The notes under the pieces: generated by a model | Told to the model about the DNA's origin: nothing | Seen by the model: only the letters and a program-made list of their open reading frames with translations | Databases searched by the model: none | Position numbers and translations under genes: made by a program | From: Abditibacterium sp. | GTDB taxonomy: Bacteria; Armatimonadota; Abditibacteriia; Abditibacteriales; Abditibacteriaceae | Reading direction: 5' to 3' | NCBI GenBank assembly: GCA_965199495.1 | Contig: CBDASK010000003.1 | Coordinates: 2,560,001 to 2,624,000, forward strand | Length of the DNA: 64,000 nt | Shown here: positions 1 to 64,000 of the stretch, one piece after another | Layout: every line of letters begins with the position of its first letter | How positions within the stretch are numbered: the stretch's first letter is position 1

Positions 1-108
1 TGCATCAATACGAATTGGACAGGTATCTGAGCATTTTGTAGAAAACAGAAGTTCGCAGAGGATCATCGGAAGGCGTGGCATACTTATTACTCTAAAAATT
101 AAGTTGCC

Positions 109-2598
109 ATGAAAAATTCGTTTGCCCCGTTCCGTTCTGCATTGCCGCGCCGCCAATTTTTGCAATTGACGGCATTGGGCGCTTTTGCCGTTGCCGCAAC
201 TAACCCGAAACGCGCGCTGGCCAGCGCGTTAATTGGCGATTCCAAAAATTTGGGCGTGGCGCCCAATAAATTGTTGGCTGCCGAAAAATCATATCTCGTC
301 GCGCCCCGCGTAGCGACTAAAGTCCAGCCGTTTTCGCTCGCGCAGGTGCGCTTGTTGCCCGGCCCGTTTCTGCACGCGCAAAACCAAGATCACGCGTATT
401 TATTGTTCTTGGAACCCGACCGGTTTTTGCATAACTTCCACAAATTCGCCGGGTTTGAACCCAAAGCCGAAATTTATGGTGGCTGGGAAAGTCAGGGCGT
501 GGCTGGTCAGACGCTGGGACATTATCTGTCGGCGCTTTCGCAAATGTATCAGACGACGGGCGATGCGCGCCTTAAAAGCAAGCTCGATTATACGGTCGGC
601 CAGTTGGCGATGATTCAGGACAAGTGGGGCGATGGTTATGTTTCGGGCATTCCCGACGGACGCGCGATGTTCGCCGACATCAAGGCGGGCGATCCCAACG
701 GCGCCAAGCGCGGTTGGGTGCCGTGGTATACCATGCACAAACTGTTCGCCGGTTTGCGCGACGCCTATTTATTGACCGGCAACGAGCAAGCGAAAACGGT
801 TTTGATTAAGCTCAGCGATTGGGCGATTGATACTACGAAAAGCCTGAGCGACGCACAGTGGGAAACGATGTTGGAACAGGAACATGGCGGCATGAACGAA
901 ACGCTCGCCGACGTTTACGCGCTGACTGGCCAGCGCAAATATCTGGATTTGGCGCACCATTTTTCACATAAATTGATTTTGGAGCCGTTGACGCAACGCG
1001 AAGACCACTTGGACGGTTTTCATGCGAACACGCAAATTCCCAAAGTCATCGGTTTCGAGCGCATTTACGCGCTGGGTAACGAAAATGATTATGGCACGGC
1101 GGCGAAGTTTTTCTGGCAGACCGTAACGCAGAATCGCAGTTACGTCACGGGCGGCAACTCGGATCGAGAACATTTCTTTCCGCCCGCCGATACCGGCGCG
1201 CACTTGAGCGCCGAAACCGCCGAAACCTGCAACATTTACAATATGTTGAAATTGACGCGCGATTTGTGGAAAGTCGAGCCGACGGGCGCGCAGATGGATT
1301 GGTATGAGCGCGCGCTTTATAACCAGATTTTGGGGAGCCAAGACCCGATCGGCGGCGACAAAGGCGGCTTCAATTATCTCAATCCGCTTTCGACCGGCCA
1401 GTTCAAGGTCTATTCCAATCCGACGACGGCGTTCTGGTGTTGCGTGGGAACCGGCATCGAAAATCACGCGAAATACGGCGACACGATTTACTACCATGAC
1501 GCGGATTCGCTGTGGGTGAACTTGTTCATTCCCTCCGAGTTGACGTGGCCCGAAAAAAGTCTGGTTTTGACGCAACAGACGCGCTTTCCCGATGCCGACA
1601 CGTCCAACTTCACGCTCAAACTGGCGCGCCCGACGCAAATGGCGCTCAAGATTCGCCAGCCCGCGTGGGCGCAGAACATGACGATTTCGGTCAACGGCAA
1701 AGCGCAGTCAACAGCAGCCACCGGCAACGGCTACGCGACGATTGCGCGGCAATGGCGCGACGGCGATGTGGTCGAAGTGCATTTGCCGATGCAACTGCAT
1801 ACGGAACAATTGCACGCCACGCCGCAAAAACAGGCGATTCTCTACGGCCCGATTGTTCTGGCGGCCAATCTCGGCCCCAACGGTTTGGAAACCGATTACG
1901 TGGACAGCCAGACGCAGTATTCGGGCGCGGTTTTGCCTCCGGCGCTGGTATTTGTGACGTCGGGCACGGCGACCGCAAAAATTACGCGCGCCAATTCGGA
2001 CAATCTGGCGTTCACCGCGCAGATGCTCGATTCGGGCGATGGCACAGCTCGCATGGTGCCGATGCTGCCGTATTCGCGCGCGCATCATATGAGATATGGT
2101 GTTTATTTCGACGTTCTGACGCCCGCCGATTGGCAGCGCAAACGCGCTGAAATCGCCGCCGAAGCCGCGCGTCAGCGCGACATCGCCGCGCGCACCGTGG
2201 ATATTTATCGGCCCGGCGAACAGCAAAACGAAGTCGAACACGCGTTCAACGGTCGAAACTCGAATACAGGCAATTCGGGCGATTTCAAGTGGCGCGACGC
2301 CCGCGATGGCGGTTTCATCGAGTTCGCGCTGCAAGCTCCGCCCGCCGGTGTGGGCGGCGAATTGTCCATTAAATATTGGGGCAGCGACAACGGCGACCGC
2401 GACTTCGATATTTTGGTGAACGGCCAAAAAGTCGGCTCGCAGGTGCTCAACAACGACAAGCCGGGCGAATATTTCGACGTGATTTATCCGATTCCCGCAG
2501 AATTATTGGTGGGCAAAACGCGCGTGACGGTGCGCGTGGCTGCCAAACCGGGTAAAACGGCGGGCGGAATTTTTGGCGTGCGGATGTTGAAACGGTAG
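109..2598 (+). CDS. GH127-family glycoside hydrolase (beta-L-arabinofuranosidase-like), Tat-exported, with C-terminal accessory domain
   Basis: Tat motif PRRQFLQ; motifs YGGWE, GHYLSA, PWYTMHK, HANTQIPK, ETCNIYNMLKL, FWCCVGTG. Confidence 0.88.
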   Translation: MKNSFAPFRSALPRRQFLQLTALGAFAVAATNPKRALASALIGDSKNLGVAPNKLLAAEKSYLVAPRVATKVQPFSLAQVRLLPGPFLHAQNQDHAYLLFLEPDRFLHNFHKFAGFEPKAEIYGGWESQGVAGQTLGHYLSALSQMYQTTGDARLKSKLDYTVGQLAMIQDKWGDGYVSGIPDGRAMFADIKAGDPNGAKRGWVPWYTMHKLFAGLRDAYLLTGNEQAKTVLIKLSDWAIDTTKSLSDAQWETMLEQEHGGMNETLADVYALTGQRKYLDLAHHFSHKLILEPLTQREDHLDGFHANTQIPKVIGFERIYALGNENDYGTAAKFFWQTVTQNRSYVTGGNSDREHFFPPADTGAHLSAETAETCNIYNMLKLTRDLWKVEPTGAQMDWYERALYNQILGSQDPIGGDKGGFNYLNPLSTGQFKVYSNPTTAFWCCVGTGIENHAKYGDTIYYHDADSLWVNLFIPSELTWPEKSLVLTQQTRFPDADTSNFTLKLARPTQMALKIRQPAWAQNMTISVNGKAQSTAATGNGYATIARQWRDGDVVEVHLPMQLHTEQLHATPQKQAILYGPIVLAANLGPNGLETDYVDSQTQYSGAVLPPALVFVTSGTATAKITRANSDNLAFTAQMLDSGDGTARMVPMLPYSRAHHMRYGVYFDVLTPADWQRKRAEIAAEAARQRDIAARTVDIYRPGEQQNEVEHAFNGRNSNTGNSGDFKWRDARDGGFIEFALQAPPAGVGGELSIKYWGSDNGDRDFDILVNGQKVGSQVLNNDKPGEYFDVIYPIPAELLVGKTRVTVRVAAKPGKTAGGIFGVRMLKR

Positions 2599-2620
2599 AA
2601 TCTTGGGGTTTTGTTGGTTA

Positions 2621-2700
2621 CGAGAAGAGCGTCTGGTCTTTCCCTCACCCGGCTGAGTTACGCGAAGCCGGGTGAAGGAAAAACCAGACGCTCTTCTTCG
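2621..2700. repeat. Long imperfect intergenic hairpin, related to 21062-21106
   Basis: agaagagcgtctggtctttccctcacccggct ... agccgggtgaaggaaaaaccagacgctcttct. Confidence 0.8.
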
Positions 2701-2735
2701 ACAATCCCGCGCCAAATCTTACCCATCGCGTTAAA

Positions 2736-4517
2736 ATGGAATGCGTGTTCGATCCCTCCAAACCCCCGCAGACTTTAGCCGAAATGGCGCAGCGTTCGTT
2801 CGTTGATTATGCCGAGCGGCCTTATCTGGGCGTCAAAGAAAATGGCGCTTTTCAATTTCAGACTTATGCGCAAGTCGCCGCGCGCGTGAAAAACGTCGCG
2901 GGCGCGTTGCTGCAACTGGGTTTGGCGCGTGGCGACCGGGCGGCGATTCTGGCCGAAAATAGTCCGATGTGGGCGATTATGGATTTGGCGTGCCAAATGT
3001 GCGGAGTGATCTCCGTCCCGCTTTATTCGACCCTGCCCGCCAATCAAGTTCAGGTCATTTTGGCCGATAGCGGCGCCACTTTGATTTTGGTTTCGACCGA
3101 TAAACAGCGCGCCAAAGTGGATAAAGTGCGCGACGAGTTGCCGGATTTGAAATACGTTTGGAGTTACGAGGAATTCGGCGACATCGAAGCGCGCGGCGCG
3201 GCTTATTTCAAGGAACATCCCGAACTGTTCGAGTCAACGTGGCCCGCCGCCTATCCCAACGACGTGGCGACCATTATCTACACATCGGGCACGACCGGCA
3301 CGCCCAAAGGCGTGATGTTGACGCACAAAAATTTGGTCTCGAACGCCGTGGCGATTACCAAAATTACGCCGCATCTGGGCACGCAGGACAGATTTCTCTC
3401 GTTTTTGCCGCTCGCCCATATTTACGAGCGCACGGCGGGCCAATTTTTCCCGTTGCGTTTAGGCGCGAGCGTGGCCTATTGCGAAAGTTTGTTTACGGTT
3501 GATAAAGATATGCAACTCGCCCATCCGACGGTGATGGCGTGCGTGCCCAGACTTTACGAATCGTCGCGCGAAAAATTGTTTTCGGCGGCCAAAGCGTTGC
3601 CCGAAGGCAAGCGCAAAACTTATCTGGCGGCGCTCGAATTGGCGACGAAATTTGGTGCGCACAAAGGCAAAGTTCCCGGCGCGCCCGGTTTGTCGTTGAT
3701 CGAAAAGATCAAGTTTGTGATTTACGATAAGTTGGTTTACGGCAAAATTCGCGATAAGTTTGGCGGCAAGCTCAAGCATTTCATTTCGGGCGGCGCGCCG
3801 ATTGCGCCCGAACTGGGCGCGATTTTTATCGGTCTGGGGTTGGAAACTCTGGAAGGTTATGGACTGACCGAAACTTCGCCGGTTATCGCCGTCAATCGTC
3901 CGTTTGGGCCGCAACTTGGAACCGTGGGGCCACCGCTTCCGGGCGTCGAAGTGAAAATCGCCGAAGACGGCGAAATCGTGGTCAAGGCGCCGAGCGTAAT
4001 GAAGGGCTATTGGAACAAGCCCGACGAGACCAAAGAAGTTTTGACGCGCGACGGCTGGTTTCATACCGGCGACATTGGCGAATTAAACGACGGCGTTTTG
4101 AAGATTACCGACCGCAAGAAAGATTTGCTGGTGTTGGGCAACGGCAAAAAAGTCGCGCCGCAACCGATTGAGTTGCAGTTGCAGGAATCGAAATATATCG
4201 CGCAGGCGATTTTGCTGGGCGACAAAATGAAATCGGTCGCAGCGCTGATTGTGCCCAGTTTTCCGCAGTTGCGCGAGTGGGCCAAAGAACGTAATTTGAA
4301 TATCTCAAAAGACGCCGAACTGGCTGCGCACGCCGACGTGAATAAATTAATTCGCAGTGAAATTGACGCGCAAACCAAAGGTTTGGCTGACTTCGAGAAA
4401 GTGCGTAAATTCGCGTTGTTGCCCGAATTGTTGACAACGGAAAAAGGCGAACTCACGCCGACGCTGAAGGTGAAACGCAATGTGGTGGCGGAGAAATATG
4501 GTTCGTTGGTCGAGTAG
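2736..4517 (+). CDS. fadD: Long-chain fatty-acid--CoA ligase
   Basis: IIYTSGTTGTPKG, EGYGLTET, GWFHTGDIG, ELTPTLKVKR. Confidence 0.9.
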   Translation: MECVFDPSKPPQTLAEMAQRSFVDYAERPYLGVKENGAFQFQTYAQVAARVKNVAGALLQLGLARGDRAAILAENSPMWAIMDLACQMCGVISVPLYSTLPANQVQVILADSGATLILVSTDKQRAKVDKVRDELPDLKYVWSYEEFGDIEARGAAYFKEHPELFESTWPAAYPNDVATIIYTSGTTGTPKGVMLTHKNLVSNAVAITKITPHLGTQDRFLSFLPLAHIYERTAGQFFPLRLGASVAYCESLFTVDKDMQLAHPTVMACVPRLYESSREKLFSAAKALPEGKRKTYLAALELATKFGAHKGKVPGAPGLSLIEKIKFVIYDKLVYGKIRDKFGGKLKHFISGGAPIAPELGAIFIGLGLETLEGYGLTETSPVIAVNRPFGPQLGTVGPPLPGVEVKIAEDGEIVVKAPSVMKGYWNKPDETKEVLTRDGWFHTGDIGELNDGVLKITDRKKDLLVLGNGKKVAPQPIELQLQESKYIAQAILLGDKMKSVAALIVPSFPQLREWAKERNLNISKDAELAAHADVNKLIRSEIDAQTKGLADFEKVRKFALLPELLTTEKGELTPTLKVKRNVVAEKYGSLVE

Positions 4518-4533
4518 GGAATTTGTGCAACGT

Positions 4534-4658
4534 TTTTCTGCGGCCCGTAGGGTCAAAACTCGTTTTGACCGCGTCTCAAAATCTGGCATTTTCCGCGTTT
4601 ACAAAGCGAACATTGCTGCGCGGTCAAAACGAGTTTTGACCCTACGGGCCGCAGAAAA
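4534..4658. repeat. GTAG-type REP doublet (REPIN-like)
   Basis: Perfect 40-bp inverted arms at 4534-4573 and 4619-4658, each GTAG-GGTCAAAAC-TC-GTTTTGACC, between convergent genes. Confidence 0.85.
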
Positions 4659-4677
4659 GCAACAATGAAGAACTGGA

Positions 4678-7302
4678 TCACTTCGCGCCCGGCGCGCCAT
4701 TTAAGCGCCAGCGTTCCAATTCGCGCACGCCGCGCTTCCACAGCCACGCCGTCTCGATGGCGTAAATCGCGCTCAACAACAGCGACGCGCCGATGATATA
4801 AAGCGCGCCGTCATTGACGGCTAAAATGATTATGCCCGCTTCGGTCAACAGCGTGAAAAGCAGCGTGAGCGAAATCGCGAACGAGATATTATTCGCGCCG
4901 ATTTTGCGTTTTTTGAGCGCCATCCAATGCGAACCCACGATGTTGCGCAACGTAAAAGCGCAAATCCACAACGGCGTGGCCGCATAGGCGGCGTTCAATA
5001 GCGGCTGATTCGCCGTCGGCAACATTAGCGCTCCGACCAGAAAAATCGGGACGCACACGGCGCCCAACAACACCGAGCGCACGACGAACGGCCCGGCTTT
5101 GCCCCACGCGATTTCAGCGGATGTGCGCGGCGTCAAAAACAAAAGTTCGAGCGTGCCATCCAAGCGGTCGCGGTCGTAACAGAGCGAGCCGCCGCTCGTG
5201 CCCAGCAACATCGCGGCACATGAACTTAATAACATTAATCCGACGCATAACGCGAAAATGTTATCATCCCAGAAACCAGTTGCGATGTTGAAGAGTGGCA
5301 AAACAATCAAGGGCACGCTCGCGACCAGCGCTTGCAAAACCAGCGAATTTAACGCGAAACTTTTGAGGTCGCCACTGATGGCGCGGCGCATTTCGAGCGT
5401 TAAAATTGGATTGTCGAAACGTTCCAGCCAGACCAATAACCGCGCCATCCACGCGTCGGGCGCAGGCAACTGGCGGCGCGACAGGCTGACGGTTTGCGAG
5501 GCCGAGGGCAACGCGGGCGCATTCGCAATGGGCGTTTGCGGCGTTAAATCGTCCAAAACTTCCTCTTTGTCGCGCGTATTCAGAGTTTTGACTGCCGTGA
5601 TGCGGTCGCAGGCCAATCGCCACGCGAGCGCGCCGGTAATGATGGCTAACGTCGCGTGGACGGCGCACGCGATCCAGAAAATCGGGTTGCTCGCGACGTT
5701 TGGATCGCGCAGCATGAGCCACAACGTCCACGGCGAAAGCGGGAAGAAAACCGTCAGCAACTTCGCCGGGAATTGCGCCGTAACCAACAACAGCGCGCCG
5801 CAAAGTGGCCCGCCGTAGAACCAGACGAAATGCCAGATCGCGAACGCATTGCTAAAACGCGGCGCGCGTTGCGCGGCGTGGCTGGCGCATTGCGACGCGA
5901 TCCAAACCGCCGCCATCGCCAAAGTCGCGGGCAAAATATGTAACCATAGCGCGTTTATCGGCCAGCGCCAGCCGAGCAAACAAGACGCAATCCAGAACGT
6001 TAAAGCCACGATCAAACCGCGCGCCGCCAATTTAGTCGCGCGCGGCAGCTGAGCGCGCAAGCTCAGTAATCCGATTGGCAATTCGAGCGAGGCTCGCCAC
6101 ATCGCCGTCGTGGCTAAAGCGCCCACCGCGACGCAAATAATCCACCACGCGGCCAGCGCTTGCGTCGGCGTGCCCGCCAAGCGGCCAAACCAATTGCTCA
6201 GCCACGAATCGTTTTCGATGGCGCCCGGCCACAAAATGCCGAACAGAAAGGTGAACCACAACGCGCCTTGCACGGTTTGCGCGCGTTTCCACAACGCGAA
6301 ACGCGCCCCAGTCCAGAACGGTTCGCGGCCCGTGACCGCCGCTAATCGTAGCACGCGAATCGTCGCGCCACACAGCCACGCCGGGACGAGCAACAGAATC
6401 GGCGCGAGTGCAAAGCCGAAAAACGGTTGCGCCTCGCCCAGCCAGCGCACCAAAAAGAGCGGCCAATTAAACCAAATTTCGCCGCTCGCCGCGCGCACAT
6501 GAGGCGGCAAACCCTGCCAGTAATCGCGCGCGATGCCAACGGCAACTCCGGCCATGCCGAACTGCGCCATGAAATAGACCGGCGCCGTCAAGCCGATGCC
6601 GCCGCCCCAGCCGCGCGCGTTCACCGCCAAATCGGGCGGCAAAACGAAACCGTCGCCGATTTTGGCGCGGGCGTTGCCGTTGTTGGTCGTCAGTTTGAGC
6701 GCGTCTTTGCCCGTCGGCGCCGGTTTGGCGCCCTGAACACGCCACGCCGTCGGCGCCCACAAAGGCGTGCCCCACAAACTCAGCGCCATTATCAAAACCA
6801 ATAATCCGGCTTCGTGCCACTCGAACACGCCGCCCACCAACCACGCGAGCGCGGGCAACATCGTCGCGCACAGCAAAAGTCCCGATAGCGTGCCCGGCGC
6901 GCTCCACAGCCACGCGCGCTGAGTTGCCGAAAGCGGCGTTAATTGAATCGGCTCGAAGCGGCCTTTGATGACTTCCTGACGCAGCAATTCGCTGTTGCGT
7001 GCGAGCGTCATCGCCCACGAAATTATCCAAACGATGGCGATCCACAACAGCGCGCCGGTGGCGGCCCAATCGCGCGTTTGATTCGTTTCGCGCGCCAACG
7101 CCAAAGCCGCGCCCATCGCACCCAGCCAGACGATAACGATGAAAATCAGCCGGAAAACCCACTGCGCGCCGCGCGCATCAACGCGGCGCGATTGCGCTAA
7201 AAACGGATTAATGAGCGGCGACGCCCAATCGCACAGTGCGCGGCATCCCTGGCTCCAGGCAGCGCGCGGGCGGTCAAGAATGGGCAAGCGAGAAAAGTTC
7301 AT
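4678..7302 (-). CDS. Polytopic membrane protein with two ABC-2 permease-like halves
   Basis: Many TM segments; duplicated motif GRFEPIQLTPLS / GTLELLFLTPRT and NPFL / NPIL. Confidence 0.6.
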   Translation of the reverse strand: MNFSRLPILDRPRAAWSQGCRALCDWASPLINPFLAQSRRVDARGAQWVFRLIFIVIVWLGAMGAALALARETNQTRDWAATGALLWIAIVWIISWAMTLARNSELLRQEVIKGRFEPIQLTPLSATQRAWLWSAPGTLSGLLLCATMLPALAWLVGGVFEWHEAGLLVLIMALSLWGTPLWAPTAWRVQGAKPAPTGKDALKLTTNNGNARAKIGDGFVLPPDLAVNARGWGGGIGLTAPVYFMAQFGMAGVAVGIARDYWQGLPPHVRAASGEIWFNWPLFLVRWLGEAQPFFGFALAPILLLVPAWLCGATIRVLRLAAVTGREPFWTGARFALWKRAQTVQGALWFTFLFGILWPGAIENDSWLSNWFGRLAGTPTQALAAWWIICVAVGALATTAMWRASLELPIGLLSLRAQLPRATKLAARGLIVALTFWIASCLLGWRWPINALWLHILPATLAMAAVWIASQCASHAAQRAPRFSNAFAIWHFVWFYGGPLCGALLLVTAQFPAKLLTVFFPLSPWTLWLMLRDPNVASNPIFWIACAVHATLAIITGALAWRLACDRITAVKTLNTRDKEEVLDDLTPQTPIANAPALPSASQTVSLSRRQLPAPDAWMARLLVWLERFDNPILTLEMRRAISGDLKSFALNSLVLQALVASVPLIVLPLFNIATGFWDDNIFALCVGLMLLSSCAAMLLGTSGGSLCYDRDRLDGTLELLFLTPRTSAEIAWGKAGPFVVRSVLLGAVCVPIFLVGALMLPTANQPLLNAAYAATPLWICAFTLRNIVGSHWMALKKRKIGANNISFAISLTLLFTLLTEAGIIILAVNDGALYIIGASLLLSAIYAIETAWLWKRGVRELERWRLNGAPGAK

Positions 7303-7330
7303 TGGGCGAAATGCGTCAGACTTTGAAGGG

Positions 7331-8203
7331 ATGAAGTTTCCTTGTCTTTGCCTTCTGCTGTCTATCTGCGCTCTCGCCGCGACTTCGGCTCACGCCGCCA
7401 CACTCAAAGTTTCGCCGCAAAACCCGCAGCCCGGCGATATTCTCACCGTCACGGTTTATCCGGCGGCGGGCGAAACTATTGAAGGCGTCGGCATGGCGGC
7501 CTTCGACACCGATTTGGTCAAATTCTATGGCCACGATGGCGGCATGGTGCGCGGTTTCATCGGCTTTCCCTTCGACCGCACGGCGGGCAAATTCCCGTTG
7601 AACGCGCGCGTCATGGTTAACGGCAAAGAACAGATTCTCTCGACTTCGATTAACGCGCGCGCCCGCAATTATCCGACGCAACGTATCACGATGTCGAATA
7701 AAGGCACCGCCAGCAAAATGCACGCGACTGACGCTCTGCACGCCGAAAAACTTTACGTTCAATCCAAAATGAAAGACAGTTACGCCGCGCCTTTGTGGAG
7801 CGGCAATTGGATCATGCCCGTCAACGGCGCGACGAGTTCGGGTTATGGCCGCAAGCGTTACGTCAACGGCAAATGGTGGGGCCAGCATAACGGCTCGGAC
7901 ATCAAAGCGCCGACGGGCAAACCGATTCACGCGATGAATGCGGGCCGCGTGGTGATGAGCGATTATTTGCCCGCGCTACGCGGCAATTGCATCGTGATTG
8001 ACCACGGTTGCAACGTGTTTTCGGTTTATATGCACATGAGTAAGCGCGACGTGGCTGCGGGCGATACGATCAGCAAAGGCGAAGAAATCGGCGAAGTCGG
8101 CGCGACGGGTTTCGTGACCGGGCCGCATTTGCATTTCGAGGTGCGCATTGGTTGGGAGCCGGTTGATCCGATGAAAGTGATTGGCGGCGGGATAAAATTT
8201 TAA
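7331..8203 (+). CDS. M23 family metallopeptidase, secreted
   Basis: Signal peptide MKFPCLCLLL...AHA; HNGSD, YMHMS, TGPHLHFEV. Confidence 0.9.
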   Translation: MKFPCLCLLLSICALAATSAHAATLKVSPQNPQPGDILTVTVYPAAGETIEGVGMAAFDTDLVKFYGHDGGMVRGFIGFPFDRTAGKFPLNARVMVNGKEQILSTSINARARNYPTQRITMSNKGTASKMHATDALHAEKLYVQSKMKDSYAAPLWSGNWIMPVNGATSSGYGRKRYVNGKWWGQHNGSDIKAPTGKPIHAMNAGRVVMSDYLPALRGNCIVIDHGCNVFSVYMHMSKRDVAAGDTISKGEEIGEVGATGFVTGPHLHFEVRIGWEPVDPMKVIGGGIKF

Positions 8204-8352
8204 AATCGTTGCATTTGGCTTAATTCGTTCATATTGTTGCGCCTATGGCCGCATATTCACTTCAAACTTTGGGCGATGAACGGGTGGGTTTTCTTTTGCT
8301 GGCAGGAAGCGAATCGTTGAGAGCGGGCAACGCACAACGCGATTGCATTTTT

Positions 8353-8592
8353 ATGAGCGCGCCCGCTACCGCCGAAATCGTTGAACACGAACTCAATGTT
8401 TTTCTCACCGAAAACAAAGCGACCGAGTTTCGATGTTCTCTTTCGCAACGGGATAATATCTGGGAAGCCAAAATTATCATTGATGCTCAAACTGAAGTTC
8501 TTCTGTTTTGTGCTGAAGGAGATAAAGGAAGCTGGCAAATTCGGCATCGCGATGGCCGTGTTTTGACGGGGCACTGCGAAATCATCGGTTGA
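8353..8592 (+). CDS. Small hypothetical protein
   Basis: ORF fills the gap in the + strand run; start uncertain. Confidence 0.4.
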   Translation: MSAPATAEIVEHELNVFLTENKATEFRCSLSQRDNIWEAKIIIDAQTEVLLFCAEGDKGSWQIRHRDGRVLTGHCEIIG

Positions 8593-8627
8593 AAATTGAA
8601 GTGGAATCGCTTTCTCGCAAACTTCTC

Positions 8628-9245
8628 ATGCCCCGACTTCTTCCGCGCACCAATCGCCGCCAACGCCTGATTATCGCGGGCGCGCTGTTGCTGGCGCCGC
8701 TCATTTATCTGGGCGCATTGGGCTATTATCTCGATAGCTGGGGCAAAGTTGACCGCGCCCAAAAAGCCGATGCGATCATGATTTTCGGGACGGGCGTCAA
8801 AGCCGACGGCTCGGCCTCGCTGACGTTGCGGGCGCGCACGCGTCACGCCTACGAATTGTGGAAACGCGGTCTGGCTCCGAAAATTCTCTGCACGGGCGGA
8901 ATGGGCACGCATCCGCCCGCCGAAAGCGTGGCGCAGGAAAAACTATTGGTCGGTTGGGGTGTGCCCGCCGATTCGATAATTAAAGAAGAAAAGTCCACTT
9001 CTACGTGGGAAAACGCCAAATTCGGCGCGCCGCTTTTGCCCGCGAATTCGAGCGTCATCGCGGTTTCCGATCCGTATCATTTGTGGCGCTGCCAACGCGA
9101 TTGCGCGGCGTTCGGTTTGAGCGCGACGACTTCACCAGCCACGGCGGCGTGGCTGCAATGGCCAGTGCGAACGCGATTGTTCTTTTGCGTGCGCGAGGCG
9201 GCGCTGGTGACGCGCGATTTAATTTATGGCGTCTTGGGAATTTGA
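8628..9245 (+). CDS. YdcF/ElyC/SanA (DUF218) family protein
   Basis: N-terminal TM; ADAIMIFG, LCTGG, EEKSTSTWENA, VSDPYHLWR. Confidence 0.88.
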   Translation: MPRLLPRTNRRQRLIIAGALLLAPLIYLGALGYYLDSWGKVDRAQKADAIMIFGTGVKADGSASLTLRARTRHAYELWKRGLAPKILCTGGMGTHPPAESVAQEKLLVGWGVPADSIIKEEKSTSTWENAKFGAPLLPANSSVIAVSDPYHLWRCQRDCAAFGLSATTSPATAAWLQWPVRTRLFFCVREAALVTRDLIYGVLGI

Positions 9246-9833
9246 CGGGCGCAGTTTGCTGCGAAGATGCGGTAAATCTCGCACGTTTTGTCTTGGCAAC
9301 AATGAATTGAGGTCAACTTCCATCGCCGTTGTCAAAATGCCGATAATTTGGCGGATTTGCGGCGGCAAATGGCGACGGTCGTAAAGCCGCAATCTTTGTG
9401 GCGTCGAATGGTCGGTCAGAACTACGATCACATCTTCGGGCTTTTCGGGTGGAGCGTTGGACGGCAACTGCTTTATCAATCGCTTGACCGACGCCAATTG
9501 CGCGGGCGATAAATTCGCTTGTTGAAAGTAGCCGCCACTTTTCTCTGGCGTAATGACGTTCAATTTGAAGCTACCTCCCGAATTGATTTCGTAGCTCAAG
9601 ACCCTCTCGACGCTGCCATCAATTGGTTCGTGAATGTCGAGAATAGATTCACCGTTAGAAAACTCATATTCCAATTCGGTAGAGACGTAGGAAACATAAC
9701 GCTTGAGCGCGGGCGCTCGCGAGTAATGCGACAGTTGATAAGACGGATTTTGCCGCACCTTCATCGTCGTGCCAACAAGCAGCGCCGTGATAACCACAAA
9801 CGCGCCCAACATCCAAATGCGATAACGTTTCAT
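9219..9833 (-). CDS. Hypothetical membrane-anchored protein
   Basis: N-terminal hydrophobic helix; no recognised motif. Confidence 0.55.
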   Translation of the reverse strand: MKRYRIWMLGAFVVITALLVGTTMKVRQNPSYQLSHYSRAPALKRYVSYVSTELEYEFSNGESILDIHEPIDGSVERVLSYEINSGGSFKLNVITPEKSGGYFQQANLSPAQLASVKRLIKQLPSNAPPEKPEDVIVVLTDHSTPQRLRLYDRRHLPPQIRQIIGILTTAMEVDLNSLLPRQNVRDLPHLRSKLRPSNSQDAIN

Positions 9834-9883
9834 TGGGTAAAGTATCGCAGTTGCGCCTCAAATTTGCAGGTTAAACCCTCGAA

Positions 9884-10183
9884 ATGTTGCCTTCTCCCGA
9901 CGAAAACCCCGAAGTTCTCAATAACGCTGTTCAAGAAGCATTGGACGGCGAAACTTTGCGCTCCGACGATTGGAATCGTTACGTCAGCGCGCTCGAAACA
10001 CGCCGCAAACGCTTGCTTCTCGATTTAGAAGATGCCGATGATGTGGACGCTTTGCTGATTCAAGTGCGCATTGACGAAATCAACGAGCAGATTCGATTGC
10101 TCGAAGAAGAATCGAAAATTTCGCGCTTTGTCGAAGACACAGTAAAATTCTCTTACGAAGTGCGCAGATTGAACGACGGTTAA
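9884..10183 (+). CDS. Hypothetical acidic coiled-coil protein
   Basis: 99-aa helical ORF directly upstream of sucC. Confidence 0.6.
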   Translation: MLPSPDENPEVLNNAVQEALDGETLRSDDWNRYVSALETRRKRLLLDLEDADDVDALLIQVRIDEINEQIRLLEEESKISRFVEDTVKFSYEVRRLNDG

Positions 10184-10215
10184 ACGCTCGTTTCCAACTA
10201 AACTTCCCAACCAAC

Positions 10216-11352
10216 ATGAAAATTCACGAATATCAAGGCAAAGAACTTTTGGCCAAATATGGCGTGCCCGTGCCGCAAGGCCGCGTCGCCTCGACTCCCG
10301 ATGAAGTCGAAACCATCGCGCGCGAAATTGGCAAACCCGTCGTCGTCAAAGCGCAGGTTCACACCGGCGGACGCGGCAAAGCGGGCGGCATCAAAGTCGG
10401 CAAAACGCCCGAAGAAGCGCGCGAAGTCGCCACGCAAATTTTGGGCATGGACTTGAAAGGCTTCACGGTCGAGAAAGTTTTGGTCGAAGAGGCCGCCGAC
10501 ATCAAAGAAGAATATTATCTGGGCATCACGACCGACCGCGCCGCGCGGCGTAATATCGTGATGGTCTCCAAAGAAGGCGGCATCGAAATCGAAATCGTCG
10601 CCGAAGAGAACCCCGACGCCATCGCCAAATTGCATCTCGATCCGGCGATTGGTCTGCAAGATTACCAGATGCGCCAACTGGGTTTCGACGCCAAATTGCC
10701 CAAAGAAGCCCTGCGCGGCATGGGGCCGTTTTTGAAGGCGCTTTACAATTTGTATCTCGATTACGATTGCTCGCTCGCCGAAATCAACCCTCTGGTTCTC
10801 ACGGGCGACGGCAAACTCATCGCCGCCGATGCCAAAGTCGTTCTGGACGATAACGCTTTGTTTCGCCATCCCGATTTGGCGCAGTATCAGGAAGAGCAGG
10901 AAGACGATCCCATCGAAGCCGAGGCGCACAAGCGCGGCCTGACTTACGTGCGTTTGGACGGCGACATCGGCATTATCGGCAACGGCGCCGGTTTGGTGAT
11001 GACGACTTTGGACGTTGTGCAGCGCGAAGGCGGACGCCCGGCGAACTTCCTCGACATCGGCGGCGGCGCCAAAGCCGAAACCGTGACGACGGCGATTGAC
11101 ACGGTTTTGCTCGACAAAAACGTGAAAGGCATTTTCTTCAACATTTTCGGCGGCATCACGCGCGGCGACGAAGTGGCGAAAGGAATGCTCGAAGCGATTG
11201 GTACGATGGACATCAAAGTTCCGATTGTCGTGCGCTTGACGGGCACACGCGCCGAAGAAGGTTTAAAATTGCTCGAAGGTTCGAGTCTGGTCGGCGCGGC
11301 GACGATGCAGGAAGGCGCTCAGAAGATCGTCGCGTTGGTGAACGCGGCTTAG
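10216..11352 (+). CDS. sucC: Succinate--CoA ligase beta subunit
   Basis: MKIHEYQGK, GGRGKAGG, GNGAGL, PANFLDIGGGA, NIFGGI. Confidence 0.97.
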   Translation: MKIHEYQGKELLAKYGVPVPQGRVASTPDEVETIAREIGKPVVVKAQVHTGGRGKAGGIKVGKTPEEAREVATQILGMDLKGFTVEKVLVEEAADIKEEYYLGITTDRAARRNIVMVSKEGGIEIEIVAEENPDAIAKLHLDPAIGLQDYQMRQLGFDAKLPKEALRGMGPFLKALYNLYLDYDCSLAEINPLVLTGDGKLIAADAKVVLDDNALFRHPDLAQYQEEQEDDPIEAEAHKRGLTYVRLDGDIGIIGNGAGLVMTTLDVVQREGGRPANFLDIGGGAKAETVTTAIDTVLLDKNVKGIFFNIFGGITRGDEVAKGMLEAIGTMDIKVPIVVRLTGTRAEEGLKLLEGSSLVGAATMQEGAQKIVALVNAA

Positions 11353-11368
11353 TTGTATTTATTGCGTC

Positions 11369-11413
11369 AAAATCGAACGCTCGCTTCCGAACCAGAAGCG
11401 AGCGTTCGATTTT
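11369..11413 (+). terminator. Intrinsic terminator-like hairpin after sucC
   Basis: aaaatcgaacgctcgcttc ... gaagcgagcgttcgatttt. Confidence 0.75.
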
Positions 11414-11447
11414 ATTTGGCGCCCATTTTGCGCCTTACGATTTCGTT

Positions 11448-12155
11448 ATGCTCCCTTTTAAACGCATGATGCCCGTGGCTGTGTTGGCGGCGACTTTCGC
11501 TGTGGCCACGCCGTCCGAGTCGGCGCCCGGCGAAAAGTATCCGCAAACCAAAACTCGCGTTTTGACCAACGCCCAGGTCGCCAAACTGACGCCCGCTCAA
11601 CGCCAATATGCCATCAACGAAATTTATGCGCGTCACGGTTTGCTTTTTGGCGACGTGGCTTTGCGCAAACAGTTTCTGCCTTACAAATGGTATAAACCCG
11701 AACCGGGCCTGAGCGGAGACCAAATTCGCCAACGTTTTTCCTCGACCGAAAAGCGCAACGTCGAACGCCTGGCGCTGGCGCGCGAAGTCTCCAAAAACGA
11801 TGATGTGGACTCTGATGTCGAAGCGGCGCCGCCTTATGTCAGTCCCTACAAGCGCGGCTCACAGGGCTTGGTAGGCGAACATTTTCCCGAAACGCGTTTG
11901 AATGTGTTCGATCCAGACAAGATTTACAACATGACCGACGCGCAGTTGCGTTATGCCATCAACGAGATGTATGCGCGGCACGGCTTCAATTTCGGTGACA
12001 TGACCCTTCGCAAACAGTTTCTTCAGTTCGGTTGGTATAAACCCAAAGTTGGCGCTTCGATGGCCGCCATCGAAAAGAGTTTTTCGGGGCGCGAACGCGA
12101 CAACCTTTCCGCCTTGAACGACGAGCGTGGCGCGCGCAACGAGCCAGCCAATTAA
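11448..12155 (+). CDS. Secreted tandem YARHG-domain protein
   Basis: Signal peptide; NEIYARHG and NEMYARHG. Confidence 0.9.
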   Translation: MLPFKRMMPVAVLAATFAVATPSESAPGEKYPQTKTRVLTNAQVAKLTPAQRQYAINEIYARHGLLFGDVALRKQFLPYKWYKPEPGLSGDQIRQRFSSTEKRNVERLALAREVSKNDDVDSDVEAAPPYVSPYKRGSQGLVGEHFPETRLNVFDPDKIYNMTDAQLRYAINEMYARHGFNFGDMTLRKQFLQFGWYKPKVGASMAAIEKSFSGRERDNLSALNDERGARNEPAN

Positions 12156-12192
12156 AATATCTAAGCCGCCCCAATTTCGCGGCTCCCTTCCC

Positions 12193-12954
12193 ATGAAAAA
12201 CATTCCCCTTGCTCTCGAACTCTACTCGCTGCGCGACGATGCGCCCAAAGATATGGCGGGCACTCTCAAGAAAGTCGGCGAAATCGGCTATGACGCCGTT
12301 GAATTCGCCGGATATTTCGGCCACAGCGCCGCCGATCTGAAAAAGATGCTCGATGACGCGGGCCTCAAATGCGCCGGAACGCACACCGGACTCGATACGG
12401 TTTCCGATGACCAAATCAAAGAAACCGCCGAGTTCATGGCGACTCTGGGCAGTCCGTTTTTGATCGTGCCGGGCGTTGGCAAAGAGTATCAGGGCACGCG
12501 CGATGGCGCGATGCGTTTGGCCGAAAAGATGACGCAAGCCTCCAAAACCGCCGCCGAATTTGGCGCGCGCGTCGGCTACCACAATCATATGTGGGAATTC
12601 GAGCCACTGCCCGGCGACACTTTCGCGATGGAGATTCTGGCGACCAACACGCCGCCCGAATTTATTTTGCAAGTGGACTCCGGCAACTTGCAGGAAGCCG
12701 GAGTTAGCCCCGTCGAGTTCATGGAAAAATGGAGCCGCCGCATGGGCACGGTTCACATCAAGCCGTATGTCAAGAGCGAAGACGATTTCAGCCGCTATTT
12801 CATCGGCGAAGACGACAGCGATTGGCCCGCGATTTTAGGCGCGATTAACCCGGCCAACACGCAATACGTTATCGTCGAGCAGGAGCGTTATCCTAACGGT
12901 TTGACGCCGCTGGAATGCGTGAAAAAGTGCTACGATAATTTGCAGAAAATGTAA
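12193..12954 (+). CDS. Sugar phosphate isomerase/epimerase (TIM barrel)
   Basis: LYSLRD, GYDAVEFAG, GYHNH, VHIK, VEQE. Confidence 0.88.
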   Translation: MKNIPLALELYSLRDDAPKDMAGTLKKVGEIGYDAVEFAGYFGHSAADLKKMLDDAGLKCAGTHTGLDTVSDDQIKETAEFMATLGSPFLIVPGVGKEYQGTRDGAMRLAEKMTQASKTAAEFGARVGYHNHMWEFEPLPGDTFAMEILATNTPPEFILQVDSGNLQEAGVSPVEFMEKWSRRMGTVHIKPYVKSEDDFSRYFIGEDDSDWPAILGAINPANTQYVIVEQERYPNGLTPLECVKKCYDNLQKM

Positions 12955-12960
12955 GATTTA

Positions 12961-13079
12961 TTTCTCACAAAGAACACAAAGATCGCACAAAGGTAACAAA
13001 GAGTTTGAAGAAAATAAAAGGTTAGCTCTCTTCATTTCCTTTGTTTCCTTTGTGCGATCTTCGTGTTCTTTGTGAGAAA
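12961..13079. repeat. Inverted repeat built from CACAAAG units
   Basis: 41-bp near-perfect arms at 12961-13001 and 13039-13079. Confidence 0.85.
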
Positions 13080-13091
13080 CTCAATATCAAG

Positions 13092-13508
13092 ATGGCTGAT
13101 AAAAACGAGAAAGTCCGCCTCGATTTGTGGCTCAAGCACGTTTGTCTTTACAAGCACCGCAACGAAGCCACAACCGATTGCAACGGCGGCAAAATCAAAC
13201 TCAACGGCGGGCGCGCCAAAGCCGCCGCCTCGATCAAAGAAGGCGATGTCGTCGAGTTTCGGCGCGGCGATTGGGAGCGCAAATTCGTGATCACGGGTTT
13301 GCCCGCCAAGCAGGTCGCCAAAGAACGCGCCGAAGAGTTCTACCGCGACGAAAGCGGTGAGCGTCCCGAAAAACAGACGCCGTTTGAAAAAGCGATGGGC
13401 GCGCCACTGCGCGACAGAGGCGCGGGGCGTCCGACTAAGCGCGACCGCCGCGACTTGGAACGCGAAGGGTTTCGGCGCGACGCGAGCGGAGATTATGGTG
13501 ACGAATGA
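13092..13508 (+). CDS. hslR: S4-domain RNA-binding protein (Hsp15)
   Basis: VRLDLWL...YKHR; C-terminal GRPTKRDRR. Confidence 0.85.
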   Translation: MADKNEKVRLDLWLKHVCLYKHRNEATTDCNGGKIKLNGGRAKAAASIKEGDVVEFRRGDWERKFVITGLPAKQVAKERAEEFYRDESGERPEKQTPFEKAMGAPLRDRGAGRPTKRDRRDLEREGFRRDASGDYGDE

Positions 13509-13977
13509 AGAATATAAGCGGCAAAACTTGCGGCTGTTGGCGCGCGCAAAAGAAGCTCGAAGAGACGGCAAGTTTTGCTCGATAGTGACTCGGCAGGAGA
13601 AGGGGGCAGCAATCCCCACAGATTTCTTGTTGTCCCTCGAAGACAGTGAATTGCGGTTGGTAGCCGAGCAAAAAGAGCAGTCTTTTCGTGTTGCTTTGAG
13701 TTCGCTCCAAAATGTTCGATGGTCTCGCAACAATGAAAGCACTTGGTGGATAGAGCTTAAGTTCGAGGTCGCAGATGAAAGTTACCGGTTGCATTTCTGG
13801 TCGCCCACGGAATTCAGAATATTTCGCATAACCGGCGGCTCTTTGATGTGGTTTCTTCGCATGATATGCCGCATAAGGGACATACAAAAAGCTAACTTCG
13901 CCGAAGCCGAAAAGTGGCGCGCCGTTTTCCCCGATGCCGAATTTCCCGACACCCAAATCAAAAATGCAAAATCCTGA
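13495..13977 (+). CDS. Hypothetical protein
   Basis: Overlaps both neighbours as in translational coupling; atypical codon use. Confidence 0.5.
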   Translation: MVTNEEYKRQNLRLLARAKEARRDGKFCSIVTRQEKGAAIPTDFLLSLEDSELRLVAEQKEQSFRVALSSLQNVRWSRNNESTWWIELKFEVADESYRLHFWSPTEFRIFRITGGSLMWFLRMICRIRDIQKANFAEAEKWRAVFPDAEFPDTQIKNAKS

Positions 13978-14347
13978 ACCGCGTTTTTATCCGTCCTACT
14001 GTTTGCGCATTGACGACTACGGCGTTTGGCGCTCGATGGATAAAAGCAAGCGCGCTGCCATCGGTTGGAAATTCGTCAACGATATTCGCCGCCTTCAAAT
14101 GGAGCGCATTCAAGAAATTCATCCCGATTGGAACGAATCGCAGCACTGTTTGATGTTCTTCAAATTGGCTTATCGCGGCGAAAACTTCGAGTTGTTCGCC
14201 AACGCTAAAATCAAACGCGGCGATTTCACCGAATCCGAAGTCGAGGCGGTGCGCGCGATTCCAATTCCGACCGAGCGCGCCGATGCCTTGCGCTATGCGG
14301 GCATTTCGCATCCGCTATTAGACGAAAGCAAGTTGTATTGGCCTTGA
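13964..14347 (+). CDS. Hypothetical protein
   Basis: Coupled ORF; no confident family. Confidence 0.55.
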   Translation: MQNPEPRFYPSYCLRIDDYGVWRSMDKSKRAAIGWKFVNDIRRLQMERIQEIHPDWNESQHCLMFFKLAYRGENFELFANAKIKRGDFTESEVEAVRAIPIPTERADALRYAGISHPLLDESKLYWP

Positions 14348-14432
14348 GCCGGACGACGTGGCTGCTGTTTCAGGCAAAGCCGGATTCAACGAAACGCAAA
14401 CTCAGTCAGACTAAGCAACCAACCAAAATACC

Positions 14433-15317
14433 ATGAGCATTCTCATCAACAAGCAGACCAAAGTCGTCGTGCAGGGCGTCACCGGGCGCGAAGGCACGTT
14501 TCACACCCAGCAGATGCTGGATTACGGCACCAAAATTGTCGCGGGTGTCACGCCCGGCAAGGGCGGCCAATTTCTCGAACACGGCGACGATACCGTGCCG
14601 GTTTTCAACACCGTTAAAGAAGCCGTCGCCATGACGGGCGCCGACGTTTCGGTGATTTTCGTGCCGCCACCCTTTGGCGCCGACGCGATTATGGAAGCCG
14701 TTGACGCGGGCTGCAAAGGCATCGTCTGCATCACCGAGGGCATCCCGATTCAGGACATGATGCGCACTTATCGCTTCGTCAAAGAGCGCGACGGCTGGAT
14801 GATCGGCCCGAACTGTCCGGGTTTGATTACGCCCGGCGAATGCAAAATCGGCATCGTGCCAGCGTCCATTTTTATGCCCGGCAACATCGGCGTCGTCTCG
14901 CGTTCGGGCACGCTAACCTACGAAATCGTGGACGAATTGACGCGCAACGGCATGGGCCAGAGCACCTGCGTCGGCATCGGCGGCGACCCGATTATCGGTT
15001 CGAGTTTCGTTGACGTGTTGGGCTGGTTCAACGCCGACCCCGACACGCACGCCGTCGTTTTGAGCGGTGAAATCGGCGGCGACGACGAAGAGAAAGCGGC
15101 GGAATATATCAAGAATCACATGACCAAACCGGTCGTGGCGTTCATCGCTGGCAAAACCGCGCCTCCCGGCAAACAGATGGGCCACGCTGGAGCGATTGTT
15201 TCGGGCAGCGCGGGCAGCGCGGCCTCGAAAATCGAAGCATTTGGCAATGCGGGCGTCGAAGTCGCCGATTTGCCGTCGGATGTGATTCCGCTTTTGAAGA
15301 AAGCGTTGGGACGTTAG
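14433..15317 (+). CDS. sucD: Succinate--CoA ligase alpha subunit
   Basis: [33 protein letters not shown]. Confidence 0.97.
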
Positions 15318-15421
15318 AGACCGCAAGAGTGACAGAAAGGGTCGTGCGAAATGCGCGGCCCTTTTTGTCATACTCGGAGCCAGCGAACCAGATTTTCGTA
15401 ATACCAACGCGAGGGACAACT

Positions 15422-15616
15422 ATGAAAACAATTCCAGAGAATGCGACAGCAAACCAAACCGAGAAGAGTGCGCGCGTGGCGCTTCGGGAAAAGTTGAACA
15501 AGCTCGCCGAAAATCCGCCTGTTGTGCCCTCGCCCGGACTATCGGTGAAATTTGAGGCCGCCCTTGAAATCACCTTGCGCGAGGATAAGGAACTTCTCGA
15601 ACGGCTCGCTCAATAA
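15422..15616 (+). CDS. Putative antitoxin of the Doc toxin
   Basis: 64 aa directly upstream of doc; C-terminal FEAALE...ELLERLAQ resembles Doc-associated antitoxins. Confidence 0.6.
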   Translation: MKTIPENATANQTEKSARVALREKLNKLAENPPVVPSPGLSVKFEAALEITLREDKELLERLAQ

Positions 15617-15625
15617 TCGTTTTTT

Positions 15626-16567
15626 ATGCTGACTTACGCTCAGGTCTTGCAACTTCACCAAGCGGCCATCCGAGAATTTGGCGGATCCAACGGCATTCGA
15701 GATCAAAACCTGATTCTTTCGGCAATCGCTCAACCCCATCAATCTTTTGGTGGGGTTGATCTTTATCCAACGCTCATTGCCAAAGCTGCGGCGTTGGGCT
15801 GGTCATTGGCCAAGAATCATGGTTTTGTTGACGGCAACAAACGCGTCGGCTGGCTTGCCACCAAAGTCGTGCTGTTTCAACTCGGCTATCATCTCAATTG
15901 CAGCGCCGACGAAGGTGAAGCGATAATGCTCGGCATCGTCGCGGGCGAGTTCGATATTGCCGATTTCGCGTTGTGGATCGAAAGCGTCGTCGTGCCCGTG
16001 GCTGCTGATAGCACGGAAGAATTGCTTGAATCCCTGTTGCGTCTTGGACAACTGTTACACAAAATAGCACTCGTTGTAGATGACTATAGAAAAGAATCGA
16101 GTCTCAACAGAAAGAGAATGGATTTCATGATCATTTCTCCCTCTCTGAACACGAAATTCGCTCAGAAAAGGCTTCAAGAGGCTATGAAGTTGAATGTTGA
16201 TTCTTTGACAATATCCTTGTCTGACACCGTAAATTTTATAGAAATAGAAGTCGAAACTATAGGTGCAAACTCATCTGATGCTCTGGCTTGGCTTTACGTA
16301 GATGCAAAAAAATATAAAGAAGAAGTTTTAGACTATTTGGTAAATGTAGGATATGCAATCAACTCGGTAGATCAAGCTGTTGAGGGCATACAAGCGTTCC
16401 AATCCTCAACAAAATCGCTGCAAAAAACTTCTGATTATCCACCTTTAAAAAATTCTTTGGGCTTGCTCTTAAATACTTTGGATGACCTGACATTTCTCTT
16501 CAATCAAAATTGGTTCTCGTTTAAGGAAATGTTTGACATCGCCAAAAAGAAGCTTGACGAATCTTGA
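15626..16567 (+). CDS. doc: Doc (Fic-fold) toxin with long C-terminal helical extension
   Basis: GGSNGIRD, NHGFVDGNKR; AT-rich tail of about 185 aa. Confidence 0.85.
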   Translation: MLTYAQVLQLHQAAIREFGGSNGIRDQNLILSAIAQPHQSFGGVDLYPTLIAKAAALGWSLAKNHGFVDGNKRVGWLATKVVLFQLGYHLNCSADEGEAIMLGIVAGEFDIADFALWIESVVVPVAADSTEELLESLLRLGQLLHKIALVVDDYRKESSLNRKRMDFMIISPSLNTKFAQKRLQEAMKLNVDSLTISLSDTVNFIEIEVETIGANSSDALAWLYVDAKKYKEEVLDYLVNVGYAINSVDQAVEGIQAFQSSTKSLQKTSDYPPLKNSLGLLLNTLDDLTFLFNQNWFSFKEMFDIAKKKLDES

Positions 16568-17124
16568 ACCATAAGCGCGAAGGAGCATCCCAAACTATCA
16601 CGCTCAACGGCATTCCGCGCGACATGGCTTCGGCGCGCGCCCTCGCGCTCAAAAAAGATGACTACGTGCGCAAAGAGTTCGAGAAATGGGCGGTTTTGAC
16701 TTATTCGCGTCACTACGCTATCATCAACACCAAAAAGGGCGCCGATGGCGGCGTGGACGGCACCCAGTATTTCCCGCTTCAATTCGTATCACCCGAAGTC
16801 GGCAAAGTGTTGTATCAGGTCAAATCGGGGCACGTAGGGCGCGGCGATATCGCCAAACTGCGCGGCGATATGCTCGGCAACGGCGCGCAACTGGGCGTTT
16901 TCATCACGCTCGAAGAGCCGACGGCGCCGATGAAGACCGAGGCCCACAAAGCTGGCAATTACCATCTCGAACTGCTGAAAAAGGATTATCCGGTAATTCC
17001 CATCGTGACCGCGCGCGAAATCGTCGAAGCGGGCGCGCGTTTGGAGTTGCCGATTTCGCACGAATTGAACAAACGCACCGCCGCCAGCAGCAAACGCGCC
17101 GGTGTCGCGCTCGATTTCGGGTAG
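16564..17124 (+). pseudogene. Mrr-like PD-(D/E)xK endonuclease domain, probably a remnant of a methyltransferase-endonuclease fusion
   Basis: FEKWA...GADGGVDG...QVKSG...GVFITLEEPT; TTG start; no methyltransferase upstream. Confidence 0.6.
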
Positions 17125-17182
17125 CGCGCTGCAGCCACGGCGACGGCGTTGTGTTTAAACTCTCGAACCGAAAACCCAAATT

Positions 17183-17356
17183 ATGAACCCCGAAGAGAAT
17201 ATCGAAGCCGAAAATAGCGAAGAAGAACGCGAATTCACCGAAGAGGGCGAACAGCAACCGCTTCCGCCCAAACCCAAAGTCGAGCGCGTGAAAAAAGATT
17301 TGCCCAAGAAAAAATGGCGCAAGCAAGGTTTGCGCAAATCCACGCGCAATCGTTGA
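17183..17356 (+). CDS. Small bipolar protein (57 aa), below the ORF-track cutoff
   Basis: MNPEENIEAENSEEEREFTEEGEQQPLPPKPKVERVKKDLPKKKWRKQGLRKSTRNR. Confidence 0.55.
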   Translation: MNPEENIEAENSEEEREFTEEGEQQPLPPKPKVERVKKDLPKKKWRKQGLRKSTRNR

Positions 17357-17363
17357 GCGAAAT

Positions 17364-17783
17364 ATGAAACCAATTACCGTAAATTACACCGGAGACTTAC
17401 ACTGCGAAGCCTTACATCCCGATTCGGGCAGCACGCTTTCGACCGATGCGCCCAAAGATAATCAAGGCTTGGGCGAAGCGTTTTCGCCGACCGATTTGCT
17501 GGCGACGGCTTATGCGACGTGCGTGATGACGATTTTAGCGTTGCTGGCGCGTCGCCTGGATGTCGAAATGGCGGGCGCGACCGCGCGCGTTGACAAGCAG
17601 ATGAGCGCGGATTCGCCGCGCCGCATTGTGGCGTTGCCTTTGACGGTTACGATTCCGGCGATGCCATCGGACGAGAATCGCCGAAAATTAGAACAAGCCG
17701 CGCTGACGTGTCCCGTTCATCATTCGCTGCATCCGAGCATTGATAAAACGATCACGTTTCAATGGGGCGCGGCACAAGATTGA
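17364..17783 (+). CDS. OsmC family protein
   Basis: TDAPKDNQG, FSPTDLL..A.ATC, CPVHHSL. Confidence 0.9.
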   Translation: MKPITVNYTGDLHCEALHPDSGSTLSTDAPKDNQGLGEAFSPTDLLATAYATCVMTILALLARRLDVEMAGATARVDKQMSADSPRRIVALPLTVTIPAMPSDENRRKLEQAALTCPVHHSLHPSIDKTITFQWGAAQD

Positions 17784-17834
17784 TTGGCCTCGTTTTTTGT
17801 GGCGCGCGATTTGAACACAGGAACACCGATAAAA

Positions 17835-18326
17835 ATGGGAAAAATCAACTGGAAACAAGTCGGCGCGGGCGTCACGGCGGGCGCGCTGGCGGGCGTGGCT
17901 GGAAGTCTGGCTCTCGCGCTGACAGATATTATCGAACGCAAATACGTCAATCAATCCGATTCGGCGGCTTCCGAAAAAACGGCGGACGCGCTGGGTTTGA
18001 GCGACAATCCCAAACCCGAAACCGGCTGGGCGTCACACGTAAAACATTTCGGTTATGGCGCCGTGGCTGGTGCGATTCGCGGCGGTGTTTTGGCGCTGGG
18101 TTTTACTGGCATTCCCGGCAAATTGATTTATTGGGGCACGACGGCTTTGAGCGCCAAAACAATTTTGCCCGCGATTGGACTCAAGCCACGCTTGGAAAAG
18201 GCGCCGCCCAATTTGTTCGCCAACATCGCGCATCATGTGATTTATGCGGCGGTTTCCGTAGTGGTTCTGGGTTTGTTCAAACGGTTCACGCCGTTCGATC
18301 CCGAAGTGAATGAAGACAATGCTTAA
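17835..18326 (+). CDS. Hypothetical membrane protein
   Basis: TM helices, HFGYG, HHVIYA. Confidence 0.6.
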   Translation: MGKINWKQVGAGVTAGALAGVAGSLALALTDIIERKYVNQSDSAASEKTADALGLSDNPKPETGWASHVKHFGYGAVAGAIRGGVLALGFTGIPGKLIYWGTTALSAKTILPAIGLKPRLEKAPPNLFANIAHHVIYAAVSVVVLGLFKRFTPFDPEVNEDNA

Positions 18327-18400
18327 GTGTTGAGGGCGCAAGCCCCGCAACGGTTTGCAATTTCAAACTGCGCCCGCAATTTGCAAGTTGGCGCCGCGCT

Positions 18401-19360
18401 ATGAAAGCTATTATCGTTCAAGAATTCGGTGGCCCCGAAACCCTGCAACTCCAAACCGTTCCCGATCCCAAACCGCAAAATGGCGAAGTCGTCGTCCGCT
18501 TGCACGCGGCGGGCGTTAATCCCGTCGAGACTTATCAACGCGCGGGCACGCCGCCCTATAACGGCGAGTTGCCGTTTACGCCCGGCTCCGATGGCGCGGG
18601 CGTCATCGCCGCGATTGGCGAAGAAGTTCACGATTGGAAAATCGGTGACCGCGTTTATGTTTATGCGCCGCGCGGGGCGGGCACTTATGCCGAAATGATC
18701 GCCTGCAAATCCAGTCAGGTTCATCGTTTGCCCGATAACGTTTCGTTCGAGCAGGGCGCCGCCATCGGCGTGCCCTATGCGACGGCGCACCGCGCATTAT
18801 TTGGAAAAGCCCATGCCAAAGGCGGCGAAGTCGTGTTTATTCACGGCGCTTCGGGCGGCGTCGGCACGGCGGCGATTCAACTGGCCAATCGCGCTGGACT
18901 CAGCGTGGCTGGTAGCGCGTCCGATGAAGAATTCATCGAAAAAGTCGGCGCGAAATATACCTTTAATCACAATGTCGAAGGCTATATGAGCGACGCGCTG
19001 GGCGCGACCTGCGGGCGCGGTTTTGACATTATTTTGGAAATGCTCGCCAACGAAAATTTGGCTCGCGACCCCGACGTTTTGGCGCCTTTCGGGCGTATTG
19101 TCGTCATCGGTAATCGCGGAGAAGCGACGATTAATGCGCGCGATTGGATGGGCAAAGATGCAACCGTCATGGGCATGACGTTGTTTAACGTGACCGGCGC
19201 GCAGTTGCAGGAAATTCACGCCGATTTAATTGACGGTTTGCAAAGTGGCCAACTGCGCCCGATTATCGCTCAAACCTTTAAATTGGAAGACGCCGCCAAC
19301 AGCCACGTCGCCGTGATGGAAGGCGAATCGCACGGCAAAATCGTGTTGACGATAGAGTAA
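18401..19360 (+). CDS. NADPH:quinone reductase (MDR family)
   Basis: GGPETL, AAGVNP, HGASGGVG, GKIVL. Confidence 0.92.
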   Translation: MKAIIVQEFGGPETLQLQTVPDPKPQNGEVVVRLHAAGVNPVETYQRAGTPPYNGELPFTPGSDGAGVIAAIGEEVHDWKIGDRVYVYAPRGAGTYAEMIACKSSQVHRLPDNVSFEQGAAIGVPYATAHRALFGKAHAKGGEVVFIHGASGGVGTAAIQLANRAGLSVAGSASDEEFIEKVGAKYTFNHNVEGYMSDALGATCGRGFDIILEMLANENLARDPDVLAPFGRIVVIGNRGEATINARDWMGKDATVMGMTLFNVTGAQLQEIHADLIDGLQSGQLRPIIAQTFKLEDAANSHVAVMEGESHGKIVLTIE

Positions 19361-19421
19361 CGATGGAAATTTCTGTCCGCTAACTTTCCTCATTTTTATG
19401 TAAAATAGAAGTGAAATTACT

Positions 19422-21059
19422 ATGCCTGCCGCTGCCATTCCCGATGTTGAGGCGCAGAGAATTGTCGCGCTCGAACGTTATGGCATTCTCGATACTCTGC
19501 CCGAAATCGAATATGATGATCTGACTTTGTTGGCCTCGCAGATTTGCGAGACGCCGATTTCGTTGATTTCTTTGGTCGCATCGGAGCGGCAGTGGTTCAA
19601 GTCGCGTCGGGGATTTGAATCCGCAGAGTCGCCGCGCTCGATTTCTTTTTGCGCGCACGCCATTCACGATGAAAAACTGTCGGAAGTGCCCGATGCCACG
19701 CTCGATGCGCGTTTTCTCGATAACGAGTTGGTAACGGGCGAGCATCATATCCGGTTTTACGCGGGCGCACCTTTAATCACGCCCGATGGCTTGAAATTGG
19801 GCACGCTTTGCGTTATTGACCGCAAACCGCGCGAATTATCCGACGCGCAACGCGAGGCTTTGAGCGCGCTGGCGCGCCAGGTCGTGGCGTTGCTCGAACT
19901 GCGTCGTAGCATTAAACAACTCGAAATCAGCAATCGCGAATTGAAAAATCAACGCGAAGAATTTCGCGGTTTCATGGATAACAGTCCCCTCGTCGCGTTT
20001 AGTAAAGACCGCGCGGGGCGCTTTATTTACGGCAATAAAACTTGGGAAGAGAGCTTTGGTTTTTCTTTTGCGCAACTCCAAGGGAAAACCGATTTCGAGT
20101 GGTTGCCAACCGAAGTCGCCGCCACAGTTCGCCAGAACGATATGCTGGTATTAGATGAAAATCGCGTGATTCAGGTGATCGAGCGCGTGCCTACGCCCGC
20201 CAATCCGACGTGTGAATGGTTGGTTTTCAAGTTTCCCATCGGGCATGGCCAAGAGGTGCGCTTGGGCGGCGTGGCTCTTGATTTGACCGAGTTGCGGCGC
20301 GCCGAAAAACTCAAAGACGAATTCGTCGCCGTCGTCTCGCACGAACTGCGCACGCCGCTCACCGCCTTGCGCGGTTCGCTGGGATTGCTCGATAATCAGG
20401 TCGCCGGAGTTTTGCCGAATAGCGCGCGCGAAATGGTGCAGTTAGCGCTCAAAAACGCCGAGCGTTTGAACTTGCTCATCAACGATTTACTCGACATCGA
20501 GAAAATCGAAAGCGGCCCGCTCCGCTTTGAAATGGCCGAAATCGATCTGGAAAAACTGTTGCATTCCGCCATCGAACTCAACGCGAATTACGCGTCGCCC
20601 TTGGGCGTGCAACTCGAATTGGAACCTTTGGCGCCCGCGCTGCAAGACGCTCTGGTCGTGGGCGACGAAGCGCGTTTGCAGCAAGTGCTATCAAATTTGC
20701 TTTCCAACGCCGCTAAGTGGACGCCCAAGGGCACAACCGTAAAATTGCGCGCGCAAATCGCGCCCGATTCGACGCCCGCCAACCCGCGCGTTCTCATCGA
20801 AGTTCAGGACGCCGGGCCGGGCGTGCCTGCCGAATTTGAGGCGCATATCTTCGAGCGTTTCTCGCAGGCCGACAGCAGCGCGACCCGCGAAAAAAGCGGC
20901 ACCGGATTGGGTTTAGCGATCAGTCAGGCGATTATCGCCCAGCACGGCGGCGTCATCGCCTACCGCGCGCCCGACGTGGCTGCGGGCTGCGTTGGCGCGA
21001 CGTTTGGTTTCGAGTTAGCGGCGAATTTGGGGGATGATTCGGTTGGCGCGAGTTTGTAG
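19422..21059 (+). CDS. GAF-PAS sensor histidine kinase
   Basis: SFCAHAI, FYAGAPL, SHELRTPL, NLLSNA, GTGLGL. Confidence 0.92.
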   Translation: MPAAAIPDVEAQRIVALERYGILDTLPEIEYDDLTLLASQICETPISLISLVASERQWFKSRRGFESAESPRSISFCAHAIHDEKLSEVPDATLDARFLDNELVTGEHHIRFYAGAPLITPDGLKLGTLCVIDRKPRELSDAQREALSALARQVVALLELRRSIKQLEISNRELKNQREEFRGFMDNSPLVAFSKDRAGRFIYGNKTWEESFGFSFAQLQGKTDFEWLPTEVAATVRQNDMLVLDENRVIQVIERVPTPANPTCEWLVFKFPIGHGQEVRLGGVALDLTELRRAEKLKDEFVAVVSHELRTPLTALRGSLGLLDNQVAGVLPNSAREMVQLALKNAERLNLLINDLLDIEKIESGPLRFEMAEIDLEKLLHSAIELNANYASPLGVQLELEPLAPALQDALVVGDEARLQQVLSNLLSNAAKWTPKGTTVKLRAQIAPDSTPANPRVLIEVQDAGPGVPAEFEAHIFERFSQADSSATREKSGTGLGLAISQAIIAQHGGVIAYRAPDVAAGCVGATFGFELAANLGDDSVGASL

Positions 21060-21061
21060 AA

Positions 21062-21106
21062 TTTTCCCTCACCCGCCTGAACCGTGCGAAGGCGGGTGAG
21101 GGAAAA
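21062..21106. repeat. Hairpin related to 2621-2700
   Basis: ttttccctcacccgcct...aggcgggtgagggaaaa. Confidence 0.75.
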
Positions 21107-21109
21107 TGT

Positions 21110-21249
21110 GATATAGCTCTTCATAGTGAGAAGGCTACACCGGCGGGGCTGACGCCCTCTTCCAATCAGCGCGCTTTCGAGGAACTCCGCTGATTGGAAG
21201 AGGGCGTCAGCCCCGCCGGTGTAGCCTTCTCACTATGAAGGGCTATATC
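21110..21249. repeat. Inverted repeat with ~60-bp arms (GGAAG-type REP doublet)
   Basis: gatatagctcttcatagtgagaaggctacaccggcggggctgacgccctcttccaatcagcg and near-perfect reverse complement. Confidence 0.85.
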
Positions 21250-21255
21250 TACACG

Positions 21256-22278
21256 TCAATCCACGTTTCCCACGTAAATCGTCGCGCCACTCGCTAACTT
21301 TTCATCCGTCGCCGCCGCGACAATCGCGCGCGCGAACTCGGCGACATCGGGCAATTGGCCCGCCTGCTCGCGCCGCGTTTCGATGATGCCGCGTTGCGCG
21401 CGCTCCAACAATTTCGGCGTGATCGTGCCCTCAATCATATCGCCGCTGACGACGACCAGACTTACATCTTGCGCGGCGAATTCGTCCATTTTGGCGCGTA
21501 ACGCGTCTTCGCCCGCGCGCTTGCTGGCGGCGACGGGCGCGTAAATTCCGTCCATTGGTTTGTCATGGAAAAAGTGTGCCAGATGACTCGTCACGAAAAC
21601 GATGCGCCCCCCATGCGCCATCAACGGCAACGCGGCCTCGACCAAACGGACTTGCGCGGTCAAATTCAATTGCATCGCGTAATCGGGCGCGACGCCTTTC
21701 TCCAATCCGCCGCTCGCGTTGAGAACTAAATAATCGAGCGTGCCCGCCGCGCGCACGACGTTCATCATCGCTTCAATGTCGGCGGCACGGGTGATGTCGG
21801 CGGGCGCCAAAGAGGCGCGTCGCCCGCAAGCAGCCACGGCGTCGGCGACGGCCTGCGCGCGCGGCGCTTTGCTGCGATAGTTGATGACGACATCGGCGCC
21901 GCTGTGCGCCAATTGGCGCGCGACTTCGGCACCCACGCCGCGCGATGCGCCCGTCACGAGCGCGAGTTTTGTTGCGGATTTATTCATAATTTCTTGCGCT
22001 TTTGCGCGCTGCCAAATCTCGTCCGCCGTGAACAAAATCCCGCGCGCGGCTTCTTCGCGCGCCAAACCTCGAAGCCACAAACAATTGCAGGCTTCGAGGT
22101 TTGGCGTCCACCGCTCGTCGAGCAGTGCCGACAACGCGAAATTGCCGCCCGCCGATCCGTGACAAACGCCTTCAGCCAGCATAATCGGGTCGTTGCCATT
22201 TTCGCCGGGCCAATGAACCGCGACTTCGTAGGGCCACACGCCGCGTTTATTCTCGCCAATAGTTTGGTATTTATCCAT
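21256..22278 (-). CDS. SDR oxidoreductase with an in-frame ~97-aa N-terminal region (SDR alone is 21256-21987)
   Basis: LVTGASRGVG, LNASGG, YAPVAASK. Confidence 0.8.
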   Translation of the reverse strand: MDKYQTIGENKRGVWPYEVAVHWPGENGNDPIMLAEGVCHGSAGGNFALSALLDERWTPNLEACNCLWLRGLAREEAARGILFTADEIWQRAKAQEIMNKSATKLALVTGASRGVGAEVARQLAHSGADVVINYRSKAPRAQAVADAVAACGRRASLAPADITRAADIEAMMNVVRAAGTLDYLVLNASGGLEKGVAPDYAMQLNLTAQVRLVEAALPLMAHGGRIVFVTSHLAHFFHDKPMDGIYAPVAASKRAGEDALRAKMDEFAAQDVSLVVVSGDMIEGTITPKLLERAQRGIIETRREQAGQLPDVAEFARAIVAAATDEKLASGATIYVGNVD

Positions 22279-22355
22279 ATTCTTATTACGGATCGTAAAT
22301 CGGTTTGGACGCGCGCTTGCTATCACAAAGGCGAACAAAAAAGGAAAAGTCGCTT

Positions 22356-23786
22356 TTGCAACGTCACAACCCATTAGAAAGATACGAATTGCCGTGGATC
22401 CAAGTCTGCCACAACGCGCCCTACTTTCAGGACGAAACTGGAAAACCTTGGACGCCCATCGGCCAAAACGACGCCATTACCTGGCCCGATTTCGCTGGAG
22501 CTTTTCGCCGCCGCGACCTCAACTCGGTTGAAGAACATCTGAAATTTTTGGCCGATCACGACGTGAATTGCCTGAGATTGATGCTGGAATATTGCCAGTC
22601 GCCGCATCGCACGCTGGAAAAGCCGGTCGGTCGTTTCGTGCCCAATATGGTGCGATTGTGGGACGATATTTTCGCCTTATGCGAAAAATATGGCATCCGC
22701 ATTTTGCTGACGCCTTACGACACGTTCTGGATGTGGATTCGTTGGGATAAGCATCCCTATAACGAAATTAACGGTGGAATTTGTGACAGTCGTAATCGCT
22801 GGCTTTTGGAGCCGCGAATGCGCGACGCGATGAAAGCGCGTCTCGAATTTGCCACTGCGCGTTGGGGTGGTAGCGGCGCGTTGTTCGCGTGGGACATCTG
22901 GAACGAAGTGAACCCGGTGCACGCGCAGAACTCAACCGAACCGTTTTGGGAGTTCGTCTCCGACATCAGCGACTTTTTGCGCGCAACCGAAATGCGTTTG
23001 CATGGCCGCGCGCATCCGCAAACGATGTCCACTTACGGTATGCCCTCCGATTTCGACGCGGGCATGACGGCGGCGATTTACCATCATCCGGGTTTGGATT
23101 TCGCCAGCGTCCATTTTTACGAGCGCCCGGCAATTGACAACCCGAAAAACACGGTGGACAGCGCAGTTTTGGTCGGCGCCATGACGCGCGAGGCATTGGG
23201 AGAAATTCGTGACAATCGTCCGTTTTTCGATTCGGAACACGGCCCAATTCACACGTTCAAAGACAAAAAGAAAACATTGTCCGAAGCGTTCGACGACGAG
23301 TATTTTCGCCATTTTCAGTGGGCACATTTCGCGAGCGGCGCCGTCGGCGGCGGGATGCGCTGGCCCAATCGCCACCCGCACGTTTTGACTTATGGTATGC
23401 GCGCCGCCCAGAAATCGCTCGCCGATTTTTTGCCGCTCATCAACTGGAACGATTTCAAGCGCCGCAATCTCAATTGCGAAATCGAAATTGACCCCCAGAA
23501 TTGCACCGTCTGCGCCTGTGGCGACGAAAATCAAGCGGTTGTTTGGCTGTTGCGTCTGGATATTACCGGCAAAAACGGTCTGCTGCAACCAGCAGCCACG
23601 CCGACGGTGTTGAATCTCAAAGTGCCCGGTTTAGCGCGCGGCAATTATAGAGTGACGGCGTGGAACACGACGCAGGGCGTGCCCGTGGCTGCATTCGAGG
23701 CCGCGTCCGATGGCGAAGTCTTACAACTTGAAACGCCGCCATTTGCCCACGATTTGGCGCTGGCGATTAGGCGGATCGGCGACTGA
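22356..23786 (+). CDS. Clan GH-A (GH5-like) glycoside hydrolase
   Basis: AWDIWNEV acid/base, SVHFY, DSEHG; TTG start after AAGGA. Confidence 0.7.
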   Translation: MQRHNPLERYELPWIQVCHNAPYFQDETGKPWTPIGQNDAITWPDFAGAFRRRDLNSVEEHLKFLADHDVNCLRLMLEYCQSPHRTLEKPVGRFVPNMVRLWDDIFALCEKYGIRILLTPYDTFWMWIRWDKHPYNEINGGICDSRNRWLLEPRMRDAMKARLEFATARWGGSGALFAWDIWNEVNPVHAQNSTEPFWEFVSDISDFLRATEMRLHGRAHPQTMSTYGMPSDFDAGMTAAIYHHPGLDFASVHFYERPAIDNPKNTVDSAVLVGAMTREALGEIRDNRPFFDSEHGPIHTFKDKKKTLSEAFDDEYFRHFQWAHFASGAVGGGMRWPNRHPHVLTYGMRAAQKSLADFLPLINWNDFKRRNLNCEIEIDPQNCTVCACGDENQAVVWLLRLDITGKNGLLQPAATPTVLNLKVPGLARGNYRVTAWNTTQGVPVAAFEAASDGEVLQLETPPFAHDLALAIRRIGD

Positions 23787-23795
23787 ATCGTAAGC

Positions 23796-24455
23796 TCACG
23801 CCGATTGGCAACAGCCTTCTTCGCGCACGCAACGACAGGCCACGACGCCCATCAACGCGCCTAAAACCGGAGCCACCAGATAAATCCACAAACTTGCCAG
23901 ATGAAGCGAAACCAACGCCGGAGCCAGCGAGCGTGCCGGGTTCATCGAAGCGCCGCAAATCGGGCCAGCAAACAACGCTTCCAAACCAATGACCGCGCCC
24001 ACGACAATGCCCGCTGTAATGCCTTTTTCTTTGGCGCCCGTCGAAACGCCCAAAATAACGAACATCAAAATCGCGGTCAGAATCCATTCCAAAACGAAAG
24101 ATTGACTGCTCGAACCGGCGGGCAAAGTGCGGCCCAACGTGAGATTGGTGGGAAATAGAAACCGCAGCATAAGGCTGGCTGCCAGAGCGCCCAGACATTG
24201 ACTGAGAATATAAGGCGCTACCAGGCGCGACTGGAACCGCCGCGCCGCCCAAAAACCGAGGGTCACGGCGGGATTGAGATGCGCGCCGGAAACCTCGCCC
24301 AGCGTGTAAATCATCGCCAGCACGATCAGCCCGAAAGTTAGAGCCACGCCGACGTGAGACACCGCGCCGCCATTAACATCGTTAGTGACGATGGCGCCAG
24401 TTCCGGCAAAGACCAGACAAAAAGTGCCGATAAACTCGGCGGCAAACTTTTTCAT
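23796..24455 (-). CDS. MIP family aquaporin/aquaglyceroporin
   Basis: AEFIGT, SGAHLNPAV, SMNPARS. Confidence 0.95.
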   Translation of the reverse strand: MKKFAAEFIGTFCLVFAGTGAIVTNDVNGGAVSHVGVALTFGLIVLAMIYTLGEVSGAHLNPAVTLGFWAARRFQSRLVAPYILSQCLGALAASLMLRFLFPTNLTLGRTLPAGSSSQSFVLEWILTAILMFVILGVSTGAKEKGITAGIVVGAVIGLEALFAGPICGASMNPARSLAPALVSLHLASLWIYLVAPVLGALMGVVACRCVREEGCCQSA

Positions 24456-24519
24456 GCGGCCATTAATTTAACCGATTCAAAGGGAGCGCGCATTGTGTTC
24501 CCGTTGATTTCAATCAATT

Positions 24520-26016
24520 CTAATCTTGCGCGGGCAAATCTAACTCAACTTCCAATCCTCCATTTTCGACATTGCGCGCGCTGACTTTTCCGCCGTGTGC
24601 GCTGATGGCGCGCTGCACAATCGCCAGACCCAGACCGGCGCCGCCGCTCTGGCGGTCGCGAGCTTCTTCGACGCGGAAAAATGGCTCGAAAATGCGTTCG
24701 AGCGTTTCTGGGGGCACGCCCGCGCCAAAATCGCGCACGCGGATGAGGGCGCCGCTCGCGCTCGCTTCGAGCGCGATTTCGACCGCCGTGTTTTCGGGCG
24801 TGTGGCGTAGCGCGTTGCGCACCACGTTTTCGATGGCCGAACCCAATAACGTGCGCTCGCCCTGCATTGAAAAATCATCGGCGCGCCCCAGTTCGACGCG
24901 TTTGTTACACGTCTGCGCCTCGAAACGCGCATCGGCGGCGATTTCTTTGACCAATTCGGTCACGTTTACGCTCTCGAATTCGCCTTGACCACCGTTTTCC
25001 AGGCGCGTCAAATCTAATAGTTGGCCGATGAGCGCATCCAAGCGCCCAGTTTCGCGCGTGATGCGCTCGAAGGCGGGCATAAATTCGGTGCCCGCCGCGC
25101 CGCTTTCGATTTGGCGACGACCCAGCGCGCCCGCCATGCGCAGGCGCGCCAATGGCGAGCGCAGTTCGTGCGAAATATCGCCCAAAAGTTGGCGCTGGCC
25201 CTCGACTAAATTCTCGATGCGGCCCGCCATAATATCGAAATCGCGGCCCAAGTCGCCGACTTCGTCGCGGCGCCCGTTGCGATTGGCGCCGGTGCGCGCC
25301 GCCAAATCGCCCGCCGCCAATTTTTGCGTGGCATTGCGAAGCGTTATCAGTGGCGCCGTCAGATAGCGCACCAAACCCCAGCAGACCAGCCCCGACAAAA
25401 CCAGAGCCACGGCGCCGCCGATGAGTTGGGTGCGCGCTTTGGTGGCGGGCCGTCCCGATTCGGGGAGGGGCAGGTCAGCGACCAAAATGTAGTTGACGCC
25501 GCTTTCGCTGGTCTCGCGCACCGCCGCGACGACGCGCGCGTTAAATAACTCGAAAACCGGTTGTCCACCCGCGCTCGCCTGCTTCACCATTTTTTCAAAG
25601 CGCGCGCGCGCTTTGGCAACGGTGGCGTCATCGGCAAAGCGCGATTCTATCGCGGGCAAGTTAAAAGTGCGCGAGTTGTCCGCGCCCAGCGCCGAGCGAT
25701 TATCCGGCGCATCCGCATCATCTATGTTCGCGGCGGGGCGCCCCAGCTTTTGGCCGTTGGCATCGAGCAAACGCAGACGAACTTTGCCGCCGCGTTGCGC
25801 ACTGCGCAAAGCCGTGCGCAACGCGGGCGCGCCGCCGCGTTCCCATTCCGAGACCATCACGGTCGCCGTGGCTCCCAACGCCGACGCGGTGTTTTTGCGC
25901 CATTCGAGCGGCATCGGTTCGGGCCGCGTGGTCAAGACGACCGTATAAAGCGCCAGCCCGATGAGAATCATCGCGCCCCAGAACCAACCGAAAATTTTCC
26001 AAAAAAGACGGGGCAT
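24520..26016 (-). CDS. HAMP sensor histidine kinase (CpxA-like)
   Basis: RLFWKIF, HAMP, DISHELRSPL, GGAGLGLAI. Confidence 0.92.
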   Translation of the reverse strand: MPRLFWKIFGWFWGAMILIGLALYTVVLTTRPEPMPLEWRKNTASALGATATVMVSEWERGGAPALRTALRSAQRGGKVRLRLLDANGQKLGRPAANIDDADAPDNRSALGADNSRTFNLPAIESRFADDATVAKARARFEKMVKQASAGGQPVFELFNARVVAAVRETSESGVNYILVADLPLPESGRPATKARTQLIGGAVALVLSGLVCWGLVRYLTAPLITLRNATQKLAAGDLAARTGANRNGRRDEVGDLGRDFDIMAGRIENLVEGQRQLLGDISHELRSPLARLRMAGALGRRQIESGAAGTEFMPAFERITRETGRLDALIGQLLDLTRLENGGQGEFESVNVTELVKEIAADARFEAQTCNKRVELGRADDFSMQGERTLLGSAIENVVRNALRHTPENTAVEIALEASASGALIRVRDFGAGVPPETLERIFEPFFRVEEARDRQSGGAGLGLAIVQRAISAHGGKVSARNVENGGLEVELDLPAQD

Positions 26017-26022
26017 GGAATG

Positions 26023-26139
26023 TAAGGGACAGGGGACAAGGAGCAGGGAACAAGGAATTATAAGAGCGCAGGGCATCGCGCTCGCGTTACCTGCGACGGT
26101 TTTAACCTTGTCCCTTGTCCCCTGCTCCTTGTTCCTTTA
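26023..26139. repeat. Inverted arrays of 7-bp GGGACAA/GGAGCAG-like units
   Basis: agggacaggggacaaggagcagggaacaagg ... ccttgtcccttgtcccctgctccttgttcctt. Confidence 0.7.
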
Positions 26140-26854
26140 CGGGCGGCAACGCGTAAATATAACCGACGCTGCGCACGGTTTTGACGCGTTCGGCGTCGTT
26201 GGGGTAGGGGCCAATTTTGCGACGCAAACGCGAAATATGAGTGTCAACGCTACGGTCAAAGGCGCTGAGTTGGCGATCCAAAATGCGCTTGGAAATCGTC
26301 TCGCGCGTCACGATTTCGCCCGCCGATTGCGCCAAAAGCGTCAACAAATCGAATTCGACGGCGGTCAGGTTGAGCTTGTGCCCATTGCATCGGGCTGTGC
26401 GCGCTCCGCCATCAATAATTAAATCGCCAACGTTCAACAATTCGCGATTTTCGGTCGGCGCGGCAGGCGTTTCGCTGGCCGGGCGGGCGCGGCGCAAAAT
26501 CGCGCGCAAGCGGGCCACGAGTTCGCGTTCGTCGAACGGTTTGGGCAAATAATCGTCGGCTCCCACTTCCAAACCGACGATGCGATCCACGGCCTGACCG
26601 CGCGCCGTTAGCATTAGAACCGGCGTTTGTGCGCCCACACTGCCGCCGCCGCGCAACCGTTTCAAAACCTCGAAACCGCTGAGTTTCGGCAGCATCACGT
26701 CCAATAAAATCGCTTCGTAGTCGCCAGCACTCGCGCTCTCCAAACCCGACGCCCCGTCGTGTTGAGCCGAAACGCGAAAACCTTCGAGCGCGAGATATTC
26801 GCCGACCATTTCGCACAACTCGGTATCGTCGTCGATCATCAAAATCGGTTTCAT
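26102..26854 (-). CDS. OmpR-family response regulator (CpxR-like)
   Basis: IDDD, LLDVMLP, GADDYLPKPF, RSVDTHISRLRRK. Confidence 0.95.
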   Translation of the reverse strand: MKPILMIDDDTELCEMVGEYLALEGFRVSAQHDGASGLESASAGDYEAILLDVMLPKLSGFEVLKRLRGGGSVGAQTPVLMLTARGQAVDRIVGLEVGADDYLPKPFDERELVARLRAILRRARPASETPAAPTENRELLNVGDLIIDGGARTARCNGHKLNLTAVEFDLLTLLAQSAGEIVTRETISKRILDRQLSAFDRSVDTHISRLRRKIGPYPNDAERVKTVRSVGYIYALPPVKEQGAGDKGQG

Positions 26855-26917
26855 CCGGTTAAGTATCGCGCGCCACCAAGCAGAAATGCGAAATCGTCAG
26901 AATTATTCACGTTAATT

Positions 26918-27076
26918 TTAGCCACAGAGGGCACAGAGAACACACAGAGGGGCACAGAAAAGAACGAAGAAATTAAAATGGAGAAGAACCATTATTTATG
27001 GTTTTGCCTTTCCGTTTTAATTTCTTCGTTCTTTTCTGTGCCCCTCTGTGTGTTCTCTGTGCCCTCTGTGGCTGAA
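26918..27076. repeat. Inverted repeat built from CACAGAG units
   Basis: ~65-bp near-perfect arms at 26918-26982 and 27011-27076. Confidence 0.85.
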
Positions 27077-27083
27077 TTTGCGT

Positions 27084-28373
27084 CTAAACTTCCAGCAACA
27101 TTCGGTTTGGATTTTCGATGCAATCGGCCAAACGTTTCAAGAACGAGACGGCTTCGCGGCCATCCACAATGCGATGATCGTAAGTCAAGGCCAGATACAT
27201 CATCGGCGCAATGACGACTTGGCCGTTGCGCGCGACCGGGCGTTCCTGAATCGAGTGCATACCCAAAATGCCCGACTGCGGCGCGTTGACGATGGGCGTT
27301 GACAAAAGCGAACCGTAGATGCCGCCGTTGGTAATGGTGAAAGTTCCGCCAGAAAGTTCGTCGGGCGAGATTTTGCCGGTTTTGACTTTACCCGCGAAAT
27401 CGGCAATCGCCAACTCGATTTCGGCGAAACTCATGCGCTCGGCGTGCTTGAGAACCGGCACAACCAAGGCTTTGCCGCCGCCAATCGCCACGCCGATGTC
27501 GTAGTGATTGCGATAGACAATCGAGTCGCCCTGAATTTCGGCGTTAATGGCCGGATAGGCTTTGAGCGCGTCAATCGCCGCTTTGACGAAGAACGACATG
27601 AAGCCCAACTTGATGCCGTATTTTTTGGTGAACGCGTCCTGATGTTCCTTGCGCAATTGCATAACGGCGCTCATGTCGGCTTCGTTGAACGTCGTCAAAA
27701 GCGCGGCGGTTTGCTGCGCCTCGACCAAACGTTGCGCGATTTTGCGGCGAAGCGGCGTCATACGCACGACTTCCTCGTCTTCGCCCGCTTCAACCGGAGC
27801 CGATGGCGCGGCGGGCATCGGCGTCGCTTTGGATTCGGTCGGCGTGGCTGATGTTGGTGCGGGCGCCGATTTCTTCGCTTCGACCGCGTTTTGCACGTCC
27901 GATTTCAGCAAACGTCCGCCGGGGCCAGTGGCAGCCACGTCGCCCGCCTTCATGTTGTTTTGCGCCAATTCGCGCGCGGCGGCGGGCATCACGCGCGCGT
28001 CTTCGTCACCCGATTGCGGCGGATGCGTGCCGATTTCCATGCCGTTGGCGCCCGCGCCGGGCGTGTCGAGATTGCCTTCGGGCTTTGCTTCGACTTTGCC
28101 TTCAGTTTTGGCGCCCGAACCGTTGGAGGTGCCTGAACCTTCTTCCAAAATGGCGACGACTTCGCCAATAGCGACGACATCACCCTGCTTTTTGAGAATT
28201 TTGCCGATGACGCCGCTCGAAGGCGCGGGCAGTTCGACCGTCGCTTTGTCACTTTCGAGCATCACGACGATTTCATCGGTCGAGACAGCATCGCCCTCGT
28301 TTTTGAGCCATTCGCCCATTTCGACTTCGGAGACCGATTCGCCAACCGACGGAATTTTAATTTCTACGGACAT
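27084..28373 (-). CDS. sucB: 2-oxoglutarate dehydrogenase E2
   Basis: Lipoyl [28 protein letters not shown]. Confidence 0.96.
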
Positions 28374-28476
28374 GATTGATTGGGTTCACAGTGTGAACGT
28401 TTGCGCGCCCATTTTCAACAGCAAAAGTTAAATTGGTTGATGGTTTGAGCGAGTGAATTTATAACGGGCAAACGGA

Positions 28477-28508
28477 AAAGCCCGACAGAAATTAATCTGC
28501 CGGGCTTT
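28477..28508 (-). terminator. Hairpin between sucA and sucB
   Basis: aaagcccgacaga...tctgccgggcttt. Confidence 0.5.
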
Positions 28509-28520
28509 CGCGCTCCAATT

Positions 28521-31406
28521 TTATCGCTCGAACGCCGCGTTAATCAGCATTTCCTGTTCCTTGCGATGGCTGGCCGCGCTGCCGGTGGCTGGGCTGGCGC
28601 TACGGGCGCGATAAACGCCGCTCCACTCGAATCGCTTGGTCAAAACGCGCCAAAAACTGGTGTCCATATGGAACCACGCGCCCATATTTTCCGGCTCTTC
28701 CTGCGCCCACACGATTTTGGTGCCGTCGGCGTATGGCGCTAAGGCGCCCATCAATTCGTCGTTGGAGAGCGGATACAACTCTTCGACGCGCAAGATAGCC
28801 ACGTCGTTGGCGCCGCGTTCTTCGCGGGCTTTGTCCAGCTCGTAATAGATTTTGCCGCAACACAGAATCACTTTCGAGATTTCTTTGCCGCTCCGTCCGT
28901 GCGAATCGGGAATGATTTTCTGCCAAGTGCCCGTCGCCAACTCGTCCAGACTCGAAATCACTTCGATGTGGCGCAGCAGACTTTTGGGTGACATTACAAT
29001 TAAGGGTTTGCGCCATTTGCGCAAGACCTGACGGCGCATCAGATGGAACATCTGCGCGGGCGTCGTCGGGTAAACGACCTGAAAATTGTCCTGAGCCGCC
29101 AACAGCAAAAACCGTTCGGGTCGCGCCGACGAATGTTCCGGCCCGGCGCCTTCGTAGCCGTGCGGTAAAAGCATCGTCAGGCCCGACAGATGATTCCATT
29201 TGTCCTCCGCCGACGCGATGAACTGGTCAACGATGACCTGTGCCGTGTTCCAGAAATCACCGAACTGCGCTTCCCAAATCACCAAACCGCCCAGCGCGTC
29301 GAGCGAATAACCGTATTCAAAACCCAAAACGCTGTTTTCCGATAAAGGCGAATTATAAATCCGTAAACGCGCCTGATCCGAAGCCAGATGATGAAGCGGC
29401 ACGTATTCTTCGCCATTGTTCACGTCGTGCAAAACCGCGTGACGATGCGAAAACGTGCCGCGCTCGCTGTCCTGTCCGCTCATGCGAATTGGCACGCCTT
29501 CGGTTGACAGAGTCGCGAAAGCCAAGGCTTCGCCCGCCGACCAATCGAGCGGCGCTTCGCCCTTGGCCATTTGTAGTCGCGCTTTCAGAAGGCGCTCAAT
29601 TTTCGGATGCGGCGTGAAATCTTCGGGGACGGTCGCCAACTGTTCCAGCAACATTTGCAGCCGTTCTTTGGGCACGCCGGTATTGACTTCGGGCGCGTTG
29701 GCGTCCACGCCGCCGATGTAGCCGCCGTGCGTTTTGCGCTCGCGCGTCGGCGCCTCTTCGTGCGCCTGCGAGAGTTCGTTTTCCAAATGCGTGCGGCGGC
29801 GTTCGGCGATGGCGTCGGCCTCTTCGCGCGTGATTTCGCCCATGCCCAATAATCTGTCCAAATAACCTTCGCGCACCGATTGGCGCTTGGAAATCGCCGC
29901 GTAAGTCAACGGTTGCGTGAACGCCGGTTCGTCGCTTTCGTTGTGACCCAGCTTGCGATACGAATACATATCGATCACGGCGTCGCGGCGAAATTTGCGG
30001 CGAAATTCCATCGCGATTTTCACCGTCGCGGCGACGGCTTCGGGGTCTTCGCCGTTGACATGGAAAATCGGGATTTGCAGCATTTTCGCGATGTCGGTGC
30101 AATAATGGCTCGACCGCGCCTCTTTCTGCTCGGTCGTAAAACCGATTTGGTTATTGATCACGACGTGAAGCGCGCCGCCAACCGTGTAGCCGGGCAACTG
30201 GCTCAGATTCAGCGTTTCCTGCACCACGCCTTCGCCGATAAACGCGGCGTCGCCATGAATCAGAATCAGCAAACCGCGTTCGCGCGCGTAATCGTCAATG
30301 CGATCTTCCTTGGCGCGCAAGCGCCCCATCGCGACCGGATTGACGAACTCCAGATGCGACGGGTTGAAACAGAGCGACAAATGAACTTTGCGCCCGGTCG
30401 AAGTCTGATAATCGTTGACGTAACCCAGATGGTATTTCACGTCGCCGCCGCCCAGATGCAAATCCGGGTCTTTGTCCTCGAACTCGCGGAAAATCTCGCG
30501 CGGACTTTTACCGATAATGTTCGCCAACACGTTCAAGCGCCCGCGATGCGCCATGCCGACGACGACTTCCTGAATGCCCTGTTCGCCCGCCGCTTCGATG
30601 GCCAAATCCAAAGTCGGCAGCAGACTTTCCGAGCCTTCGAGCGAGAACGATTTAGCACCGGTGAATTTCCGGCGAATGAACTCCTCGAAAATGACGGCAT
30701 CGCTTAAACGCGTCAAGATGCGAATCTGTTCGGGCCGCGACAATTGCGCACGGTTTTGCGTGGACTCCATGCGCTGTTGCAGCCAGTTGCGCGCTTCGAT
30801 GTCGTCAATGTGGGTGAACTGCACGCCGACGGTGCGCGAATAAGTGTTTTTCAGCCGTTGAATCAGTTCGCGAAGCGGCAACTGTCCAGAATTTTCGAGC
30901 GAGCGGTCGCAGGCGAAAACCCGATCCATGTCGGATTCGCGAAAGCCGTAAAATATCGGTTCGAGTTCGGGAATGACCGGCACTTCCTGAAAACCCAATG
31001 GATCCAAATCGGCGATGAGATGGCCGCGCACGCGATAGTTGCGCACCAGTTGCGTTACCGCTTCTTGACGTTCTTTGGCGGCGGCGGCCAAAGCCGCTTG
31101 CCCGTCGCTGTTAATCGGCGCGACGGGATTGCCGCCGGGATTGAAAATCGAGGTCGTCTCGAATGTCGGGCCGAGTTGCGTCGAACCGTTGGAGCCCGGC
31201 CCGGTCACGTTGTCGAGCGACTCGAAATAACGCCGCCAATCGGGTGGCACGCTGTTGGGGTTGCGTTCGTAATCGGCGTAGATACCCTCGATAAAACCGA
31301 GGTTGGAATTGTTGGGCAGAGTGACTGTGGTAACAGCCACGGCGTCGGCGTGGCTGCTGTCGGCGCCGTTGAGTTCGGCGGAAAGAGTGGAAGTTGTGGA
31401 ATCCAT
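28521..31406 (-). CDS. sucA: 2-oxoglutarate dehydrogenase E1
   Basis: FSLEG, GMAHRGRLN, GDVKYHLG, HGDAAF, WEAQFGDF, GPEHSSAR. Confidence 0.97.
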   Translation of the reverse strand: MDSTTSTLSAELNGADSSHADAVAVTTVTLPNNSNLGFIEGIYADYERNPNSVPPDWRRYFESLDNVTGPGSNGSTQLGPTFETTSIFNPGGNPVAPINSDGQAALAAAAKERQEAVTQLVRNYRVRGHLIADLDPLGFQEVPVIPELEPIFYGFRESDMDRVFACDRSLENSGQLPLRELIQRLKNTYSRTVGVQFTHIDDIEARNWLQQRMESTQNRAQLSRPEQIRILTRLSDAVIFEEFIRRKFTGAKSFSLEGSESLLPTLDLAIEAAGEQGIQEVVVGMAHRGRLNVLANIIGKSPREIFREFEDKDPDLHLGGGDVKYHLGYVNDYQTSTGRKVHLSLCFNPSHLEFVNPVAMGRLRAKEDRIDDYARERGLLILIHGDAAFIGEGVVQETLNLSQLPGYTVGGALHVVINNQIGFTTEQKEARSSHYCTDIAKMLQIPIFHVNGEDPEAVAATVKIAMEFRRKFRRDAVIDMYSYRKLGHNESDEPAFTQPLTYAAISKRQSVREGYLDRLLGMGEITREEADAIAERRRTHLENELSQAHEEAPTRERKTHGGYIGGVDANAPEVNTGVPKERLQMLLEQLATVPEDFTPHPKIERLLKARLQMAKGEAPLDWSAGEALAFATLSTEGVPIRMSGQDSERGTFSHRHAVLHDVNNGEEYVPLHHLASDQARLRIYNSPLSENSVLGFEYGYSLDALGGLVIWEAQFGDFWNTAQVIVDQFIASAEDKWNHLSGLTMLLPHGYEGAGPEHSSARPERFLLLAAQDNFQVVYPTTPAQMFHLMRRQVLRKWRKPLIVMSPKSLLRHIEVISSLDELATGTWQKIIPDSHGRSGKEISKVILCCGKIYYELDKAREERGANDVAILRVEELYPLSNDELMGALAPYADGTKIVWAQEEPENMGAWFHMDTSFWRVLTKRFEWSGVYRARSASPATGSAASHRKEQEMLINAAFER

Positions 31407-31612
31407 GAAGCGTCCTGCGGTCGAAATTTTATGCGTTGACCGCGCGGAATGGGGCCGGGTTCATCTTTAATATAAGTCAATAAATCAAGGCCGCAATCGG
31501 TTGTCTATAAGTTATGATAACAAATTGAGAGCAACGGTTCCGCTTTAGCACAACATATCGGAGGCTATTTCGCTCGATTAAAATAAACTCGTTCGATGGC
31601 AAAACAAATATT

Positions 31613-32266
31613 ATGGCGATCCACATTCCCTTTACCGATAATTATCGGGATTTATCCACCGACGAAGGTTTTCAATTTCGCTTCAACTGCGAGCGTTGCG
31701 GCAACGGCTATATGTCGAGTTACCAACGCAATTTGACCGACATGGCGGGCGATGCTCTGCGCGCTGCCAGCAACATTTTCGGCGGCGTTTTCGGGCGCGC
31801 GGCCTCTTCGTCCTACGATATTCAGCGTATGGTCGGCGGCGCCGCTCACGATTCGGCTTTGCGCAAAGCTGTCGAAGAGATCAGTCCGCTCTTTAATCAG
31901 TGTAAGCGTTGCGGCCAATGGGTCTGCAAAGACGTTTGCTGGAACGATGACCGCGACCAGTGCGTGCGTTGCTCGCCCAAAATGGATCACGAAGTTGCCG
32001 CTATCGAATCGGAAGCGACAATTAATCAACTGCGTAACAAAGCTCACAACGATGTGGATATGACGAGTGGCGTGGATTTGAAATCGGCGGCGGCTCCGAG
32101 AGACTGTCCGTCGTGCGGCGAGAAAGTCGCGGCGGGCAAAAAATTCTGCGGCGAGTGCGGCGCCAATATGCAATCGTCGGCCAAACCGCACTGTTTCGCG
32201 TGCGATAAATACGGCGAGCCGGGTCAGAAGTTTTGCAGCGACTGCGGCGCACCGATGGATCCGTGA
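31613..32266 (+). CDS. Multi zinc-ribbon (double zinc ribbon) protein
   Basis: Many CxxC pairs; KFCGECG, KFCSDCG. Confidence 0.8.
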   Translation: MAIHIPFTDNYRDLSTDEGFQFRFNCERCGNGYMSSYQRNLTDMAGDALRAASNIFGGVFGRAASSSYDIQRMVGGAAHDSALRKAVEEISPLFNQCKRCGQWVCKDVCWNDDRDQCVRCSPKMDHEVAAIESEATINQLRNKAHNDVDMTSGVDLKSAAAPRDCPSCGEKVAAGKKFCGECGANMQSSAKPHCFACDKYGEPGQKFCSDCGAPMDP

Positions 32267-32282
32267 TGTCTTATGACGGATG

Positions 32283-33683
32283 CTAAACCACGAATTCCGC
32301 GTTCAATTCCTTGAACTCTTCGGCAAATCGCGAGTTGCGAAAGCGCCAGATATGCACGCGGCCATTGAAAACGTAGGTCGCGGGCGCCGATAAATCCGAG
32401 CAGAAATCAGAGAGCATTTCTTCGGCGCGCGAGTTTTTCAAGGCGCCGTAACTCATGGCGCCGAAGTTCATTACAAGCGCGACCAGACACAGCAGTATCG
32501 GCAGGAACGAACGGTTGGCGACCGAGAGAGCCACGCCGCCCATCGCTAAAATCAGGCTGCTGCCCATGCCCCAAAACGTGACTTTATCGCCCATTTTGGC
32601 CGCGCGTTGATGCGTCGCACACGCTTCACATAGCGGCATCTGCCATTTGCCCGATGGCGAATTGAGTTGCCACTGCACCCCAGGCGCTTTTGCATAGCAA
32701 CAGACGCAGCGCGCGGGCATTTCGGGTTGCTTTTTCGTCATCACGATGCGATACGAGCCGCGCGCGTGCGCTGCCAGTTGGGGCCGGTCGTTGGCGGGCG
32801 GCGCGTCTGCGACAATAACCGGCGCACGAAACAATTCCAACAGTTCGGGCACGCTTTGCGGACGTTGAAGCGCATCAAGTTGCAAAGCGCTTTCGATGGC
32901 ACCGCGCAATTGTGCATCGAGCTCGGGCTGCGATTGCGCAAGTGGTGTTAAATGGACACCCGCCGCACGGTCAACCGCCGACAGAGGCGCGGCTCCCGTC
33001 ACCAGATGATACAAAGTCGCGCCGAGGGCATAAACATCGGTCGCGGGCGAGAGCTTGGCGTGTTGCGCATATTGTTCGAGCGGCGCGTAACCCGGCGTGC
33101 CGATTTGCGCCGCAAGCGAAAGCGGTTGCGTGTTGAAATCGAGTTTTTCGCGCGGCACCAACAAATCGAAATCTACTAAAACCGGCGAGCCATCCACCAA
33201 AATCACGTTTTCGGGTTTCACATCCAAATGCAAAAAGCCCGCGCCGTGAATCGCGTTTAATGCGTCGGCCAACTTCTCGAAGCATTCGATGGCTCGCCGT
33301 GGCTGCATCGGCCCGTGCGCCTCGATCTCTTCCAGTAACGTCGGGCCTTCGAGTAAGGCCATCACCAAATAAGTCGTTTCGTTTTCGTCAAAAACGTCCA
33401 ACAACGCGACGATGGACGGATGAATTAACTCTTTCAAACGGTCGGCCTGATGGTGGAAAATGCGCCGAAACGCTTGCAGACAACCGCGCGCCGCGAAATC
33501 GGACGGCACGACGTTGCGTTCTTCGCGTTCGCAACCGGCGGGAAAGCATTCTTTGATGGCGACATCGCGTTCGTTGTGGAGGTCACGCGCGCGATAAGTC
33601 AGGCCAAAGCCGCCGCGCGCCAGAGGGCTTTCGATGCGGTAAGCGCCGTCACGGAGCGTAGTTTCGGGCGGAAGCGCGGACAT
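32283..33683 (-). CDS. Hanks-type Ser/Thr kinase with Cys cluster and two TM helices
   Basis: ARGGFGLTY, AIKE, HLDVKPEN, DFD, GTPGYAPLEQ, TDVYALG. Confidence 0.88.
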   Translation of the reverse strand: MSALPPETTLRDGAYRIESPLARGGFGLTYRARDLHNERDVAIKECFPAGCEREERNVVPSDFAARGCLQAFRRIFHHQADRLKELIHPSIVALLDVFDENETTYLVMALLEGPTLLEEIEAHGPMQPRRAIECFEKLADALNAIHGAGFLHLDVKPENVILVDGSPVLVDFDLLVPREKLDFNTQPLSLAAQIGTPGYAPLEQYAQHAKLSPATDVYALGATLYHLVTGAAPLSAVDRAAGVHLTPLAQSQPELDAQLRGAIESALQLDALQRPQSVPELLELFRAPVIVADAPPANDRPQLAAHARGSYRIVMTKKQPEMPARCVCCYAKAPGVQWQLNSPSGKWQMPLCEACATHQRAAKMGDKVTFWGMGSSLILAMGGVALSVANRSFLPILLCLVALVMNFGAMSYGALKNSRAEEMLSDFCSDLSAPATYVFNGRVHIWRFRNSRFAEEFKELNAEFVV

Positions 33684-33727
33684 AAAACGGTGATTAAACG
33701 AGCGAGTTGAGCGATTCGTTGCGTTTG

Positions 33728-33844
33728 TTTCATAGCTTGAAAGCTATGGCAGATGGCTGCGCCGGACGTGCTTCGCACTGAAATGAACACCAAGTGCGAA
33801 GCACGTTCGGCGCAGCCATCTGCCGTGGGCTTTAGCCCACGAAA
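33728..33844. repeat. REP doublet with long inner stem
   Basis: Inner arms at 33748-33779 and 33793-33824; terminal hairpins catagcttgaaagctatg and cgtgggctttagcccacg. Confidence 0.8.
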
Positions 33845-33847
33845 TGC

Positions 33848-34603
33848 TCAAAACTTCAGATTCCACTCGTCGCGCCCATAACGTTCCCCAACCAATTCAT
33901 CCAACGCGCCCGCCGCAATCGTCTCCGCCGCTTCGCCCGCGCTCCACGCCTGACACAAAACGGCTTTAATATCAGCGCGCGAAACCGGCAAATTGCGAAT
34001 GAAATCGCGATGAGAACGGCGCGCGCGATAATCCGGTTCTTTCGACGGCGCGCGCAATAATCGCTGCACCAAATCTAAATCGAAATCCAATAAAATTGTG
34101 CCGTGAAACAAAAAATGGCGCGCCTTGCGCCGTTGCGCGTTGCCGGAAAACTTGAGGTTCCCGGTCGCCAAATCGGTATATCCGGCCACAGCCACGGCGA
34201 CGCCCAACAATTGTTCAAAGGCGGCGCGCTGCGTTTCCATGACCAATTTATTGGTCGCCTCGACATTCAAAGTTTCGCCCGGCGCAATCGAATGAATGAG
34301 CGCATAATTCAAACAACCCGGCCCCTGCAAAACGGTTCCGCCGCCCGAAACGCGGCGCAAAACCGGGACGTTTGCCGCCGCGCACGCGGACAAATTCGCC
34401 TCGATTTCGGCGCGGTTGGTGTAACCCAGCGCCACGAAATAGCAGGGCGATTCCCAGAAACGCAACGTCGCCGGGCGCGCGCCGTTTTCGGCTTGAATCA
34501 ACAGCCATTCGTCGGCGGCCAGATTACGCGCGGGCGTCGGGAAAGATTGATCGAGAAATTGCAAGGACACAGAGTTTAGAACGCCGTGGCTTGAGCTTTG
34601 CAT
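33848..34603 (-). CDS. Lipoate--protein ligase family protein (start uncertain)
   Basis: NLAADE, RRVSGGGTV, KFSGNAQ, HGTIL. Confidence 0.9.
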   Translation of the reverse strand: MQSSSHGVLNSVSLQFLDQSFPTPARNLAADEWLLIQAENGARPATLRFWESPCYFVALGYTNRAEIEANLSACAAANVPVLRRVSGGGTVLQGPGCLNYALIHSIAPGETLNVEATNKLVMETQRAAFEQLLGVAVAVAGYTDLATGNLKFSGNAQRRKARHFLFHGTILLDFDLDLVQRLLRAPSKEPDYRARRSHRDFIRNLPVSRADIKAVLCQAWSAGEAAETIAAGALDELVGERYGRDEWNLKF

Positions 34604-34617
34604 TTTGATTTGTTCTC

Positions 34618-35178
34618 ATGGCAAAACTTGATGGAAAACGCGTCGCGATTTTGGCGACCGATGGTTACGAACAATCCGAACTTACAGAGCCGCTGCAAGC
34701 CCTCAAAAACGCGGGCGCCCAAGTGCATATCGTTTCGCTCAAACCGGGCATTATTAAAGGTTGGAAAGACGAAAACTGGGGCGACAGCGTCAACGTGGAC
34801 TTCACGGTTGACGAGGCCAACGCCGCGCAATACGACGCTCTCGTGCTGCCCGGCGGCGTGATGAATCCCGACAAACTGCGCGTCAACGAGATGGCGGTTT
34901 CGTTTGTCACCGGCTTTTTCGAGCGCGGTTTGCCCGTCGGCGCGATTTGCCACGGCCCTTGGACTTTGATCAACGCGCAAGTCGTGGATGGCCGCACGCT
35001 GACGAGTTGGCCTTCGCTGCAACAAGATTTGGAAAACGCGGGCGCGACCTGGGTGGACGAAGAAGTCGTGTGCGACCAAGGTTTGGTGACCAGCCGCAAA
35101 CCCGCCGATTTGCCCGCGTTTTGCGACAAGCTCGTCGAAGAAATCGCCGAAGGTTTCCACGAAGGCCAAACGGCTTAA
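34618..35178 (+). CDS. PfpI/DJ-1 family protein
   Basis: DGYEQSE, LPGG, AICHGPW, TSRKPADL. Confidence 0.93.
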   Translation: MAKLDGKRVAILATDGYEQSELTEPLQALKNAGAQVHIVSLKPGIIKGWKDENWGDSVNVDFTVDEANAAQYDALVLPGGVMNPDKLRVNEMAVSFVTGFFERGLPVGAICHGPWTLINAQVVDGRTLTSWPSLQQDLENAGATWVDEEVVCDQGLVTSRKPADLPAFCDKLVEEIAEGFHEGQTA

Positions 35179-35194
35179 CTGGCGAAAATCATCC

Positions 35195-35235
35195 AAGACC
35201 TCGCAACAACTTTCCCGTTGTCGCGAGGTCTTTTT
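35195..35235 (+). terminator. Intrinsic terminator
   Basis: aagacctcgcaacaac...gttgtcgcgaggtcttttt. Confidence 0.65.
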
Positions 35236-35239
35236 GCGT

Positions 35240-35932
35240 ATGAAAACCGTTTATTTTCTGTTTGGCGCCCTTGCATTTGCGCCGTGTTATGCCGCCGTGG
35301 CTGATGTTGCGGCGCCAGTCTCCGCCGAAACCGCGCAACGCGAACGCGATGCAACGGCGGCGGCGTTGGTGCGGTTAATTTCGGCCCGTTTGGACAATGA
35401 TTTCTGGCGCGTGGATTATCAGCCACAATTTGATTTGATCGAGGTGCAAAGCCGCAAACCAGACTGGGTTATGCCCGGAGTTCTTATCAATAGTCCGCCG
35501 CTTGATAGAATAAAACCAGAATTGATTAATTTCGGTTTTTCGCTGCGAGTCAAACCTTTGGTCTCGCCCGCAGACTACGCGCGTTTTCAATCTGGAAATG
35601 CCGCAATTCACATGCAGTTGGCACAGATGCAAAAGCAAATGAAAGACATTGGCCACAAATGCGATTCGTATTTGCCCAAGGACGCGGCGGAAAAAAAACG
35701 CGTTGATGCGTATAACAATGCCAAAGACAACATCCATTCTTTGCCACTTTTTTACTTCCGCGACCTGAGTCTGTCTCTCGTTTATTACGACGGGCAGCCA
35801 GTGTTTGAAAGCGCCAGATTGTTCGATCCCAACGTCCAACCTTACGAGCCACCTCCGTGGCAACTAAAGCAAAAAGCGGCGGCGCTTGCGGTGGCAGAAA
35901 TTGTGAGGCGCTACGAGACCCCAATAAAATGA
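35240..35932 (+). CDS. Hypothetical secreted protein
   Basis: Signal peptide MKTVYFLFGALAFAPCYA. Confidence 0.6.
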   Translation: MKTVYFLFGALAFAPCYAAVADVAAPVSAETAQRERDATAAALVRLISARLDNDFWRVDYQPQFDLIEVQSRKPDWVMPGVLINSPPLDRIKPELINFGFSLRVKPLVSPADYARFQSGNAAIHMQLAQMQKQMKDIGHKCDSYLPKDAAEKKRVDAYNNAKDNIHSLPLFYFRDLSLSLVYYDGQPVFESARLFDPNVQPYEPPPWQLKQKAAALAVAEIVRRYETPIK

Positions 35933-35951
35933 ATCGGGCAAACTCGCAGGG

Positions 35952-36530
35952 ATGCAAACGCAAACCAATTCCCCAATTCAATCCGAGCGTCAGAAAATGC
36001 TGGCGGGCGAACTTTATCTCGCCTCCGACCCCGAACTGACGAAAATGCGCGAGCGCGCCCGCCAAATCACGCGCGCATACAACTCGACCATCGAAACCGA
36101 ACGCGATTTGCGGCGCACCTTGCTCAATCGCTTGCTGGGCCAAATGCCGCCCAAACTCGAAATCGAGCCGCCGTTTCGCTGCGACTACGGCACCAACATT
36201 TATATCGGTCAGAATTTCTACGCCAACTTCGGCGTCGTTATGCTCGATTGCGCCGCCATTCACATCGGTGAAAACGTGATGCTCGCGCCCAACGTGCAGC
36301 TTTACACGGCTTATCATCCGCTCGACGTGGCTGTGCGCATTAGCGGCCTCGAAGCGGCGTCGCCCATCACCATCGGCGACAACGTGTGGATTGGCGGTGG
36401 CTCCATCGTGTTGCCGGGCGTGACGATTGGCGAGAATTCGGTTATCGGCGCGGGTAGCGTCGTGACCAAAGATATTCCGGCCAATGTGGTGGCTGTCGGC
36501 AATCCATGCCGCGTGATTCGCGAACTTTGA
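35952..36530 (+). CDS. maa: Maltose/sugar O-acetyltransferase
   Basis: KMLAGELY, PPFRCDYG, hexapeptide repeats, GNPCRVIR. Confidence 0.9.
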   Translation: MQTQTNSPIQSERQKMLAGELYLASDPELTKMRERARQITRAYNSTIETERDLRRTLLNRLLGQMPPKLEIEPPFRCDYGTNIYIGQNFYANFGVVMLDCAAIHIGENVMLAPNVQLYTAYHPLDVAVRISGLEAASPITIGDNVWIGGGSIVLPGVTIGENSVIGAGSVVTKDIPANVVAVGNPCRVIREL

Positions 36531-36545
36531 AATTGCGATTTTATC

Positions 36546-36576
36546 GTGGGGACAAACGGACTGCCGTTTGTCCCAC
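36546..36576. repeat. Solo REP-like hairpin
   Basis: gtggggacaaacgg-actg-ccgtttgtcccac. Confidence 0.55.
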
Positions 36577-36752
36577 CAAATTCAAAGGGGAAACTAAGGC
36601 GAAAGTTCGCTGTGATTCTGGCTCTAAGTGGCTGATAAAACTCTCAGAGTTTTGCTTTTTGGGGCGTCATCGGCTATCCTACAACTGAAAAATCGAACTT
36701 AATCGGCGATTCTTCGTTTTGTTTTACCCCGCTTCGGCGAGGAATCCTTTTC

Positions 36753-38474
36753 ATGCAAATTAGTTTTAATCGCTCTAAAAGTTCGCTCGTTCTCGCTGCT
36801 GTGGGAGTTTTTTGCTGCGCCTCTCTGGCGAGCGCGGCGCCCGGTTCGCTGGGTGGCCCCGAAGCCAATCTGGCCGATGGCGGAATCAATCGCAAAATTG
36901 AGACCAAAACCACAACGCCCGCGCCGACTTACCAATCTAACGCGCAGACGCGGCCCTCGACCAACGTGCCGCCCTCCGGCCAACCGTTCGTGCCGGGCGT
37001 TGATTATTCCAGCGCGACAGACAAAGGTGGCACCCTCGCGCAGCCACCGGCAGCGCTTGGCCCGGCTCCGTTCGATCTGGGCAAAATCAAGCGCATGCAA
37101 ATCGGTAACTATTCGATTCGCGAACAACCGCTACGCGTCGGCAACCTCGATGTGTTGGCGCCCTTGGTCGAAGAGTTGCCGATGGTCGGCGCGACGGTGA
37201 CCAGCGCCGATCCGCGCAATATGCCCGGCAATCTCAACACGCCGACCAATGCGCAATATTTTCAGATCAACCTGCCGCGCGGCGAGCCAATCGTGATGTC
37301 GGCGGGCAGCGCCGTGGCTTATGTCGGCGGCAACGAAGTCACCCTGCGCGCCGCGCCTCTGGTGATTGACCGCCAAATCTGGCTGCCGGTTTTCTCGATT
37401 GCGCCTTTGATGGGCGCCGCCACGCGTTTGAATCCACAGGGCACGCTTTATCTTTCGCCCACGATTCAGAGTGTCGAATTGTTCCCGGTCAACGATACCA
37501 TCGCCGTCACCATCAAGGCTTCGATGCCGGTGCCGCGCAATGCCTATAAAATTACGCAGATAGACGGCGCCAACCCCAAAACTCTGATCGAGTTCGACGG
37601 TTTTTCAATGGGTTTTGACGCCGGAAATTCGACGATGGAACGTTTGGTCGCGCCCGGTCGCAATCAGGTCAAAGGCGTGCGCGCCGCGCAGGGCGAATTT
37701 TTCCCCGACAAAACGCGCGTGGTTATTGACTACAAATCGTCGCTCGATGCGACGGTGCAAAAGGTCAGCGACCCCACAATTTTCGCTCTCGTTCTGACGC
37801 CGCCCAGCAAAGCGCCGCTCGTATTGCCACCCGATCAATTCGATCCCGCTCCGCCCATTGCCAACCCGGCGGCGCCCTACGATCCCGTCACCACTATAAA
37901 CCCGATTGGCAAACCTTTGCAGGGTTTGACAATTGTGATTGACGCCGGACACGGCGGCCACGATACCGGCGCGCCCGGCCTTAAATCGCTCGAAAAACAA
38001 GATACGCTCGCCATCGCCAAAAATTTGCAACGCATTCTGGTCGAGCGCGGCGCCAACGCGTTGCTCTCGCGCAGCAATGATACTTACATTACGCTGCAAG
38101 GCCGCGTTGATTTCGCGCAAAGCCGCAACGCTGATTTGTTCATTTCGATTCACATGAACTCGTCGCCCAGTTCGGCTTCCAACGGCACCGAGACCTTCTT
38201 TTACACTTCGCAATCGCAGTTTTTGGCGCGCGAAATCCACAAAGAGTTCATCGGAGCCACGGGCCGCAAAAGTCGTGGCGTTTCGCAGGCGCGCTTCTAC
38301 GTGATTCGCAAAACCACGATGCCTTCGGTTTTGCTCGAATGCGCGTTTATTTCCAACCCGACCGAAGAAAACCTCGCGCTCACTACGGCGTGGCGCGAAC
38401 GCGTCGCGCAGGGCGTAACGCGCGGCGTGATAAATTACGTCGAACATTATGGCGCCACCGGACGCCGAGGCTAA
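36753..38474 (+). CDS. N-acetylmuramoyl-L-alanine amidase (Amidase_3) with N-terminal stalk/AMIN-like domains
   Basis: Signal peptide; IDAGHGGHD, FISIHMNS, PSVLLECAFISN. Confidence 0.92.
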   Translation: MQISFNRSKSSLVLAAVGVFCCASLASAAPGSLGGPEANLADGGINRKIETKTTTPAPTYQSNAQTRPSTNVPPSGQPFVPGVDYSSATDKGGTLAQPPAALGPAPFDLGKIKRMQIGNYSIREQPLRVGNLDVLAPLVEELPMVGATVTSADPRNMPGNLNTPTNAQYFQINLPRGEPIVMSAGSAVAYVGGNEVTLRAAPLVIDRQIWLPVFSIAPLMGAATRLNPQGTLYLSPTIQSVELFPVNDTIAVTIKASMPVPRNAYKITQIDGANPKTLIEFDGFSMGFDAGNSTMERLVAPGRNQVKGVRAAQGEFFPDKTRVVIDYKSSLDATVQKVSDPTIFALVLTPPSKAPLVLPPDQFDPAPPIANPAAPYDPVTTINPIGKPLQGLTIVIDAGHGGHDTGAPGLKSLEKQDTLAIAKNLQRILVERGANALLSRSNDTYITLQGRVDFAQSRNADLFISIHMNSSPSSASNGTETFFYTSQSQFLAREIHKEFIGATGRKSRGVSQARFYVIRKTTMPSVLLECAFISNPTEENLALTTAWRERVAQGVTRGVINYVEHYGATGRRG

Positions 38475-38561
38475 ACCCCGTAACCACGAACCAAAGGCTC
38501 AAGAAGAACGGCGCCCGCCTTTTTTCTTGAGCCTTTATCGTTTATCCTTCTCTTAATCCCC

Positions 38562-39206
38562 GTGAAAAATATTCCTCTTTCCCGCATTCCGCTCGCGCTG
38601 GGCGCTTTATGTTGCGCTCTGGCGCTCGCCTCGTGTTCGTCTAACACTTCGACCAGCACTTCCACCGAAAATCTCGTGGATGCCAATTCCATCACCGACA
38701 ATGCAGCCACCGACAATGCAGCCACCGCCAACGCGACCGACACCAACGCAGCGCCGACGGTGAAATTTTCGTCGCTCGAAACGATTTACGTGCCGGGCAA
38801 AGACGACCTGTTGCACGAAACCAAAGTCTCGCGCATGGCGATGGATTCGCAGCTCAAAAGCGGCGACCCCGCCGCACCCGGTTTGCAGGAAATTATCGAG
38901 AAATCGCCGCTTTATTTCCCCAAAGGCGCCAAGATTAACAGCACAACGCAAACCGACAAAGGCATGAACGTTGACCTCAACAAAGACTTCGCTGATGACG
39001 AATTTTGGCGCAGCAAGGGCGAAAAAACCACCGAATTGGCGGTTTATGCCCTCGTCAATAGCGCCGCCAAAACCACGGGCGCGCAGGGCACCAGCGAGCC
39101 GCAACCGGTCACTTTTACCATCGAGAAAAAGCCCGCCGAAACTTTGGGCGAGTTCGCCGTTGATGGCGCCATCGAGCCGCAAATGCGTTTGGTTGCCCCT
39201 AAATAA
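38562..39206 (+). CDS. GerMN-domain lipoprotein
   Basis: Lipobox LASC; FPKGAKI...VDLNKDF...LAVYALVNS; next to amidase and murI. Confidence 0.7.
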   Translation: MKNIPLSRIPLALGALCCALALASCSSNTSTSTSTENLVDANSITDNAATDNAATANATDTNAAPTVKFSSLETIYVPGKDDLLHETKVSRMAMDSQLKSGDPAAPGLQEIIEKSPLYFPKGAKINSTTQTDKGMNVDLNKDFADDEFWRSKGEKTTELAVYALVNSAAKTTGAQGTSEPQPVTFTIEKKPAETLGEFAVDGAIEPQMRLVAPK

Positions 39207-40004
39207 ATGGCGCCCGATTTCACTCCCTTGACAATTGGCATTCGCGATTCGGGCGTCGGCGGCCTGACCGTGGCGCGCCGCGTGTTGGAATGTTTGCCCG
39301 GTGCGAATTTAGTTTATTTCGCCGATACCGCGCACGTTCCCTACGGCGACAAAACGCCCGCGCAGGTGCGCCACTACGCGCTTTCAATCTCGCGTTTTTT
39401 GATTGCTCAGGGCGCGCAAATGCTGGTTTTTGCCTGTAACACGACATCGGCTTTGGCTTTGGATACGGCCCGTGGCTGCTTCGACGTGCCGATCTTTGGC
39501 GTGATTCGTCCCGGCGCGCGCGTCGCTGCAAATTTATCGCAAGGTAAAGTCGGCGTTTTGGCGACGGCGGCGACGGTGCAAACCCGCGTTTACACGCGCG
39601 TTTTGCAAGAATACCGCGCCGATTTGCAGGTCGAAGAGATCGGCTGCCCGGCGTTTGTGCCGCTCGTAGAAGCGCACCAAACCGAAAGTATCGAGGCTCT
39701 CGAAGCGTGCAAACATTATCTGGCGCCGCTAAAGCGTTGGGGAGCCGATACCGTCGTTTTGGGCTGCACGCATTATCCGCTTTTGTTGCCCGCGTTGCAA
39801 CGCGTCGCGCCCGAAATTCGCTTCGTTGACCCGGCGCAGGCCGTCGCGCAGGAAGTCGCCGCCAGCGTGAAAAATGGGCCGAACGGCGCGGGCACCCATC
39901 GCTTTTTCGTATCGGGCGAAAAAGCGGGCGTCGGGCCGTGGATCGAAAGTTTGTTGAAAATTGGAAATCCTCTTTTGGAAGACGGGCCGATTTTCGATTT
40001 GTAA
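39207..40004 (+). CDS. murI: Glutamate racemase
   Basis: DSGVGGLT, PYGDK, ACNT, LGCTHYP. Confidence 0.96.
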   Translation: MAPDFTPLTIGIRDSGVGGLTVARRVLECLPGANLVYFADTAHVPYGDKTPAQVRHYALSISRFLIAQGAQMLVFACNTTSALALDTARGCFDVPIFGVIRPGARVAANLSQGKVGVLATAATVQTRVYTRVLQEYRADLQVEEIGCPAFVPLVEAHQTESIEALEACKHYLAPLKRWGADTVVLGCTHYPLLLPALQRVAPEIRFVDPAQAVAQEVAASVKNGPNGAGTHRFFVSGEKAGVGPWIESLLKIGNPLLEDGPIFDL

Positions 40005-40008
40005 AACG

Positions 40009-40141
40009 TGCTTTGCGTCCCGTAGAGACACCGACCGGGTGTCCCTTGGGCGGACGTCTAAAAAGTAGAAATTGCTTTCACGAGAGAGCGAATTTTACGT
40101 TTTAGACGCGATAAATCGCCGTCTCTACGGGACGCAAAGCA
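40009..40141. repeat. GTAGAGAC REP doublet, family copy 1 (divergent right arm)
   Basis: gtagagacaccgaccgggtgtcccttgggcggacgtctaaaa ... ttttagacgcgataaatcgccgtctctac. Confidence 0.85.
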
Positions 40142-40150
40142 AATACTCTA

Positions 40151-41149
40151 ATGCGATCTTCACAAATTCGCGGCGCGATGTTGGGTTTGCTCGTCGGCGA
40201 CGCATTGGGCGTGCCCTACGAATTTTCGCCGCCCGCCAAACTGCCGCCGCGCGCACAACTCGAAATGACGCCGCCCAACACTTGGCTGCCCGCGCATTTC
40301 GTCGCCAACGGCACATGGAGCGACGATGGAGCCACGGCGCTGGCCTTGACCGATTCGTTGCTCGATTGCGACGGTTTAAATTTAGAAGATTTGGCCCTCA
40401 AACTCGCCGATTGGCAGGATGACGGGCGCTATGCCGTAGACGCAAATGTCTTCGATATTGGCATCACGACATCCGAAGCCATCGGACGTTTTCGGTCGGG
40501 CGTCGCGGCGCGCGAGGCCGGGCCAGATAACGAAATGGCGAACGGCAACGGCAGTTTGATGCGCGTTTTGCCGCTCGCGCTATGGCATCGCGGCGACGAC
40601 GAAAATTTGGCGCGCGACGCGATGGCGCAATCGCTGGTGACGCACGGCCATGTGCGCGCGCAGTTGTGTTGCGCGCTGTTTTGCCTGTGGGCGCGTCGCA
40701 TCGGAAATGGCAACGCCAGTGAAATCGCGTGGGCTGATGCGACACAAACGTTGCGTGAATTATTACCCGTTTTGTGTCGCGCCGCCAATCCCCTTGACGA
40801 AAACGACGAGCCGTTGCAAAAGTTGATGAAGCAAGTCGCGCTGGAATCTTGGGAAAGCGAACTCGAATTTCACATTCGTCCCGCCGACGAAATTCCGGGA
40901 CGCGGTAGCGGCTACGTCGTGGATTGTCTGCGCAGCGTGCGCGATGCTTTGCGCGAACCGGATTACGAAGCCGTCGTGAAAACTGCGATTGGTCTGGGCC
41001 ACGATACCGACACAACCGCGTGCATCGCGGGCGGCGTGGCTGGTCTGCGTGATGGCGTGAAAGTGATTCCTGTGCGCTGGCGTAATGCGTTGCGCGGACG
41101 CGAAATTTGTAATCCGATTATCGAGAGATTGGTGGAATCGCGGTTATAA
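40151..41149 (+). CDS. ADP-ribosylglycohydrolase family protein
   Basis: GDALG, WSDDG, GNGSLMR, GHDTDT. Confidence 0.93.
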   Translation: MRSSQIRGAMLGLLVGDALGVPYEFSPPAKLPPRAQLEMTPPNTWLPAHFVANGTWSDDGATALALTDSLLDCDGLNLEDLALKLADWQDDGRYAVDANVFDIGITTSEAIGRFRSGVAAREAGPDNEMANGNGSLMRVLPLALWHRGDDENLARDAMAQSLVTHGHVRAQLCCALFCLWARRIGNGNASEIAWADATQTLRELLPVLCRAANPLDENDEPLQKLMKQVALESWESELEFHIRPADEIPGRGSGYVVDCLRSVRDALREPDYEAVVKTAIGLGHDTDTTACIAGGVAGLRDGVKVIPVRWRNALRGREICNPIIERLVESRL

Positions 41150-41154
41150 ATTTA

Positions 41155-41349
41155 GGAGTTACGCATTTGGCCCACGTTTGTCATTTCGAGCGGAGCCGAG
41201 AAATCTTGCGCCCGCGCGGCAGCGCCGTTCAAGCGGTTTTCGCTTTCAAAGCTATCTATGACTTCCGCTGGCGCAGGGCCGAAAGATTTCTGCCGCTCAG
41301 GGGGCACCCGGCGCTCGAAATGACAAATTGGAGCCAACTGCGTAACTCC
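41155..41349. mobile_element. MITE-like element
   Basis: Terminal IR ggagttacgca/tgcgtaactcc; inner IR tttgtcatttcgagcg/cgctcgaaatgacaaa; no credible ORF. Confidence 0.6.
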
Positions 41350-41379
41350 CAAAATTGTTTGCTCTAAATCACGCTTTAT

Positions 41380-43059
41380 TTATTTCGCTGCCGTCGAAAT
41401 GCCGACATCCACATATTGACCGCCCGTCGTTTGATGACAATGCGCCGCGATGACATTGCGGCCCGGCTTGAGCAACGCCAACGTTTCGGCGTTCATCGCT
41501 AAGCGCGTGTAGGCCGAAGTCCAACGGACTAAACCAATGGCTTTTTGGCCGTTAATGTAAATCTCGACATCTTCGTCGTGATGCACCCACAAATTGGCCT
41601 GTTTGGGCACCGATTCGAGCGTGAACTCGCGGCGTATCCAGATGTCGGGGTTATCCCACAATGTGTTGGGATAACCGCCGGGCACCGCCGTTCCAAAACC
41701 CCCCGCGCCTTTTTTCCATGTCGCATCGTAGAAATCAATCGCCATCCAATTGTCGGCTGGCTCAATCGTGGTATAGCGCCAAATATCCTTCGCGTCGAAT
41801 TGCGCGGCAGTCGGCAGCAGCCACTGGCGCTTGATCGCCGCCGGGCGCAGGCCAGCTTTGACTTGTTGAATCGTGTCGCTAAACAGTTTCAATTCGGCGG
41901 GTTTATAAGGCGCAATCGTCGAGGCTTTGGGATCGTGGGCGGCGGGAAAACTGTAACCGCCTTCGGGGATCGATTCGACTGTGTATTGCGAACGATAGAG
42001 ATCGTGTTGCCACAAATCGGGCGATTTCATGCCGGGCTGGGCGCCCCAGCGCAGGTTGGTTTGCGTGCGCCCGTTGACCAAACCCCAGTGAATCGCGCCG
42101 ACGTTGTTGCGCGCCAAAACCGGCAACACATCTTCGACGGTCGAACCCGCCGAGCGGTTGAGCCACTCGCTGCAAATCATCGGGCGCCCGGCAAAGCTGA
42201 GCGTATCAATTGTATTTTGCATCGAAGCGCCGTTATCGTAATTATGAAACGTTATAATGTCGCTCCGTTCGTAGGCGAGCTGCGCCATTTTGGGCGTGCC
42301 AAAAACGTCGCAGGTGAGCGGTTGAACCGGGTCAATGGCGCGCGCCCAGTTGAAAACTTCGTTGACCAGAGGCGTTGTCACATCGCCCAAGCCGCCGTTG
42401 GTCGGCTCGTTATACAAATCCCACAGCCACACGCGTTTGTCGTTTTTGTAGCTCGAAATCATGTCGGTGACATACTTTTGCAAACGCGGCCACTGCGCCA
42501 TATCGCGCACGATGGGATGGCCGGGCGAAGGCGTCCAACCGTTGGCATACCAGCCCGGCACGACGACCGGTTGCAGCCCATAAACCGGCTGTTCGATTGG
42601 CCCGAAAACGCAATCGTCGAACAGCGCGGGCATCACGCGAATGCCGCGTTTCGACGCGACTTCGAGGAAGCGGCTGAAGTTGGCCTTGAACGCTTTGGGA
42701 TCGTGTTCCCACACCACGAACGGCAAAACCATACGCGCGCAGTTGAACCCGTCGCCCTGCGCCAGCGCCAACTCGCGGTCAATTTTGGCGGCGTCGAAGT
42801 TGTAGGGCATCCACATTTCGGTATAAGAAATCGAATGCGCCGGAATGTAATTGAAGCCGCACGGCCAATCCCCGCCCTGATACCACTGCCATGCGCGCTC
42901 GGTCGTCCAACGTTTGGCGTCGGTCGGCACGCGCTCGAATTGAGCAGCCACGTCGGGTGTGAGCGCGGTTGGAAGGTCTTGCGCCTGTGCAGTTTGGGTC
43001 GCCAACACGGCGCCGACCAACAGAGCGGCACCAGCCGCAATAAGAAATGGAGAGGTCAT
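41380..43059 (-). CDS. Secreted clan GH-A glycoside hydrolase with C-terminal beta-sandwich domain
   Basis: Signal peptide; WDLYNEP, ITFHNY, CSEW; DIWIRREF...HDEDVEIYING. Confidence 0.8.
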   Translation of the reverse strand: MTSPFLIAAGAALLVGAVLATQTAQAQDLPTALTPDVAAQFERVPTDAKRWTTERAWQWYQGGDWPCGFNYIPAHSISYTEMWMPYNFDAAKIDRELALAQGDGFNCARMVLPFVVWEHDPKAFKANFSRFLEVASKRGIRVMPALFDDCVFGPIEQPVYGLQPVVVPGWYANGWTPSPGHPIVRDMAQWPRLQKYVTDMISSYKNDKRVWLWDLYNEPTNGGLGDVTTPLVNEVFNWARAIDPVQPLTCDVFGTPKMAQLAYERSDIITFHNYDNGASMQNTIDTLSFAGRPMICSEWLNRSAGSTVEDVLPVLARNNVGAIHWGLVNGRTQTNLRWGAQPGMKSPDLWQHDLYRSQYTVESIPEGGYSFPAAHDPKASTIAPYKPAELKLFSDTIQQVKAGLRPAAIKRQWLLPTAAQFDAKDIWRYTTIEPADNWMAIDFYDATWKKGAGGFGTAVPGGYPNTLWDNPDIWIRREFTLESVPKQANLWVHHDEDVEIYINGQKAIGLVRWTSAYTRLAMNAETLALLKPGRNVIAAHCHQTTGGQYVDVGISTAAK

Positions 43060-43188
43060 AGCCAAATTAAATGATGGAGAGAATCAGTCTATTCGGACAT
43101 TGGATTTTTAACGAAATCTCGAATCCCGAAATATCAACGGCGCGACCAAATTTTCGTTGGGCCGCGCCGCTTTCGTTTGTTTTCAATT

Positions 43189-45363
43189 TTACTTTCGATT
43201 CGCCAAAAACCGCTCCGCCGTGCGCAGACTTAGCGCCATAATCGTCAAAGCCGGATTCACATCGAGCGCCGTCGGGAACGTCGAGTTGTCCGAGATATAT
43301 AAGTTCGGCACGTCGTGGCTGCGACCGTCGGGATTGACCACGCTTTTTGAAGCGTCGGTGCCCATCATCGCCGTGCCGATGACGTGGGCGTGACGCTGGA
43401 AATGCCACATATTTTGGGCGCCCGCCGCCTCGAAAATTTGCGTCATCGTTTTTAGCGCGTGCGCGTCCATCGCGTTTTCGTTGTCGCCAACAGTAAACGT
43501 CAGCTTCGGTTTGCGCACGCCGCGCGCGTCCAACTCGTCCGAAAGTTCGAGATGGTTGTGTTCGTAGGGCAAACACTCGCCCAGAATGTTGATACCCGCG
43601 ACGTGATTGTATTGGCTCAGATGATTGCGCATTTCGGCACCGAATTTTTGCTGGCCGCGCGCGTATTGGCTGGCATAGGTCACCGGCATCACGCCGATGG
43701 ATTGAATTAAGTAGCCACCGGCGAAGTCCACGCCTTTCATGCGGTGCGTGTCCTGCGAAATCAGCGCGCCCGGAATGCCTTTGAAAGGCCGCACTTCGTC
43801 CTCGAAAGTCGCCCACAGCTGCATACCGGGATGCGCCATGAAGTTCTTGCCGACCTGCCCGCTACCGTTCGCCAAATCATTGAGCAACAGCAAACGCGGC
43901 GTCTCGATGGAGCCAGCGCACAAAAACAGGTTTTTACATTTCTGGCGTTTTTCTTCGCCATTTTCTTGATAAACGACGCCGGTGATGATGCCGTCTTTTT
44001 TCTCGATAGCTGCGACGTAACAGTTGGGTCGAATTTCGGCGCCGTGCTGCAAGGCGAGCGGAATATAAGTCACATCAACCGACGATTTGGCGCCGGTCGA
44101 ACAACCGGCCTGACAGAAACCGCGATTGGAACAGGCCGCGCGCCAACCTACGCCCTCGACATAATAAGGCGCCGACAGCGCGGCGTTAGGCGCCGGGCTG
44201 CTTTTGAGACCGATGGCGTCGCAGCCTTTTTTCATGATTTGCCCGGCGGCGTTGACCGGCAATGGCGACAGGGGATAACCTTTAGCGCGCGGCGGCCCCC
44301 ACGGATAAGGCGATGGGCCGGAAACGCCGATAAACCATTCGACTTCGCTGAGATAGGGTTCGAGTTCGCTGTATTTTATCGGCCAATCGTTGCCAACGCC
44401 GAAATCGGTGCGGAGCGTAAAATCGTCGGGAAACGGGCGCGGCGTGTAGGCCGTGTAATGCAAAGTCGAGCCGCCAACGCCGATGCCGGAGTTATTGGCC
44501 CCAAACGCGACGGCGTTTTTGCCCCCCGACAAGCGTTCGTCGAGCCAGAACAGAAAGTTCTGCGCGCGCTCGTCGGTCGCGAAATCGCGCGGATCGTGCC
44601 ACTGCCCCGCTTCCAGAGCCACGCATTTCAAACCGGCTTTGGCCAAACGCGCGAGCAATGGCCCACCGCCCGCGCCCAACCCGATGATCAAAGCATCCAC
44701 TTCTTCTTCGTTATCAAATCGCTGCATCGGCGCCTTAACCACGCCGCCGGGCGCGAAGTTTTTCCAATCGGTTTCGCCGAAATCGAGCGATTCCGATGGT
44801 TCTGGTTCGAGGAAAATCACGCCGTTTGAATCCGGTTCGCGCGCCTGTTTTTCATTGAGTTTGATTTGCGACCAACCCGGCTTATCGGCGAAACCAGCAT
44901 ATTTCGCGTCGGCTTGTGTGGCGGGCTGCCCCATGTAAATCTCGGCGACTTCAGCCATCAAATCGCCGAAAAACCGTTTGGCGGCCCAACCTTCGGGCAA
45001 CGTTTCCAGTTCGCCCACGCGCGCTTTTTTCAAAAGTTCATCGCGCGCATCATCGTCGGCGTTTTCCCAACCGGCGTCGCGTAACGCGCCGATAAAGAGA
45101 CGAATCGCCGCGCCATCTTCGGGTAATTCGGCGAAGCGCCAGCCGTTGCCTTTGCCATTGGCCAAACGTGTGTCAATCTCGGACGCGATGAGCGCGCCGA
45201 ATTTCGGGTCGCCCAGACGTTCGCAAATTTGCTGGAATAACGGAAAATCTGGGCCAAAAAATTGCGCGGGTTGCGGCGTCTGCGCCTCGCGTTTTTCGAT
45301 GGCCACGCGCGTCGGCGCCGCCGTGGCTGTTGATCGGAGCAGTTCGTCGAAATAGTTGGACAT
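43189..45363 (-). CDS. GMC oxidoreductase with a fused N-terminal small-subunit-like domain
   Basis: IIGLGAGG, GVGGSTLHY, CSNRGFCQAGC, ETPRLLL, NPALT. Confidence 0.88.
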   Translation of the reverse strand: MSNYFDELLRSTATAAPTRVAIEKREAQTPQPAQFFGPDFPLFQQICERLGDPKFGALIASEIDTRLANGKGNGWRFAELPEDGAAIRLFIGALRDAGWENADDDARDELLKKARVGELETLPEGWAAKRFFGDLMAEVAEIYMGQPATQADAKYAGFADKPGWSQIKLNEKQAREPDSNGVIFLEPEPSESLDFGETDWKNFAPGGVVKAPMQRFDNEEEVDALIIGLGAGGGPLLARLAKAGLKCVALEAGQWHDPRDFATDERAQNFLFWLDERLSGGKNAVAFGANNSGIGVGGSTLHYTAYTPRPFPDDFTLRTDFGVGNDWPIKYSELEPYLSEVEWFIGVSGPSPYPWGPPRAKGYPLSPLPVNAAGQIMKKGCDAIGLKSSPAPNAALSAPYYVEGVGWRAACSNRGFCQAGCSTGAKSSVDVTYIPLALQHGAEIRPNCYVAAIEKKDGIITGVVYQENGEEKRQKCKNLFLCAGSIETPRLLLLNDLANGSGQVGKNFMAHPGMQLWATFEDEVRPFKGIPGALISQDTHRMKGVDFAGGYLIQSIGVMPVTYASQYARGQQKFGAEMRNHLSQYNHVAGINILGECLPYEHNHLELSDELDARGVRKPKLTFTVGDNENAMDAHALKTMTQIFEAAGAQNMWHFQRHAHVIGTAMMGTDASKSVVNPDGRSHDVPNLYISDNSTFPTALDVNPALTIMALSLRTAERFLANRK

Positions 45364-45388
45364 TGGAGAAAAGTTTAGCCAGACAAAC

Positions 45389-45510
45389 GTAGAGACACCG
45401 ACCGGGTGCCCCCTGGGCGGATGTCTAAAATGTCCAAGCTCTCGCAAAATTAGCGAGTTTCATTTACGTTTTAGACATCCGCCCAGGGGGCACCCGGTCG
45501 GTGTCTCTAC
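45389..45510. repeat. GTAGAGAC REP doublet, family copy 2
   Basis: Perfect 42-bp arms gtagagacaccgaccgggtgccccctgggcggatgtctaaaa. Confidence 0.9.
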
Positions 45511-45530
45511 ATTAAGAACACATCGGAGAT

Positions 45531-46397
45531 TTAGCCGTCGCTCGACATTTTGCCGCCGGTCACATCCACCAGCGCGCCCGTCATGAAACTGCCGTCGCTC
45601 GATGCTAATAAAACGAAAGCGGGCGCCAACTCTTCGGGTTGACCGGGCCGAGCGAGCGCGACTTCGTGACCGAAGTTTTTCACTTCGTCTTTGGGCATCG
45701 TGCCGGGAATGTTGGGCGTCCAGACCGGGCCGGGCACAACGGCGTTGACGCGGATGTTCTTTGGGCCGAGTTGCAAAGCCAGCGCGCGCGTGAAAGCGTG
45801 GATGCCGCCCTTCGTGGTGCAGTAATCCACCAAAATTTCGTTGCCGGTTTTTCCGACAATCGAACCGGTATTAACAATGCAATCGCCGTCTTTTAAATGT
45901 TTGAGCGCGGCTTGCGTCATCCAGAACATGCCGAAAATGTTGGTTTCGACCGTGCGGCGCAAATCTGCTTCGGGCGCATCGGCGAAGTTTTCGTGCGTCG
46001 CCTGAAACGCCGCGTTATTCACCAAAATATTTAAGCTGCCAAACGCTTCAACCGTATGCTCGACGGCGTTTTGGCAATCGCGCGGCACGCGAATATCGGT
46101 TTTAATCACCAGACACTCGCCACCTTTATCTTCGCACATTTGCTTGGTTTTTTCGGCGTCTTCCGTGTTTTCGTTGTAAACGATGGCGACGCGCGCGCCT
46201 TCCATCGAGAACGCAACAGCCACGGCGCGCCCGATGCCCGAATCGGCGCCCGTAATCAAAGCGACTTTGCCTTCGAGTTTGCCCGCCGCCTTATAATTCG
46301 ATAAATCGGAATCGGGTTGCAATTTCATATCGGCCTGCGAGGCCGGGTAGGGCAACTGCTCGCCCGGAATTTCTTTGGATGTCGGATAATCGCTCAT
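45531..46397 (-). CDS. SDR oxidoreductase (YghA/general-stress type)
   Basis: ITGADSGIG, VNNAAFQ, YCTTK, PGPVWTP, RPGQPEE. Confidence 0.92.
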   Translation of the reverse strand: MSDYPTSKEIPGEQLPYPASQADMKLQPDSDLSNYKAAGKLEGKVALITGADSGIGRAVAVAFSMEGARVAIVYNENTEDAEKTKQMCEDKGGECLVIKTDIRVPRDCQNAVEHTVEAFGSLNILVNNAAFQATHENFADAPEADLRRTVETNIFGMFWMTQAALKHLKDGDCIVNTGSIVGKTGNEILVDYCTTKGGIHAFTRALALQLGPKNIRVNAVVPGPVWTPNIPGTMPKDEVKNFGHEVALARPGQPEELAPAFVLLASSDGSFMTGALVDVTGGKMSSDG

Positions 46398-46433
46398 AGC
46401 GCGCACCAAACAGGCAACGCGCGTGCCCAAAAG

Positions 46434-46470
46434 CACAAAAGTATCCCGCAGAGAGCGGGATACTTTTGTG
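46434..46470 (-). terminator. Terminator hairpin after the DUF1559 gene
   Basis: cacaaaagtatcccgc-agaga-gcgggatacttttgtg. Confidence 0.7.
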
Positions 46471-46491
46471 ATTTATGGAGTGTTCAACGAA

Positions 46492-47274
46492 CTATGATTT
46501 GTTGACCTTCTCCGTCCAGGCATTCAAATTCGCCATAAGAGCAGCGTAATTGCCGCGATTAGACGCGAGGCCGGGCACGTCATTGACCTCTTCAATATTC
46601 CACATATTGACAGGTGTGCCCGTTGCAGAAGGTTTTAGCGCCTTGACGTGGCCATCGGAAAAAAGAAAGTTACACGTCTGCAAATGGCCTGGGAAGGCAA
46701 AAAACTGAGTGAAGGTGGCGGGGTCATAGTTAAGGCCCATCTCGGAGAATCTGTAAATGCTTTCGCAGACCAATACCGTTTGAGCCGTATCGCCGATGGC
46801 AGCCAACGAGGAACTTCTTCCATACTCCGTGGGCGCACTGCCCCCGATATTGTAATCGGTGCCGTTGATGGCGTAAGAGCTTTTAAATCGCGGCGAGCCT
46901 GTGGGCAGAACGGCCATTTTCGCGTTGCTGCTGTCATCGGCATATCCATCCTGTTCGTAGGGAGTTGTGTTCGAGGGACAACTATAAAGTTGCGAACTCT
47001 TAACGTAGGGGTAAGTCGTGCGGCGCCACGTCATAGCGGCCCCAATATCGTCAGCGGTGTTATAGCGACGCAAAGGCATTTTCTCGTCGTAATCCTGCGT
47101 GTATTGCATTACTCCTAAACCAATCTGCTTGAGATTGCTCTGGCACGACGAACGACGGGCGTTTTCGCGGGCACGCGCAAAAACGGGAAACAGAATCGCT
47201 GCAAGAATGGCGATGATGGCAATCACAACGAGAAGCTCGATTAACGTGAAGGCTTGAAACTTATGATTTTTCAT
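46492..47274 (-). CDS. Prepilin-type N-terminal methylation / DUF1559 / H-X9-DG protein
   Basis: [49 protein letters not shown]. Confidence 0.93.
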
Positions 47275-47467
47275 GATGAATCCGAATTCGGCGGGAGACA
47301 TATATTAAATAGAGGTACCCGCGAACTCCTAATTCATTATAAAGTCTCTGGCCCAAGGATGTGTTACCTCTATATTACGTGGAAGTAAAGGTTTTTATTT
47401 TGAAGAAAATAAAAGAAATAAAATAGTTTGTGTCAATTTAAACTCAGAAAAATAAGAGTTGGATAAT

Positions 47468-48244
47468 TCAGTCTGCTATATCCGTGCGACACCACAATTC
47501 CAGATGTGCGCTCGCGTCGCCGCGAAACGAGCCGACGTGCGGCGCTAAATCGTAGAAATCGCGACCTACACCGATGGCGACGCAACCGGGCGAAGGCGCG
47601 CGGCCATGCGTTGGGTCGAAGGCGTGCCATTGTCTGTCAGCCAGAACTTCGGCCCACGCGTGCAGTTGGCCCTCGGCGGGATTGTAACCGGCGACGTAGC
47701 GCGCGGCCAAACCGCTTGAGCGACAGAGCGAAAGGAAGATATGCGCGAAATCGGCGCACGAACCGACGCGACGCAGCCACGCCGTGGCTGCATTGGGCGG
47801 ACGAGCGTCGGCGCGCGCGCGATAAATCAATTCGTCGTGGCAAAACGCGCAAAAATAAGCCGCGCGTTCGAGCGGCGCCAGAGTGCGTTGCGCGCGCCCC
47901 AGCGTTTGCAGTTCGGCGCCAAAACCCACGGCGCGCGAGGGCAATTTGAATTGGCCCAACCGTTCGTCTTCGCGCCACGCAAGCGGAAGTTGCGCGGTTT
48001 GCGTTTCCAGATTTAGCTCGAATTCAAACGCGCGCTCGATACTTTGATGGCGCAATATCAAACGGCGATTGCCCCATTCGTCGAAATTTTCGACGGCGCT
48101 TTCGGCGCGCGGCGAGACTTGCCAGTTTTCGCTGACTACGGATTGTCCGGCGCGCGCCAGCGGCAAGACGCGCAGCATCCGCCGCGCCTCGCGAACGGGC
48201 GCGTCGTAAGTCACGCGAAGGCGGAGTTGGGTGCGCGAAAGCAT
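47468..48244 (-). CDS. Bacterial transglutaminase-like protein
   Basis: GSCADFAH, ARYVAGY, HAWAEV, FDPT, GRDFYD. Confidence 0.9.
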   Translation of the reverse strand: MLSRTQLRLRVTYDAPVREARRMLRVLPLARAGQSVVSENWQVSPRAESAVENFDEWGNRRLILRHQSIERAFEFELNLETQTAQLPLAWREDERLGQFKLPSRAVGFGAELQTLGRAQRTLAPLERAAYFCAFCHDELIYRARADARPPNAATAWLRRVGSCADFAHIFLSLCRSSGLAARYVAGYNPAEGQLHAWAEVLADRQWHAFDPTHGRAPSPGCVAIGVGRDFYDLAPHVGSFRGDASAHLELWCRTDIAD

Positions 48245-48260
48245 GGGGCCAGCGGTCTTT

Positions 48261-48381
48261 GTAGAGACACCGACCGGGTGCCCCCTGGGCGGATGTCTAA
48301 AACGTCGAAGCTCTCGCGAACTCAGCAAGTTCATTTACGTTTTAGACATCCGCCCAGGGGGCACCCGGTCGGTGTCTCTAC
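48261..48381. repeat. GTAGAGAC REP doublet, family copy 3
   Basis: Same arms as 45389-45510. Confidence 0.9.
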
Positions 48382-49823
48382 AAACGGCTCACTCCCATCC
48401 GTCGCAACACCCGGTCGCGGCCCAAAAATTCGAGCAATTCCCACAACGACGGCCCAACTGTTTGGCCCGAAACCAACATGCGCGTCGGATGAACCAACTG
48501 CGCGACTTTGACTTCTTCTTCGTCGGCCAATTCGCGGATGGCGCCCTCAAGAGCAGCCACGTCCCAGTTCTCCAACCTTTCAAAGCGCGCGCGCAAGCGG
48601 GTTTCGCGCTCCAAATTTTCTGGCGTCAGATGTTTGGCGCCTTTCTCGTCTTGGGCAAACTCGTCGGAGAAAAAATAAGTTGCGTTGCGCGCGATGTCGC
48701 CAATCGCGTGAATGCGTTGGCGCGCCATGTCGAGCGCGCCCAAGGCATAATCTTCGTTTTCGCTCAGCGCGCTTTCCAATTGCGGCAAATACGGTTTTGC
48801 GAGGTTCGCGAACTCTGCGATTGGCAGCGACTTGAGATAAGCCACGTTGATCCAGTCGAGTTTGTCGCGGTCGAAAATCGCGCCCGCCTTATTCACGCCT
48901 TCCAAAGTAAACGCGCTGATAAGTTCGGAGCGGCTGAAAAACTCCTGCGTTTCGCCGCCGCCGGGATTCCAGCCCAAAAGCGCCAACGCGTTAAACATCG
49001 CGTCGGGATAGATGCCCAAATCCTCGAAATCCAAAAGAGAAACCGTGTCAGCGTTGCGCTTGCTGAGTTTTTTGCGATCTTTGCCCAGCAAAAACGGCAG
49101 ATGCGCAAACGTCGGCGGCGCCCAGCCAAACGCCTGATAAATCAACAATTGGCGCGGCGTATTCGACAAACCGTCTTCGCCGCGAATGACGTGCGAAATT
49201 TCCATCAGATGATCGTCGCACGCGCAGGCAAAATTGTAGGTTGGGCCGCCGTCGCTTTTGCAAATCACGAAATCGTCAATGTTCTCGTTCTTCCACGTAA
49301 TCGAGCCGTAAACTGCATCGTCGAACGTGGTTTCGCCATCGGGAATTTTTAATCGCAAAACGCCTTTGCGACCTTCGCGCTTGAACGCTTCGATTTGCTC
49401 TGGCGTTAAATCGCGATGCGCGCCATTATAACGCGGCGCCTGCTTGTTTTGCTGCTGCTGCTCGCGCGTGGCTGCCAATTCTTCGGGCGTCTCGAAGGCG
49501 TAATAAGCGGCGCCTTTCTCGACTAATTCCTGCGCCAAAATCGCGTAAGTCTCGAAGCGCTCCGACTGGCGATATGGCCCAAACGGCCCGCCCTGTTGCG
49601 GGCCTTCGTCGGCATACAATCCGAGCCATTCGAGCGCGTCGTAAATGACTTTTTCAAATTCGGACGTGCCGCGCGCTTGGTCGGTATCTTCGATGCGCAG
49701 CACGAAAGTGCCGCGATGGTGGCGGGCAAACAGAAAATTAAATAAAGCGGTGCGCGCCGAGCCGACGTGGAACAAACCGGTCGGCGAAGGCGCCATGCGC
49801 ACGCGAATGGGAGCAGGTTTCAT
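48378..49823 (-). CDS. gltX: Glutamate--tRNA ligase
   Basis: APSPTGLFHVGS, RIEDTD, GPYRQSER, KLSKR. Confidence 0.96.
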   Translation of the reverse strand: MKPAPIRVRMAPSPTGLFHVGSARTALFNFLFARHHRGTFVLRIEDTDQARGTSEFEKVIYDALEWLGLYADEGPQQGGPFGPYRQSERFETYAILAQELVEKGAAYYAFETPEELAATREQQQQNKQAPRYNGAHRDLTPEQIEAFKREGRKGVLRLKIPDGETTFDDAVYGSITWKNENIDDFVICKSDGGPTYNFACACDDHLMEISHVIRGEDGLSNTPRQLLIYQAFGWAPPTFAHLPFLLGKDRKKLSKRNADTVSLLDFEDLGIYPDAMFNALALLGWNPGGGETQEFFSRSELISAFTLEGVNKAGAIFDRDKLDWINVAYLKSLPIAEFANLAKPYLPQLESALSENEDYALGALDMARQRIHAIGDIARNATYFFSDEFAQDEKGAKHLTPENLERETRLRARFERLENWDVAALEGAIRELADEEEVKVAQLVHPTRMLVSGQTVGPSLWELLEFLGRDRVLRRMGVSRL

Positions 49824-49987
49824 CGCGTGCCAGTTTACGCGGGATAGGCCAAACGCCAACGTTTTTACGGTCGGTTGAAGTTATAGAAGCCCGGACAACA
49901 GCCACGGCGACCGTGTTCCAACGCGACCAAAACGGCGGCGCTAATTTTCGCCTCGAAACCCAGTTGGCGACGACTTACGTCGGTTGA

Positions 49988-50058
49988 GCGGAGCTTGCGC
50001 TCTCTTCCAAACGGGAATTTTCCCCCGCTCCCGTGTTGGAAGAGAGCGCAAGCTCCGC
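49988..50058. repeat. GGAAG-type REP doublet related to 21110-21249
   Basis: gcggagcttgcgctctcttccaa ... ttggaagagagcgcaagctccgc. Confidence 0.8.
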
Positions 50059-50132
50059 CAATTCCGCCACCTAATTGGATAGGTTTTCAAGCGCTAATTT
50101 GGGCGCGAATCCCAAGTTTTAGCCTGTGACAT

Positions 50133-50172
50133 AAAAAACCGCGATTCGCCATGACAGGCGAATCGCGGTTTT
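50133..50172 (-). terminator. Intrinsic terminator of the 50205-51410 gene
   Basis: aaaaaaccgcgattcgcc-atgaca-ggcgaatcgcggtttt. Confidence 0.75.
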
Positions 50173-50204
50173 ATTTACGCGTCACCGCGCAGACGGCGCA
50201 TTTT

Positions 50205-51410
50205 CTAAGCGCCCGCCGCGACTTGTTCAAAGAACGCGGGAAACGGATTGGCGGCTTTGCCTTCGAGGTAGGCCAAAAACTGATTGGAGCGCACCACGCT
50301 GTCGTCTTTGGCTTTGAAGACGCGCGAGATTTGTTGCGGCCCATCGAGCGCGGTGACATCGCTCATCAACAACTGCTGCGCGCGCTTCATCGCTGGCTCC
50401 CATTCCTGCGTCGCGATTTCCAGCGTAATCAGAGTGGGCACGCGGCCTCGCCACGGCCCGGCCTGTTCGACTTTGCGAATTTCAGTTAAATCGCTGCGAA
50501 CCGGCGAATCGGCGGCAAAGGTCGGGAACTTGACCGCGCTCAGCAAGTTATCGGGCGCGGCCTCGCCCTCTTTGGGCGCGAGCTGGGCGCGCGTGAACGC
50601 CATAACTTTGGGGAATTCGCCCTGCGCGAGCCAGATGCTGTTCAGGCTGGCGGTCGCGCGTCCGATGGCTTCCTTATCATAGGGCGTTTCGGCCCAGAAC
50701 AGTTTGCCCCATTGCAGCGCGCGGTCGAACTGCTTGGCTTCGACGAGTTTGGCGACCAACCGTTCATACATCCAGCCCTGATGCCAGTCGAGCGCGCGCT
50801 GATTTTGCGGATCAAGAAACACCGGCATATCGTTCATCGTGTTTTCCAACAATGAGATGGTCTCTTGTGGCGTGGCTTTGTTGGCATCGAGCGCGTTGGC
50901 CCAATCGTTGAGCGTGCGCGAGGCGAACATTTGCAGGTGAGTATCATCACTGCGCGCGCCATCCACGATCATGGGACGGTTGGCCTTCAAAAGCGCGATG
51001 GCTTCGTCAATTTTGCTTTGACGCACCAGAAACGCGACTTTGCCGTCGAGATACATCACTTCGACCGGCCTTTTCGGGTCGTGAGCGGCGCGCACGCCAT
51101 CCATAGCCGCGTCCAACATTTTGAGCGCTTCGTCCGGTTTTTTGAGTTGAACGTCGGTGATCTGCGCGACCTGAAGCACGACTTCGGCGGCGACGTTGGG
51201 TTCGAGCTTGCGGCTGGTATAAAACGTCTGCAATTGCTCGATGGCCTGCGCGGGTTGATTGCGAAAAGTCTCGTCGCCGATCTGTTTGCGCACCTCAGTC
51301 AAATCATCCCAATCATTGGCCGCCCGCGCGGGCAAAGTGCCACCAACTAACAAAGCCACCGCTAACATCGCGGGCCACAGGCCACGCTTTTTGTGTTGAA
51401 TAATTTTCAT
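50205..51410 (-). CDS. Secreted alpha-helical (TPR-like) protein
   Basis: Signal peptide ending PARA; repeated amphipathic helices (PAQAIEQL, PDEALKML, IDEAIALL, FDRALQW). Confidence 0.65.
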   Translation of the reverse strand: MKIIQHKKRGLWPAMLAVALLVGGTLPARAANDWDDLTEVRKQIGDETFRNQPAQAIEQLQTFYTSRKLEPNVAAEVVLQVAQITDVQLKKPDEALKMLDAAMDGVRAAHDPKRPVEVMYLDGKVAFLVRQSKIDEAIALLKANRPMIVDGARSDDTHLQMFASRTLNDWANALDANKATPQETISLLENTMNDMPVFLDPQNQRALDWHQGWMYERLVAKLVEAKQFDRALQWGKLFWAETPYDKEAIGRATASLNSIWLAQGEFPKVMAFTRAQLAPKEGEAAPDNLLSAVKFPTFAADSPVRSDLTEIRKVEQAGPWRGRVPTLITLEIATQEWEPAMKRAQQLLMSDVTALDGPQQISRVFKAKDDSVVRSNQFLAYLEGKAANPFPAFFEQVAAGA

Positions 51411-51424
51411 TTTTTTGTCTTTCC

Positions 51425-51621
51425 TAAGAGTCACGCATTCGCGCCTCCCCCAGTTGCGCCTCTCATTGTCATGGGTGCGCAGTGAGGCACGAACGAAGTC
51501 GAAGCATCCACGATTCTGGACGAAACCAAAGCGAAGGCAACCCGCGACCTTTGGATTCTTCGACTTCGTTCGTGCCTCACTGCGCACCCATGACAAGTAG
51601 AGGCGCAACTCGTAACTCCTA
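51425..51621. mobile_element. MITE-like element related to 41155-41349
   Basis: Ends taagagtcacgca / cgtaactccta; ~58-bp inner arms containing ttgtcat...atgacaa. Confidence 0.6.
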
Positions 51622-51810
51622 TTTCCGATGGATTTTTCGCAGCAAATTCACTTTTGCGCACATACCAAAAAATTCTGGTTGACATCAAGGGCATCTCGGC
51701 ACTCAAAACTCATTGCTGCGGATAACAGCCAGTTTAGCCCTTCACTCAAATTATCAAACTACTCATTTATCGCTCTGATTTTACGATAAAATCGCCTAAT
51801 TACGCGTGAA

Positions 51811-51851
51811 TTGACAGAATATCACTTATTGATAAGTAGAGAGAGAGAGAG
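51811..51851 (+). promoter_or_regulatory. TTGACA, palindrome ACTTAT-TG-ATAAGT and (AG)7 tract in the divergent promoter region
   Basis: ttgacagaatatcacttattgataagtagagagagagagag. Confidence 0.45.
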
Positions 51852-51953
51852 TTGAATAAATGACAGTAAATCGCGTTTTATTTTCTGCTAACATATCAAG
51901 TGCTGGTGCAAAAACGTGAATTTTTGTGGCGACGCCCATCTCTCATTTCTCCG

Positions 51954-53462
51954 ATGCGACTTTCCGTCTTACGGCTCACACGCCAAAGTTTGTTAGCGAC
52001 TTTCCTCGTCGCGACTTGCGGTGTGAGTAGCCACGGCGGCGCGGCATGGGCGGGCGAGAAGGCATCGGACGAACCCGAAACGGTGGCGCCAGTCACCTTT
52101 GGCGCGGCGACAACGCCAGCGAAATCCTCCGGCGTGGCTGTGGGAGAACCTGAAGTGTTGGCACCCATCGGATTTGGCGCGGCGTCCGCGAAAACGCAGG
52201 TCGCGCCCTTGAATGTGAGCGGGACAAAACCAGCATCGGCGGCGCCCATCGGATTCGACTTGAGCAACACGGCGCGCGACGTGGCATTGACTCAGGTCAA
52301 AGCGGGCACGCTGACGCTGGAACAGGCGTGGCAAAGCGGCGCGTTGACTTACGATAATATCGCCGATTTGTTCGACCATCCCGCTGATCCGTGGGTTATC
52401 AACGAAAACAAAACTGATGGCGGTTTGCATCGCCAGCTTATCACTTTGCTATTGCAACACGAGGGCGCGCGGATGCAAAGCCCGGATAAAGTTTCGTTGC
52501 GAATGCGCTTGTGGCTGGCCGATTACTATTGGTCGCAAAGAGACGCCAAAGCCGTCGCGGTGGGCCAGAAATTGTTGAACGAGTTTCCGCCGCCCGCCCT
52601 TGGGCCGCAGATGATCGCCTATCAAGCCAACGAGCGCATCGCGTGGTTTTATCGTGACCAAAGGCAACCGCAGAAGAGCGCCGAGACGTGGCTCCATTGG
52701 AAAGCGTATCAGGGCGGCCCAGATTGGGCGCTCATCAACGCCAAACTGGAAGCGGCGCGCGAACTGGAAAAGGTGGGGCCAGAGAACGCCGGGCAGGTGA
52801 GCCAATTACGCCAAGAAATCGTCGCAGAAAAAGACGGTTGGATAACCGCTCTGGTTTATCACGACGAATATGACGCTCTGCTGGCGGCGGGCCAAACCGA
52901 AGCGGCGCGGCGCGCCTTGAGCCAACCGATAGAAGCGATAACTAACATCTCGCAAGGGCATATTGCTCAAAACGCGTGGCTGGCGAACATCGCTTACCAA
53001 TCGGGCGACTTGAACGAGACGTTACGCCTTACCAAAGAAGCGCTGGCGCAAAACATGGAAGGTGTGGGACAATCGTCGGTCAAAGGTTTGTTGGAACAAG
53101 CGCGCGAACTCTACAATCGCGCCGGAGGATGGAGAACTCAGCCCATCCAGACCGACACCAAAGAAGTCGTATTTCAAGCCAACCTCTCGCAACCCGACCA
53201 ACCGCTCTACGCGCGATTCCACATCAAAACGTATGGCGATACCTCGATCACTGCGAGTGTTGATAATCCCAATATTCAAGCGCGCGTGCTGCCAGTCAAT
53301 AACTGGCAGCACGCAGGTTTAAACGTGCACGAAGAAGAGATGGAGGTGATAGTTCAAAGCAATTCATTGAACAAATTCAAGGACGTGCCGCTCACGCTTT
53401 CGAGCGCGACGCGCGGCAAAACGACAACAATCCGACTTTCTCTGGTAGAAAAGTCGGCCTGA
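51954..53462 (+). CDS. Secreted TPR-like protein with C-terminal beta-rich domain
   Basis: Signal ending AAWA; three AP(V/I)xF repeats; helical repeats; beta-strand tail. Confidence 0.65.
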   Translation: MRLSVLRLTRQSLLATFLVATCGVSSHGGAAWAGEKASDEPETVAPVTFGAATTPAKSSGVAVGEPEVLAPIGFGAASAKTQVAPLNVSGTKPASAAPIGFDLSNTARDVALTQVKAGTLTLEQAWQSGALTYDNIADLFDHPADPWVINENKTDGGLHRQLITLLLQHEGARMQSPDKVSLRMRLWLADYYWSQRDAKAVAVGQKLLNEFPPPALGPQMIAYQANERIAWFYRDQRQPQKSAETWLHWKAYQGGPDWALINAKLEAARELEKVGPENAGQVSQLRQEIVAEKDGWITALVYHDEYDALLAAGQTEAARRALSQPIEAITNISQGHIAQNAWLANIAYQSGDLNETLRLTKEALAQNMEGVGQSSVKGLLEQARELYNRAGGWRTQPIQTDTKEVVFQANLSQPDQPLYARFHIKTYGDTSITASVDNPNIQARVLPVNNWQHAGLNVHEEEMEVIVQSNSLNKFKDVPLTLSSATRGKTTTIRLSLVEKSA

Positions 53463-53521
53463 CTTCCCTCACAACCGGCGTTCGAGAACGCCAAAATTCA
53501 ACGAGTTTTAAAACTCAAATC

Positions 53522-53881
53522 ATGAAACATCAAATTTCAAAAGTCGCGCTCATCGCGGCACTTGCCTTCATTGGCATCGGCTTCGCCGGAACTCAAAAAG
53601 CGAATGCGACCAATTGCGATCCCCAAGAGCCTGCTGATCATATCGATTGTGGTAGCACAACTATCTACAACGATGGAAGTTACTCTGGCTATTTAGTTTG
53701 TGAAGGCCAAGTGACTACCTTCGTAGGGGATGGAGGTTGCTGGGATACGGACGGCAATTGCCATGGTGATTCACAATATAGGGCATTCGTTGGAACAAAA
53801 CAATGCACGGATGCGCAAACGGGTGTAACGCAATCATGTGATTCGACATTCTACAATCGCTCAGGAGATTGTTACAGCTAA
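53522..53881 (+). CDS. Secreted 8-Cys miniprotein
   Basis: 29-aa signal ending ANA; 90-aa mature part with 8 Cys. Confidence 0.8.
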   Translation: MKHQISKVALIAALAFIGIGFAGTQKANATNCDPQEPADHIDCGSTTIYNDGSYSGYLVCEGQVTTFVGDGGCWDTDGNCHGDSQYRAFVGTKQCTDAQTGVTQSCDSTFYNRSGDCYS

Positions 53882-53897
53882 GGATCAGAAGATTCCG

Positions 53898-53948
53898 ACA
53901 ATTATAGTGGGGAAAATTAACTCAAATATTTCCACCCGCTATAATTGT
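53898..53948. terminator. Stem-loop after the miniprotein gene
   Basis: acaattatagtgggga...tccacccgctataattgt. Confidence 0.5.
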
Positions 53949-53973
53949 TGAGATTGTTTATCTTGATACAAAA

Positions 53974-55461
53974 ATGATCAATACAAAAAACACCAGAAAC
54001 GTAATTCTCAAATGGCATGTAGTAGTTCAGCTCTCTGCGCTCAGCCTTTTTCCCGTTTGTGCTACAGCCCAAGTTAAACAATCGTCGCCCATTTATACAG
54101 GTAGTGAGATTCCTGGAGATCCTGAAAATGGCACTAAAGATCTGAAAAACTTATTCAAATATTTGAAAGTTTTTCAAATAGCCAATGGCATTTATCCTTC
54201 CCGATCTAAGCCGATTACGGTTGATATTATCCGGAATCCGAAGACTTATGGATTTGAAACATCCAAAGAGGCTGTCGAATCTTTGGTGAATATGGATGAT
54301 AAATTCAATGATAATCCCTTCGTCAGATCTAATCCCAGGAGCGGACTTCCAGCTGTATTTTATAAGCGCCCCAATGGACAGGATATAGGCGAAATAAAGA
54401 AGAAAGGAGAAGTGGATGCTGTCGCTTTCTCTGATACTTATGTTCACTACAATGGAGGTGATGTATCGAAAAACATTCATCGGCCCAATCCTATTGGTTT
54501 TTACTTAGTCTTATATGAAGATGGAGCGATTGAAAGAGTTCCTTACGACAAGCAGTATTACGTCTATGGATCGGGGGGAAGCCCCGCAGGGCTTACGGGA
54601 CTAACATATACAGCGGCTTTTCCTCATCAAGCTGGAGTGCCTTACAACACCTTATCCTATGAGGAATATTGGGATGTGATTTTCGGGAGAAAAGCTTTCC
54701 CCTTTCCGCCACTTGGATATAGAACATTAAAGGGGAATCCACTGCCGGTTCCCGATAATGGAGAGGCTGAGGGAGTGTTGAACCTGCTAAGACAATGGCA
54801 ACCCAATATCGAAAGAAGTCAGGTTTGGGGCGCCCTCGACAAATTTGGCGCGAATAATCCTTCGCTTTCTGATTTGACTTCTGTTACAGATAAACTCGGC
54901 GTGAGCACTCAATTGCAAAAGTTGAGTTTGAAGGAGCTTCAACAGAAAGGTGTGCCTGCGCTAATGCTTTTACCTGATGATGGGCGCATAGTAGCCATGC
55001 TTGCCGTTGATTCTGATTTTGCAGTTATCATTGATAGAGGACGAACCTTCATTATTGAACTCGCAAAATTGCAAGAGCGTCTTGGAAATCAACAGTTTGA
55101 AGCCCTCGTGCCGACCAAAGCTCTGACACAAAACGCCGCGATTGTTGCCGACAACGCGGTGCGCGAAGTGAAGTTGCCCTCGCTCGATGCCGAAGTGCCG
55201 CAACAATTTACGTTGCGCAACACGGGAGCCACGCCGATTACGTTGCAACTGGAATATCCGTTGTTGGGCGTGACCGAATCGAAGTTGAGTAAAGACGTTA
55301 TCGCGCCGGGCGAGACGGCGACGCTCGACCTCAAAGTCAAGTGGCGCTCGATTCTCAAGGCGCCTTACCAGAACGTGTTAGTTTCGATTCAAACCAACGA
55401 TCCCATCGTACCGCGTTTGCAACTCGCGGTTTTGCTCACGCCGCCCAAAGCGGCTCAGTAA
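53974..55461 (+). CDS. Secreted multidomain protein: DUF1559-like domain + inactive C39-like domain + Ig-like (DUF1573-type) domain
   Basis: Signal ending ATA; SLSDL...KLGV...LKELQQKGVPALM...IID; FTLRNTGATPI...IAPGET...IQTNDP. Confidence 0.65.
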   Translation: MINTKNTRNVILKWHVVVQLSALSLFPVCATAQVKQSSPIYTGSEIPGDPENGTKDLKNLFKYLKVFQIANGIYPSRSKPITVDIIRNPKTYGFETSKEAVESLVNMDDKFNDNPFVRSNPRSGLPAVFYKRPNGQDIGEIKKKGEVDAVAFSDTYVHYNGGDVSKNIHRPNPIGFYLVLYEDGAIERVPYDKQYYVYGSGGSPAGLTGLTYTAAFPHQAGVPYNTLSYEEYWDVIFGRKAFPFPPLGYRTLKGNPLPVPDNGEAEGVLNLLRQWQPNIERSQVWGALDKFGANNPSLSDLTSVTDKLGVSTQLQKLSLKELQQKGVPALMLLPDDGRIVAMLAVDSDFAVIIDRGRTFIIELAKLQERLGNQQFEALVPTKALTQNAAIVADNAVREVKLPSLDAEVPQQFTLRNTGATPITLQLEYPLLGVTESKLSKDVIAPGETATLDLKVKWRSILKAPYQNVLVSIQTNDPIVPRLQLAVLLTPPKAAQ

Positions 55462-55463
55462 TT

Positions 55464-55494
55464 AAAAAGGGACGAGCGATGCTCGTCCCTTTTT
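55464..55494 (+). terminator. Intrinsic terminator
   Basis: aaaaagggacgagc-gat-gctcgtcccttttt. Confidence 0.75.
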
Positions 55495-55528
55495 GTTTTC
55501 ACTTCCTCTCTTCCCTCCCCTCTATCTC

Positions 55529-57253
55529 ATGAACTCGAAACCGTTTCTTCTCGGCCTGTGCTTGCTCTCGTCCGGCACCGTCGTTTTCGCTCAACCCCTC
55601 GCCGACCCGTTCGCTGCTTTTGTCGCAGCGCCCGTTGTTTCGCAGCGCCAAACCGTGTCGCTGGCGCAACTCGCCAAAATCGGCAAACCAGCTTTGCTGA
55701 ACTTGCGCGAACCGCTTAACGGTTCCAAGAGCGCTATGGTCATCGCGTGGGGCAAAGACGGCGTTTTGCTTTCGATGGATGGCGCGTTCGTCTTTCAGAC
55801 GATAGCACAAGCCGAGGCGCTTTATGACGGCAACGCGCTCGTGCCGACTTTGCCCGCGTCGGCGTTGCAGATTGAAAACGCGATGCAAGTCGTGCCGATC
55901 ACGTCGCTGGGCGACGATGCGCAGGTCATCGCGCATTACGCCGTGCGCAATACTGGCGCAACGCCGATTGATGTTTCGGTCGCCTCGACCTCGTGCGGTT
56001 GCACCGGCGCGACATTGGATAAAAGCACCATCGAAGCGGGCGGCAGCGCGATACTTACGGCGACGATGCACGCGTCGGACGAACGTCTGGTGCGCGTCAC
56101 GCTCAACAGCAACGACGCGGCCAATCCGCATCCGATTGTCGGCATTCAGTCCAAACGCACCTTCGCGCCGTTTCAAGTGCCGTCGCCGGTTTCGCTGTTT
56201 GGCGAGAAGGGCCAAATCATCAGCGCCAATACCGAGTTCGAGTTGCCCGTCGGCTGGAAGGTCGCGCGCGTCGTCGCATCGCCCGATTGGTTGCAAACCA
56301 AACTCGAACCGCAAGCCGCCGTCGCGAACGCGAACGCGACAGCGTTGCCGCGTTATCGTCTGGCGGTGACGGCGCCCGTTTCGGCGCCCGAAGGCACGCT
56401 GAGCGGGCAAATCAAACTCGAATTGACTGGTGCGCCCGTCAATTCGTTGTCGGTGCCGATTAGCGGTTTTGTCTCCAACGATATTTCGGCCTCGCCGCGC
56501 TTGATTAGCCTGAAAGATTCGCCGCAGGGTTTGGCGCGCCGCGTCGTGGTGATTCATGGCCCGCGTCCATTCTCGATTCGCGCGATTAAGTCGCCCTTAA
56601 AAGGTTTCGAGGCGCATTTCGAGCCGACGATTGAAGCCCGCGCGCACGCCGTCGAATTAGTCGTGCCCGTGGCTGGTCAAGTCGGCGCTGCGTTTTTCGA
56701 GCGCGCCGCCGTCACGCTTTCCGATGGCCGCGAATTGCCGCTCGACATCATGGGCAGCGTCGGCGAAGGCACGCTTCCGTCTTTGGCCGCTCCGGTCGTG
56801 TTGAACGCGCTCGCGCCCAAATTCAGCGGTTTGGACGCCGATGGCAAAACTGTCGCTTCGACGGATTACCTCGGCAAATCGAATTTGCTGTTGACGTTCT
56901 TTCCGCACTGTTTCACTGGAGGCTGCGAATCGCATTTATCGAGTCTGCGCGATGCTTATCCAGCGCTTGCAGCCACCGGCACGCGCGTCGTGGCTGTCTC
57001 GACCGACGATGCGGCGCAAGTCAAAGCGTTTGCCACTCAATTGAATTTGCCGTTTCCCGTCGTCAGCGATACCTCGCGCCAAATCGCGCTGGCGTTTGGC
57101 GCCGCACAAAACAAAAGCGAGGCGCCCTCGCGCATCTCGATTTTGATTGACAAGCGTGGCATCGTGCGTTGGATTGACACCGACGTTCACGTCAAATCGC
57201 ATGGCGCCGATATGCTAAGCAAAATCAACGAATTAAGTTTGAATGCGCGCTGA
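55529..57253 (+). CDS. Secreted DUF1573/Ig-repeat protein fused to an AhpC/TSA peroxiredoxin domain
   Basis: Signal; VRNTG...TSCGCT...SND; FFPHCFTGGC, VSTD, LPFPVVSD, R.SILIDKRGIVR. Confidence 0.8.
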   Translation: MNSKPFLLGLCLLSSGTVVFAQPLADPFAAFVAAPVVSQRQTVSLAQLAKIGKPALLNLREPLNGSKSAMVIAWGKDGVLLSMDGAFVFQTIAQAEALYDGNALVPTLPASALQIENAMQVVPITSLGDDAQVIAHYAVRNTGATPIDVSVASTSCGCTGATLDKSTIEAGGSAILTATMHASDERLVRVTLNSNDAANPHPIVGIQSKRTFAPFQVPSPVSLFGEKGQIISANTEFELPVGWKVARVVASPDWLQTKLEPQAAVANANATALPRYRLAVTAPVSAPEGTLSGQIKLELTGAPVNSLSVPISGFVSNDISASPRLISLKDSPQGLARRVVVIHGPRPFSIRAIKSPLKGFEAHFEPTIEARAHAVELVVPVAGQVGAAFFERAAVTLSDGRELPLDIMGSVGEGTLPSLAAPVVLNALAPKFSGLDADGKTVASTDYLGKSNLLLTFFPHCFTGGCESHLSSLRDAYPALAATGTRVVAVSTDDAAQVKAFATQLNLPFPVVSDTSRQIALAFGAAQNKSEAPSRISILIDKRGIVRWIDTDVHVKSHGADMLSKINELSLNAR

Positions 57254-57272
57254 ATATTTGCGGCGCTAAAAC

Positions 57273-57314
57273 CGAAAAAGCGGTTCCTTTTTGAATAAAG
57301 GAGCCGCTTTTTCG
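57273..57314. terminator. Bidirectional terminator
   Basis: cgaaaaagcggttccttt...aaaggagccgctttttcg. Confidence 0.75.
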
Positions 57315-57327
57315 TCACGCCAAAAAT

Positions 57328-59613
57328 TTACCGACCTTTGACGGTCAGCGTGATCGGGTCGCTGGTGGCGTTGGCGCCGTCGGTTTGCGTGGCCGAAATC
57401 ACGTAGCGCAAATTCGAGACGTTTTTGCGTTGGGGCAATTGGATTTGATTGGTCTGCCAGTTGCCGTTCTGGTCAACGCGCACCTGCTGCGTGCCCAAAT
57501 CTTCGTTGTATTCGAGGATGAACAATTGCGTTCCGGTCGCCACAATGGAGACGTTCACGGTCGCGCCGGGCGCGCCTTTGCCGCTCACGACGAGTGGGCT
57601 GTTCACGCTGGCGCCGTTGGTTGGCGAATTCACGGTTAAATTAACGGGCGCAGCCAAAATCTGCACGGGCGCCGTGGCTGGTGTCGTGGTTGAAGTGCCA
57701 TCGCCGGGCGAGAAACGACCGACAAAACGCAGGTTGCCCGACGCGTTATCCGGCACGCTGTAATTGGCGCGATAAGTTCCGGGCGTATTGCGATCTTCGG
57801 TCATCGGCAAATTGGTCGAAATCGCGCGGTTGTTGTCGTCAATTACATCGAAGCTGGCCTGTCCCGCCGGGTTGGCTTGCAAAATCAGCGGCACGGTTTC
57901 GCCGGTATTCATCGCGCGCGTCGCGCCCTGCTCGAACGATTGAATGCCGCCAGCCACGCCGTTCGCCACGTTGAACCCAAAGTTCGCCGTCGTCGAGTTG
58001 CCCGCTTTGTCCGAAATCACCGCGCGCACGCTGACTTGGCCTGATAAATCCTGCGGCACGACAGCATTAATCGAAGTCGGCGGCGCCACGGTCGCCTGAA
58101 CCGGCAAGCGCAGGTTACCGTTGACGATTTCCATCGTCGCGCCACCCAAGCCCGAACCGTTCAAATCGTCGGCGAAAACCACGATGTTGGGCTTGCTCAC
58201 GCTGACGGTCGAATTGTTGGCCGGGAAGGTGCCAAAAATGCGCGGCGCCACGGTGTCAATTGTCACCGGCTCGCCGCTAAGCGCGGTCGCTTCAATGCCG
58301 TTGGCCGCCGTCAGGCGCGCCAGAATGCGCGCTTCCAAAACGTCGTCGCCGTTTTTTACCGTATAAGAACCATTATAAACGCCCGGTTGCGTGGTGGATT
58401 CGTAGAGCGGCACGTTCTGGATTTTTGCGCCCAGCGAAAACGCCAGACGCTGGCCGGTTGTCGCGCGCACCGTTACGTCGAGGCGACTGCCCGCCTTGAG
58501 CGGGCCGTTGGCGTTGTGCTGCACCAACTGAATTTGCGGCGCGTTATTGTTGGGAATTCCGCCGCCCGGAATTGGATCGGGATTGCCCGTGTTGCCGCCG
58601 CCATTGATTGTGTAATCGGGCGCATAGGCCGAAACGCGATAGACCTGACGATTCTCGCGCGACAAAAACAGCGCGACGCTATCGCCCTGCTTCAGGTTGG
58701 CGGTCGAGGCGGTTTTGCCCTGCGGATCAACGTAGCTCAAGTTGTTGCCCAGAGTTAAAGTTGTGTCGTTGTTATCGTCCAAAACGATGGTATTGCCCGC
58801 CGCGAACTGCACTTTGGCCACCACAACCGTCGCGGCGGTGATGACCTGCGTGACGCGTCCGGTCGCGTCCAAGTTCAGGCGCACATCGTCGCCGTTGTCG
58901 AGGCTGCTCAGAGCCACGCCGCGCGCCGGTTGGCGTAGCGGCGTCGCGCCCGGCGTGCTGGCGATGGACAATTGCGACAATCCGACCGCGCCCGGCGCGA
59001 GCGGGAAAATCCGCGTTTGCCCATCGGCGTTAATGGTGATGGTGTTGCCCGCCGTGTTGATGTTGGTCAACGTGCCGCTAAGGCTGGTGCCGCCCGGCAC
59101 CACATACGTTGGGCCAGTCGGCGTGGTTTGGCCGCCGCCTGTGCCGCCCGCCGTGGCTGGTGAGGTGATGGCGACGCTTTGGGTCGTCGCGTTGAAAACC
59201 ACGTTGGCGCCGAATGCCTCGCCGACGAAACGAAGCGGCACGAGCGTGCGCCCGAAAACGGCTTGCGCTGGCACATCCAAGGTGCTGCGCTGACCATTGA
59301 TAATCGCTTGATCGGAGCCGATATTCAGTTCGAGATTAGTCGTACCGCGCACGGCTTTGATGGTGCCGTTGGAATAGCTCACCGTCGCGCCCAACGCCTC
59401 GAAAATGGCGCGCAACGGCACCAGCAAGCGACCGCCCGCGTTGACGGGCGGTTGGTCGGGGAAAACGAGCGGGCGATTGTCAACTGTCACGCTCACCGAT
59501 GAAGGCGTGAGCGCCTGCGCGCGCGCGGGCGTCGTGGCTATAAAAGGCGCGGCGGCGAGCGGAACGAGGGCTAAAGTGGCGGCGAGTCGCGCGATATTAG
59601 TGGATTTTTTCAT
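57328..59613 (-). CDS. Secreted copper-amine-oxidase N-terminal (stalk) domain protein with Ig-like repeats
   Basis: GRLLVPLRAIFEALGA, GRTLVPLRFVGEAFGA; DTVAP and DKAGN Ig motifs. Confidence 0.85.
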   Translation of the reverse strand: MKKSTNIARLAATLALVPLAAAPFIATTPARAQALTPSSVSVTVDNRPLVFPDQPPVNAGGRLLVPLRAIFEALGATVSYSNGTIKAVRGTTNLELNIGSDQAIINGQRSTLDVPAQAVFGRTLVPLRFVGEAFGANVVFNATTQSVAITSPATAGGTGGGQTTPTGPTYVVPGGTSLSGTLTNINTAGNTITINADGQTRIFPLAPGAVGLSQLSIASTPGATPLRQPARGVALSSLDNGDDVRLNLDATGRVTQVITAATVVVAKVQFAAGNTIVLDDNNDTTLTLGNNLSYVDPQGKTASTANLKQGDSVALFLSRENRQVYRVSAYAPDYTINGGGNTGNPDPIPGGGIPNNNAPQIQLVQHNANGPLKAGSRLDVTVRATTGQRLAFSLGAKIQNVPLYESTTQPGVYNGSYTVKNGDDVLEARILARLTAANGIEATALSGEPVTIDTVAPRIFGTFPANNSTVSVSKPNIVVFADDLNGSGLGGATMEIVNGNLRLPVQATVAPPTSINAVVPQDLSGQVSVRAVISDKAGNSTTANFGFNVANGVAGGIQSFEQGATRAMNTGETVPLILQANPAGQASFDVIDDNNRAISTNLPMTEDRNTPGTYRANYSVPDNASGNLRFVGRFSPGDGTSTTTPATAPVQILAAPVNLTVNSPTNGASVNSPLVVSGKGAPGATVNVSIVATGTQLFILEYNEDLGTQQVRVDQNGNWQTNQIQLPQRKNVSNLRYVISATQTDGANATSDPITLTVKGR

Positions 59614-59721
59614 GATTTTTAAAGAGTCAAAGAGTTCTTCTCAGAAGTCAAGGGCGCTTAAATCTGCAAAACGAGCGCCACGAATTTGTAATGTTTATGC
59701 GAATGAGCAGAATATTGATGA

Positions 59722-59840
59722 GGGCTTGCGCGGCAAGCCCCTACGAAATCCGCGAAATTCGTCTGAGACGGTTGGGCCGCTTCTGCAACAGGCGGCAAGC
59801 TACAACCCCGCGAAAATCGTAGGGGCTTGCCGCGCAAGCC
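59722..59840. repeat. GTAG-type REP pair
   Basis: gggcttgcgcggcaagcccctac (59722-59744) and gtaggggcttgccgcgcaagcc (59819-59840). Confidence 0.8.
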
Positions 59841-59900
59841 ATTGGACACGCCACAAGGCCACGAAACAATCGCGCGCCAGAACTGGCAAACTAAAAGGGT

Positions 59901-61109
59901 ATGCAACGAGTTCGGGTGGGCATCATCGGGGCGAGCGCGGCGGTCGAGTGGGCGATTTTGCCCGTTTTGAGCGGGCCGGATGCGCTCTCGCCGCCCGATA
60001 GCGGCGCGTGGTGGCAACGGCGCCCGTCTCCGGCGGGCGATATTCGCTATCAGGCGCCCGCGACGCCCGAAGTCGTCGCGCTGTGTGATGCGCCGCCCGA
60101 ATCCGAGTGGGGCAAATCCAGCAAAGTTTCGCCGCGCTTGCAACAGATGGCGCGCGCTGCCCGCGTCGGCGCGGTTTATGCCGATCCGTTGGCTTTGCTG
60201 CGCGAAGTTCCGCTCGACGCGCTTTTATTATGCGAGGAAGATGCCTTCTCGCCCGCCGCCGTGGCTGCTCTGGCCGCGAGTGCGCCCGGAGTCAAAAACG
60301 GCGTGAGCGCGCCGCGCTGGTTATGGATCGAAGGCCCGCCCGCGCGTTCCAGTTTGGAATTAAATGCGTGGGCGCGCGCCGTCGCCGGGCGCAAACCGGC
60401 GTTGTGGATGGCCGCGCCCCTGCGCCGCGCCGCCGCCCATCGCGCCGCGCGTCGCCTCATCGAACGCGACGGCATCGGCGAAGTCACCGCGATTGGAGCG
60501 CGCTTGCCGTTCGCGCTCGATGGCGCGCGCTTTGGCGCCGCCTACGCCGCGTTCGAGATGCTGCTTTCGCTGCTGATTCCCACGCAAATGCCGCTCGACG
60601 TGACGGCGATTCGCCATCCCGATGGCGCCGCTAATGCCTTAGTTCGGTTCGCGGGCGGGGCCTCGATAAGCGCGCTGTTTGGCGCCGCCGACGCGTGGAA
60701 TGCGCCCCTGCCGCGCGTCGAAGTTTGCGGCACGCAGGGCCGCAGTCTGGTCTGCGAAAGCGGGCGCCGCTTGCTGCATTACGTGCCGCGCGAGGGCGCG
60801 CGCGTCTGGGAGCCGCCCGGTTTGGCCGCGCACGTTTCGGCGCCCGGCATCGCCGGATACGCCGAAGATTTGAAAGCGTTTTTGAGCGTCTGCACCGACA
60901 ACCCCGCGCCGTGGAGCGCCGAGCGCGCCCTCGATGACGCCGCGCGCGCTCTCAGCGTTTTGGAAGCGACGCTCCATTCGCTCGAAAGCGGCGCCACAAT
61001 TCCTATCGAAGCGCGCGGCATCACTTTGAATGTCGCGCCGCCCGATGCAGCCACGCCGGACGAATCGAGCGAAGCACCGCGCAATTTGACGCTCGATTTG
61101 GGCGAGTGA
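59901..61109 (+). CDS. Divergent Gfo/Idh/MocA-like protein
   Basis: VRVGIIGA, VVALCD, IEGP in place of EKP, VEVCGTQG. Confidence 0.65.
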   Translation: MQRVRVGIIGASAAVEWAILPVLSGPDALSPPDSGAWWQRRPSPAGDIRYQAPATPEVVALCDAPPESEWGKSSKVSPRLQQMARAARVGAVYADPLALLREVPLDALLLCEEDAFSPAAVAALAASAPGVKNGVSAPRWLWIEGPPARSSLELNAWARAVAGRKPALWMAAPLRRAAAHRAARRLIERDGIGEVTAIGARLPFALDGARFGAAYAAFEMLLSLLIPTQMPLDVTAIRHPDGAANALVRFAGGASISALFGAADAWNAPLPRVEVCGTQGRSLVCESGRRLLHYVPREGARVWEPPGLAAHVSAPGIAGYAEDLKAFLSVCTDNPAPWSAERALDDAARALSVLEATLHSLESGATIPIEARGITLNVAPPDAATPDESSEAPRNLTLDLGE

Positions 61110-61115
61110 AGTTCG

Positions 61116-63173
61116 CTAAATCTCTTCGATTTCCCACTCGTCATCGTCAACGCCGTGAAATTTGAGCAGTTTGCGGCAGTGACCTAATTTTGTTTCTGTA
61201 TCAGAATGGGTGTCCAAAAACCAGCCATTAGATAAATTTTTTGGGGACTGTGAATTCGGCTGATTGGAAACGAGATGCGGAAATTGTTGGCTCAAAACGT
61301 TGAAATCGGCGCCGTCTCCAACTAAAAATTCGCCGACGGCGCGCATGACATCCGACCAGTATTTCGTCGGCGTGCGAACGCCCTGAATCGTCACAGCGAG
61401 CGGCGAAGTTTTCTTGTTGGTTGGCGTTGGGTTGGGCATCACATCGCCAAAACTCGGCCACACTTCGATGATTTTTTCGATGAGCCAATTCGCGCGGCCT
61501 TGAATGGCGCGCGCGTTCCACTGTTCGATGTTGGGAGCGAAATACTCGCTATTAAGTTTGAGACCATGCGCGCGCAGTTTGACACGTTTTTCGGGGAACG
61601 AATCGTTTGATAAGCTGGAATTGTAACTCGAAGTGACCAGCGTCAAATTGCCCAGCGTATGTAACCATTCGTCGCTAACGCGCTGGGCTTCGGCACCCAG
61701 ATGCCCGCGCCACCAATCTGACAACGTTTGCGGCAAAATATGCTCGATGGTCGGCGCACTCCCCAGCATCGGGATGACATCGGTGCCTTCGTAGAGCGCG
61801 GTGTTGATGCGCTCGAAAATCATGATCGTCTTTTCTTTGACGCCAGCTTTGCCGTAAAAATCGTGGCGCGGCGCGACTTGATGAATTTTATCATCGCTGG
61901 GATAGTTCTTGCGGCCCAAAACCGCTGGAAGTGAAGCGGATAAATTAGCGAAATCAACGCTTTGACCGAGCGCGGCAAACATTTTGTTGAGATAAGAAGT
62001 CGGCTCGCCGCAGACAAAACGGCGCACCAAGTAATTCTCAACCGTTTTCAAGGCGCCCACATACTCACCAAGCGAAATTTCCTTGCGCGCATGGTAATCG
62101 GCCAGCATCAACAAAAACGGGTAAGAAACCGTGATGTCAAGCGCGTTGAGCCGCTCTAACCCCGCGCGCAAAGCGGCATCAGTGCCTTTGTCGGGGCGCA
62201 TAAGCCCCTCGTAAAGCGCCGCGAATCGCTTGAGTTCGCGTAGTTTTTCGATAAATTCGTCGCTCGAACACGTCTTCATCTCGTCGCGAAACCGCGCGTA
62301 AATTTTATTGTGCGGCGGTAGCGCGCCGAATTGCATGGCGTCGTAATGACGCAAAAACGAAGTCAACTCGCCCATACCAGAGCGGCCCAGAGTGCGCTCG
62401 TCATCCAAAAGGTCTTCGATGGGCGCCCAAATCTCCGAGAAAACTCTTTCCTGTGCCGCACTTGGCAAACGCATCGCGATATAGTTGCGCACCAGATCAA
62501 CTTCGCTCAATCGCTGACCTTTGGTGTTGAGCGATTCAAAAATTTGATGCGCGTCTTCGTCTTTGTCGAGTTCGACCCACACGATTTGGAACGCCGCCGT
62601 CAAAACCTCGAAAAACGGCTCGGCCTCAATGCGTTTCGACGATAGAGCATTTTGCAACTGGCCTTGGAAAAACTCGAAGGCGGGTAGGGCGTGGCTCTTG
62701 CCGATGGGAACTGGCTTACCTTCGGTAATCGCGCAATAAATCGCGCGGTCGTTATTCTTAGTGGTCGGTAAAATTTTCCACTTCAGATCACCTTTTGCGT
62801 AAGAGTTGGTAATCAAAGCGCGCGCCTGATTTTTCAAATCTTCGTCGTCATTGGTCGCTTCGGCAAACGCGCACAGCAGCAGCGAAAGCGTTGTCAATCT
62901 TTGTTGGCCATCAACCAAACGGTGAACTGGAATCGTGCCGTTGCTCACGCCCTGTGGCACAATAACAAGCGCGCCCAAAAAGTGTTCGGGCGAACTCTTT
63001 CGTTCGCCATTTCGGCTGGCAATCAGAGCATCATAAGTCGTGATGGCATCGTCCCACAAAGTTTGCCAGTGATGTTTTTCCCATCGGTATTCGCGTTGAA
63101 AATGGGGCAACACAAAGTGCATATGCCCTATATTTCCAAACGCCTCCGCGATAGTTTTTGAAGAGGCTTGCAT
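61116..63173 (-). CDS. GmrSD-like DUF262-DUF1524 restriction nuclease with extra C-terminal domain
   Basis: PHFQREYRW, VDGQQRLTT, IFESLNTKG, IEHILPQ, LGNLTL, N..LSN. Confidence 0.9.
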   Translation of the reverse strand: MQASSKTIAEAFGNIGHMHFVLPHFQREYRWEKHHWQTLWDDAITTYDALIASRNGERKSSPEHFLGALVIVPQGVSNGTIPVHRLVDGQQRLTTLSLLLCAFAEATNDDEDLKNQARALITNSYAKGDLKWKILPTTKNNDRAIYCAITEGKPVPIGKSHALPAFEFFQGQLQNALSSKRIEAEPFFEVLTAAFQIVWVELDKDEDAHQIFESLNTKGQRLSEVDLVRNYIAMRLPSAAQERVFSEIWAPIEDLLDDERTLGRSGMGELTSFLRHYDAMQFGALPPHNKIYARFRDEMKTCSSDEFIEKLRELKRFAALYEGLMRPDKGTDAALRAGLERLNALDITVSYPFLLMLADYHARKEISLGEYVGALKTVENYLVRRFVCGEPTSYLNKMFAALGQSVDFANLSASLPAVLGRKNYPSDDKIHQVAPRHDFYGKAGVKEKTIMIFERINTALYEGTDVIPMLGSAPTIEHILPQTLSDWWRGHLGAEAQRVSDEWLHTLGNLTLVTSSYNSSLSNDSFPEKRVKLRAHGLKLNSEYFAPNIEQWNARAIQGRANWLIEKIIEVWPSFGDVMPNPTPTNKKTSPLAVTIQGVRTPTKYWSDVMRAVGEFLVGDGADFNVLSQQFPHLVSNQPNSQSPKNLSNGWFLDTHSDTETKLGHCRKLLKFHGVDDDEWEIEEI

Positions 63174-63276
63174 AAGATTAACAAAACTAATTTTAGTTGA
63201 ACGACGATTTACCAACAACGAGATTTTATACTCTTTCAAAATAAAGTCGCTGAATTCTCCCCCACATAATCCGTTT

Positions 63277-64000
63277 ATGCTCACTTCTCCATCCGAATCT
63301 GTGCCCAATTTTACGCTCGACCCGCAGGGAATGCGCGGGACAGCAACCGCGCGACATTTGCGAAAGTTGCGACAGCGCAAGCAATGGCAAAGCGCCCTCG
63401 TCGTCGCGCTACTCATCATCGGCGTGGCTGCTCTGGGTTGGTGGGCGTTGCAGCCGCGCGCGGGCGGGTTCGATGTGCAAAACGCGCAAACTTTACCGCT
63501 CGATTTGAGCGCGCCCGCGTCGCTCGACGATAAGGGCAATTTGTGGCTGGGGAGTCGGAGCGGAGCGTTGTGGGAAATAGATGCTAATGGCCAAAGCCAA
63601 CGTGTGGGCGCGACTTCGCTGGCGGGCGCGCCGCCCCTCGTCAGCGCGGGCGGCAGCGTTTATGTCCCCGGTTTGGATGGCACTTTGACGGCGCTCGGCG
63701 CCGCGAACAAAACGTTATGGACGCGCGGCTTGGGCGCCGCGCTTTCGACAACTCCGGCACTGTTTCACGACAAAAACTCGGCGATTTTGGCCGTTGGCGA
63801 TGGCGACGGCAACGTCGCGGGATTGGATGCGAGCAACGGCAAAACGCGATGGAATACGAAATTGGATGGCTCCATCGGTGACGCAATTGTGGTGGCGCGC
63901 GAAGATTTTATCGTGCCGACGTTGGCGAGCGGCGTCTGGCGCGGCGGTCTGGTGGGCTTGGACGCGCGCACCGGGCGCATCCGGTGGCATTTTACTGGTG
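63277..64000 (+). CDS. Membrane-anchored PQQ-like beta-propeller protein, truncated by the window end
   Basis: Read by hand: TM helix then DGTLTAL, GLDASNGKTRW, GLDARTGRIRW; no stop codon. Confidence 0.8.
   Translation, partial: MLTSPSESVPNFTLDPQGMRGTATARHLRKLRQRKQWQSALVVALLIIGVAALGWWALQPRAGGFDVQNAQTLPLDLSAPASLDDKGNLWLGSRSGALWEIDANGQSQRVGATSLAGAPPLVSAGGSVYVPGLDGTLTALGAANKTLWTRGLGAALSTTPALFHDKNSAILAVGDGDGNVAGLDASNGKTRWNTKLDGSIGDAIVVAREDFIVPTLASGVWRGGLVGLDARTGRIRWHFTG

Follow-up and report, generated by a model that had tools for sequence, protein, structure and literature searches.

A strand-specifically spaced octamer in Abditibacterium as a candidate uptake-sequence-like self tag

The window analysed here, a stretch of 64,000 nt of Abditibacterium DNA, contains 51 exact copies of the non-palindromic octamer CGTGGCTG, with 32 on the plus strand and 19 on the minus strand. 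These counts and every coordinate quoted in an earlier note are reproduced exactly, and its rough expectation of about three copies agrees with the mean of 2.48 (maximum 7) in 100 dinucleotide shuffles of the window; the GC content, which it had judged by eye at about 57%, is slightly lower at 55.8%. Three copies that it placed in intergenic DNA lie outside called genes. The features are as follows.

498..63430, both strands: dispersed set of CGTGGCTG, 51 exact copies, 35 of them with a CG[C/G/A] 5' flank
9136..9155, no strand assigned: close inverted pair, 12 bp offset, within a called gene
14357..14364, plus strand: intergenic copy upstream of sucD
17132..17139, minus strand: intergenic copy, outside called genes
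31334..31356, no strand assigned: close inverted pair, 15 bp offset, within the 5' end of sucA
46492..47301, minus strand: prepilin-type gene, a pattern match and one of 20 in the genome, given for context only
47774..47790, no strand assigned: close inverted pair, 9 bp offset, within a called gene
49899..49906, minus strand: intergenic copy upstream of gltX

The whole genome (G000), which groups with Abditibacterium in a quick SucA tree, contains 3,091 copies (0.65 per kb) at a density that is uniform over the chromosome, with no ori or ter zoning. Observed counts exceed expectation 14-, 19-, 12-, 13- and 7-fold for Markov orders 0, 1, 2, 3 and 4 respectively, and the word ranks first among 8-mers under the order-2 and order-4 nulls. 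Called genes hold 2,837 copies against 245–296 in ten synonymous-codon shuffles (approximately 10-fold), and enrichment is seen in all six reading frames (3- to 25-fold). The leading strand carries 51.4% of the copies (1,584 versus 1,499), whereas a control word, GGGCAGGG, is strongly polar in the same replichore test (201 versus 24). The earlier note had held that the word occurs in several frames with no single codon pair behind it, had called for 8-mer counts against Markov nulls, and had named a loss of enrichment in codon-preserving shuffles, or a replichore polarity like that of Chi or KOPS, as grounds for abandoning its interpretation; the excess is 7- to 19-fold over the Markov nulls, codon shuffles fail to reproduce the count in any frame, and polarity is absent. 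Its remark that one-mismatch variants are also numerous holds at the edges of the word, with an excess that falls mainly on positions 1 and 8 and reaches 3.6-fold, but not at positions 2, 5 and 7, where every variant falls under expectation (0.2–0.84). The extended motif, CG[C/G/A]-CGTGGCTG-C, is longer than the octamer, and the word is a DNA-level signal of about 11–12 bp with an 8-bp core.

Most copies (92%) are genic, at 0.72 per kb as against 0.32 per kb in intergenic DNA, and short intergenic gaps hold 160 copies where 8–10 are expected, a 16- to 20-fold excess. Two frames, the VAA-type and the AAT-type, account for 72% of the genic copies, and in the proteome VAA (1,832) outnumbers its reversal AAV (861), as AAT (1,427) does TAA (774), a peptide-versus-reversal comparison that has been applied to DUS and USS (PMC2817400). 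Within the ungapped blocks covered by our alignments to motif-free orthologs, the sites align gap-free with ordinary codons, and amino-acid identity to these relatives is 0.69 at the sites versus 0.80 overall. Base substitutions at positions that tolerate them have created the copies in the chromosome, on both strands equally. It is scarce in foreign-looking DNA: two small contigs, in which the six palindromes shunned by the host chromosome are avoided too, have 2 and 6 copies (0.09 per kb), and five 10-kb bins with a GC content below 50% have a mean of 1.4 copies versus about 6.9. Inverted pairs are in excess at 8–20 bp (3.6- to 5.8-fold). A terminator role in G000 was rejected because 69 of the 86 close inverted pairs lie within genes, the other 17 being intergenic. 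In a relative, G017, the different word iterated there is terminator-like, with 14 inverted pairs in 24 convergent gaps versus one in 30 divergent gaps.

The spacing of copies provides further insight. They are over-evenly distributed, with a variance-to-mean ratio of 0.75–0.79 at 1–5 kb as against 0.96–1.11 for three control words. Same-strand pairs at 40–600 bp are strongly depleted (162 versus 497.6 expected; 0.33), whereas opposite-strand pairs occur as expected (516 versus 506.8; 1.02; same versus opposite, p=8e-43), and none of 120 control 8-mers gives a value under 0.89 in the same statistic. Exclusion extends about 1 kb and holds between variants of the word with only 7 bp in common. 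On each strand the copies form a separate, evenly spaced set whose reach is about 1 kb. By transcription class the ratios are 0.15 for antisense-antisense pairs, 0.33 for sense-sense pairs and 0.34 across oppositely oriented genes, and a signal at the RNA level was rejected because antisense copies exclude one another too. This strand-only exclusion is a new observation; we also see it, more weakly, at known uptake sequences, both in Pasteurellaceae USS loci (same-strand 0.67 versus opposite-strand 1.05, p=0.0014) and in Neisseria-type DUS loci (0.67 versus 1.30, p=1e-5). The asymmetry in the relatives G004 (p=0.05–0.12) and G017 (p=0.07–0.5) is weak, and the samples are small. As only copies in the same orientation are redundant, reading of the word is probably polar or takes place on an imported single strand. 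USS orientation was without effect in published uptake assays, and uptake alone would thus leave the strand asymmetry unexplained.

Among 401 genomes of the phylum, CGTGGCTG is iterated in one three-genome clade only. Within a family set of 27 genomes (10 motif-bearing and 17 motif-free), seven other members iterate different words, some of them palindromic (those of G020, G022 and G014), and the flanks of the words differ from one sister species to another in a dialect-like manner. The word AGTACT is iterated 3,241–4,733 times in three of 121 genomes, and is present in only 1–19 copies in four other family members. Gapped-word scans of 12 motif-negative samples did not reveal an iterated word, and a literature search did not find a paper on the CGTGGCTG word. 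Sites are shared between G000 and G004 in 41 of 172 cases, versus 25.5% for any 8-mer, and at sites where both proteins permit the word silently the figures are 41 of 77 versus 58 of 185; for G011, 12 of 18 sites are shared against a background of 41%. Individual sites appear to turn over fast, and we count this against an uptake role.

There are extensive similarities with USS and DUS, as CGTGGCTG is short, non-palindromic, present near once per kb in equal orientations and evenly spaced, arises by substitution, skews the encoded peptides, is rare in acquired DNA, has clade dialects, and displays the same-strand-only exclusion measured here in both. It differs in that its sequence is unrelated and is found in an unrelated phylum, in that its enrichment is about 13-fold (order-3 Markov) where 200- to 1,000-fold is reported for the longer DUS and USS cores, and in that its strand exclusion is stronger and longer. 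DUS and USS favour non-coding DNA and terminator pairs, a pattern that the word of G017 fits, whereas G000 copies are predominantly genic with few terminator pairs; DUS are also reported to be highly conserved, unlike the sites of G000, which appear to change rapidly. The cyanobacterial HIP1, which has been linked to transformation and to methyltransferases, is likewise a hyper-abundant octamer, both genic and intergenic, that spreads by substitution and is patchy in occurrence, with alternates in relatives, although the G000 word is non-palindromic and searches of three Pfam families did not yield a cognate methyltransferase. G000 strongly avoids CGATCG, the core of HIP1. A 10–90 kb periodicity is a further trait of HIP1-type words, on a scale above the pair distances of up to 8 kb covered here. 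In G020, G022 and G014 the palindromic words fit the pattern of HIP1 and alternate highly iterated palindromes, and this greater likeness to HIP1 also counts against an uptake role.

With added backing that includes the spacing signature common to real USS and DUS, the likeness to uptake sequences proposed in the earlier note is retained as a working class, and we consider it probable that CGTGGCTG is a new uptake-sequence-like, lineage-specific self tag that is read strand-specifically. A plausible mechanism is that one component of an intact type IV pilus/ComEA/ComEC/DprA pathway favours word-bearing DNA, and that alleles creating a copy spread through biased uptake and recombination, or through selection for self-DNA repair templates; the spread of new copies would stop once a same-orientation copy falls inside one recombination tract. 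The palindromic words in relatives could tag both strands with one element.

The comEC, comEA, pilC and dprA matches in G000 are free of internal stops, and ComEC (27 of 27), ComEA (25 of 27) and PilC (27 of 27) are near-universal in the family, including motif-free relatives, so that competence genes fail to track the motif. A word-specific reader resembling ComP or ComN, as DUS and USS have, was not found in G000 among the prepilins, pilus-cluster pilins or ComEC parts, the last of which do not display unusual divergence. The only strongly basic prepilin (+15 net charge) was rejected as reader, having matches in six of the 27 genomes but none in the motif-positive G004. The pilus cluster is alike between motif-positive and motif-negative genomes in a comparison of four extra clusters of 10 kb, and its pilins were rejected as they are neutral or acidic and are also present in motif-free G009 and G023. 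Protein-motif patterns at first missed MutL and RecA, such that a pattern miss does not equate to gene absence.

Several other explanations have to be weighed against a self tag. It is unlikely, although conceivable, that the word is a HIP1-like mark, in which case a methyltransferase would modify one strand of an asymmetric site and the modification would direct mismatch repair or methylation-dependent transformation. The two parental strands would then have to be marked separately, within about 1 kb, and the palindromes of relatives would mark both, which accounts for the strand-only exclusion and the palindromic words together, although USS and DUS also display strand asymmetry. Restriction-modification targets are often nearly absent from genomes, and the near-absence of AGTACT from four family members resembles this; HIP1 itself is tied to methyltransferases, MutL is present in five of five genomes tested, and in G000 and G011 the gene immediately following mutS encodes an N4/N6 methyltransferase. 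However, this mutS-linked enzyme has a match of only 47% in G004 and one of 49% in motif-free G006, and no methyltransferase present in all three motif genomes yet absent from motif-free congeners was found for PF01555, PF00145 or PF07669 (five genomes each for two of the three families, with G011 only 87% complete). The consensus of 11–18 bp with graded flanks is also long for a methyltransferase site, and the small contigs share the palindrome avoidance of the host but not the word. Chi (RecBCD/AddAB) and KOPS (FtsK) are, like CGTGGCTG, over-represented non-palindromic octamers, and their action depends on orientation; Chi is biased to the leading strand and the polarity of KOPS to the terminus is near-complete. 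Both were rejected, as the word lacks replichore polarity, which the separate GGGCAGGG has, and RecBCD/AddAB were not found: searches for RecBCD, AddAB and AdnAB in G000 gave a single UvrD_C match, with no second protein of RecB/AddA/AdnA type, and four AddB orthologs gave no tblastn hit. Rather improbable is a polar signal of Chi-like kind that stops or loads another resection or repair enzyme, needed in both orientations since breaks would fall randomly and not at replication forks. A polar site of which the first correctly oriented copy alone counts yields exactly the observed exclusion, and an AddB-type gene was found in none of 10 motif-bearing genomes versus nine of 10 motif-free congeners, such that the motif may be part of a substitute pathway. 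Against this, replichore bias is absent, an AddB-type hit is also missing from six motif-free genomes of other genera, the genomes compared are relatives and not independent, and no candidate enzyme was identified.

We regard as improbable a binding site for an abundant nucleoid, condensin-loading or transcription-associated protein. The uniform density, the excess of close inverted pairs, as a dimer might favour, and the structural role proposed for HIP1 would all suit such a site, but with a binder of double-stranded DNA redundancy would not be confined to neighbours on the same strand, exclusion is unaffected by transcription, and ori or ter zoning is lacking. REP/BIME elements with RAYT transposases are extragenic inserted hairpins clustered at the RAYT gene, and in G004 the extended word does make GTAG-footed intergenic hairpins like a REP of G007: 45 of 48 close inverted pairs there are intergenic long hairpins, unbiased with respect to convergent gaps, and an arm aligns with the G007 REP in 17 of 26 columns. 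A mobile hairpin remnant or target is nonetheless very improbable and, for G000, largely refuted, as its copies are single, genic and in ungapped alignments, clusters of the word flank none of the Y1-transposase loci examined, 21 in all, and mobile repeats are not expected to exclude one another by strand. One RAYT gene in G004 seemed to be word-flanked, but the downstream copy proved to be an ordinary in-gene copy. A separate GTAGAGAC repeat flanks one Y1-transposase locus. The concentration of genic copies in two frames could suggest a codon-pair or composition artefact, or slippage deletion of close direct repeats, but the chance of this is negligible: the codon artefact was rejected on the synonymous-codon shuffles with their six enriched frames, the confinement to three of 401 genomes and the control 8-mers, which lack the exclusion seen even between 7-bp-sharing variants, and the copies in short intergenic gaps also stand against it.

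We propose only tentatively, and at somewhat less than even confidence, that sequence-specific DNA uptake arose patchily in Abditibacteriaceae, with an origin independent of that in Neisseriaceae and in Pasteurellaceae and with words of both the palindromic and the non-palindromic kind; if so, the two kinds of word in one family would bridge DUS/USS and HIP1, and strand-only exclusion would expose a stage of transformation at which the orientation of the tag selects the strand for import or recombination. The spacing rule requires only a genome sequence, and any iterated word can be screened for it; it predicts for established models that two same-orientation tags are redundant for transformation and that an opposite-orientation pair is not. 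Given a third, unrelated lineage that has sister clades with and without the motif, comparative genomics could test how such systems originate, and adding the word to DNA could make hard-to-handle bacteria of the Abditibacterium type transformable.

An exact count gives 51 copies of the octamer CGTGGCTG in the window, 32 on the forward strand and 19 on the reverse, in agreement with an earlier note whose quoted positions are right, and this is far above chance, as that note held, shuffled sequences averaging 2.48 copies and never exceeding 7. The window sits on the 4.72 Mb main contig (C3) of the source genome (G000), and across the whole genome there are 3,091 copies; the word ranks first among 8-mers whether a Markov model of order 2 or of order 4 is used, and it stands 13-fold over the order-3 expectation. 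Using gene calls made within this analysis, the enrichment withstands codon-preserving shuffles (2,837 genic copies against 245–296 in ten synonymous-codon shuffles), and all six frames are enriched in called genes, which bears out the suggestion that one codon pair is insufficient as a cause. In short intergenic gaps, where 8–10 copies would be expected, there are 160. Genome-wide, the flanks extend the word to a longer consensus, CG[C/G/A]-core-C, and of the many one-mismatch variants reported earlier, those at the edges are indeed tolerated while those in the interior are depleted. Among 401 genomes of the phylum, thousands of copies, about 10 times control, occur only in G000 and two relatives, G004 and G011, which a quick SucA tree covering 24 genomes of the family unites in one clade with a support of 100. 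CGTGGCTG is a real, clade-specific, genome-wide DNA signal.

The spacing of copies in G000 depends on strand. Same-strand copies stand at 0.10–0.17 of expectation below 100 bp and 0.42 at 400–600 bp, and exclusion is gone at 1.2–1.6 kb (0.93), whereas opposite-strand copies beyond 40 bp are mostly near expectation (lowest bins 0.3, with 3 pairs, and 0.64) and show a 3.6- to 5.8-fold excess at 8–20 bp. Over 40–600 bp, with close inverted pairs left out, there are 162 same-strand pairs versus 497.6 expected and 516 opposite-strand pairs versus 506.8 (p=8e-43); none of the 120 control 8-mers tested, of 562 eligible, falls below 0.89. Because sense pairs, antisense pairs, pairs across oppositely oriented genes and pairs with intergenic copies all show the exclusion, and symmetrically, it is an effect at the level of DNA rather than RNA.

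Copies are spread evenly along the G000 chromosome (3.3–8.4 per 10 kb in 100-kb bins), the longest word-free gaps often being low in GC, and the two small contigs carry 2 and 6 copies, although they share the host's avoidance of six palindromes. These six CG-containing 6-bp palindromes (CGGCCG, CGATCG, GCCGGC, CCGCGG, TTCGAA and CTCGAG) are near-absent in G000, and several are avoided in many relatives too. The rRNA region (C3:1860000-1867000) has five word copies, among them two opposite-strand pairs about 70–90 bp apart. In gap-free alignments G000 sites match ordinary codons of motif-free kin, and they fall at less conserved residues. The peptides VAA, AAT and DVA are about twofold commoner than their reversals in G000, and QPR, AWL and SHA exceed theirs by 1.1- to 1.6-fold only. 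Turnover is fast, the 41 of 172 G000 sites common to G004 being background for any 8-mer, and where both proteins permit the word silently, 41 of 77 sites are kept versus 58 of 185 controls.

Seven of 26 relatives iterate other words at about 1 per kb in samples of 6–400 kb each, the assignments for G018, G024 and G042 being based on 6–10 kb and the negative calls on 10–110 kb:

TCGAGTACTCGA, a palindrome, in G020, G024 and G042
GAGTACTC, in G022
AAGTACTT, in G014 and G018, with differing flanks
GTACGGTCGA, in G017

In G020, G014 and G022 the words are palindromes centred on AGTACT, and their copies exclude each other up to about 400–600 bp; G004 and G017 show a trend toward same-strand exclusion that is not significant. 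Whole-genome counts of AGTACT are 4,150, 3,241 and 4,733 in G020, G014 and G022, and it is iterated in no other of 121 genomes; G000 has 19 copies only. Inverted pairs of GTACGGTCGA in G017 resemble terminators, and a two-base indel separates the G017 and G020 half-sites.

G004 shares the core of the word with different flanks, within genes too, and there the extended word makes REP-like hairpins, about 45 intergenic ones per 400 kb, each with two extended copies mostly 32–34 bp apart. The hairpin arm resembles the GTAG-footed REP of another relative, G007, and these hairpins may have arisen from the tag as a side effect, or the tag from them. The G004 sample also includes a long family of tandem repeats, probably a CRISPR array. 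A separate REP family starting GTAGAGAC has about 290 copies on C3 and in G004 flanks a Y1 (RAYT-like) transposase gene.

The properties of Chi, KOPS and REP used here for comparison are general background. With the origin of G000 placed at dnaA to define replichores, we find 1,584 copies on the leading strand versus 1,499 on the lagging, so that the polarity named earlier as a pointer to Chi or KOPS is lacking and these are rejected; GGGCAGGG, which we take to be KOPS, gives 201 versus 24 in the same test. A polar repair signal working without AddAB seems to us quite improbable. An AddB-type gene was found in 9 of the 10 congeners that lack the motif, and none was found either in the 10 motif-bearing genomes (the clade and the seven relatives) or in 6 motif-free genomes of other genera; four AddB orthologs from congeners gave no tblastn match in G000, which has a single UvrD_C match. 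For AddAB-type genes the searches found matches in most Abditibacterium congeners, but neither in the clade nor in most of the family's remaining genera.

A methyl mark placed on one strand of the word would account for the same strand pattern; however, no methyltransferase tracked the motif clade in searches of the families PF01555, PF00145 and PF07669, and we think this explanation unlikely. An N4/N6 methyltransferase gene lies directly 3' of mutS (C3:2188266-2192266), syntenic in G011. A large Eco57I-family restriction-modification gene (C3:1750576-1753998) has its frame interrupted by a stop codon, its G004 ortholog being a single open frame of 1,127 aa.

The earlier proposal of an uptake-sequence-like signal fares well, as the genomic anatomy of G000 agrees with uptake sequences on most testable points. 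Because of this fit, and because comEC, comEA, pilC and dprA are intact, we on balance favour the idea that the word is a self tag, one that the transformation pathway would prefer and that would be read in a polar manner. ComEA relatives at 43–52% identity are labelled Abditibacterium sp. and A. utsteinense by their sources, which suggests that G000 belongs to this genus. Among the weak points of the uptake reading are that competence genes are family-wide and that, unlike DUS and USS, the copies in G000 are mostly genic. No reader of the word was found among the pilus-cluster pilins, one strongly basic prepilin and the ComEC parts examined. One gene of the window is of prepilin type:

window 46492-47301, reverse strand, one of 20 such genes in the genome, with the N-terminus typical of the phylum

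The type IV pilus cluster ends in two similar tandem genes of about 1,300 aa (C3:872871-880963). As USS orientation was without effect on uptake in the published assays, as excerpted (PMC1939737), a strand-specific step would have to follow binding.

The spacing rule of the word also appears in known uptake systems, USS and DUS both showing same-strand-biased exclusion like the word of G000. Both sets of loci were selected round an inverted pair, and the related species in them are not independent. For USS, in DNA around inverted pairs (52 of 79 listed loci kept, overlapping, short and low-density loci being dropped), there are 75 same-strand pairs versus 112.3 expected and 112 opposite-strand pairs versus 106.9 at 40–600 bp (p=0.0014), and 1 of 100 control words has a lower ratio. 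For DUS, in 33 merged stretches around inverted pairs on contigs assumed Neisseriaceae from DUS density, the figures are 61 versus 90.6 and 120 versus 92.6 (p=1e-5), with 0 of 100 control words as low; the opposite-strand excess stems partly from 40–100 bp, and the 200–400 bp bin is without difference. Same-orientation pairs within 10 nt are described as rare in the accessible part of one paper (PMC1852404), and the literature passages on uptake sequences yielded no description of exclusion over hundreds of bases.

Comparison was made with excerpts of the literature on DUS and USS (PMC2817400, PMC2397512, PMC1626085, PMC12616744), on the iterated cyanobacterial palindrome HIP1 (PMC13756078, PMC5861425, PMC4390886) and further (PMC7811141). 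No publication was found on CGTGGCTG as an iterated word, the titles among the matches listed being unrelated, nor on an armatimonad uptake sequence, in a search that left most subscription journals outside. DUS and USS are themselves known, while their same-strand exclusion at 40–600 bp is undescribed in those excerpts; judged on genomic evidence, the word would work like an uptake sequence and is a putative member of that class.
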